From: Staphylococcus phage S-CoN_Ph34 | DNA: 25,977 nucleotides | Strand: one strand, 5' to 3' | Sequence record: OR354857.1 | Shown here: piece after piece, positions 1-25,977 of the stretch | Layout: each line of letters starts with the position of its first letter | Numbering within the stretch: the first letter of the stretch is position 1 | Translations under genes and position numbers: made by a program | The notes under the pieces: model-generated | What the model was told of the DNA's origin: nothing | The model's input: the letters and a program-made list of their open reading frames with translations, nothing else | The model's database searches: none

Positions 1-4
1 ACTT

Positions 5-27
5 CACCCCACCCCCACCCAGAAACG
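5..27. repeat. Terminal C-rich motif (CCCCACCCCCACCCAGAAAC), inverted copy near right end; candidate ITR/replication origin
   Basis: Revcomp of 25931-25957 (CGACCCCCACCACCGACCCAGATAC) matches about 16/20 positions. Both lie within ~50 nt of the window ends, as expected for a protein-primed linear genome. Confidence 0.5.
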
Positions 28-145
28 AGAACAGAATTTGAGCACGTAGCGACAAAAATTTTGAGTGAAAGGTCAAACAAAATACATTTAAAAATATGTA
101 ATGGATTATTGATAAAAAGTTTTTCAAAAAAGTTTGCTAAAACTA

Positions 146-174
146 TTGCAAAAAATTCGCACTTATTATATAAT
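146..174 (+). promoter_or_regulatory. Early sigma-A-type promoter (TTGCAA-17 nt-TATAAT) reading inward from left terminus
   Basis: -35 TTGCAA at 146-151, 17-nt spacer, -10 TATAAT at 169-174. Conserved counterpart TTGCAA-17-TATATT in right arm at 25832-25860. Confidence 0.55.
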
Positions 175-204
175 GTAATCAAGTTAGAAATGGAGGTGAG
201 AAAA

Positions 205-477
205 GTGACACCAGAAAAAGGTCAAGCCTATACGGAAATGTTACAACTGTTTAATTTATTACAACAATGGAATGATTTTTACACATCAGAAAATGCAAGT
301 AATTTATTAGTTGCATGTCAACAATTATTAATTAATTACAATGACCCAGTCATTAAATTTATTAATGATGAAAATGAAGATAAATCACTACTAAGCTATT
401 TAGCAGGTGATGACGGATTATCACAATGGCAATTTTACAAAGGTTTTTATAATAATTACAACGTTCATATTTTTTAA
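205..477 (+). CDS. Hypothetical early protein (~90 aa); GTG start after GGAGGTG, alternative ATG at 190
   Basis: ORF 61-477 tail. Right-arm paralogue 25530-25802 aligns from VTPEKGQAYTEM / VSEEKAQGYTEM. SD GGAGGTG 192-198. Confidence 0.6.
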   Translation: MTPEKGQAYTEMLQLFNLLQQWNDFYTSENASNLLVACQQLLINYNDPVIKFINDENEDKSLLSYLAGDDGLSQWQFYKGFYNNYNVHIF

Positions 478-524
478 AATAACATTTAATACTATATTCT
501 AAAAATATAATGTGAGGTGAACAT

Positions 525-740
525 ATGAACTACATTGATGTTGAAATCAAAGGTTTTACAGTCTATGCAAAAAATGATAGACATGAAGAATATGACTTTT
601 TTATTCCAAAACAAGATTACAGAATAACTAAACGTGAAATATTACAACATATTCCAGAAGGACATACATTACTAGATAGCAAACGTACGTCAAAAATAAT
701 TACAGTAAGTTATGATGAATTATTAAAAATTGAAATTTAA
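525..740 (+). CDS. Hypothetical early protein (71 aa)
   Basis: ORF with SD GAGGTGA 6 nt upstream of ATG. Paralogue 25299-25514 (~70% identity). Confidence 0.65.
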   Translation: MNYIDVEIKGFTVYAKNDRHEEYDFFIPKQDYRITKREILQHIPEGHTLLDSKRTSKIITVSYDELLKIEI

Positions 741-754
741 AGGAGTTAATAAAA

Positions 755-1195
755 ATGGCAAATGTAAATGAATTATTAAACAAATATTCTAACGGTGGCG
801 CAAAATTTGAATACGACAATGAAAAAGAAAGAGAATATATCAAATTAGGTGAATTGGATATGTCAAAAACATACCCTATTGAAGCGTTATTCATCAATAC
901 GAAAGGTAAATTTGGTGACCAAGGTGTCATCATTAGTGGTGACTACATTGTCAACTTACCTAATCACTTAACAGAAATGATTGAAGAAATGCGACAAGAT
1001 AGTGAAATGGTTGACGCAATCAATCAACGTTTATTTGATTTTGAAATTTATGAATTTGAATCTAAGAAATATAATCGTGTATCACATAGTATTAATTTAG
1101 TACCAAGTGAAAAAGCAAAACAAGAGGTTGAACCTGAGCAACGTAACCCGTTATATAGTGAGCCTGAACCTGAATCTGAAAAAAGTAGTATATGA
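755..1195 (+). CDS. Putative single-stranded DNA-binding protein (acidic C-terminal region); annotated stop probably not the biological C-terminus
   Basis: SD AAAGGAG upstream. Paralogue 24878-25282. +1 frame downstream encodes the canonical SSB C-terminal tip ..PIDISDEDLPF*. Confidence 0.5.
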   Translation: MANVNELLNKYSNGGAKFEYDNEKEREYIKLGELDMSKTYPIEALFINTKGKFGDQGVIISGDYIVNLPNHLTEMIEEMRQDSEMVDAINQRLFDFEIYEFESKKYNRVSHSINLVPSEKAKQEVEPEQRNPLYSEPEPESEKSSI

Positions 1196-1262
1196 GCGAC
1201 GTAACCCGTTCGCTCGTTCTACTAAACCAATTGATATTAGTGATGAAGATTTACCATTTTAA
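1179..1262 (+). other. +1-frame extension encoding SSB-type acidic C-terminal tip (ERRNPFARSTKPIDISDEDLPF*), reached through A6 run at 1179-1184
   Basis: Read directly in the +1 frame. Same arrangement in right arm (A7 run, ..GPIEITDDDLPF*). DDD(I/L)PF is the conserved bacterial SSB C-terminal tip. Confidence 0.55.
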
Positions 1263-1275
1263 TAAAAACTGAATA

Positions 1276-1300
1276 AAGGGGGCAATGCCTCCTTTTTTAT
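1276..1300 (+). terminator. Rho-independent terminator after SSB gene
   Basis: GGGGG-caatg-CCTCC hairpin followed by TTTTTT. Counterpart hairpin GAGGGG-ttttat-CCCCTC on - strand at 24781-24806. Confidence 0.5.
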
Positions 1301-1315
1301 TATGGAGTGATAAAA

Positions 1316-1525
1316 ATGTTAGCGTTTGAAAAAAGTATTATTGATGTATTAGAAAAAGCCTATGCTATGAATAAAGGATTTGTTGTGCTTTGTCAAAGAA
1401 GTAAAAAATATTTAAGTCGTACACTAAAATTTCTTGATGATATTAAATGTGAGTATATAACAATTACTGATAAAGACGGTACTATTAATATTGTGATTGA
1501 TGTTAATTCTTATAAAGGGGTTTAG
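1316..1525 (+). CDS. Hypothetical protein (69 aa), left-arm specific
   Basis: ORF with GGAG 8 nt upstream of ATG 1316. No paralogue at the equivalent right-arm position. Confidence 0.5.
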   Translation: MLAFEKSIIDVLEKAYAMNKGFVVLCQRSKKYLSRTLKFLDDIKCEYITITDKDGTINIVIDVNSYKGV

Positions 1526-1528
1526 TTT

Positions 1529-1774
1529 ATGTTTGGTACAATTGTTACAATAGGATTATGTTTATATGGTATAATTGCATTAATACTTGTTTCAATCGTT
1601 AATTATAAAAGGAGCGATTACATGAATTTGATTAAAGCGTATTATAATATTGTTAATGCACTCAATGATTACGATTTAACAAAAGAACAAAGAGATAAAT
1701 TAGAAAATGCTTTATTTGAAATTACGCATATTCTTAATGATTTAGAAAGTGAGGGAAAATATTTTGATAATTAA
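1529..1774 (+). CDS. Small membrane protein (N-terminal TM helix + helical C-terminal domain); possible phi29 p16.7-like membrane anchor
   Basis: MFGTIVTIGLCLYGIIALILVSIV hydrophobic segment. Right-arm paralogue is frameshifted (24524-24764). Confidence 0.5.
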   Translation: MFGTIVTIGLCLYGIIALILVSIVNYKRSDYMNLIKAYYNIVNALNDYDLTKEQRDKLENALFEITHILNDLESEGKYFDN

Positions 1775-2294
1775 ACATCAAATGAAATTACATTTAAATG
1801 AATTGGTTGATTGGGCGTGGCGTAATGGTGTAACATCTGAAAAGTTTCACTCAAATAATGGTTCATATGTGATATTTGACCATAGTGCAGTAGTAGAAAC
1901 CTATATTATAAACAAAAATGATTTATTTAATGTTATAGAAGAAATTGAAATCACATTAAATACACCGATTGACTATTTCCTAGAGAAAGATATGTACGGA
2001 AATTATCGTGAACATCAAAATATTGCTATTAAGGATTTATTATTTTTAAATACAACATCAGATATTTGGTTAATTAATGATGATGATTCACATATATTGA
2101 TTTATAAAGACGGACAACTCATTGATGAATATATGTATCATCAATTTGAATATGAAGCTAATCAGAATAAGCATATTTACCCACATAATAAAGCGAGTGG
2201 AACGTACCCACATAAAACAGAACAAGACGTCACACCACCAAAAAACAACCTGATACAAAACCCCTACCACCTGAAGAACATACACCAAAAGTGA
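1749..2294 (+). CDS. N-terminal fragment of two-domain SGNH-hydrolase protein (frame-disrupted around 2215-2245)
   Basis: Collinear with N-terminal half of intact 411-aa right-arm ORF 23314-24549. Downstream part continues in the -1 frame (..TTKKQPDTKPLPPEEHTPKVRTIKTLNGTVM). Confidence 0.6.
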   Translation: MRENILIIKHQMKLHLNELVDWAWRNGVTSEKFHSNNGSYVIFDHSAVVETYIINKNDLFNVIEEIEITLNTPIDYFLEKDMYGNYREHQNIAIKDLLFLNTTSDIWLINDDDSHILIYKDGQLIDEYMYHQFEYEANQNKHIYPHNKASGTYPHKTEQDVTPPKNNLIQNPYHLKNIHQK

Positions 2295-2992
2295 GAACCA
2301 TTAAAACATTAAATGGTACAGTAATGAAAGATTATACACCCGTTTCATCAATACAATATGTTAAATCTGTCGGAATCATTGGTGACAGTGTTGGTAAAGG
2401 TTCTCATGCTTCATATAACTTTGGTGATTATATCAATGAAAAAACAGGTGCAAAAATTCAAAACTTATCAGTAAGCAGTGCTACAATGAGTGAAGTTAAA
2501 GACAATAATATATTAAATCAAGCTAAACAACTTAAAGATAATGAATTAGTGATTATACAGGGTACTGATGATGATTGGTTGTTTAATTCAAATGCAGGTA
2601 TTGAAGTAGGTAATAAACTTACAGATACAAAAACTTATATCGGTGCATTTTATAAGGTTGTAGAAACGGTTAAAGAAAATAACCCAAAAGCTAAAATCGT
2701 TGTGATTACACCAACGAAACAAGCAAAAATTGATGATACAGGAAAAGTTATAAGACGTGATACAGACAAGAATAAAAAAGGTTACACATTAAAAACTTAT
2801 GTTGATTCACAAGTGAAAGCAACTAAAGATTTAGGATTAGCATTATATAATGCTTATGATGATTCATTAATTAATCCTTATGATGAAAAATTTAGACAAT
2901 CGTCTATGAAAGACGGTTTACACCCAACAAAATGGGGTCATGAAATGATGTATTATCGCATTGCAGAAACATATCATAAAAATTTTGATTGA
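2291..2992 (+). CDS. C-terminal fragment: SGNH/GDSL-family hydrolase (esterase) domain
   Basis: GDS block (IIGDSVGKGSHAS), GTDDDW (GxND-like) and DGLHPTKWGH (DGxHP catalytic block). Paralogue is the C-terminal half of 23314-24549. Confidence 0.6.
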   Translation: MRTIKTLNGTVMKDYTPVSSIQYVKSVGIIGDSVGKGSHASYNFGDYINEKTGAKIQNLSVSSATMSEVKDNNILNQAKQLKDNELVIIQGTDDDWLFNSNAGIEVGNKLTDTKTYIGAFYKVVETVKENNPKAKIVVITPTKQAKIDDTGKVIRRDTDKNKKGYTLKTYVDSQVKATKDLGLALYNAYDDSLINPYDEKFRQSSMKDGLHPTKWGHEMMYYRIAETYHKNFD

Positions 2993-3002
2993 GGTGTAGA
3001 CA

Positions 3003-3515
3003 ATGAAAAGAGGTAACAAAAGTAATCGCATTGCACGTTCAAATGCTTTTCGTGAAGCAACAACAAAAAAACAATCAACCTATGAACGTGACGGATTTGT
3101 TTTTTTATTTGATGATGAAGAATTACAAAAAGAATACATTCATGAATATAATCATTTTAACAATCTATTTGTTGAAAAAGGTAAAGTTAAACTACCTAAA
3201 CCAAAAAAGATTGCTTATATTGACGCTAAAAGTTTAGTGAGTGGTAAAAACCAAGAAAAGTTAACAGAAATAGAAAATGTCTATAAACAACTTGATTATG
3301 ATTGGGAACAAAAAGGTAATATGCACAAACGCCATTTATTCCAAGAAGCAGTTAAAGACAATGACGGTTCACAAGAAATATCACACTTTATTAAATCAAC
3401 TCAAGAACTATTTAAAGAACTTGAAGAAGCTACAAAAGTAGATAGTATTGTAAATAAAAACAAGTCAAATACAACGTTGTTTATTATGTCAGACGGGTGG
3501 GTTAACTATGTTTGA
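3003..3515 (+). CDS. Hypothetical basic 170-aa protein immediately upstream of packaging ATPase (function unknown; terminal-protein candidacy is speculation only)
   Basis: ORF; paralogue 22820-23311. Confidence 0.55.
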   Translation: MKRGNKSNRIARSNAFREATTKKQSTYERDGFVFLFDDEELQKEYIHEYNHFNNLFVEKGKVKLPKPKKIAYIDAKSLVSGKNQEKLTEIENVYKQLDYDWEQKGNMHKRHLFQEAVKDNDGSQEISHFIKSTQELFKELEEATKVDSIVNKNKSNTTLFIMSDGWVNYV

Positions 3516-3563
3516 AACTGTTGATGATATTATTGAATATTATTCAGATAAGGAGGTTAAAAA

Positions 3564-4448
3564 ATGAAAAAGTCACGATTAAATGAAGTGAAAGACTATC
3601 AAAATTTTGTTAATAAGTTTAGACGTTCAATTCCAAAACAATATAATCAAATTGAACTTGCAGATGATTTGATGAATTTAGATATTGATTTTTTAATTTC
3701 CATATCCAACCGTTCAGACGGTAAAACATTCAACTATGTTGCATTTTTTATGAAGTTAGCTATTGATTTAGATATTAAGTTTACTTTACTCGCAAGACAT
3801 CATACATTGCGTGACGCTTATCGTGAATTACTTGAAAGAATATGTATTGAACAAAAACATTTTAATGATAAAGATTTATTTTTTAGAAATACGCAAGATT
3901 ATATTGCAGTTGGTTATGGTGATAAAGAAATTGGTATTATTACTCACCTTAATAATGCAACCGATTTAAAATATCATTCTAACTTTATGAAGAATTTTCC
4001 TATCATTATTTATGATGAGTTTTTAGCATTAGAAAGTGACTATCTCATAGATGAGTGGGAAAAGTTGAAAACCATATATGAAAGTATTGACCGTAACCAT
4101 GGTAATATTGAATATATCAAAATACCAAAAATTGTATTACTAGGAAATGCCGTAAACTTTTCAAGTCCACTACTCGCAAACTTAAATATTTATGAACAAT
4201 TACAACATCACTCAAAATTTGGTATGAATAGCAAACGTCAGTATAGTAATATCATGCTTGAGATGAGAAGAAATGAATTTTCTAATGAGAATCGTAACAC
4301 ACGTGCATTTAATACTGATGATGATTCTATGACAACAGGTGAATTTGATTTTAATACATTCAATTTAGCAGACGATTATTTGAGGGCGCACATATCAAGT
4401 AATGGTAACTTTTTCCATATCAAAACCCCTATAATTATATTAAAGTGA
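3564..4448 (+). CDS. DNA encapsidation ATPase (phi29 gp16-like), N-terminal fragment; 1-nt frame disruption near 4431
   Basis: Walker A-like SNRSDGKT and Walker B IIIYDEF. SD AAGGAGG. Intact paralogue 21503-22762 (419 aa). Confidence 0.8.
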   Translation: MKKSRLNEVKDYQNFVNKFRRSIPKQYNQIELADDLMNLDIDFLISISNRSDGKTFNYVAFFMKLAIDLDIKFTLLARHHTLRDAYRELLERICIEQKHFNDKDLFFRNTQDYIAVGYGDKEIGIITHLNNATDLKYHSNFMKNFPIIIYDEFLALESDYLIDEWEKLKTIYESIDRNHGNIEYIKIPKIVLLGNAVNFSSPLLANLNIYEQLQHHSKFGMNSKRQYSNIMLEMRRNEFSNENRNTRAFNTDDDSMTTGEFDFNTFNLADDYLRAHISSNGNFFHIKTPIIILK

Positions 4449-4795
4449 TGTATAACTTAAATGATTATCAAACCAATATTAAAGTTGTGCCCTATTCTGA
4501 TGATTATCATTTTTGCACTGATGTATCAGATGTTGAACATGGTGCATTATTTTTAAAAGAATCATTTTATAAAGATAATCATCAAAGGCGTTATTATAAC
4601 CCCTCAAATCTTCATTTTGATAATGCATACAGTAAATCATTTATACTCAATGAGGACGATTTTATTCATTTAAACATGAACAAGATTATAAAGTATCATT
4701 TAAAAACAGAACGTAACAAAAAAGGGTATCAACCTTTTGAACAAAAAGAAAAAATGTATCATGATAACTACATTGAAAGAACTAAAAAAATCTAG
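4445..4795 (+). CDS. DNA encapsidation ATPase, C-terminal fragment
   Basis: Collinear with C-terminus of 21503-22762. Restoring one nt at CCTAT^AATT gives ..KTPMNYIKVMYNLNDYQ, matching the paralogue. Confidence 0.75.
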   Translation: MMYNLNDYQTNIKVVPYSDDYHFCTDVSDVEHGALFLKESFYKDNHQRRYYNPSNLHFDNAYSKSFILNEDDFIHLNMNKIIKYHLKTERNKKGYQPFEQKEKMYHDNYIERTKKI

Positions 4796-4808
4796 TAAAA
4801 TCATTTAT

Positions 4809-4845
4809 AAGCAATGTGTAAAGTTTTTACATATTGCTTTTTTTA
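4809..4845 (+). terminator. Rho-independent terminator after ATPase gene
   Basis: 13-bp stem AAGCAATGTGTAA / TTACATATTGCTT (1 mismatch), loop AGTTTT, then T7. Confidence 0.5.
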
Positions 4846-4854
4846 TGATATAAT
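4826..4854 (+). promoter_or_regulatory. Putative extended -10 promoter (TGaTATAAT) for DNA polymerase gene
   Basis: TGATATAAT at 4846-4854, 25 nt upstream of pol ATG. TATAAT also present upstream of right-arm pol'. Confidence 0.35.
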
Positions 4855-4878
4855 GTTTTTTGATTAGAGGTGTAGAAC

Positions 4879-5478
4879 ATGGGATTATTAGAAGCAATGC
4901 AAAAACATAAAGGTCAAAAAAATTTATATCTTTATTGGGATATTGAAACATTAAACTATAATAAGGTAGCAGGAAGAGAAAAACCAACTAAATATAAAAA
5001 TGTTACTTATAGTCTTGCTATTGGTTGGTATGATGGAAAACACATTGATGTTGAAGTATTTCCAAGTTTTAAATCCTTTTATCAATCTTTTTTTGATTAC
5101 GCCTCAAGACGTGATACGATTACGAAATCACAAACTACCATTAATATGATTGCACATAACTGTAATAAATACGATAATCATTTTTTACTTCACGATACAA
5201 AATATTATTTTGGTGATGATTTAGTGATAGAAAATTTATTTATGAAAAGTGCAGAAGATAACGAAAATACAATTAATATGAATGAAGCAAAATTATTATC
5301 AAAAGAAACAAATGTGATTTTAGAAAAACGTGTTAAATCAAGTATTAATTTAGATTTAATAATGTATTTGAAAGGATTTAAGTTTAATATCATTGATAAT
5401 TTTATGAAAACCAATACATCAATAGCAACACTAGGAAAAAACTCAAAGACGGTGGGTATATTAGTGAAGATGAATTAA
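4879..5478 (+). CDS. Protein-primed family-B DNA polymerase, N-terminal (exonuclease) fragment; frame lost in A6 run 5436-5441
   Basis: Exo I YWDIETLN, Exo II HNCNKYDNHF. SD AGAGGTG. Right paralogue has A7 at the same place and is intact (761 aa). Confidence 0.9.
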   Translation: MGLLEAMQKHKGQKNLYLYWDIETLNYNKVAGREKPTKYKNVTYSLAIGWYDGKHIDVEVFPSFKSFYQSFFDYASRRDTITKSQTTINMIAHNCNKYDNHFLLHDTKYYFGDDLVIENLFMKSAEDNENTINMNEAKLLSKETNVILEKRVKSSINLDLIMYLKGFKFNIIDNFMKTNTSIATLGKNSKTVGILVKMN

Positions 5479-5498
5479 AAACTGATTTTCAATATGAT

Positions 5499-7172
5499 GT
5501 GTTTGATGTTGAACATGATATGACAGATAAACAAGCGTATGCTTATGCTTATGAATGTTTTCATCAACTTACAGAATCACAAATGACCTATATTAGAAAC
5601 GATGTCATCATATTAGGTATGTGCCACATACATTATAGTGATATATTCCCTAATTTTGATTATAGTGCAATGACCTTTAGTGTAAATATTATGAAAAGTT
5701 ATATCAATAATGAAACAACACGATTACAATTATTAAACCAAAAAGGAAAGCAAAAAATATCATACACAGATTTTACTTTTTTTGATATGAATTTTTATGA
5801 CTTTATTAAGGGTTTCTATCGTGGTGGATTAAATATGTATAATTCACGTTATGTTGATAAAATCATCAATGAGGAATGTTTTTCAATAGACATTAATAGT
5901 AGTTATCCCTATGTGATGTATCATGAAAAATTACCAATGTATATTTATGATTTTGGTGAATATGAACAACCGACAACGATACACATTGATTTAACTAATA
6001 AAGATTATTTTTCCCTTTATAAAATGGATAAAGTCACATTCAATCGTACTATTTTAAGAAATATTGAAAGTGATTTAATTAAACAATGTCTTGTTAAATA
6101 CTACAATAATGATAAAAAGTTTGTTAACATAAATACAAACACTTTACGCATGATTCAAGATTTAACGGGTTTAACTTTTGATAAAATAAATGTGTTTGCT
6201 TTTGTATGCTATGAATGTGAATACTTTGGCGCTCGTGATATTATTCATCATAATTATTTTATTAAAACACAGGGTAAATTAAATAAAAAAATCATTATGG
6301 ATTCACCCTATAACTATAAAATTACTGATGAAGTGAATACACATACCTATTCACAAGAAGAAATTATGTTAAGTAAAGTTGTTTTAAATGGTCTGTATGG
6401 TATACCTGCTTTACGGTCACATTTTAATTTGTTTAGACGTGATGAGGACGGTTTTTTAGTTAACCATGAAAATGGATATAAAAACAGTGAACGCAATTTG
6501 TTGTTTTCAACTTTTGTTACATCACAAGCACTTTATAACTTACTTGAACCCCTAAAGTCTCTAACACAATCTGAAATTGATGAATGTTTTATTTATTGTG
6601 ATACAGACAGTTTATATTTGAAATCAAAAATTAAACATAAAATCAATGATGAATTATTTGACCCAATCGCATTAGGTAAGTGGGACATTGAAAATCACGT
6701 TATTAAAAAAATGTATGTACTCAATCATAAAAAGTACGCCTACCAAAAAGAAGATAATACAATTAAAATAGCAAGTGCAGGTATTCCATTAGACGCATTT
6801 AATAAAAATCAATCTTTTGAAGAATTTATAAAGAATGATTTTCACCATAAAGCAATTGTGTATAACAATAAATCCATTTATAACGAACAAAAAACAATAT
6901 CTATTTACCCGTCAAAAACATATATTGAAAAAGGTACACCTTATGATTATTATTTCACTAAAGAATTAGAGGATAGAAAAGAAGATGTATTAAAACAAGC
7001 AAGACGTGAATATGATGATGTTAATGACGATGATATATTATACATTGAGAGTGAAGTCGGCGCATTTTCATTTAGTGACTTATTTCCTTATCAATTTGAA
7101 ATTAAAAATAAATGTGATATTAACATTTTATATATGGTTCATCAAGACATAAAAAATGACGCTACATTATAG
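5499..7172 (+). CDS. Protein-primed family-B DNA polymerase, C-terminal (polymerisation) fragment
   Basis: Exo III YIRNDVIIL, motif A DINSSYPYVM, motif B KVVLNGLYG, motif C YCDTDSLY, KxY KKYAY. Confidence 0.95.
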   Translation: MFDVEHDMTDKQAYAYAYECFHQLTESQMTYIRNDVIILGMCHIHYSDIFPNFDYSAMTFSVNIMKSYINNETTRLQLLNQKGKQKISYTDFTFFDMNFYDFIKGFYRGGLNMYNSRYVDKIINEECFSIDINSSYPYVMYHEKLPMYIYDFGEYEQPTTIHIDLTNKDYFSLYKMDKVTFNRTILRNIESDLIKQCLVKYYNNDKKFVNINTNTLRMIQDLTGLTFDKINVFAFVCYECEYFGARDIIHHNYFIKTQGKLNKKIIMDSPYNYKITDEVNTHTYSQEEIMLSKVVLNGLYGIPALRSHFNLFRRDEDGFLVNHENGYKNSERNLLFSTFVTSQALYNLLEPLKSLTQSEIDECFIYCDTDSLYLKSKIKHKINDELFDPIALGKWDIENHVIKKMYVLNHKKYAYQKEDNTIKIASAGIPLDAFNKNQSFEEFIKNDFHHKAIVYNNKSIYNEQKTISIYPSKTYIEKGTPYDYYFTKELEDRKEDVLKQARREYDDVNDDDILYIESEVGAFSFSDLFPYQFEIKNKCDINILYMVHQDIKNDATL

Positions 7173-7186
7173 TAGCGTCTTTTTTT
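7158..7186. terminator. Bidirectional terminator between convergent pol and lysis genes
   Basis: Perfect 8-bp stem GACGCTAC/GTAGCGTC flanked by A6 and T7. Pol stop codon lies inside the structure. Confidence 0.6.
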
Positions 7187-7281
7187 ACGAGGTATAGTGA
7201 CAAGTGACGTTTGCCATACGGATTATGTTTTGTTGTTTATTTACTAGAATGTTCTAGCATACTTATATTATAGCATAATTT

Positions 7282-7919
7282 TTACTTAATGCCACTAAAA
7301 AACATAATATTATCCCCTGCATTTTCAGGTACACCGTCAATCAATGTATATTCAACAACACGACTAGGTGCCCAATAAGGTGGTACGTTATAATTGGCTA
7401 CTAAAAATGAACCGTCTTTGAAAACTGCTACTACAACACCTGTATGTCCTACACCCGGTAATGAGGCTTGTAAATAAGGAGGTTTACTACTGAATCCATA
7501 GCCAACTGTTGGTCGGTGTGTGACACGTGCACCACGATTACGATAAACCACCCACACACGTTGACCATTTGTAACTTGACCGTCGTCGGCAGGTTGAACT
7601 TTTCCATGTAATTGTGTCATATAACACTGTGTCAATTCTGTACATTGACCTGTATTACCAAAACGTGGGAATGTATTCCCACTATTATTTAGATAACTAG
7701 GTTTAAATAGTGGCACGTCAATAGCGTCTTTATATTTTTGTGGTAATTGAGAATAAGTCCAGTTACCACCAATTACACGACCATTTTTTCCGTTTGGTGC
7801 AACTGATTTACCCCTTTATCTGCGCCACCCTCACTATCATCAGCACCTGTATCTTTTCCACCACCCCCGTCGATTCTTGATATTAAGTCTTTCATTTCAT
7901 CAAGTAATTTTTGATTCAT
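7282..7919 (-). CDS. CHAP-domain peptidoglycan peptidase (frame-disrupted at C4 run 7811-7814)
   Basis: Catalytic Cys (FGNTGQCTELTQ) and His (GVGHTGVVVA). N-terminal part MNQKLLDEMKDL..GGGGKDTGADD in ORF 7773-7964. Adding one G restores ..DKGGKSVAPNGKNGRVIGGNW.. matching right copy. Confidence 0.7.
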
Positions 7920-7921
7920 AT

Positions 7922-8701
7922 TTAAACGATAGGTGTTATTGTATGTTTTTGTAATGGTAAACATCTGATTAGAAAAAATTTATCAGTACCAATAGAGTGC
8001 AAATCCCACTGCATACTGTCTTGTAATTTTTTAAGAAATTCCTCAAAGGCACGTGCAACAACATCAAGCCCACCACTAGAGCCACTAGAACTACTTGAAC
8101 CACTACTTGAACCTCCTTTTCCGTCTATTTTACCACCCCACGCGAGTATGGTGTTTGAAGCGTCTAAGAATGGATTTCCATAAGTTTGTACCCTATTATA
8201 ACTAGCTTGTAACCCCTCAGGATAATAAGCAGCCCAAGTTGCTGCAGCTGTTAATGGAATATAGGCACGACCGACTTTTCCATTTTTCATATTATGAGAA
8301 AAATCATAATTTCCTTTTGCTTTTACACTTGCAGGCACAAAGTCTACGGGATTTCCTGCGTCAATCCACGAGGGTGTACCTGCTTGACGAGATTGAGAAA
8401 CAAGTTTACGTGCAACAAATTGTGCGTCTGATAAATAATTACCCTGTGGTGTTGTATGGTTAAGCCAACCCCAACTACCATTATAGCCCTCATTTTTTTC
8501 ATAAGCACTAAATAATGCAGGTGATACCCCTATGCTTTTAACTGCATTGAGAACCTGCCTAATTTTACCTGAATCATTTCCACACCATGCTTGAAATCGT
8601 CCTATGCCTTTGACTTTAGGTACTAAATCATCAACACTTAATCCAAAATCATCATTTAAGTTAGAATGTATAAACTTGTCAATTTTTTCTTTATCATTCA
8701 T
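7922..8701 (-). CDS. Putative cell-wall hydrolase (annotated amidase-like) with Gly/Ser-rich linker; C-terminal 16 aa probably not the real terminus
   Basis: Lies between holin and CHAP gene. GGSSSGSSSSSGSSGG linker. Paralogue 17655-18425. Functional class is inferred from context, not from a recognised motif. Confidence 0.45.
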   Translation of the reverse strand: MNDKEKIDKFIHSNLNDDFGLSVDDLVPKVKGIGRFQAWCGNDSGKIRQVLNAVKSIGVSPALFSAYEKNEGYNGSWGWLNHTTPQGNYLSDAQFVARKLVSQSRQAGTPSWIDAGNPVDFVPASVKAKGNYDFSHNMKNGKVGRAYIPLTAAATWAAYYPEGLQASYNRVQTYGNPFLDASNTILAWGGKIDGKGGSSSGSSSSSGSSGGLDVVARAFEEFLKKLQDSMQWDLHSIGTDKFFLIRCLPLQKHTITPIV

Positions 8702-9116
8702 CTTTATCTACTTCTTTCATCGGTTTATTGTCACGACTACGAATGACTTTTAATTTTTCACCTATTTCTTCGGGAATCAGAACCCCCATTTCTGCACAGT
8801 TTTCAACAATAGATAATCCCTCATTCGCTATATAGAAAAAGATTGTTACCATTAATAAACCATTGTTTAGATTTAATATTTGGTCAATGATATTTGCTAA
8901 AATGATAATACAGAAAATGAGTATTTTACGACCAAATCCATACATGCTTTTTCTACTCCATAAATTTTTATTTTTAAAGGCTTTAGCTAAACCTGTAATA
9001 ATATCAATTAACATTAATACCATTAAAAAATACAGTAATTTTATATCACCTGCATATATAAATGTGTGAAAAGCGTCAGTTTGTGTATATTGTACGTGTA
9101 ATTCACCTTTTTCCAT
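8694..9116 (-). CDS. Holin (two TM segments, charged C-terminus)
   Basis: Hydrophobic segments LLYFLMVLMLIDIITGL and ILIFCIIILANIIDQIL, acidic/basic C-terminal tail. Immediately upstream of lysin genes. Confidence 0.65.
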   Translation of the reverse strand: MEKGELHVQYTQTDAFHTFIYAGDIKLLYFLMVLMLIDIITGLAKAFKNKNLWSRKSMYGFGRKILIFCIIILANIIDQILNLNNGLLMVTIFFYIANEGLSIVENCAEMGVLIPEEIGEKLKVIRSRDNKPMKEVDKDE

Positions 9117-9125
9117 TTTTTAAAC

Positions 9126-9470
9126 CTACTTTCTAAATTTATTTTTAAATACATTTTGTGCCATTGGATTGTTTGTTCCGTCGTTATGCCAAAATCTGAC
9201 ACCCGTTTCAAGTAATACTTTTAACTGTTCTAAAAGCATAGGGTCGATACCGTCAATAGTATATGTACCTCTCATTCTTAAATAATTGCATACCGTCCAT
9301 GAATCAATTGGGAATGGTGTTCCTGCTTGGTCATTAGTTTCAAAACCTAACATGAAATAATAACGTTTAATATTATCCATGTCGAAGGGCGCTGGTACAC
9401 CAATTTTCATGGTTAATCCATTAATACTATTTGCGATTTGGAACGCATTTCCCATTTGTGAACTTGTCAC
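9126..9470 (-). CDS. Tail knob protein (phi29 gp9-like), C-terminal fragment
   Basis: Adding one C in C4 run (G4 on + strand, 9475-9478) fuses it to 9467-10270 as ..LQPPTVTSSQMGNAF.. Confidence 0.65.
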   Translation of the reverse strand: MTSSQMGNAFQIANSINGLTMKIGVPAPFDMDNIKRYYFMLGFETNDQAGTPFPIDSWTVCNYLRMRGTYTIDGIDPMLLEQLKVLLETGVRFWHNDGTNNPMAQNVFKNKFRK

Positions 9471-10270
9471 AGTAGGGGTTGTAATGCTAAGTCTTTATAT
9501 TCTGCACGTAATTCTTTATAGTAATTATACTCATCATTAAATTTTGAAAATAAAGCCGTTGGTGAAAGGTTTGACCCAATGCTTACAGCGTCATAAAATC
9601 TTGATTTCAAATCATTACCACCCACAACATTATTGATTCTGCTAGATATTAAATTACTTTGTGCATTTTTTTGTTTGTTGGCTTGTTGAGATTGTGCAAG
9701 TAATCCATTATCAATTAAAATAGGTACTTCTGCAAAACTATCAAACGTGATAGCCGTATTTAAAAATGAACCTGTATCAATCAATATTGAATTATCACTT
9801 GCTTGTATTGGTTTTTCATTGGGTGCGCTATTATAGTCAACGGGATAAATACGTACCTCATTATGATAACCAATAATAGATTTTGTTCTTAACTTAACCC
9901 CTGTTTTTTCTGTTATTTTTCCTGCGTCAAGTAATAAACTGTCACCATTCCATGAATATATTTCAATCGTTAAATATTCATTTCTCACTAAATGTTTTAA
10001 TTCATCTTGATTAGCATTAATCATATATTGTAATCTTTCAAAAGGTACACGTAATTCTTTTAATTCCCATTCATTCGATAACTTTTCATTTTTTAGTGTC
10101 ATTAAACCTTTAATATCTTCTTGTGTTTTGACTGCTTCTAAATCATCAATATTAATAAATGTAGCAGGTATTAAAATAATTTTTTGAAAGTTTTGCGTAA
10201 TCCATGGATATTTACTCATTTTATCCATAAATTCGTTAAAGTCTTTACGATTCATCACATACAGATTCAC
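9467..10270 (-). CDS. Tail knob protein (phi29 gp9-like), central fragment
   Basis: Contiguous with flanking fragments. The three ORFs sum to 588 aa (phi29 gp9 about 600 aa). Confidence 0.65.
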   Translation of the reverse strand: MNLYVMNRKDFNEFMDKMSKYPWITQNFQKIILIPATFINIDDLEAVKTQEDIKGLMTLKNEKLSNEWELKELRVPFERLQYMINANQDELKHLVRNEYLTIEIYSWNGDSLLLDAGKITEKTGVKLRTKSIIGYHNEVRIYPVDYNSAPNEKPIQASDNSILIDTGSFLNTAITFDSFAEVPILIDNGLLAQSQQANKQKNAQSNLISSRINNVVGGNDLKSRFYDAVSIGSNLSPTALFSKFNDEYNYYKELRAEYKDLALQPLL

Positions 10271-10890
10271 TGGACTTGTAATGTAATCGTAAGTAATCCC
10301 TTTGATGATTCTAGGTTAGGCTCTTTTTTCGTACCAAACTTTTTAGATAAATCAGCACTTGATTGGAATAAAACAAGATTACCACCAAACTGTTCAAGAT
10401 AATTATTTAAATAGTATTTGTTACTTGCTTTAATAACATCATCGTTATTTCTAAGTGAGGGTAATAAATAATTGTAAACCTCACGTGGTAAATGTTGTCG
10501 TTCAATAAACGCATTTTGTACATTTGATAATACATTACCCTGTGTGTAAGTCATCACTGTATCAATCACTAAATACATTCGTGTAACATGGTCGTTGACA
10601 TACTCAATTTGATTCACAAACGCATAATAACGTCTATTTTCAAAATCAGATTTAAACGTACAATAATTAATCCCCTGTGCGTCTTGCCATGACATTTGTT
10701 CAAGATTCACCATGTTTCTATCACGTATAAAATTAAACGGAATATTTTTATAATCAATAGCATTAAAATGATTTTCATTTAAAAAATAGTTGTCACGTTC
10801 ATTGTTTGATGAAAAGTGAATTGTGTTTTGATAATCTGTCAGTGGTGTATTATAGAAAAATTTAAAATGTGTCAGTTTTCTATCTGCCAT
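10267..10890 (-). CDS. Tail knob protein (phi29 gp9-like), N-terminal fragment
   Basis: TDYQNTIHFSSNNERDNYF and RRYYAFVNQIEYVNDHVTRMYLVIDTVMTY resemble the phi29 gp9 N-terminus (NDYKNTRWF..., KWFYAFVTELEF...). Strong SD AGGAGG. Confidence 0.75.
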   Translation of the reverse strand: MADRKLTHFKFFYNTPLTDYQNTIHFSSNNERDNYFLNENHFNAIDYKNIPFNFIRDRNMVNLEQMSWQDAQGINYCTFKSDFENRRYYAFVNQIEYVNDHVTRMYLVIDTVMTYTQGNVLSNVQNAFIERQHLPREVYNYLLPSLRNNDDVIKASNKYYLNNYLEQFGGNLVLFQSSADLSKKFGTKKEPNLESSKGLLTITLQVQ

Positions 10891-10908
10891 AAAATAACCT
10901 CCTTATAT

Positions 10909-10938
10909 GTAAAAATAGACACGCTTTCACGTGTCTAT
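10909..10938 (-). terminator. Rho-independent terminator (- strand) between coiled-coil gene and tail knob
   Basis: 9-bp stem ATAGACACG/CGTGTCTAT, loop TGAAAG, then T5 on - strand. Confidence 0.5.
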
Positions 10939-10949
10939 TATATCATAAT

Positions 10950-11753
10950 TTAATCCATAAATACGGTATTAATTGGACACCACTCATCGCCTGTTGGACT
11001 AGGGTAGGTTGTTCCCTCAATAACAACATCACCTGCACGCATCACAGTCATTCTTGTGTAGTAAATTGAACCTGATTTTTTACTTGTATTTTGAACATAG
11101 TAATGTGGATTTGTGAACTGACCATTGATAGGTATTTTTCCTACTGTAATAGATTCACCTTTATACCCTTTTACTGCACCACGTAAAGCAACTGTTTTAA
11201 TGCCTTTTACGTTAGTAATTCGATATTGTGGTGGGTCGGTATGTGGTATTAACCCACTACCTGTGATTTTGATATTTTGCCAACCTGTATCTTCAATAGT
11301 AATACCATTGATTTTTTCCGTATTCGATTGAATTTTTTTATTTGTTTCTTCTATCTTTTCGTCTATCTTTTCGTTTAACGTTTTTTGTTCTTGTTTCAAT
11401 TCGTCGATATTAATGGAATCAATTTTTTGCTTCATTTCTTCTAAGTTGTAACTATTAAATTTTTCAGTAATTTCATTCACTTTTAATTTGTTATCTTCGA
11501 CAGATGTTTCAATGACTTTGATTTTTTCTTCATTATCATAAATACGTTTTTCATTGTCTGATAATTTTTCTTGTACTTCTTGCATTTCATCTTGTAGTGG
11601 TTCGATACTTTCTAAATGAAGAAATCCGTTTTTAGTGTAAATATAAACATCACCGTCAACGGTTGAACATATGTCATTTTCGTCAAGAAGATTTGTATTA
11701 AAATTTTGTAGGTTATAAATATCTTTGACACTTCTTACAAATTTACTTGCCAT
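10950..11753 (-). CDS. Structural protein with central coiled coil and globular C-terminal domain (tail spike/fibre-associated?)
   Basis: Heptad-like, E/K-rich central region. SD GGAGG. Confidence 0.45.
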   Translation of the reverse strand: MASKFVRSVKDIYNLQNFNTNLLDENDICSTVDGDVYIYTKNGFLHLESIEPLQDEMQEVQEKLSDNEKRIYDNEEKIKVIETSVEDNKLKVNEITEKFNSYNLEEMKQKIDSINIDELKQEQKTLNEKIDEKIEETNKKIQSNTEKINGITIEDTGWQNIKITGSGLIPHTDPPQYRITNVKGIKTVALRGAVKGYKGESITVGKIPINGQFTNPHYYVQNTSKKSGSIYYTRMTVMRAGDVVIEGTTYPSPTGDEWCPINTVFMD

Positions 11754-11758
11754 GTTTT

Positions 11759-12496
11759 TTAAACCTCCAATTTACCCCAAAGATGTTTTTCATTGAGTAT
11801 TTTTTCTTGTTTATCTTCAATTTTACCAATTGACATATAAAAACGGTTTTTACTAGCACCTTTTTGTTGATAGTAAAACCCTAACCACCAAAAACCATCT
11901 TTTTTATAAATTCTATCAAACTTAACGTATTGATTAGGATAAATCCAAGAATTTTTATCAACAATTTCACCTTTTAATGATGGTTCTAATCTCACACGAA
12001 TTGGACGTTTATTAGTTTTAAATGATGTAAATTTACCATTCCATTTATAAACGTTTTTGGGTTTGCTTTCTTTTCTAAAATGTGGACGAATAAAGTGTGT
12101 AACTCCGTCATAATAATGAACACGTTGTGTTGCTAATTCTTGATAGCTTCCACCTAAACCATTCCAATTTTGTTCAAGACATAAATAATAATTTAAATTA
12201 CCACTAATGACAATTTGAATATGACCGTATTCACTATATGCACCCTCAGTATAGACTGCAATATCACCAAATTGTGGTTTAAAATCACGTGTATTACGAT
12301 AAACCGTTGCTAAACCTTTCATATCATTTTTAATTGCGTCTTTTGCATTACCCCATAATCTTACTTGACCGTCTGTAATGTAATACATGTAATCAACTGC
12401 TAAATCAGCACATTGATAACCAAAACTACCGTCAAAATCAACGCCTACACCTGTATGTGTTTGAATATAGTGTCTAGCTTGCGACAATGTTTTCAT
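11759..12496 (-). CDS. Endolysin, CHAP peptidase + SH3b-like cell-wall-binding domain (P68 Lys16-like)
   Basis: CHAP Cys (GYQCADLAVDYMYY) and His (EYGHIQIV). C-terminal W/Y/K-rich ~90 aa. SD AGGAGG. Confidence 0.7.
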   Translation of the reverse strand: MKTLSQARHYIQTHTGVGVDFDGSFGYQCADLAVDYMYYITDGQVRLWGNAKDAIKNDMKGLATVYRNTRDFKPQFGDIAVYTEGAYSEYGHIQIVISGNLNYYLCLEQNWNGLGGSYQELATQRVHYYDGVTHFIRPHFRKESKPKNVYKWNGKFTSFKTNKRPIRVRLEPSLKGEIVDKNSWIYPNQYVKFDRIYKKDGFWWLGFYYQQKGASKNRFYMSIGKIEDKQEKILNEKHLWGKLEV

Positions 12497-12532
12497 TTTT
12501 GTTTCCTCCTTTAAATTAGGATAGGCAAACGC

Positions 12533-14362
12533 CTACCCTAGAATAATCAACCCTTTACTTGATAATGTTTGAGGGTCAACATTGGTAGAATATCCATGGT
12601 CTTTATCTGTAAATATCCTACTACCATTATACACGTTATAAACTGTTTTGTTACTAGATATGTTAGAACCAAAACAAGTAATTTCACCACCACGTGTTGC
12701 ATAAACGGGTTCATTTTTAGTACCACTAATATTTGACGCTTCGGCGAACACTTTAGACGCATAAGCTAAAATACCAAAGTCACCACTACCTGTGATTGTG
12801 ATTCTATCTGCAAATATTTGACCACCACGTGTGGCTTCAATCCCGTTACGACCTGCACGTTCAATCACTGCTTCATTAATAGAAATGACTGAACCATAAG
12901 CCAATACGTTATCATCTTTTGAACGTGAAACCTTTGCCCCGTACGCTGCGACATAACCACCACGTGTAGCTTCTAATCCACGACGACCATTTCCATCACA
13001 ATTAATCAATTGGCAATAAACATCACCTGCATAGGCAAGTACACCATTTCTTTTATTACCATTGGTTGTTGATAATCTTGCTTGAACTGTTGAACCATGT
13101 GTACATTGGATTCCGTCAAGTCCGTTTTCATTCGCATTACCACTTGTGAAATCCACTTTTGAGTTATTACTTGCTATGACACCATGCCATTTATTACGTG
13201 AAGCAGTTGCCCCTGTGGCGTCAATAGAACAACCCCTGTTTGCCATAATTCCACTTGCACCACAACCATTAGCAATGCCTTTATCAAAGTTAATGTTTGA
13301 TGAACGTGTCGCAATGACACCGTATGTTGTTTGTGAATTTGAACAATCACTACTTCTTAAATCAATATCACTTGACGCATAACTTACAACATTATCATCA
13401 ATTGTATCAGTGATTTTACAGTTTCTTGCACTCGCTTGTGAACCAGTTGTCACCATTAAACCATGGTGTCCGTTAAATCTTGCTTCGGTAAAATCAATAT
13501 AACCACTTGCACCATGTGAGAAGTGTATTCCAATTTCACCACAACGATTGACTGTCATATAATTACCTGTTAATGATGAATTAAAAATTCTTAATCCGTC
13601 ACCATACATATTTTGGTCTTTATTATATTCTTCTAATTGTTCACGATTACCATTGTACGAAAAATCACAATAGTTGGTTTGAATATGTGAACCATTGACA
13701 CCACATAAGCCAATAAAATTAAAGTGTGTAGAACCTCCACGTTCAGTCATTTCAAACGTTGTATTATCCATTAAGAAACCACAGTTAATACTATCTGAAA
13801 AATCTTTGTTTTGAAGTTTAAAATCAATTTTAGGGAATGTTGAATTAATTCCATAAAATAATGGTTTTACTCTAAAAATTGGATTTGTTTTTATTTCAAC
13901 TTGACGATTTAATTCAGTTTCATAGGCTTCAACAATATCATTTTCTGATGTAATCGTAATATGATTATAACGTTTATCACGTAAGAATAATTGTTCTCGC
14001 ATCATGTAATCTTTAAGTAAAATGACACGTATAGATTTTGGTTGAACAATTAAATTTTCAATGTAATCAAAACAATGATTCAATGTGTAAAAATCACCTT
14101 TTTGTCCTACTGTATATGTGACATCTGTATTTGATAACGTTAAAGCGTCGTATGTTTCTTTCATTTTTTGTATGTCATCTGCTAGTCCATTAACAAAATC
14201 ACATAATTCAAAAATAAAACCATTAAAACGTGCTAAGTAATCATAATATGATTTTGAATTGGTATTATAATCTGCATTATCACTGTAAAATGGTTCACGA
14301 TATATGCCACGACGATAACCATATTCATTATTATAGTTGATTCTACCGTTATTTATATACAT
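12533..14362 (-). CDS. Tail fibre / appendage protein with right-handed beta-helix repeats
   Basis: Repeated ..ATRGG.. / G-x-x-A-x-x-S turns in the C-terminal 350 aa (GLEATRGGYVAAYGAKVS, GIEATRGGQIFADRITI, VYATRGGEITCFGSNIS). SD GGAGG. Confidence 0.6.
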   Translation of the reverse strand: MYINNGRINYNNEYGYRRGIYREPFYSDNADYNTNSKSYYDYLARFNGFIFELCDFVNGLADDIQKMKETYDALTLSNTDVTYTVGQKGDFYTLNHCFDYIENLIVQPKSIRVILLKDYMMREQLFLRDKRYNHITITSENDIVEAYETELNRQVEIKTNPIFRVKPLFYGINSTFPKIDFKLQNKDFSDSINCGFLMDNTTFEMTERGGSTHFNFIGLCGVNGSHIQTNYCDFSYNGNREQLEEYNKDQNMYGDGLRIFNSSLTGNYMTVNRCGEIGIHFSHGASGYIDFTEARFNGHHGLMVTTGSQASARNCKITDTIDDNVVSYASSDIDLRSSDCSNSQTTYGVIATRSSNINFDKGIANGCGASGIMANRGCSIDATGATASRNKWHGVIASNNSKVDFTSGNANENGLDGIQCTHGSTVQARLSTTNGNKRNGVLAYAGDVYCQLINCDGNGRRGLEATRGGYVAAYGAKVSRSKDDNVLAYGSVISINEAVIERAGRNGIEATRGGQIFADRITITGSGDFGILAYASKVFAEASNISGTKNEPVYATRGGEITCFGSNISSNKTVYNVYNGSRIFTDKDHGYSTNVDPQTLSSKGLIILG

Positions 14363-14373
14363 ATTTTATCCTC

Positions 14374-15225
14374 CTACCATATGTGTAAAAAACATTCTTT
14401 ATCATATGTTTTAAATATTGTATCACGCATTGAATATAACTTTTGTAAGTTATCTATTAAGTATTGTTTTGTTAATCCTGTTCGTTTCATTTCATTTTGT
14501 GATTGTGTATTACGTTTTGTATCACTTTCACCGTTTCTTAATGAATCAAACGTATTATCTTTTGTACCTGTTTTTTCTGATACTGTTTCACTTGTATTTT
14601 TATCACGTGAAATCGTATTTGTGTCTGCATAATCAAGCACTGTATTATCTACATCAATATTTACTTGTGATTGTGGTAATGTAGATTCTGCAGTCCTATT
14701 ATCGTCAAAACTTTTTGTGATGGTATCTTCATAGTCTTTGTATTCTTCATGACCTTTGTCTTGTTGTCTGTCTTTGGTTTGACCTTGCTCGATTGCGTTT
14801 TCAATCGCTTTACCTAAGTCTTGTGATTGTGTATCTGTAACTTGTTCAATATATTTATACATATCTGAACCATAAACACGATAAATGTAATCTTCATGTG
14901 TCATTGTGATATACAAAACTTGACTTGCAAAGGCTTCAACCGTTTGTCTACCAATTTCACGATATAAAAAACGCAATGTAAAACTTTCTTTAAAATATCG
15001 GTCAATCCGTTCATCATTAAACATGAAACCTTTAAAAAAGATATTATCGACAATTTGTTTAACATCATCATCAAAATACAACATCTTTTGCATAAACGCA
15101 TGTTTTGAATCATTAAAGTGGATTCTATCATTATTAACAAATTCATTTAATCCCAAACGTTGTAATTCACTTTCAATAATTTCATATAACGTTGTTGTGT
15201 GTTTACTCAACTTTTCCACCACCAA
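14374..15225 (-). CDS. Putative lower collar protein (gp11-like by synteny); start uncertain (TTG/GTG)
   Basis: Lies between portal and fibre. Polar/acidic C-terminal region. Confidence 0.4.
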   Translation of the reverse strand: MVVEKLSKHTTTLYEIIESELQRLGLNEFVNNDRIHFNDSKHAFMQKMLYFDDDVKQIVDNIFFKGFMFNDERIDRYFKESFTLRFLYREIGRQTVEAFASQVLYITMTHEDYIYRVYGSDMYKYIEQVTDTQSQDLGKAIENAIEQGQTKDRQQDKGHEEYKDYEDTITKSFDDNRTAESTLPQSQVNIDVDNTVLDYADTNTISRDKNTSETVSEKTGTKDNTFDSLRNGESDTKRNTQSQNEMKRTGLTKQYLIDNLQKLYSMRDTIFKTYDKECFLHIW

Positions 15226-16210
15226 AATTATCAGTCTTTAAATTCATAATATCCATTTCAGAAATTGCCTCATCATCATAGTAAGGGTGAATATCTAAAT
15301 TAAAACGACGATTTAACATTTCAAAAGGGTTTCTACCTCTTAAATAAATATTACTATTTGATGTAGTAAATGAACGATTGGATTTAGCTTCCGTATCACT
15401 CACACCACTTTCTTTATCAACTGCAAGTGAGTTGACACCTAAGAAATTACTTAACTCACTGACTTTATTTTGATATTCTCGTTTCATTTCAACTAAAGCA
15501 GTAGTTACAAAATCACTACCCAAGTCAATAATATCTTCTTCAGGGTCAATGTATTTATCTGTCTTAATAAAAGGTGCACCATTATACAATTTATTAATAA
15601 AATGATTAATCGTTTCATCTTGAATATCAGATAAAAATATTTTACTAAATTTAGACTGCATAATAAGTGAAAAGCGAGATAATATAATTTCAGCTAATTC
15701 ATCACAATAATGTTCGATAATCTGATAATCATTATTTAAATTAACGGGTTTATTTCGTAATACAACAAAATCACCACTTTGGCAATTATCATAATATTCA
15801 ATTTCTAAAGCATAATCTGGTCTTAAATAATCAGGAATAATAAATGTGATGTCATCTTGAGTTAATCGTCTGTTAAAAGTTAAATTGAAGTTATTTATAA
15901 AATCGTTACTATTTTTATAATACATTGATTGGATATAGCCTAATATCATAATGACACCATTTCTAGCTTTACCAACTACAACTTGATAACCTTGTCTTAA
16001 TGCAATTTCAAGTTGTAAAAAATCAATACCAACTGAATTTTGATTTGTATAATTGATAAGCAATGGTAAAAATTCAACGTAACGATTAAAAATTAACCGA
16101 CGAAAACGGTTTCTATGTTCCATTATTCGTCGGTCAATATCTTCAGTCAATTCAACTTTTAAACCAACATCTTTATTTTTTCCGATGTAATCGTTATCCA
16201 AATAACTCAT
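15203..16210 (-). CDS. Putative portal / upper collar protein (gp10-like by synteny and size)
   Basis: 335 aa. SD AGGAGG. Sits between MCP and lower collar as in P68-like genomes. Confidence 0.45.
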   Translation of the reverse strand: MSYLDNDYIGKNKDVGLKVELTEDIDRRIMEHRNRFRRLIFNRYVEFLPLLINYTNQNSVGIDFLQLEIALRQGYQVVVGKARNGVIMILGYIQSMYYKNSNDFINNFNLTFNRRLTQDDITFIIPDYLRPDYALEIEYYDNCQSGDFVVLRNKPVNLNNDYQIIEHYCDELAEIILSRFSLIMQSKFSKIFLSDIQDETINHFINKLYNGAPFIKTDKYIDPEEDIIDLGSDFVTTALVEMKREYQNKVSELSNFLGVNSLAVDKESGVSDTEAKSNRSFTTSNSNIYLRGRNPFEMLNRRFNLDIHPYYDDEAISEMDIMNLKTDNFGGGKVE

Positions 16211-16230
16211 GGTTTAAAAGTCCTCCTTTA

Positions 16231-17481
16231 TTATTCTGTTTCACCTGCGTCAGGTTGTTCTTTTGGTGCTTCAGTAATTAATATTTTATTAAAGAAAGGT
16301 GACATAGCTTTGAATGAGTAATAATGAATCCAGTGTGTAACCTCATCAAATTCACCATTGTAAAATGGTTCTTTTAACATGCCTTTTGTATTACGTTTAT
16401 ATTTAAGTGCATTAATATCAAAAATAAACGCAAACAATTCACCCTGTGGCTTGATTTCTTCAATGTTTCCTTTAAATTCTTTTAAATCAGTTACATTAAA
16501 TGTAAATACTGAACCAGTAGGGATTACATCACCAATCATAGCTTGATAATCACCAAAGGCACGTAAATAATTGATTGTATCTTCATTTGCTAAAGTGACA
16601 TCTTTTGTTGTTTTATATACACCACCTAAATCATCAAAACTGATGATATGGTCTGTGAAGTCAATGCCTGCCATTTGGAAAGTATTCGCAATTTTTGTAT
16701 CAAGTAAATATGACTTAAGTGAATCAGTTGTTAAAATTGCAATATCACTTAATTTTGAAACAGTAGTATATTGACCTACTGAACCACCTGACGCTTTGTG
16801 TACTTCATTGTATTTTGCACTATTATTTTGCATATTTAAAATTGCTTCAAATACACGTTCTGTTAAATCTTCTTTTGATGAAGCAGTACGACGGTTTGAA
16901 TCTTGCAATTGATTAATTGCATAATCTACCATCATTGCACGTATTTCTTTTTCTTCTTGTACGTTAATATCAGAAATCTTTTTACGTAATACACCTAAAG
17001 CATAATTTGTAGCGTCACCTAAAGTTTGGAAATTAAAACGCACATCATTATTATTCAATGTGAATTTTTGTTTTTTAACGATACCACTACCATATAAACG
17101 TGTTGCCATTTGTGGGTAGTTACGTTTTAACATTAATTCTTCAGATTTTGACAAATTCATTTCAATTGGAATTGTATCCATAATGACATATTCTTCAGAA
17201 TATTGTCCTATAAAGTCCTGTTCTTTTGCTAACCAATTAAAACGATTTCCCAACGCAATATCAATCAATAATGTTTCGTTGATTTTAGGGAATAAGTATT
17301 TATTTACATATGTTTCAAACATTGTATTTACATTTGACCAATTCTCACCAAAAGTCCATTGCTTACCATAATCATGGTTAAAATCTTGCAATGACGCTTT
17401 TGTTGAATCATGGTCACGTAAATCAATGTACGGCTTTGGAAGGAAAATACTTGTATTTTGTATCATTATACTTGCGAACAT
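16231..17481 (-). CDS. Putative major capsid protein (416 aa)
   Basis: Size and position. First 18 codons are antisense to the truncated holin' copy. No SD at annotated start. Confidence 0.5.
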   Translation of the reverse strand: MFASIMIQNTSIFLPKPYIDLRDHDSTKASLQDFNHDYGKQWTFGENWSNVNTMFETYVNKYLFPKINETLLIDIALGNRFNWLAKEQDFIGQYSEEYVIMDTIPIEMNLSKSEELMLKRNYPQMATRLYGSGIVKKQKFTLNNNDVRFNFQTLGDATNYALGVLRKKISDINVQEEKEIRAMMVDYAINQLQDSNRRTASSKEDLTERVFEAILNMQNNSAKYNEVHKASGGSVGQYTTVSKLSDIAILTTDSLKSYLLDTKIANTFQMAGIDFTDHIISFDDLGGVYKTTKDVTLANEDTINYLRAFGDYQAMIGDVIPTGSVFTFNVTDLKEFKGNIEEIKPQGELFAFIFDINALKYKRNTKGMLKEPFYNGEFDEVTHWIHYYSFKAMSPFFNKILITEAPKEQPDAGETE

Positions 17482-17662
17482 TATTGACCAAATTTTAAAT
17501 TTAAATAGTGGATTACTTATGATTACTATTTTTTACTATATTGCGAATGAAGGTCTTTCAATTGTTGAAAACTGTGCAGAAATGGGTATTTTAATTCCTG
17601 ATGAAATAGGTGAAAAATTAAAAGTAATCCGAAATAATGATAAGGGTGATAAACATGAATGA
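17426..17662 (+). pseudogene. Truncated holin copy (lacks N-terminal ~58 aa including TM1); overlaps MCP start antisense
   Basis: MYGFGRKILVFCIIILANIIDQ.. aligns with residues 59-140 of holin 8694-9116. Confidence 0.7.
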
Positions 17663-18425
17663 TACAATGAAAAAATATATCCATTCTAAAATCAATGATG
17701 ATTTTGAATTATCTGTTGATGATGTAGCCAAACATGTAGGGGGTTATGGTCGTTTTAATGCGTGGCTTGGTGGTAATCAGTCAAGAATTAAAGAGGTATT
17801 GAATGCAGTTAAAAATGCAGGTGTGTCACCTGCCTTTTTTGCTAGTTATGAATGCGGTGAGGGGTATAATGGTTCTTGGGGTTGGTTAAACCATACATCA
17901 CCACAAGGCAACCCCGTACAAGACGCAATAGCGGTATGTAATTGGATTAAATCCCAATCAACAAAAGTCGCACAACCTGCATGGATCGACTATGCAAACT
18001 ATAAAGACTTTGTACCTGCAAGCGTTAAGAGAGAGGGGAATAAAGACGCACAAAACTTACCCTCAAACGCGATTGGTCGTGTTGTGATTAGTGGTACGGC
18101 GGCTGCAACTTGGGAGGTTTATTATCCTCAAGGGTTATCACCTGCATATAATGGTGTACAACAATACGGTAAACCAATCACAGAACAATATAAACGTATA
18201 CTTTCTTGGGGTGGAAAAATTGACGGAAAAGGTGGGTCGTCTGGGGTGTCATCTGGTTCATCTTCAGGAGGGTCACCCCTTGACCTCATTAAAAAAGCGT
18301 TTGAAAGTTTCTTAAATAAGTTAGAAGAATCTATGAAATGGGACTTGCATTCTATTGGTACTGATAAATTTTTTCAAATCAGATGTTTACGATTACAAAA
18401 ACTTATAATAATACCTATCGTTTAA
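17655..18425 (+). CDS. Putative cell-wall hydrolase (amidase-like) paralogue
   Basis: SD AAGGGTGA 5 nt upstream of ATG 17655. Same Gly/Ser linker and C-terminal overlap with CHAP' frame. Confidence 0.45.
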   Translation: MNDTMKKYIHSKINDDFELSVDDVAKHVGGYGRFNAWLGGNQSRIKEVLNAVKNAGVSPAFFASYECGEGYNGSWGWLNHTSPQGNPVQDAIAVCNWIKSQSTKVAQPAWIDYANYKDFVPASVKREGNKDAQNLPSNAIGRVVISGTAAATWEVYYPQGLSPAYNGVQQYGKPITEQYKRILSWGGKIDGKGGSSGVSSGSSSGGSPLDLIKKAFESFLNKLEESMKWDLHSIGTDKFFQIRCLRLQKLIIIPIV

Positions 18426-18427
18426 AT

Positions 18428-19059
18428 ATGAACGCTAAACTATTAGATGAAATGCGTGATTTAATGAATAGCATTGACGGGGGAGTGGTAAAGATACGGG
18501 TGCAGATGATAACGATAAACATTCAGGTGGTAAATCTGTAGCACCTAACGGAAAAAGTGGGCGTGTCATTGGTGGTAACTGGACATATGAAACCTTACCG
18601 AAAAAATATAAAGATGCTATTGATGTACCTTTATTTAAAAGAAGTTATTTGAATAATAGCGGGAATACATTCCCTAGGTTTGGTAATACAGGACAATGTA
18701 CCGAATTAACACAATGTTATATGACACAACTACATGGAAAAGTCCAACCTGCCGACGACGGACAGATTACCAACGGTCAGAGAGTATGGGTAGTCTATCA
18801 TAATAGAGGTGCACGAATTACTCACCGTCCTACCGTAGGTTATGGATTCAGTAGTAAACCCCCTTATTTACAGGCGGCGTTACCAGGTGTTGGTCATACG
18901 GGGGTTGTGGTTGCTGTATTTGATGATGGATCATTCTTAACTGCAAACTTTAACGTTCCACCGTACTGGGCTCCTAGTCGTGTTGTTGAATATGCTTTAA
19001 TTGACGGTGTACCTAAAAATGCAGGGGATAATATCATGTTTTTTAGTGGTATAAAATAA
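18428..19059 (+). CDS. CHAP-domain peptidase paralogue (frame-disrupted at G5 run 18479-18483)
   Basis: MNAKLLDEMRDLMNSIDGG then, with +1 G, SGKDTGADD..GRVIGGNWTYETLPKKYKDAIDVPLFKRSYLNNSGNTFPRFGNTGQCTE.. Catalytic Cys/His in 18649-19059. Confidence 0.7.
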
Positions 19060-19157
19060 ATTTTATGCTATAATTAAAGTATGTTAGGAAACTAGCAAAT
19101 AAAATAACAAAACATAATCCGTATGAGGTGCAACAAACCTCACTACACCTTAAAAAA

Positions 19158-19190
19158 AACGCAACTTATTCATTTAAGTTGCGTTTTTTA
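19158..19190. terminator. Bidirectional terminator between CHAP' and pol'
   Basis: 10-bp stem AACGCAACTT/AAGTTGCGTT flanked by A8 and T6. Pol' stop inside stem. Confidence 0.6.
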
Positions 19191-21459
19191 TATCTTGATG
19201 AACCATATACAGAATATTTATATCACATTTGTTTTTAATTTTAAATGTGTAGGGAAATAAATCACTTAATGAAAATGCACCGACATCACTTTCAATATAT
19301 AAAATATCATCATCATTCACATCATCATATTCTTGACGTGCTTGTTTTAATATTTCATTCTTGCGATGTTCTAATTGGTTCGTGAAATAAAAATCATACG
19401 GTGAACCTTTTTCTATATATGTTTTTGAGGGGTATATAGAAATGGTTCTTTGTTCATTATATATTGATTTGTTGTTATATACAATAGCTTTATGATGAAA
19501 ATCGTTTTTAATAAAATCTTTAAAAATTTGATTTGTATTAAAAGCGTTTAATGGTATGCCTGCACTTGCTATTTTAATTGTATCATCTTCTTTTTGGTAA
19601 GCGTACTTTTTATGATTGAGTACATACATTTGTTTAATCACATCGTTTTCTATATCCCACTTTCCTAATGCAATTGGATCGAATAGATGAGGGTTTAACT
19701 TGTGTTTGATTTTTGACTTTAAATATAAACTGTCCGTATCGCAATATATAAAACATTCATCTATTTCAGATTGGGTTAATGATTGCAACGGTTCAAGTAG
19801 ATTATAAAGGGCTTGTGATGTAACAAAAGTAGAAAATAATAAATTGCGTTCACTGTTTTTATATCCATTCACATGATTGATTAAAAAATCATCTTCATCA
19901 CGTCTGAACAAATTAAAATGTGAACGTAATGCAGGAATGCCATATAAACCATTTAAAACAACCTTACTTAACATAATTTCTTCATTTGAATAGGTATGTG
20001 TATTCACTTCATCAGTGATTGTGTAATCATAGGGTGAATTCATAATGATTTTTTTGTTTAATTTACCTTGTGTTTTAATGAAATAATTATCATGTATAAT
20101 ATCACGAGCACCAAAATACTCACATTCATATTGCACATATGCAAACACTTGTAAGGTGTCAAAAGTTAAACCCGTAATATCTTGAATCATGCGTAAAGTG
20201 TTTGTATTTATATTAACAAACTTTTTATCATTATTGTAGTATTTAACTAAACATTGTTTAATAATATCACTTTCAATATAACGTAATACCTTTTTATTGA
20301 ATGTTACTTTATCAACTTTATACAAACTGAAAAAATCTTTATTATCTAATTCAATATTAATTGTTGTAGGTGCTTCAAATTCACCAAAATCATGGATATA
20401 CATCGGTATCTTTTCTTTATACATCACATAAGGGTAACTTGAATTAATATCAATTGAAAAACATTCATCACGAATGATTTGATCGACGTATCTTGAATTA
20501 TACATATTTAAACCACCACGATAGAAACCCTTAATGAAGTCATAATAATTCATATCAAAAAATGTAAAATCCGTGTAGGATATTTTTTGTTTACCTTTTT
20601 GATTAAGTAGTTGAAACCGTGTTTGTTCACTATTAATATAACTATTCATAATATTAACGCTAAATGTCATCGCATTATAATCAAAATTAGGGAATATATC
20701 AGAATAATGGATATGTGATTGACCTAGAATAATAACATCATTACGAATATAAGTCATTTGTTCATCATTCAGTTTTAAAAAACACTGATACGCATATTCA
20801 TAGGCTTGTTGGTCTGTCATATCATGTTCAACATCGAATATTTCATAATCAAAATCAGTTTTTAACTGGTCATCTGTTAAATATCCCCCGTCTTTGAGTT
20901 TTTTTCCTAATGTAGCGATTGATGTGTTGGTTTTCATAAAATTATCTATAATATTAAATTTAAAACCATTTAAAAACATAAGTAAATCTAAATTAATACT
21001 TGATTTGACACGTTTTTCAAGTATCACATTTTTTTCTTTTGCGAGTAGCTTTGCTTCATTGATATTTATGGCATTGCTATTATCGTCTGCACTTTTCATG
21101 TATAAATTTTCTATTTCTACATCATCTAAATGTTGAATTAAATCATGTAGTAAGAAATGATTATCATATTTATTACAGTTATGTGCGATCATTGTAATGG
21201 TTGTCTTTGATTTTGTGATTGTGTCACGGCGTTTTGCGTATGTGAAAAAGGTATCAAAAAACACTTTAAAACTTGGGAATACTTCAACATCTATCACGCC
21301 GTTATTATTCCAACCAATCGCAACACTGTAAGTTACATTTTTATATTTCGTTGGTTTTTCTCTACCTGCTACTTTATTATAATTTAATGTTTCAATATCC
21401 CAATATAATATTAAATCTTTTTGACCTTTATTCACTTTCATAGCGTCCAATAATCCCAT
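19174..21459 (-). CDS. Protein-primed family-B DNA polymerase (intact, 761 aa)
   Basis: All exonuclease and polymerase motifs as listed for the left copy. SD TGAGGTG. Confidence 0.95.
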   Translation of the reverse strand: MGLLDAMKVNKGQKDLILYWDIETLNYNKVAGREKPTKYKNVTYSVAIGWNNNGVIDVEVFPSFKVFFDTFFTYAKRRDTITKSKTTITMIAHNCNKYDNHFLLHDLIQHLDDVEIENLYMKSADDNSNAININEAKLLAKEKNVILEKRVKSSINLDLLMFLNGFKFNIIDNFMKTNTSIATLGKKLKDGGYLTDDQLKTDFDYEIFDVEHDMTDQQAYEYAYQCFLKLNDEQMTYIRNDVIILGQSHIHYSDIFPNFDYNAMTFSVNIMNSYINSEQTRFQLLNQKGKQKISYTDFTFFDMNYYDFIKGFYRGGLNMYNSRYVDQIIRDECFSIDINSSYPYVMYKEKIPMYIHDFGEFEAPTTINIELDNKDFFSLYKVDKVTFNKKVLRYIESDIIKQCLVKYYNNDKKFVNINTNTLRMIQDITGLTFDTLQVFAYVQYECEYFGARDIIHDNYFIKTQGKLNKKIIMNSPYDYTITDEVNTHTYSNEEIMLSKVVLNGLYGIPALRSHFNLFRRDEDDFLINHVNGYKNSERNLLFSTFVTSQALYNLLEPLQSLTQSEIDECFIYCDTDSLYLKSKIKHKLNPHLFDPIALGKWDIENDVIKQMYVLNHKKYAYQKEDDTIKIASAGIPLNAFNTNQIFKDFIKNDFHHKAIVYNNKSIYNEQRTISIYPSKTYIEKGSPYDFYFTNQLEHRKNEILKQARQEYDDVNDDDILYIESDVGAFSLSDLFPYTFKIKNKCDINILYMVHQDIKNAT

Positions 21460-21502
21460 AGTCTACACCTCAATCACCTATATTATAGCATAAGCAAAAA
21501 CT

Positions 21503-22762
21503 TTACGCATTAAATATAAATGATTTTTCAAGATATTTTTTAGTTCTCTCTATATAGTTATCTTGAAACATTTTTTCTTGACGATTAAAGTGGTTATAAC
21601 CGTTTTTCTTACGTTCATTTTTTAAATGATACATGATGATTTTGTTCATATTTAAATAGATATATTGTTCTTCATTTAATATAAATGATTTACTATAAGC
21701 ATTATCAAAATGTAAGTTGCTAGGGTTATAGTAGCGTTTGGGGTGGTTTTCTTTATAAAATGAATCTTTTAAAAATATTGCATTTTTTTCTACATCACTA
21801 ACATCGGTACAAAATTGATAATTATCAGAATAGGGTACGACTTTAATATTCGTTTGATAATCACCTAAATGATACATCACTTTAATAAAATTCATTGGGG
21901 TTTTAATATAGAAAAAGTTACCGTTTTTATTGATATGTTTTCTTAAACCGTCATCTGCTAAATTAAAGGTATTAAAATCAAATTCACCCGTTGTCATACT
22001 ATCTTCTTTTGAATTAAAAGCACGGGTATTTCTTTTTTCGTTTGAATACTCATTACGTCGCATTTCTAAAAGTATATTATTATATTCCCGTTTCTGGTTC
22101 ATGGCATGTTTTGAATGATGTTGGAGTTGTTCATATATATTTAAATTCGCGAGTAGGGGACTAGAAAAGTTTACGGCATTACCTAATAAAAAGATTTTAG
22201 GTATTTTCAAATAATCAATATTACCGTGGTTTCGGTCAATACTTTCATAAATGGTTTTTAACTTTTCCCACTCGTCAATCAAATAGTCACTTTCTAATGC
22301 TAAAAACTCATCATATATAATAATAGGGAAGTTTTTCATAAAGTTTGAATGATATTTTAAATCAGTTGCATTATTGAGATGTGTTATGATACCAATTTCT
22401 TTTTCACCATAACCTACTGCAATATAATCTTGTGTGTTTCTAAAAAATAAGTTATGATCATTAAAATGTTTTTGTTCAATACAAATACGTTCTAATAATT
22501 CACGGTACGCATCACGCAATGTATGGTGTCTTGCGAGTAATGTAAATTTTATATTAAATTCAATCGCTAATTTCATAAAAAACGCAATATAGTTGAATGT
22601 TTTACCGTCAGAACGGTTTGAAATAGATATGTAGAAATCAAGTTCTGTATTCATCAAATGGTCAACAAGTTCAATCTGGTTATATTGTTCAGGTATGGAT
22701 TTTCTAAACTTAGTAACAAAGTTTTGAAATTCCTTAATTTCTGTCATTCTTGATTTTTTCAC
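21503..22762 (-). CDS. DNA encapsidation ATPase (intact, 419 aa from GTG start)
   Basis: Walker A/B motifs. GTG start after AAAGGTGA aligns with left-copy MKKSRLNEV. Confidence 0.85.
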   Translation of the reverse strand: MKKSRMTEIKEFQNFVTKFRKSIPEQYNQIELVDHLMNTELDFYISISNRSDGKTFNYIAFFMKLAIEFNIKFTLLARHHTLRDAYRELLERICIEQKHFNDHNLFFRNTQDYIAVGYGEKEIGIITHLNNATDLKYHSNFMKNFPIIIYDEFLALESDYLIDEWEKLKTIYESIDRNHGNIDYLKIPKIFLLGNAVNFSSPLLANLNIYEQLQHHSKHAMNQKREYNNILLEMRRNEYSNEKRNTRAFNSKEDSMTTGEFDFNTFNLADDGLRKHINKNGNFFYIKTPMNFIKVMYHLGDYQTNIKVVPYSDNYQFCTDVSDVEKNAIFLKDSFYKENHPKRYYNPSNLHFDNAYSKSFILNEEQYIYLNMNKIIMYHLKNERKKNGYNHFNRQEKMFQDNYIERTKKYLEKSFIFNA

Positions 22763-22819
22763 TTTTATCACCTTTTTTCTGGTAATGATTAATAATATCT
22801 TGAACGGTTTCAAACATTA

Positions 22820-23311
22820 TTATTTTACCTTTCTTGTGTAGAACACAATGTTATAATTCACTTTTCTTTGATTTTCTATATCGTTGACTTTTGTTGCGTC
22901 AGCAAGTTCATCAAATAAAGCATTTGCCGATTTAATAAAATGTGACATTTCTTGTGACCCGTCATTGTCTTTCACTGCTTCTTGGAATAAATGACGTTTG
23001 TGCATGTTCCCTTTTTGTTCCCAATCATAATCCAGTTGCTTATATATATTTTCAATATGTGTGAGTTCTTTTTGGTTTTTACCACTCACTAAACTTTTAG
23101 CGTCTATATACGTCACTTTTTTAGGTTTAGGTAGGGACACTTTACCTTTAGAAACAAACGTTTGATTGAAGTGGTTATATTCATTAATGTATTCTTTTTG
23201 TAATGCTTCATCATCAAAAAGAAAAACAAACCCATCACGTTGATAGGTTGTCTTGTTTTTCGTTGTTGTATTTCTAAACGCATTAGATCGTGATATTTTA
23301 TTGTTTTTCAT
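22820..23311 (-). CDS. Hypothetical basic 163-aa protein (paralogue of 3003-3515)
   Basis: ORF; about 75% identical to left copy. Confidence 0.55.
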   Translation of the reverse strand: MKNNKISRSNAFRNTTTKNKTTYQRDGFVFLFDDEALQKEYINEYNHFNQTFVSKGKVSLPKPKKVTYIDAKSLVSGKNQKELTHIENIYKQLDYDWEQKGNMHKRHLFQEAVKDNDGSQEMSHFIKSANALFDELADATKVNDIENQRKVNYNIVFYTRKVK

Positions 23312-23313
23312 AC

Positions 23314-24549
23314 TTATACACCCTCATCAAAAAATTCATAGTATTGTTGGATTAACTTATAATAAATCATTTCGTGTCCCCACTTCGTAGGGTGTAAACC
23401 GTCTTTCATAGACGAGTGTCTAAACGATTCATCATAAGGTTTAATTAAAGGGTCGGTATACGCATTATATAACGCCACGTTTAAACGTTTCGCTTCACTT
23501 ACTTGTGCAGTTACGTAATCATTTAATGATAAACCTTTTTTATTTTTATCTGTATCGCGACGAATGACCTCACCACTCGCATTAACTTTTGCTTGTTTCG
23601 TTGGTGTCATCACAATGATTTTTACATCTTTGTTTTGTTGTCTAATATTAGTAATGATTTCTTTCATTGCCCCGATATACGTATCATTTTTAGAATCATG
23701 TTGACCGATTTCTACACCGTCACCCTTTAACCAATCATCATCAGTACCTTGTACAATCACTAAATCTTTATTTTTGATTTGTTTTGATTGGTTAATCATA
23801 TTATTGTCTGAATTTGTTGAATAGGTTGCACTACTTTCTGCAACATTTTCAACATTAATATTGAGTTTCTCTCTAAACATATCGCCAAAGTTTTGTGATG
23901 CGTGTGACCCTTTAGCAACACTATCACCAATAATACCAATACTTTTAATATTTCTTATTGATGAAATAGGGGTGTAATCTTGCATAACTGTTCCGTTTAA
24001 CGTCTTAACTGTTTTTACAGTCGGAATTTTTTTATTGTCAGGTTGTTTTTTATTTTTATCTGGTTTTGTTTGAGATTGTTCACCACCTGGATATGACCCA
24101 CTTGCACGTTTAATATCATATACTTTTTTATTTTGGTTTGCTTCATATTCAAACGTTTTATATTGATATTGGTCTATAAGTTTACCGTCTTTATAAATCA
24201 ATATATGTGAATCATCATCATTAATTAACCAAATATCTGATGTTGTATTTAAAAATAATAAATCCTTAATCGCTATATTTTGATGTTCACGATAATTGTT
24301 ATAAATATCTTTTTCTAAAAAGTGAGAAATAGGGGAATCCATTGTAATCTCAATTTCATCTTCAATATTAAATAAATCATTTTTATTAATAATATATGTT
24401 TTCGTTACTGCACCATTATCAAAAATAACATAAGACCCGTTATTACTTGAATACTTTTTATTTTTAATATCGTGTTTCCAAACATATTCAACTAATTCAT
24501 TTAAGTGTAACTTTAACTGATGTTTAATTATCAAAGTATTTTCCCTCAC
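23314..24549 (-). CDS. Two-domain protein with C-terminal SGNH/GDSL hydrolase (esterase) domain, intact 411 aa
   Basis: GDSVAKGSHAS, QGTDDDW, DGLHPTKWGH. N-terminal ~190 aa domain of unknown function. Confidence 0.6.
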   Translation of the reverse strand: MRENTLIIKHQLKLHLNELVEYVWKHDIKNKKYSSNNGSYVIFDNGAVTKTYIINKNDLFNIEDEIEITMDSPISHFLEKDIYNNYREHQNIAIKDLLFLNTTSDIWLINDDDSHILIYKDGKLIDQYQYKTFEYEANQNKKVYDIKRASGSYPGGEQSQTKPDKNKKQPDNKKIPTVKTVKTLNGTVMQDYTPISSIRNIKSIGIIGDSVAKGSHASQNFGDMFREKLNINVENVAESSATYSTNSDNNMINQSKQIKNKDLVIVQGTDDDWLKGDGVEIGQHDSKNDTYIGAMKEIITNIRQQNKDVKIIVMTPTKQAKVNASGEVIRRDTDKNKKGLSLNDYVTAQVSEAKRLNVALYNAYTDPLIKPYDESFRHSSMKDGLHPTKWGHEMIYYKLIQQYYEFFDEGV

Positions 24550-24764
24550 TTTCTAAATCATTGAGAATATCCGTAATATCATCAAGTGCATTTTCTAATG
24601 CTAAATTTTGTTCTTCTGTTAAATCGTATTCATTTAACGCGTTTACAATTAAATAGTATGCCTTAATCAATTTCAATCTTATCTACTCCATTCACTAATG
24701 AAACTAATGTTATTGACATTATACCATAGAATATTAAAAACGATGTGACGATAACCCCAAACAT
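24524..24764 (-). pseudogene. Small membrane protein paralogue, frame-disrupted (33-aa TM fragment 24663-24764 + out-of-frame remainder)
   Basis: MFGVIVTSFLIFYGIMSITLVSLVNGVDKIEID* then +1 frame LIKAYYLIVNALNEYDLTEEQNLALENALDDITDILNDLESEGKYFDN*, both matching 1529-1774. Confidence 0.55.
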
Positions 24765-24780
24765 ATATAGACCTCCTCAT

Positions 24781-24806
24781 AATAAAGAGGGGATAAAACC
24801 CCTCTA
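24781..24806 (-). terminator. Rho-independent terminator after SSB' gene
   Basis: GAGGGG-ttttat-CCCCTC followed by TTTATT on - strand. Confidence 0.5.
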
Positions 24807-24819
24807 TTTAAATTTTTAT

Positions 24820-24904
24820 TTAAAATGGTAAATCATCATCAGTAATTTCAATTGGCCCATTAGCACGATCGAACGGGTTACGTCGCTCGTTTTCTACTTT
24901 TTTT
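24820..24904 (-). other. +1-frame extension encoding SSB-type tip (ENERRNPFDRANGPIEITDDDLPF*) after A7 run (T7 at 24898-24904 on + strand)
   Basis: Read directly; mirrors the left-arm arrangement. Confidence 0.55.
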
Positions 24905-25282
24905 GCTATCTACCTCAACATTATCACTTGCTACAATATTGATTGATACAGATGTACGATTGTATTTTTTAGATGTAAATTCATAAATTTCAAACGCAAG
25001 TTCACGATTGTTAATAGCTTCTGTGACTTCATTATCTGAACGCATTTCCTCAATCATTTCTGTTAAATGGTTAGGTAGATTAACAAAGTAGTTTTCAATG
25101 ACAATAACCCCTTGATTACCAAATTTTCCTTTTGTGTTGATAAATAATGCTTCAATTGTATATTTTTTATCTTGTGGTAATTCTGCTAATTTAATGAAAT
25201 CACGTTCTTTTTCATTATCGTAATCATATTGTGGTGATCCACCATTTGAATATTTGTTTAAAATGTTATTTAAGTTTGTCAT
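24878..25282 (-). CDS. Putative SSB paralogue (134 aa in annotated frame)
   Basis: Collinear with 755-1195. Annotated frame ends ..SKKSRKRAT* inside the conserved GAGCGACGTAACCCGTTCG motif. Confidence 0.5.
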   Translation of the reverse strand: MTNLNNILNKYSNGGSPQYDYDNEKERDFIKLAELPQDKKYTIEALFINTKGKFGNQGVIVIENYFVNLPNHLTEMIEEMRSDNEVTEAINNRELAFEIYEFTSKKYNRTSVSINIVASDNVEVDSKKSRKRAT

Positions 25283-25298
25283 TTTTGTTTTCTCCTTT

Positions 25299-25514
25299 TT
25301 ATTTAGAAATTTTTAATAGTTCATCATAATTAACTGTAATTGTTTTCTTTGAACGTTTTGAATCAATTAATGTATGTGATTCTGGAATATGTTTCATCAT
25401 TTCAGTTTTTGAAATTCTGTAATCTTGCTTAGGGATAAAAAAGTCATATTTTTCACCAACATCATTATGACAATAAAGGGTGAATCCTTTAATATCTAAA
25501 TCAATATAATTCAA
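25299..25514 (-). CDS. Hypothetical early protein (71 aa), paralogue of 525-740
   Basis: ORF; conserved. Confidence 0.65.
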   Translation of the reverse strand: MNYIDLDIKGFTLYCHNDVGEKYDFFIPKQDYRISKTEMMKHIPESHTLIDSKRSKKTITVNYDELLKISK

Positions 25515-25529
25515 GTGACCACCTCCATA

Positions 25530-25802
25530 CTAAAATATGTGTACATCGTAATTTTGGTAAAAACCTTTATAAAAATTCCATTGTTCTAATCCGTCATCAC
25601 CTGCTAAATATTTAAGCAATGATTTGTTTTCTGTCTCGTCATTTAAAAATTGAATCACTTGGTCGTTATAATTAATTAAAAGTTGTTGACATGCAACTAA
25701 CATAGTATCTGCATTTTCTGATTTAAAATAATCATTCCATTTTTTCAATTCATTAAATAAACTTAACATTTCCGTATAGCCTTGTGCTTTTTCTTCACTC
25801 AC
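25530..25802 (-). CDS. Hypothetical early protein (~90 aa), paralogue of 205-477
   Basis: GTG start after AGGAGGTG. Shared LVACQQLLINYND and YLAGDDGL blocks. Confidence 0.6.
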   Translation of the reverse strand: MSEEKAQGYTEMLSLFNELKKWNDYFKSENADTMLVACQQLLINYNDQVIQFLNDETENKSLLKYLAGDDGLEQWNFYKGFYQNYDVHIF

Positions 25803-25831
25803 TTTTAACACCTCCTTGATTTGTTATATCT

Positions 25832-25860
25832 AATATATCATGTGCGTAAAAACTTTGCAA
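25832..25860 (-). promoter_or_regulatory. Early sigma-A-type promoter (TTGCAA-17-TATATT) reading inward from right terminus
   Basis: Revcomp contains TTGCAA, 17-nt spacer, TATATT. Counterpart of 146-174. Confidence 0.5.
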
Positions 25861-25910
25861 TAGTTTTATGAAAATTGTTGAGTAAATTTTACACCTTTAA
25901 AAATAATTTT

Positions 25911-25931
25911 ATCGCCAACGGCGATTTTTTG
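25911..25931 (+). other. Perfect hairpin ATCGCC-aac-GGCGAT followed by T6, just inside right terminal motif
   Basis: Seen directly. No equivalent hairpin at left end. Confidence 0.4.
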
Positions 25932-25957
25932 GTATCTGGGTCGGTGGTGGGGGTCGA
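25931..25957. repeat. Right terminal C-rich motif (inverted copy of 5-27)
   Basis: GGGTCGGTGGTGGGGGTCG on + strand is the revcomp of CGACCCCCACCACCGACCC. A further ~24 nt (..AATATTACAAAAAAAATTC) lies outside it and has no left-end match. Confidence 0.5.
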
Positions 25958-25977
25958 AAATATTACAAAAAAAATTC

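Follow-up and report, generated by a model that had tools for sequence, protein, structure and literature searches.

The window analysed here is the whole of the sequence deposited for Staphylococcus phage S-CoN_Ph34 (OR354857.1), 25,977 bp long with a GC content of 30%, and is listed with these same values in Table S2 of the study that produced it (PMC11001980). Its most conspicuous feature is a pair of inverted copies, spanning ~1–8945 and 17426–25977, which are 73–85% identical across ungapped blocks and have one structural block between them. An inverted-repeat search joined ~190–8945 to 17426–25815 through 29 collinear inverted pairs, among them 5436–7200 with 19140–20904 (1765 nt, 83%) and 3560–4432 with 21894–22766 (873 nt, 81%), and pairs this long are not explicable by chance. 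The search bears out the inverted two-arm architecture described in the initial annotation, which was also right to read the right arm as another 'left end', contributed by a related phage and joined in inverted orientation, and to note that the window has no natural right end, the part expected upstream of the major capsid protein (MCP) gene. Its framing of the window as a real molecule is unsupported.

Positions 1–17409 (plus strand) make up a nearly complete Andhravirus of the S-CoN_Ph33 type (OR354856.1; Andhravirus, Rountreeviridae; 18,246 bp), which starts ~24 nt in from the left terminus, ends in the major capsid gene at codon 14 and contains the left (early/replication) arm together with the entire late structural/lysis block. 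By BLAST, window positions 3–17409 match OR354856.1 positions 16–17426 at 99.83% identity, with 3 mismatches and 19 gap openings, and nearly all of the 29 differing columns are homopolymer or short-repeat indels, the one clean substitution lying at 6182. Within Nanopore indel error this is the same genome as Ph33, with the left inverted terminal repeat (ITR), the early/replication arm, the lysis genes and, as far as MCP codon 14, the structural block in common, whereas Ph33 positions 17427–18246 (MCP codons 1–13, two small virion genes and the right ITR) are absent from the window. The two records also differ in their homopolymer frameshifts, with the SGNH and polymerase genes broken in the window and the RBP and head fiber genes broken in the Ph33 record. 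A single-A deletion in an A7 run at 2240 (plus strand) splits the gene for the SGNH/RBP-anchor hydrolase into 1749–2294 and 2291–2992, a gene that is unbroken both in Ph33 (1796–3007) and in the right arm (23314–24549, 411 aa). Another at 5436, likewise in an A7 run on the plus strand, splits the left-arm DNA polymerase gene into 4879–5478 and 5499–7172, and this gene too is unbroken in Ph33 (4894–7188). We read both deletions as sequencing errors.

The remainder of the window, 17410–25977 (minus strand), is the left ~8.57 kb of a second Andhravirus, of the S-CoN_Ph36 type (OR354859.1), in inverted orientation, with the order mid-holin, tail-tip lysin, DNA polymerase, packaging ATPase, terminal protein, SGNH hydrolase, early genes and left terminus. 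Positions 17410–24092 match OR354859.1 positions 10748–17426 at 99.93% (BLAST), differ in 5 columns (4 homopolymer indels and 1 substitution) and represent the same genome, with terminal-repeat sequence in common. The last stretch, 24093–25977, reaches beyond the truncated Ph36 record, which lacks its left ~1.9 kb. Pfam and PHROGs confirm in the right arm a GDSL/SGNH hydrolase (23314–24549), a packaging ATPase or 'terminase' (21503–22813), a type-B protein-primed DNA polymerase (19174–21459) and a CHAP-domain lysin (17637–18425 plus 18649–19059), all as initially proposed; the SSB that had been named with them is assigned by position, and both it and the terminal protein are placed solely by matching positions to the annotated St 134 reference. 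What had been taken for separate 'amidase' and 'CHAP' ORFs are instead two pieces, N-terminal and C-terminal, of a single tail-tip lysin of ~475 aa that frameshifts have broken. At its inner edge the segment begins with a 5′-truncated fragment of the Ph36 holin gene (17410–17662, plus strand), cut at codon 53 of 136. The match to Pfam Phage_holin_4_1 accordingly spans only profile positions 45–116 of 116, the listed holin ORF (17426–17662) begins at an internal Met (residue 59), and the intact Ph36 coding sequence occupies 10590–11000 of its own record.

Comparing each arm separately with known genomes, a check that the initial annotation had itself suggested, was decisive, as the arms match two different ~18-kb Andhravirus genomes, Ph33 and Ph36, at >99.8%, with differences of the Nanopore indel type. 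Matches along the whole window are to Andhravirus genomes (77–99.9%), and each segment has the same gene set and order as canonical Andhravirus/P68-like phages (St 134, KY471386; Andhra, NC_047813), with which it shares a protein-primed type-B polymerase, a terminal protein, a packaging ATPase, short ITRs and a GC content of ~28–30%. These canonical genomes are 17–19 kb long, have a single left arm and carry MCP, capsid-lining protein, inner-core protein and ITR at the right end, whereas the window has 26 kb, two left arms and no right end. A complete genome of this genus is expected to be an ~18-kb linear molecule with matching ITRs and one early/replication arm; the window is 25,977 bp long, its ends do not match, it carries two replication arms, and it lacks the 820-bp right end with the capsid-lining protein, a portal-proximal core protein and the right ITR. 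At least 20 related records contain >80% of this 820-bp stretch. Ph34, despite the lack of it in the window, was propagated as a plaque-forming phage (PMC11001980). The Andhravirus and other podophage records among the matches listed are 16.9–19.2 kb long with a single left arm, among 96 related phage records not one spans ≥80% of the window, and the symmetric two-arm layout was not seen in any relative compared.

These comparisons bear directly on the suggestion that the window represents a genuine novel lineage of Rountreeviridae, with ~8.5-kb diverged inverted terminal arms and two paralogous replication/lysis modules. The architecture itself would fit such a lineage, as would the status of the record, submitted as a complete genome and with a CheckV completeness of 100% (PMC11001980). 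However, each arm is ≥99.8% identical to a different one-armed 18-kb phage, two genes are truncated where the segments meet, conserved right-end genes are missing, and relatives do not have the layout. Overall arm-to-arm identity is ~77%, and Ph33 and Ph36 are 77–80% identical to each other across the structural block. Since the arms diverge to the same extent as the two source phages do across their genomes, they are orthologous regions of two phages and not paralogues. We therefore reject a lineage with long paralogous arms, which is scarcely credible on these figures, and most likely there is no new genome architecture here.

At the outer ends, positions 4–124 (plus strand) are the left ITR of a Ph33-type genome, identical at 100% to Ph33 positions 18219–18099. 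The Ph33 ITR occupies 17–137 and 18099–18219 of its record, its right-end partner is not in the window, and the true Ph33-type terminus starts ~24 nt further out (AAATATTAAGGAA...GGTACTTCACC). Positions 25873–25947 (minus strand) form the left terminal repeat of a Ph36-type genome, 96% identical to the right-end terminal sequence at Ph36 positions 1447–1523. With a Ph33 ITR at the left and a Ph36 terminal repeat at the right, the outer ends are the left termini of two different phages, and local alignment found only weak similarity between them, such that they are not repeats of each other. A promoter scan placed sigma-70-like hexamers at 146–174 (TTGCAA-17-TATAAT, plus strand) and 25860–25832 (TTGCAA-17-TATATT, minus strand). 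The inward early promoters initially proposed for both ends thus have homologous hexamers, but promoter-like hits overall were not above those in shuffled sequences; the homologous −35/−10-like sites are consistent with early promoters and are not evidence in themselves.

Two genuine left termini, each with terminal-repeat sequence, would provide two usable protein-priming origins, which is what one would expect of a natural strand-switch (copy-choice) recombinant or defective genome arising from co-infection by Ph33- and Ph36-type phages. Along this route, a protein-primed polymerase copying Ph33 from its left end would jump at Ph33 position 17426 to a Ph36 strand and run back to the Ph36 left terminus, yielding a 26-kb product that would have replication origins at both ends, could replicate and would need a helper for capsid functions. 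Strand-displacing polymerases of the phi29 type do generate inverted chimeras by template switching in vitro, and the presence of both parental sequences at consensus quality is compatible with a mixed lysate. Andhravirus capsids, however, package an 18-kb genome, of which 26 kb is ~143%, the capsid-lining and inner-core genes are absent, the MCP N-terminus is corrupted, and an assembly dominated by a rare by-product would be surprising. A snap-back of a single parent fits no better, given that the arms come from two phages at 73–85% identity instead of being near-identical copies and that no bases are shared at the point of switching. Overall, we consider a natural recombinant of this kind very unlikely.

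The junction itself lies at exactly 17409|17410, not within 17426–17481 where it had first been placed, and links position 17426 of the Ph33 record to position 10748 of the Ph36 record, one inverted relative to the other. A base-by-base three-way comparison shows it to be blunt, with zero shared and zero inserted bases, and the BLAST matches abut exactly. The breakpoint is functionally arbitrary and interrupts two genes, at MCP codon 14 and Ph36 holin codon 53. Translation comparison shows that the resulting 416-aa hybrid major-capsid ORF (16231–17481, minus strand) takes its residues 25–416 from Ph33 MCP residues 14–405 and its first 24 residues from the Ph36 holin fragment read in antisense; MADKKKDIPTLIA, the native MCP N-terminus, is missing, and the Pfam Phi29_MCP match begins at residue 28. 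Neither microhomology nor local similarity, sought as a cause of either a repeat-graph misjoin or a template switch, was found at 17409|17410, and there is no recombination signal (0 nt microhomology). This weighs against strand switching, as template switching usually uses a few bases. A 36-nt string spanning the junction had no exact match in IMG/VR viral contigs, GTDB genome contigs or JGI metagenome contigs, so that the join has no independent support in these three collections, and the hybrid MCP ORF is not on record in the assemblies index. Together with the phage records compared, these searches leave the junction absent elsewhere in the public data searched, which also argues against a natural recombinant.

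The study that produced the record (PMC11001980) used a MinION R9.4.1 with the Native Barcoding and Ligation kits, Guppy 4.5.4 for basecalling and Flye 2.9.2 as sole assembler, and applied no short-read polishing. A literature search for the accession turned up no paper that discusses it. ONT native-barcode flanks and adapters were sought around the junction, the two window ends and the centre of a fold-back in the Ph36 record, and none was found. The absence of any such remnant requires either a physical join, formed in vitro or in vivo, or a join made in silico, and leaves a pair of molecules read back-to-back, that is, 'two reads not split', unsupported. The same search returned a single chance 7-8-mer at 7841.

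Taking these observations together, we estimate a probability of roughly 0.9 that the window is no genome but a chimeric contig, misassembled from two staphylococcal phages, in strong support of what the initial annotation had listed as one of three options. The read set would have held two ordinary ~18-kb protein-primed Andhraviruses, indistinguishable from S-CoN_Ph33 and S-CoN_Ph36, that were mixed either physically, in a mixed lysate, or only in the data, through cross-talk between barcodes or carry-over in a Nanopore run on pooled, native-barcoded libraries. We infer that the link was made by fragment-to-fragment ligation during library preparation, in which one or a few chimeric reads would have connected a Ph33 fragment ending 820 bp from the right terminus to a Ph36 fragment that began inside the holin gene in the opposite orientation. 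Flye would then have taken up this link and extended it both ways to the natural left terminus of each phage, so that two diverged 'left arms' ended up in one 26-kb sequence. Long-read ligation chimeras are likewise blunt, at unrelated positions, in arbitrary orientation and without microhomology, and a benchmark of ONT ligation libraries reported 3.17% chimeric reads (PMC8495745). The high consensus quality of both segments indicates that the read set was rich in both phages, as would also be expected from a real mixed infection.

The same artefact could have arisen with no chimeric molecule at all, if the error-tolerant Flye repeat graph had tangled two ~77–80% identical genomes and an arbitrary path through it had been output. 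Two related genomes in one read set and a single assembler would favour such an event, as would the acceptance of Flye output without end curation that the sister records show. A repeat-graph switch would be expected at homologous positions in the same orientation, however, whereas here MCP codon 14 is joined to holin codon 53 in opposite orientation and without local similarity. A purely in-silico misjoin is highly improbable on these grounds, and is in any case a sub-variant of a chimeric contig, the sequence being an artefact either way.

Sister records from the same ligation, native-barcoding and Flye pipeline contain comparable joins. Positions 1–1446 of the Ph36 record are a 100% reverse complement of its positions 1628–3073, joined at the right terminus; positions 18309–19197 of the Ph31 record are a 100% reverse complement of its positions 3243–4131, joined just past the left terminus; and the last ~974 bp in the record of Ph9, a Sextaecvirus of 89.8 kb, are from an Andhravirus right end. 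All three appear to be spurious inverted or foreign terminal segments, similar to over-extension by an assembler at linear genome ends. Had the Ph9 tail been identical to DNA of some other S-CoN phage in the deposited set, bleed between samples would have been proven, but its best match is only 89% (Ph35), and its source is thus an undeposited Andhravirus. The analogy is inexact, as these artefacts are tails of ~1 kb at genome termini, while 17409|17410 is internal to both parents and joins two phages over many kilobases. One might instead regard the contig as a real, abundant 26-kb helper-dependent genome formed by strand switching and the inverted joins in Ph36 and Ph31 as products of the same template switching rather than artefacts. 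Replication biology cannot explain the inter-genus join of Sextaecvirus and Andhravirus in this same dataset, and we regard this extended version as very unlikely too.

If strand switching had nonetheless occurred, the window would document a rare natural inter-phage inverted recombinant in a protein-primed phage. Read as a chimeric contig, its importance is mainly one of data hygiene: a public record that carries the label 'complete genome' and a completeness rating of 100% is apparently a chimera of two phages, and it should be flagged along with at least three siblings (Ph36, Ph31 and Ph9), four database records in all. Such records can distort Rountreeviridae taxonomy, genome-size statistics, analyses of ITRs and termini, and inferences about gene content or 'paralogues'. 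The window also supplies, at 24093–25977, the left ~1.9 kb that the S-CoN_Ph36 record lacks, which allows a genome of canonical size, about 17.9 kb, to be reconstructed for that phage.

Our analysis strongly supports the reading of the window as a chimeric contig and not a real biological feature. This was one of three possibilities raised in the initial annotation, and all features of a chimeric contig that could be tested were found. None of 50,697 phage records searched by megablast covers at least 80% of the window. In direct BLAST comparisons, window 3–17409 corresponds to positions 16–17426 of Staphylococcus phage S-CoN_Ph33 (OR354856.1, 18,246 bp) at 99.83% identity, while window 17410–24092 corresponds to positions 10748–17426 of S-CoN_Ph36 (OR354859.1) at 99.93%, and the two matches adjoin with neither gap nor overlap. 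Compared column by column, the window differs from Ph33 at 29 positions and from Ph36 at 5; nearly all of these differences are one-base indels in homopolymers or short repeats, and each comparison has one clean substitution. Judged from these alignments, one half is the Ph33 genome and the other the Ph36 genome, within sequencing error, and each is an ordinary member of Andhravirus (Rountreeviridae, Rakietenvirinae).

The long diverged inverted duplication described earlier is itself present. An inverted-repeat search of the window returned 29 collinear inverted pairs joining ∼190–8945 to 17426–25815, the longest of 1765 nt (83% identity) and 873 nt (81%), with block identities of 73–85% overall. 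The ORF layout and GC skew mirror the duplication, with genes on the plus strand to ∼7200, on the minus strand at 7280–17480, on the plus strand at 17426–19060 and on the minus strand thence to the end. In the right arm, Pfam and PHROGs identify a GDSL/SGNH hydrolase, a phi29-type packaging ATPase, a type-B protein-primed polymerase, a CHAP lysin and a holin fragment; SSB and terminal protein were assigned by position from the curated annotation of the Andhravirus reference St 134 (KY471386). When each arm was compared separately with known genomes, two different phages were matched, Ph33 at 99.8% and Ph36 at 99.9%. The suggestion that the arms are paralogous modules did not hold: Ph36 is 77–80% identical to the structural block of the window (2301–17391), the same level as that seen from arm to arm, so the arms are best regarded as orthologues from two phages, and their divergence, on this comparison, as simply the distance that separates two phage species. 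The second possibility raised, that of a true lineage with paralogous arms, is refuted by this identity level together with the Ph33 and Ph36 matches. GC content rises to 0.36–0.40 at 7000–9000, 12000–13500 and 17500–19000 against a background of 0.27–0.30; these stretches cover the receptor-binding protein gene and, in each arm, the tail-tip lysin, and may be host-derived or horizontally exchanged modules.

The switch from Ph33 to Ph36 at 17409|17410 is clean, with no shared and no inserted bases. Ph33 sequence breaks off within the major capsid protein (MCP) gene, at codon 14, and the 416-aa ORF across the junction is a hybrid: residues 1–24 come from antisense reading of the Ph36 holin, residues 25–416 are Ph33 MCP residues 14–405, and the Pfam MCP match begins at residue 28. 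Because the junction lies in phase 0 of the MCP frame and an upstream ATG is supplied by Ph36-derived sequence, the MCP ORF looks intact and the break would go unflagged by gene callers. The Ph36 holin, of 136 codons, is broken at codon 53, and what is left of its ORF covers only profile positions 45–116 of 116. No ONT adapter or barcode motifs were present at the junction.

As the initial annotation had noticed, the natural right end upstream of the MCP gene is gone: the window lacks Ph33 17427–18246, which holds MCP codons 1–13, two small genes (the capsid-lining protein and portal-proximal core protein of the St 134 annotation) and the right inverted terminal repeat (ITR). More than 80% of this segment is found in at least 20 related records, including Andhra, St 134, BESEP3, Pike and JBug18. 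The inference of two left-type termini was also correct, with the Ph33 left ITR located by BLAST at window 4–124, short of ∼24 nt of the true terminus (AAATATTAAGGAA...GGTACTTCACC), and the Ph36 terminal repeat located by sequence match at 25873–25947. The outer ends of the window, when compared, are not repeats of each other. As a whole, therefore, the window differs from a complete Andhravirus genome in size, in lacking matching ITRs and the conserved right end, and in having more than a single early arm. Within the Ph36-type terminal repeat, at 25911–25925, a GC-rich hairpin with a 6-bp stem, ATCGCCGTTGGCGAT, is followed by a T-run. The Ph36 right end carries this hairpin as well, and the Ph33 ITR contains no equivalent; the hairpin is a candidate terminator or origin element.

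Could the window nevertheless be a real molecule? A strand-switch recombinant between the two phages would possess two usable origins, which leaves it a formal chance, but it would have arisen at a junction without microhomology, would reach ∼143% of the packaged genome size and would have lost its native MCP start together with two conserved virion genes. No independent sequence supports the junction among IMG/VR viral, GTDB genome and JGI metagenome contigs, nor does the hybrid MCP find support in the assemblies index. We consider such a recombinant very improbable, and the reading of the window as a real molecule is not supported.

The source study lists S-CoN_Ph34 (OR354857) at 25,977 bp and 30% GC in its Table S2, with an Andhra query coverage of only 74.7%, compared to 90–100% for seven of eight Andhravirus siblings and 68.7% for Ph36; its genomes were sequenced on MinION R9.4.1 using the Native Barcoding and Ligation Sequencing Kits and Guppy 4.5.4, and assembled with Flye 2.9.2 without short-read polishing (PMC11001980). 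An independent benchmark reported 3.17% chimeric reads in ligation-based ONT libraries (PMC8495745). Sister records also carry spurious joins. In Ph36, 1–1446 is a 100% reverse complement of 1628–3073, and the 181 nt between the copies open with the terminal repeat, reading inward, which indicates that an internal fragment was joined, inverted, to the right terminus; this "complete genome" record lacks the left ∼1.9 kb. In Ph31 (OR354854.1, 19,197 bp), 18309–19197 is a 100% reverse complement of 3243–4131, and this 889-bp copy of lower collar/RBP genes sits directly beyond the left terminus, making the record ∼900 bp longer than its relatives. Finally, the last ∼974 bp of Ph9 (OR354832.1, an 89.8-kb Sextaecvirus; 88857–89830) is an Andhravirus right end, ordered ITR, inner-core and capsid-lining genes, MCP start. 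On sequence grounds the Ph9 record is an inter-genus chimera. The tail is 86% identical to Ph33 and its best match, Ph35, reaches only 89%, so its source is an Andhravirus relative outside the deposited genomes. Since replication cannot join unrelated genera, artificial joins, in vitro or in silico, entered the S-CoN assemblies. The 88–104 kb size range of the Ph9 cluster (PMC11001980) suggests that other members (Ph11–13) may carry additions.

For the window, the most likely course is that the Ph34 read set contained both Ph33-type and Ph36-type genomes, owing either to a mixed lysate or to bleed between barcodes, and that a chimeric read tied Ph33 17426 to Ph36 10748 in opposite orientation. 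Flye would then have taken this link and extended outward until reads ended at the natural left terminus of each phage. The short right end of Ph33, like the right half of Ph36, would have been omitted or assigned to another contig. It is less likely that the assembler made a pure repeat-graph misjoin, as the join links non-homologous positions in opposite orientation.

Several broken genes bear on consensus quality. In the window, A7-to-A6 errors split the SGNH gene, through a deletion at 2240, and the left polymerase, through one at 5436; the three-piece polymerase of the Ph36 record results from T-run deletions that the window lacks. The packaging ATPase is split at 4427 into ORFs 3564–4448 and 4445–4795 by the loss of one nucleotide compared with St 134 (CAAAAC-CCC versus CAAAACACCC); the same split is annotated in Ph33, while a single ORF encodes the protein in the right arm (436 aa) and in St 134 (419 aa). 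The probable cause is a systematic Nanopore error common to the window and Ph33 assemblies, though a real frameshift in the Ph33-type phage could also produce the split. Three ORFs at 9126–10890 (minus strand) represent the tail knob gene, which encodes 588 aa in St 134, the tail-tip lysin (∼475 aa, PHROG 5979) is interrupted in each arm (7282–8701, minus; 17637–19059, plus), and indel differences from Ph33 cluster at 7581–8248, indicating that the consensus is locally poor.

The practical value of the analysis is that four problematic public records are flagged and the Ph36 left end is recovered: Ph36 1447–17426 plus window 24093–25977 reconstructs a canonical genome of ∼17,865 bp. For the Ph36-type left ∼1.9 kb, with its early genes and left terminus, no sequence is available apart from this window segment, which shares only ∼70% identity with the left end of Ph33.

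Follow-up and report, generated by a model that had tools for sequence, protein, structure and literature searches.

The tail lysin locus in the stretch of DNA analysed here (25,977 nucleotides filed as Staphylococcus phage S-CoN_Ph34, OR354857.1, and referred to below, at its full length, as the window) raises the question of whether a virion-borne cell-wall hydrolase can be encoded in overlapping reading frames that are joined by slippage on a run of six T residues, or whether the overlap and the run were introduced when the sequence was determined. The locus occurs twice, in two regions that had been described as inverted arms: at 7282-8701 on the minus strand (arm 1) and at 17655-19059 on the plus strand (arm 2). 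A first-pass annotation, made from the sequence letters, had proposed that an "amidase" gene overlaps the start of a CHAP gene in each arm, and that a -1 slip on U6, or a true T7, would unite the two in a single lysin. We put the probability at about 95% that both copies are one gene, and that neither the overlap nor the U6 "slip site" is real, both arising from a T7 that was undercalled as T6 in a nanopore-only assembly.

As written, the minus strand of arm 1 at 7282-8701 contains three successive ORFs, with a -1 shift from each to the next. The first of them, the "amidase" (7922-8701, minus strand, with 259 aa in the ORF list), comprises an N-terminal GyH domain, a Gly/Ser linker and the first helix of a linker domain, and then runs into a spurious 16-aa tail, LIRCLPLQKHTITPIV. 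The name given to this fragment could not be upheld, as a Pfam search with it returned no match and it carries no amidase signature; the domain is homologous to the GyH domain of P68 Orf11 and Andhra gp10, for which "amidase" is a legacy label. The second fragment (7773-7964, minus strand, 63 aa in the ORF list, starting with MFTITK) begins at the ATG at 7964-7962, which opens MFTITKTYNNTYRLNMN in the -1 frame, and the upstream ORF stops 43 nt beyond that ATG. What it encodes is not CHAP but part of the linker domain, namely the beta-sheet and second helix, and its residues are identical to residues about 246-290 of Andhra gp10. The C-terminal CHAP domain itself is found in the third fragment, at 7282-7810 on the minus strand and in the third reading frame (Pfam CHAP PF05257, E 1.3e-7); the CHAP ORF in the list for this arm is 7282-7716 (minus strand, 144 aa).

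Arm 2 has the same three-frame layout on the plus strand (17637/17655-18425, then 18383-18541 with 52 aa, then 18649-19059), with the end of its upstream ORF at 18425 and its ATG at 18383. The Pfam search detected no domain in the MFTITK ORF of either arm (63 aa and 52 aa). The first two ORFs overlap by 43 nt, and AAATTTTTTC sits directly upstream of the overlap. The T6 run reported for both arms, in the context GAUAAAUUUUUUCUAAUCAG, is present as text at 7973-7978 on the minus strand in arm 1 (A6 on the plus strand, T6 on the gene strand) and at 18369-18374 on the plus strand in arm 2, and we read it in both as an undercalled T7. The statement that the CHAP frame opens within the last 16 codons of the amidase therefore stands for the 43-nt overlap as text but fails for the identity of the frame, since the MFTITK ORF is not CHAP and closes after 63 or 52 aa, with CHAP in the third frame.

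The two arms had been treated as parts of one system, but they belong to two different phage genomes. Over positions 3-17409 the window matches Staphylococcus phage S-CoN_Ph33 (OR354856) at 99.8% identity, and positions 17410 to about 24092 are 99.9% identical, in inverted orientation, to S-CoN_Ph36 (OR354859), beyond the end of which record the window extends; the arm 2 gene copy is likewise 99.9% identical to OR354859. At the chimeric junction, 17409-17410, the S-CoN_Ph33-like genome (3-17409) meets the inverted S-CoN_Ph36-like segment (17410 onward). The "inverted arms", which are ~80% identical to each other, are orthologous regions of two Andhravirus genomes that have been abruptly joined, and not a feature of one element.

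Comparison of the two orthologous copies identifies the frame that has been under selection. From the T-run to the stop of the upstream frame, the arms differ at five positions. Four of these differences lie within the overlap, where all are third-position changes, synonymous in the MFTITK (-1) frame, and all are second-position, non-synonymous changes in the upstream frame. The fifth, TCT/TCA, is located between the T-run and the ATG and is again synonymous only in the -1 frame. The claim that the downstream frame is the selected one is thus confirmed, with 5/5 differences synonymous there and non-synonymous in the upstream frame. Because the TCT/TCA difference, upstream of the ATG, follows the same pattern, the -1 frame is under purifying selection from the T-run onward, not from the ATG.

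Among the relatives of these phages the run has seven T residues. T7 was found in 9/9 independently sequenced isolates (St 134, Andhra, BESEP3, PSU3, SeAlphi, V1SC05, Pike, JBug18 and DSP1), in 14/14 IMG/VR contigs and in 12/12 metagenome contigs. T6 occurs only in both window copies and in eight of the eight S-CoN_Ph GenBank records examined (Ph28-33, 35 and 36), i.e., in 10/10 ONT-only copies and in 0/35 independent sequences. A scan of public contigs for the exact T6 pattern, undertaken as an attempt to refute the artefact reading, returned no matches in IMG/VR and the JGI/ENA metagenome contigs, versus 14 and 12 for the T7 pattern.

The reading frame is continuous in these relatives. The 22 non-ONT genes that were aligned (from 8 isolates and 14 IMG/VR contigs) are, without exception, intact ORFs of 470-473 codons, and 11 further complete metagenome copies are also intact, so that a single ORF of 470-477 codons is present in 33/33 complete copies. 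None of the ten ONT-derived copies is intact: their first stops come at codons 16, 90, 144, 162, 162, 171, 179, 257, 259 and 260, and each of them carries extra private indels. In the window the gene is split by two one-base gaps per copy, while all 33 complete non-ONT relatives are continuous. The comparison with picovirus relatives, in which the two parts might have been fused or separate, gave one fused ORF in every complete copy. The suggestion that a true T7 would join the two ORFs describes the relatives, in which the run is T7 and the frame runs on.

The arm 1 gene is 97.3% identical in nucleotide sequence to that of phage St 134, from which it is separated by 44 substitutions and just two gaps, of one base each (T6 vs T7 and G4 vs G5). 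Both St 134 and Andhra have one uninterrupted ORF of 1422 nt in the homologous region, annotated as "tail tip lysin (spike)" in St 134 and as gp10 in Andhra. With one T and one G restored, arm 1 encodes a 473-aa protein that is 99.6% identical to that of St 134 and 90% identical to Andhra gp10, and its residues 1-473 align to residues 1-473 of PDB 8EJ5_A with an E value of 3.8e-287. The stretch over the supposed junction, HSIGTDKFFSNQMFTITKTYNNTYRLNMNQKLLDEMKDLISRIDGG, is identical between the repaired arm 1 protein and 8EJ5_A, and the junction in the repaired, continuous frame reads ...GTDKFF-SNQMFTITK.... The N-terminal residues 1-200 match the GyH domain of P68 Orf11 (PDB 6O43, E 5.8e-98). 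The sole Pfam domain of the repaired protein is PF05257 CHAP, at residues 351-439, with SH3b absent, and its CHAP motifs GQCTELT (containing the catalytic Cys) and GHTGVV (His) align to C354 and H420 of Andhra gp10.

The repaired arm 2 protein, of 468 aa, is 74.5% identical to that of arm 1, and the closest intact relative of arm 2 is a metagenome contig (L056, VNIW01000391.1) with 93% nucleotide identity, a 472-codon ORF and T7. The gene is positioned directly downstream of the holin gene and is convergent with the DNA polymerase gene; a separate CHAP-SH3b endolysin is encoded at 11759-12496. To judge from its sequence, the gene would be one continuous and already characterised tail tip lysin of Staphylococcus epidermidis picoviruses (the Andhra gp10 family). 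The end-to-end match to Andhra gp10 (PDB 8EJ5) bears out the earlier prediction of a ~470-aa hydrolase-linker-CHAP lysin in addition to the CHAP-SH3b endolysin.

The S-CoN phages were sequenced with ONT MinION R9.4.1 only, using Guppy 4.5.4 and Flye (PMC11001980), and the platform for Andhra and St 134 was Illumina MiSeq at >130x coverage. The text of the S-CoN paper (PMC11001980) has no match for "polish" or "Medaka", and a search of it for remarks on frameshifts and for Ph33, Ph34 and Ph36 found none. In the Andhravirus tree the S-CoN phages are found on dispersed branches, with T7 phages from Russia, Switzerland, Korea, Israel, France and the USA as neighbours, and T6 therefore tracks the platform and not ancestry. 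The change from T7 to T6 in AAATTTTTTTC is common to all assemblies of the set, which means that agreement of related assemblies from the same platform is not independent confirmation.

Deletions of this type are not restricted to the lysin gene. All seven homopolymer length changes relative to St 134 in the left 17.4 kb of the window are -1 changes, with no gains. One-base deletions split the genes for the RBP-anchor hydrolase (2240, A7>A6), the packaging ATPase (4427) and the DNA polymerase (5442), and the tail knob gene is split in the same manner (9475, G5>G4; 10301), which accounts for the pieces of these genes in the ORF list. Arm 2 is otherwise clean, with intact ORFs for DNA polymerase, ATPase and hydrolase. 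Between the window and the GenBank record of S-CoN_Ph33, which is the same phage, there are 3 mismatches and 26 gap positions, and the two disagree on short runs, the record having G5 where the window has G4.

Homopolymers of seven are called correctly at 10 of 12 comparable sites in the left part of the window. A blanket collapse of all 7-mers was considered and is ruled out, since only 2/12 are short; the error is confined to particular sites, and this is the chief reservation about the artefact reading. Among the ten ONT copies, one has the A7 at gene position 203 wrong, and all ten have a short T7 at gene position 724. This uniformity is compatible with a context-dependent systematic basecalling error, and it is the one observation for which a real shared T6 would account as well. 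A context-dependent systematic error (T7 abutting AAA) explains the site-specificity.

We propose that the run would be T7 in the real phages, with a continuous reading frame, and that the nanopore-only consensus (R9.4.1, Guppy 4.5.4, Flye) loses one base at certain homopolymers. By this process T7 would have been called T6 in both copies, and one base would have been lost from a second run, of G residues, at differing positions in the two copies; together, the deletions would generate a fake stop, a fake internal start and a fake overlap. We infer that T6 is an undercall of T7 and would expect T7 in the reads.

The second frame break of arm 1, 165 nt downstream of the T6 site, is at 7811-7814 on the minus strand (C4 on the plus strand, G4 on the gene strand) and is read as an undercalled G5; St 134 and even the GenBank entry for this phage (S-CoN_Ph33) have G5 there. 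The second break of arm 2 is at another place, 18479-18483 on the plus strand, and is read as a G6 undercalled as G5: the window has ATTGACGGGGGAGTGGT where the 93%-identical contig L056 has ATTGACGGGGGGAGTGGT, and the gap aligns as GACGGGGG-AGTGG against GACGGGGGGAGTGG (G6) in that contig (VNIW01000391.1). Because each arm has such a second, non-homologous one-base deletion, a slip on U6 would still stop before CHAP; after a shift at T6 the frame closes 63 (arm 1) or 52 (arm 2) codons on, short of the CHAP domain.

These breaks bear on the proposal of the first-pass annotation that T6 is real and that programmed -1 ribosomal frameshifting, or transcriptional slippage on U6/T6, yields the full-length lysin. 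Both arms and all eight S-CoN records share T6, though most other 7-mers are correct, and selection past the run is clearly in the -1 frame, as slippage would have it. However, the upstream-frame codons, GAU AAA UUU UUU CUA, contain no in-register X XXY YYZ heptamer, A AAU UUU being out of register, and the 93 nt downstream have folding energies of -4.9 and -7.9 kcal/mol in the two arms, which is no more stable than dinucleotide shuffles (z scores of +0.47 and +0.27). T6 also goes with platform and not with phylogeny, arm 1 being 97.3% identical to the T7-bearing St 134; the T6 pattern has 0 matches, and the T7 pattern 26, in the public contig collections; and the two-frame arrangement is seen in none of the 35 independent sequences, which have T7, or the 33 complete copies, which have a single ORF. 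Given the lack of an in-register heptamer and of downstream structure, T7 in 35/35 relatives and a slipped frame that stops before CHAP, at second breaks that differ between the arms, a -1 slip on U6 is very improbable. We find it just as hard to credit that T6 might be genuine in the Staphylococcus picoviruses of human skin, with the lysin made or phase-varied by U6/T6 slippage into GyH-only and full-length products, or, in a weaker variant, that the native Andhravirus T7 might slip at a low level and give rise to a truncated GyH protein.

The deletions might also be real inactivating mutations, by which the tail-lysin genes of defective or mixed phage populations became pseudogenes, and the left part of the window does contain several broken genes. 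The phages were nevertheless isolated and propagated as plaque formers (PMC11001980), and a viable picovirus cannot have its DNA polymerase, packaging ATPase, tail knob and tail tip lysin all broken. Moreover, inactivation sits poorly with homopolymer length changes that are all -1 and with two assemblies of the same phage that differ on which runs are short, and we regard this explanation as most unlikely. That two or three genuine overlapping genes exist here, with independent initiation at the MFTITK ATG, can be almost entirely discounted: the ATG is present and GenBank S-CoN_Ph28 annotates overlapping CDSs at this locus, as do the S-CoN records, but there is no Shine-Dalgarno-like sequence within 20 nt upstream of the ATG (GATAAATTTTTTCTAATCAG), the Met is replaced by Tyr in the orthologue of the S. 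aureus sister genus Rosenblumvirus, which is one 479-aa ORF, synonymous-only change extends upstream of the ATG, and the break would interrupt a folded part of a protein of solved structure, namely its linker domain (residues 211-277).

Read as a single gene broken by undercalled homopolymers, the arm 1 copy (7282-8701) is an orthologue of St 134 AQT25384 and Andhra gp10 that was cast into three frames by two one-base deletions, and the arm 2 copy (17655-19059), also in three frames, belongs to the second, S-CoN_Ph36-like phage. Andhra gp10 (PDB 8EJ5; PMC9710869, PMC5362749) is 90% identical to the repaired arm 1 protein and colinear with it over residues 1-473, and the two share the order of GyH, helix-sheet-helix linker and CHAP, the catalytic Cys/His motifs and the synteny of an upstream holin and a convergent downstream DNA polymerase. 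Between them there is no biological difference; the text of the window is short of one T and one G, and this spreads the gene over three frames. Cryo-EM has placed gp10 at the tail tip as a dimer; the protein has a glycosyl-hydrolase domain at its N-terminus and CHAP at its C-terminus (PMC9710869). Its linker domain occupies residues 211-277; the linker helices join the tip to the knob, and the linker beta-sheet inserts into the gp12 knob (PMC9710869). This domain has the apparent junction (residue ~241) in its middle, and if the stop were real, CHAP would be separated from the virion. Recombinant gp10 can break down staphylococcal cell walls, an activity that is abolished by C354A/H420A (PMC5362749).

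Also among the closest known relatives is LysSte134_2 of St 134 (AQT25384; PMC10975630), with 99.6% protein and 97.3% nucleotide identity to arm 1 and with the two homopolymer deletions as the only gaps; unlike arm 1, the St 134 sequence (Illumina) has T7, G5 and a single 1422-nt ORF. More distantly, P68 gp11 (Orf11, PDB 6O43) has a homologous N-terminal GyH domain (E 5.8e-98), and in Rosenblumvirus, the sister genus formed by the S. aureus picoviruses, the "tail spike" of SA46-CTH2 is a single 479-aa ORF with 71% identity. The Rosenblumvirus sequence at the site of interest is KYFSNDYFTLEK, with neither the T-run nor the Met. PlyCA of the streptococcal phage C1 (PDB 4F88) is, like this lysin, a two-domain hydrolase with GyH and CHAP, and it has been cited as a structural homologue of P68 gp11 and Andhra gp10 (PMC9710869); unlike the tail tip lysin, it is the catalytic subunit of an endolysin holoenzyme. 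A sequence search with the repaired protein gave no match to PlyCA.

The product had also been likened to gp13 of phage phi29 as a virion-associated lysin. That protein, a cell-wall hydrolase carried by the virion at the tail tip of a phi29-like podovirus, consists of two domains joined by a linker, one of them lysozyme-like and the other an M23 peptidase, not GyH and CHAP. The comparison may be retained as one of function, since the product is the known tail tip lysin, and gp13 is a functional analogue, likened to it by function and architecture. The picture of a virion-borne hydrolase-linker-CHAP lysin is therefore correct, yet it was already established, and the locus is of little biological importance in itself, the underlying gene being that of a well-characterised virion lysin with a solved structure. 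Caution is called for with the S-CoN_Ph Andhravirus records (OR354851-OR354859), which, like the window, hold uncorrected nanopore homopolymer deletions; such deletions break up essential genes, and their effects can pass for overlapping genes and slip sites. The frame-specific substitution analysis with which the locus was first approached did find the true frame, and it is useful for spotting sequencing errors of this kind.

The window as a whole is a hard chimera of two Andhravirus genomes, joined at 17409-17410: positions 3-17409 match the record of phage S-CoN_Ph33, and the sequence from 17410 onward matches that of S-CoN_Ph36 in inverted orientation, with its right end (24093-25977) extending past the end of the GenBank Ph36 record. 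At the junction, one phage is cut inside its major capsid gene and the other in its holin region, and every large "inverted repeat" in the window is due to this joining of Ph33 to Ph36. Positions 4-124, which are a 100% match in inverted orientation to 18219-18099 at the opposite end of the S-CoN_Ph33 record, are a short inverted terminal repeat, as expected for a protein-primed, phi29-like genome.

Relative to phage St 134, the window carries additional one-base deletions at 2240, 3456, 4427, 4784, 5442, 9475, 10301 and 14364, most of them in homopolymers. Such deletions break the genes for the RBP-anchor hydrolase (1749-2294 and 2291-2992), the packaging ATPase (3564-4448 and 4445-4795), the DNA polymerase (4879-5478 and 5499-7172) and the tail knob (9126-9470, 9467-10270 and 10267-10890). 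Counterparts of the split genes are whole in the Ph36-like part, at 19174-21459, 21503-22813 and 23314-24549.

A second recurrent error hot spot of the S-CoN GenBank records, found in six of eight (our L001, L023-L026 and L032), lies at about nucleotides 454-473 of the tail tip lysin gene (CTGCAGCTGCAACTTGGGCTGC) and consists of indels and scrambled bases around a CTGCAG/CAGCTG-rich motif; the equivalent stretch of the window (about 8229-8248) is clean. This hot spot may reflect a motif- or modification-dependent nanopore error.

The endolysins of St 134 and Andhra are of the amidase type, whereas that of the window (11759-12496, minus strand; 245 aa) combines CHAP and SH3b_P2 domains. Together with the lack of any alignment to St 134 over about 11865-12490, within the endolysin stretch, this difference suggests that the endolysin cassette has been exchanged within Andhravirus. 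Inside the receptor-binding protein ORF (12533-14362, minus strand), at 12821-13144 (minus strand), lie ~33-nt direct repeats with a spacing of 135 nt, which probably represent a repeated structural motif.

Follow-up and report, generated by a model that had tools for sequence, protein, structure and literature searches.

The stretch of DNA analysed here, referred to below as the window, is the 25,977 bp record of Staphylococcus phage S-CoN_Ph34 (OR354857.1), in which all genes are Andhravirus genes in their usual local order. At the locus of interest, the minus strand carries an open reading frame (ORF) of 416 aa for the major capsid protein at 16231-17481, which reads MFASIMIQNTSIFLPKPYIDLRDH followed by DSTKASLQDF..., and its start is overlapped on the opposite strand by an ORF of 78 aa (17426-17662, plus strand) that belongs to a truncated holin gene. 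A second holin gene, intact and encoding 140 aa, is located on the minus strand at 8694-9116 (phrog_199, E = 4.6e-28, residues 6-135). The window as a whole forms a diverged inverted repeat, in which positions ~1-8945 pair with 17426-25977 in 24 blocks of 70-85% complementarity, with holin positions 8728-8945 pairing with 17426-17643 (I10) at 78% complementarity. There is no self-match of at least 90% identity in the window, the arms being only ~80% alike.

Comparison with deposited phages by megablast revealed that the window is composed of two segments, each matching a different deposited Staphylococcus phage. Positions 3-17409 correspond to positions 16-17426 of S-CoN_Ph33 (OR354856.1) with 99.83% identity (3 mismatches and 19 gap openings), and positions 17410-24092 correspond to 10748-17426 of S-CoN_Ph36 (OR354859.1) with 99.93% identity (1 mismatch and 4 gap openings). 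When the region 16200-18500 alone was searched in the same way, 16200-17409 was 100% identical to Ph33 (1210 nt) and 17410-18500 was 99.9% identical to Ph36 (1091 nt), and no deposited phage record was found to cross the join; a two-sided match of this kind to two different phages is far beyond chance. The Ph33-derived segment (1-17409, plus orientation), which includes the intact holin gene, runs from the natural left terminus to a point only 793 nt before the right terminal repeat of Ph33. The Ph36-derived segment (17410-25977, plus orientation) consists of Ph36 10748-17426 followed by ~1.9 kb absent from the Ph36 record; it leads from inside the holin gene to the natural left terminus of Ph36 and is inverted relative to the Ph33 segment. 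Its portion beyond the end of the Ph36 record (24093-25977) shows ~70-78% identity with the Ph33 left-end genes and reaches a natural genome terminus, with the terminal motif CCACCGACCCAGATAC at its far end.

The window differs from the Ph33 segment in 29 alignment columns, mostly short indels, and from both parents in 34 columns overall. Because these differences are nearly all short indels, many of them in homopolymer runs or short repeats, they appear to represent the error pattern of an unpolished nanopore consensus, that is, sequencing noise and not divergence. Duplication or inversion within a single genome was rejected as a source of the two arms, since these are only ~80% alike, and the identity of each to its own, different parent phage is 99.8% or more. 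A previous reading of the DNA without database searches (the sequence-only reading) had taken this locus as the place where an inverted arm was attached; a join is indeed located here, but the arm is a piece of a second phage, Ph36, and not a rearranged part of one genome.

Three-way comparison of the window with Ph33 17397-17457 and Ph36 10718-10778 resolved the junction to a single base, with identity to Ph33 stopping at 17409 (...TTGTTGAATC) and identity to Ph36 starting at 17410 (ATGGTCACGT...). At the breakpoint Ph33 itself goes on as ...GAATC/TGCAATT and the Ph36 sequence is preceded by ...GAATTT/ATGG, so that no base on either side of the join is common in register to both parents and the join is blunt. 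The motif GAAT occurs near the join in both parents, out of register, and therefore cannot yield the observed junction sequence; both collapse of the assembly on a shared k-mer and recombination through microhomology were rejected on these grounds. A search for Oxford Nanopore (ONT) adapter and barcode-flank motifs, using motif sequences from general knowledge, detected none at the join or at the contig ends, and thus no remnant that would mark concatenated reads. The breakpoint postulated by the sequence-only reading is accordingly real, as is its illegitimate (non-homologous) character, but it sits 16 nt further to the left than had been proposed.

Regarding the capsid gene, the genuine part of the ORF comprises 16231-17409 on the minus strand and corresponds to codons 14-405 and the stop codon of the Ph33 capsid gene, the translation being identical from DSTKASLQDF... 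onwards. The remaining 72 nt (17410-17481, minus strand) constitute a spurious leader of 24 codons, MFASIMIQNTSIFLPKPYIDLRDH, which is antisense to the Ph36 holin gene and stands in for the true 13 residues MADKKKDIPTLIA with which the Ph33 major head protein (405 aa, Ph33 16248-17465) begins; the Ph36 capsid protein starts with MAENKDIGSLIADTS... The leader arises because no stop codon interrupts the frame on the strand antisense to the Ph36 holin ahead of an ATG. The antisense holin had previously been suggested as the source of the capsid start, with a contribution of 56 nt or 18 codons; the antisense origin holds, while the extent is 72 nt or 24 codons.

Profile and homologue searches are consistent with this division of the ORF. 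Residues 25-410 matched the major head protein family phrog_2006 in PHROGs (E = 1.2e-131), with the profile entered at position 23, and residues 1-24 matched an unrelated family without assigned function. Beyond its leader the protein is thus a genuine member of the phrog_2006 family of picovirus capsid proteins, but the ORF does not give a full-length match since the conserved N-terminal segment is missing. A tblastn search with the 24-residue leader gave 100% identity to Ph36 10748-10819, antisense to the holin; the matches listed lay in holin genes of staphylococcal picoviruses, again on the opposite strand, or at the equivalent position in records without a holin annotation. With the first 90 residues of the ORF as query, tblastn detected capsid homologues in 156 phage records from Staphylococcus, Enterococcus, Streptococcus, Lactococcus and other hosts. 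In 60 rows sampled evenly down the ranking of these 156 records, the alignment began at window residue 25-30, with the exception of one weak extension to residue 15, and none of the 60 aligned from residue 1. Homologues sharing the first 18 residues would have spoken against an N-terminus created by the join, and the sampled rows contain none. The similarity begins at residue 25, however, and not near the internal Met54, the position that had been given as a possible start of conservation. A lineage-specific capsid N-terminus was rejected both on the absence of residue-1 alignments in the sampled rows and on the match of the leader, among the hits listed, to antisense holin sequence or its equivalent position.

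Similarly, the expression signals of the capsid gene are lacking at its apparent start. No Shine-Dalgarno sequence precedes the ATG at 17481 (...aaaatttggtcaata ATG), as had been noted before, whereas in Ph33 and Ph36 the true capsid start has a GGAGG-type site (taggaggag or aaggagga) 7-8 nt upstream. The number of promoter-like matches in 17200-17900 (5, vs 4.3 +/- 1.9 in shuffled sequences) was at chance level, in agreement with the reported absence of a late promoter, and a promoter in 17482-17640 driving the capsid gene was therefore rejected. With a foreign leader and no ribosome-binding site, the N-terminus and the expression signals of this ORF were rightly held to be suspect.

The right-hand holin copy represents the 3' part of the Ph36 holin gene (17411-17662, plus strand; codons 54-136 and the stop codon, WSRKSMYGFGRKIL...GDKHE*). 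Global alignment showed no difference from residues 54-136 of the Ph36 holin (100% identity) and paired the fragment with residues 53-134 of the left holin (8694-9116). The intact Ph36 gene encodes 136 aa (Ph36 10590-11000) and is cut by the breakpoint within codon 53. The right-hand copy matched the holin family phrog_199 (E = 3.6e-15) at profile positions 56-134 only; it is not a complete picovirus holin with three hydrophobic segments, the first transmembrane segment (TM1) being missing. By hydropathy TM1 lies at approximately residues 25-45 and the fragment begins at W54 of the Ph36 holin, which bears out the loss of TM1 claimed from the sequence. That the copy is truncated at its 5' end was likewise correctly recognized, although homology reaches 17410/17411, corresponding to a loss of the first 53 codons, and does not begin at residue 59 as had been stated; the latter figure arose because the first in-frame ATG of the fragment (M58) is at 17426. 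The 78-aa ORF that starts at this ATG was also considered as a naturally short holin or a dual-start product. This was rejected, as identity to Ph36 extends 16 nt upstream of the ATG and halts abruptly at the join, and the same gene in Ph36 itself encodes the 136-aa holin.

Upstream of the Ph33 capsid gene lie two small genes encoding 63 aa and 108 aa, beyond which comes the right end of the genome. Neither of the two had a significant match anywhere in the window by tblastn (best E = 1.0), confirming that the upstream genes near the head gene are missing, as had been remarked previously. Two small conserved capsid-upstream genes and a right terminus are present in Ph33, Ph36 and the IMG/VR contig L005; the window is without the right 820 nt of the Ph33 record, which hold the two small genes and the terminal repeat (121 nt, 100% identical), and has half of a second genome, inverted, instead. 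At each outer end of the window there is a left-terminus repeat motif, C-rich and followed by CCCAGAAAC or CCCAGATAC, so that the contig stops only at natural dead ends.

In gene content and local gene order the window resembles the normal Andhravirus genomes of the Rountreeviridae, such as Andhra (NC_047813), Ph33 (OR354856) and Ph36 (OR354859), and its left 17.4 kb are essentially the Ph33 genome. The Andhravirus cluster was described as ~18 kb (PMC11001980). At 25,977 bp the window differs from the unit genome of this group, which is linear, ~17-18.5 kb long and bounded by short, near-identical inverted terminal repeats. The records deposited for Ph33 and Ph36 in the same study are normal genomes of ~18 kb, the capsid gene being intact in Ph33 and the holin gene in Ph36.

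Ph33, Ph34 and Ph36 were sequenced in a single study on the ONT MinION (R9.4.1) with native barcoding and a ligation kit, and the reads were processed with Guppy 4.5.4 and Flye 2.9.2, without polishing by short reads (PMC11001980). S-CoN_Ph34 was deposited as a complete genome and rated by CheckV as high quality and 100% complete (PMC11001980). Examination of sibling records revealed comparable structures. Positions 1-1446 of the Ph36 record are the exact reverse complement of its own 1628-3073, and this appended piece abuts the natural right terminus, with the terminal motif beginning at 1447. In the record of Ph31 (OR354854, 19,197 bp), positions 18309-19197 repeat 3243-4131 of the same record exactly, in reverse complement, and are attached just after the terminal repeat. 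Three Andhravirus records of this study (Ph34, Ph36 and Ph31) thus have additional inverted sequence at natural termini or close to them, a pattern that would fit an assembler extending through chimeric reads where ordinary reads stop.

Taken together, these observations point, with a probability of roughly 0.9, to the window being a technical chimera of two Andhravirus phages that are identical within nanopore error to Ph33 and Ph36. The join is most likely a chimera of the library or the assembly because the arm comes from the separately deposited Ph36, which stems from the same nanopore-only study as Ph33. Collinearity with independent references to the single base, absence of homology at the join, and a chemistry and pipeline prone to chimeras are all found here. 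A nearly complete Ph33 genome would have been joined blunt-end to a Ph36 fragment reaching from mid-holin to the left terminus, and the chimeric molecule or read would have arisen before barcoding, during preparation of the nanopore library by ligation. Flye may then have followed the chimeric read into the contig, because close to the terminus of a short linear genome ordinary reads dead-end and a chimeric read alone allows further extension. The capsid ORF would thereby have lost its real first 13 codons, its ribosome-binding site and the two upstream genes, with gene callers then extending it through 24 antisense-holin codons to a fortuitous ATG, and a holin copy without its first 53 codons would be the second outcome of the join. 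The odd start of the capsid gene and the cut holin are therefore probably artefacts and not features of a living phage.

For nanopore libraries prepared by ligation, one report puts chimeric reads at 1.7% or more (White et al. 2017, PMC5600009), and another gives 0.18-7.33% for inverted-repeat chimeras, with rates above those of rapid (transposase) kits (Xie et al. 2026, PMC13141652). The window resembles the chimeras described in these reports in that fragments are joined end to end, often inverted, with no homology at the join and with the same library chemistry, and sibling records of Ph34 show comparable inverted self-chimeras. It differs in that its parts come from two phage genomes and in that the chimera persisted into a deposited 'complete genome'. 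Against the technical reading, a clean, adapter-free junction is equally expected of an in vivo recombinant, and a physical chimera formed before barcoding requires DNA of both phages in one tube; the sources listed for Ph33, Ph34 and Ph36 are foot, face and leg samples (PMC11001980), which for a chimera of this type implies a mixed lysate or cross-contamination.

Within the technical reading, a fragment physically ligated before barcoding and then used by Flye for extension seems the most probable route. The alternative is that the join is purely computational, resulting from concatenation of reads by the basecaller or from a merge by the assembler via shared sequence, with no physical chimeric molecule. 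In silico chimerism has been described for nanopore data (PMC5600009), and barcode cross-talk (PMC6156371) could have put Ph33 and Ph36 reads into the Ph34 bin. Concatenated reads normally retain adapter or barcode sequence between their parts, however, and since no adapter remnant is present concatenation is less likely than physical ligation; collapse of the assembly graph on a repeat cannot explain the join because the parents share no in-register sequence there. This route is accordingly regarded as unlikely.

A biological origin was also considered, in which the window is a product of co-infection formed in vivo by an inter-phage template switch during protein-primed replication, yielding a 26-kb hybrid of two 80%-identical staphylococcal picoviruses with two left ends. 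The polymerase would have started from the left end of Ph33, switched at Ph33 17426 onto Ph36 10748 and run to the Ph36 left end, and the product would be a replication-competent but unpackageable, defective replicon with two left-end origins that was sequenced from unpackaged DNA. Polymerase strand switching in protein-primed replicons is known from the defective particles of adenoviruses and from phi29-type replication, where it gives large inverted repeats. Like such defective genomes, the window would have the same type of origin at both ends and a switch point in its interior; their arms, in contrast, are identical and derived from one template, while those of the window are ~80% alike overall (70-85% complementary) and belong to two phages. 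The terminal-repeat motifs at both ends of the window as possible protein-primed origins, the clean junction without adapter sequence, and the polarity of the segments (left end to internal, then internal to left end), which would be expected of a single strand switch, are in favour of this view.

Several observations nevertheless make an in vivo switch very improbable. There is no microhomology at the switch point, also in distinction from the strand-switch genomes. The length amounts to 142% of the unit length in a phage group of ~18 kb; capsid capacity limits the genome length that can be packaged, so that the hybrid would be too long to package, a further difference from the strand-switch genomes. 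A rare by-product should not dominate an assembly, and the hybrid would have to have been abundant. The inverted pieces on the natural termini of Ph31 and Ph36 are explained more simply by end-joining in vitro. Finally, the junction was seen nowhere else in the collections searched: the 32-mer spanning it was absent from three public collections of viral, metagenome and genome contigs, the 416-aa chimeric protein was not on record in public collections, and no independent occurrence of either was found in public assemblies. A control search with the uninterrupted Ph33 sequence at this position found it in two IMG/VR contigs, one of which (18,098 nt) has the native gene order with a 405-aa capsid gene and ORFs of 66 aa and 108 aa upstream. 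Should the in vivo interpretation nonetheless be true, the window would exemplify a strand switch between two phages during protein-primed replication.

That S-CoN_Ph34 represents a real, viable phage, its inverted arms of 8.5 kb being diverged and carrying two sets of early/replication genes, as its deposition as a complete genome, the CheckV rating and the pairing of the arms along their entire length (~75-85% complementarity) might suggest, is effectively excluded, given that the two arms, apart from sequencing error, are identical to two different phages of normal size from the same study, that the sole capsid gene is without a conserved start, a ribosome-binding site and upstream genes, that the second holin is decapitated, and that the Ph33 right terminal repeat is missing from a genome far above the size of the genus cluster.

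On the technical reading, the value of the finding is practical and concerns data hygiene, its biological interest being low. The record OR354857 is labelled as a complete genome but seems to combine the sequences of two other phages with their own deposited records, and needs correcting; the capsid start, the second holin and the 26-kb size of Ph34 are unfit for use in comparative genomics, taxonomy, the building of protein families and training sets. More generally, when nanopore ligation reads are the only data used for assembly, short linear phage genomes are at risk of being extended past their natural ends via chimeric reads, and CheckV still rates such over-extended genomes as 'high quality, 100% complete'. 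Parts of OR354859 (Ph36) and OR354854 (Ph31) likewise appear to be misassembled, in both cases as appended inverted pieces.

Regarding the Ph36-derived segment, window 24093-25977 (1.9 kb) carries the left-end early genes and the terminus of a Ph36-type phage, a stretch absent from the Ph36 record, which ends at the equivalent of window 24092; merging that record with window 24093-25977 would give a Ph36 genome of approximately 17.9 kb. Reverse-complementing 1628-3073 of the Ph36 record (OR354859.1, S-CoN_Ph36) reproduces nucleotides 1-1446 of that record exactly, and the inverted piece of 1,446 nt, located at the record start, abuts the natural right terminus, with the terminal motif found from 1447. 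Because 1-1446 inversely repeats 1628-3073, the genes upstream of the capsid gene are present twice in the Ph36 record, and OR354859.1 looks misassembled at its 1-1446 end.

The record of S-CoN_Ph31 (OR354854.1, 19,197 bp), a phage of the same study, has a terminal repeat at 18162-18297, and its terminal 889 nt (18309-19197), added 11 nt past this repeat, match nucleotides 3243-4131 of the record exactly on the opposite strand; this terminal stretch looks like another appended chimeric piece. The Ph33 inverted terminal repeat (window 4-124; nucleotides 18099-18219 of the Ph33 record, OR354856.1), with the C-rich motif CACCCCACCCCCACCCAGAAAC, spans 121 nt, and its two copies in Ph33 are 100% identical. 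The bases beyond the 121-nt repeat differ both between the two ends of a record and between records, and the exact termini are therefore uncertain in these deposits.

The left DNA polymerase gene is broken in two in the window (4879-5478 and 5499-7172) and intact in Ph33, the split likely being caused by a one-base difference from the intact Ph33 gene in an A-run at window 5436. Conversely, the right polymerase copy (window 19174-21459, 761 aa) is intact in the window and split in the Ph36 record, probably through T-run indels at the equivalents of window 20899 and 21029. Homopolymer errors seem particular to each assembly. On the minus strand, window 12533-14362 contains an unbroken ORF of 609 aa where the Ph33 record annotates three CDS (12566-12781, 12785-12883, and 12884-14380), and here the window appears to have the better consensus of the two.

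The 24-residue peptide encoded antisense to the Ph36 holin gene (window 17410-17481, minus strand) matched phrog_29905, a family of unknown function (E = 1e-4), which may comprise spurious ORFs called antisense to picovirus holin genes. Within the ORF at 17637-18425 of the Ph36 segment, a perfect 7-bp hairpin (17817-17833, GCAGGTG-TGT-CACCTGC) with T-rich tracts on both strands was scored as a bidirectional terminator-like site (two such sites found, 0.2 expected).
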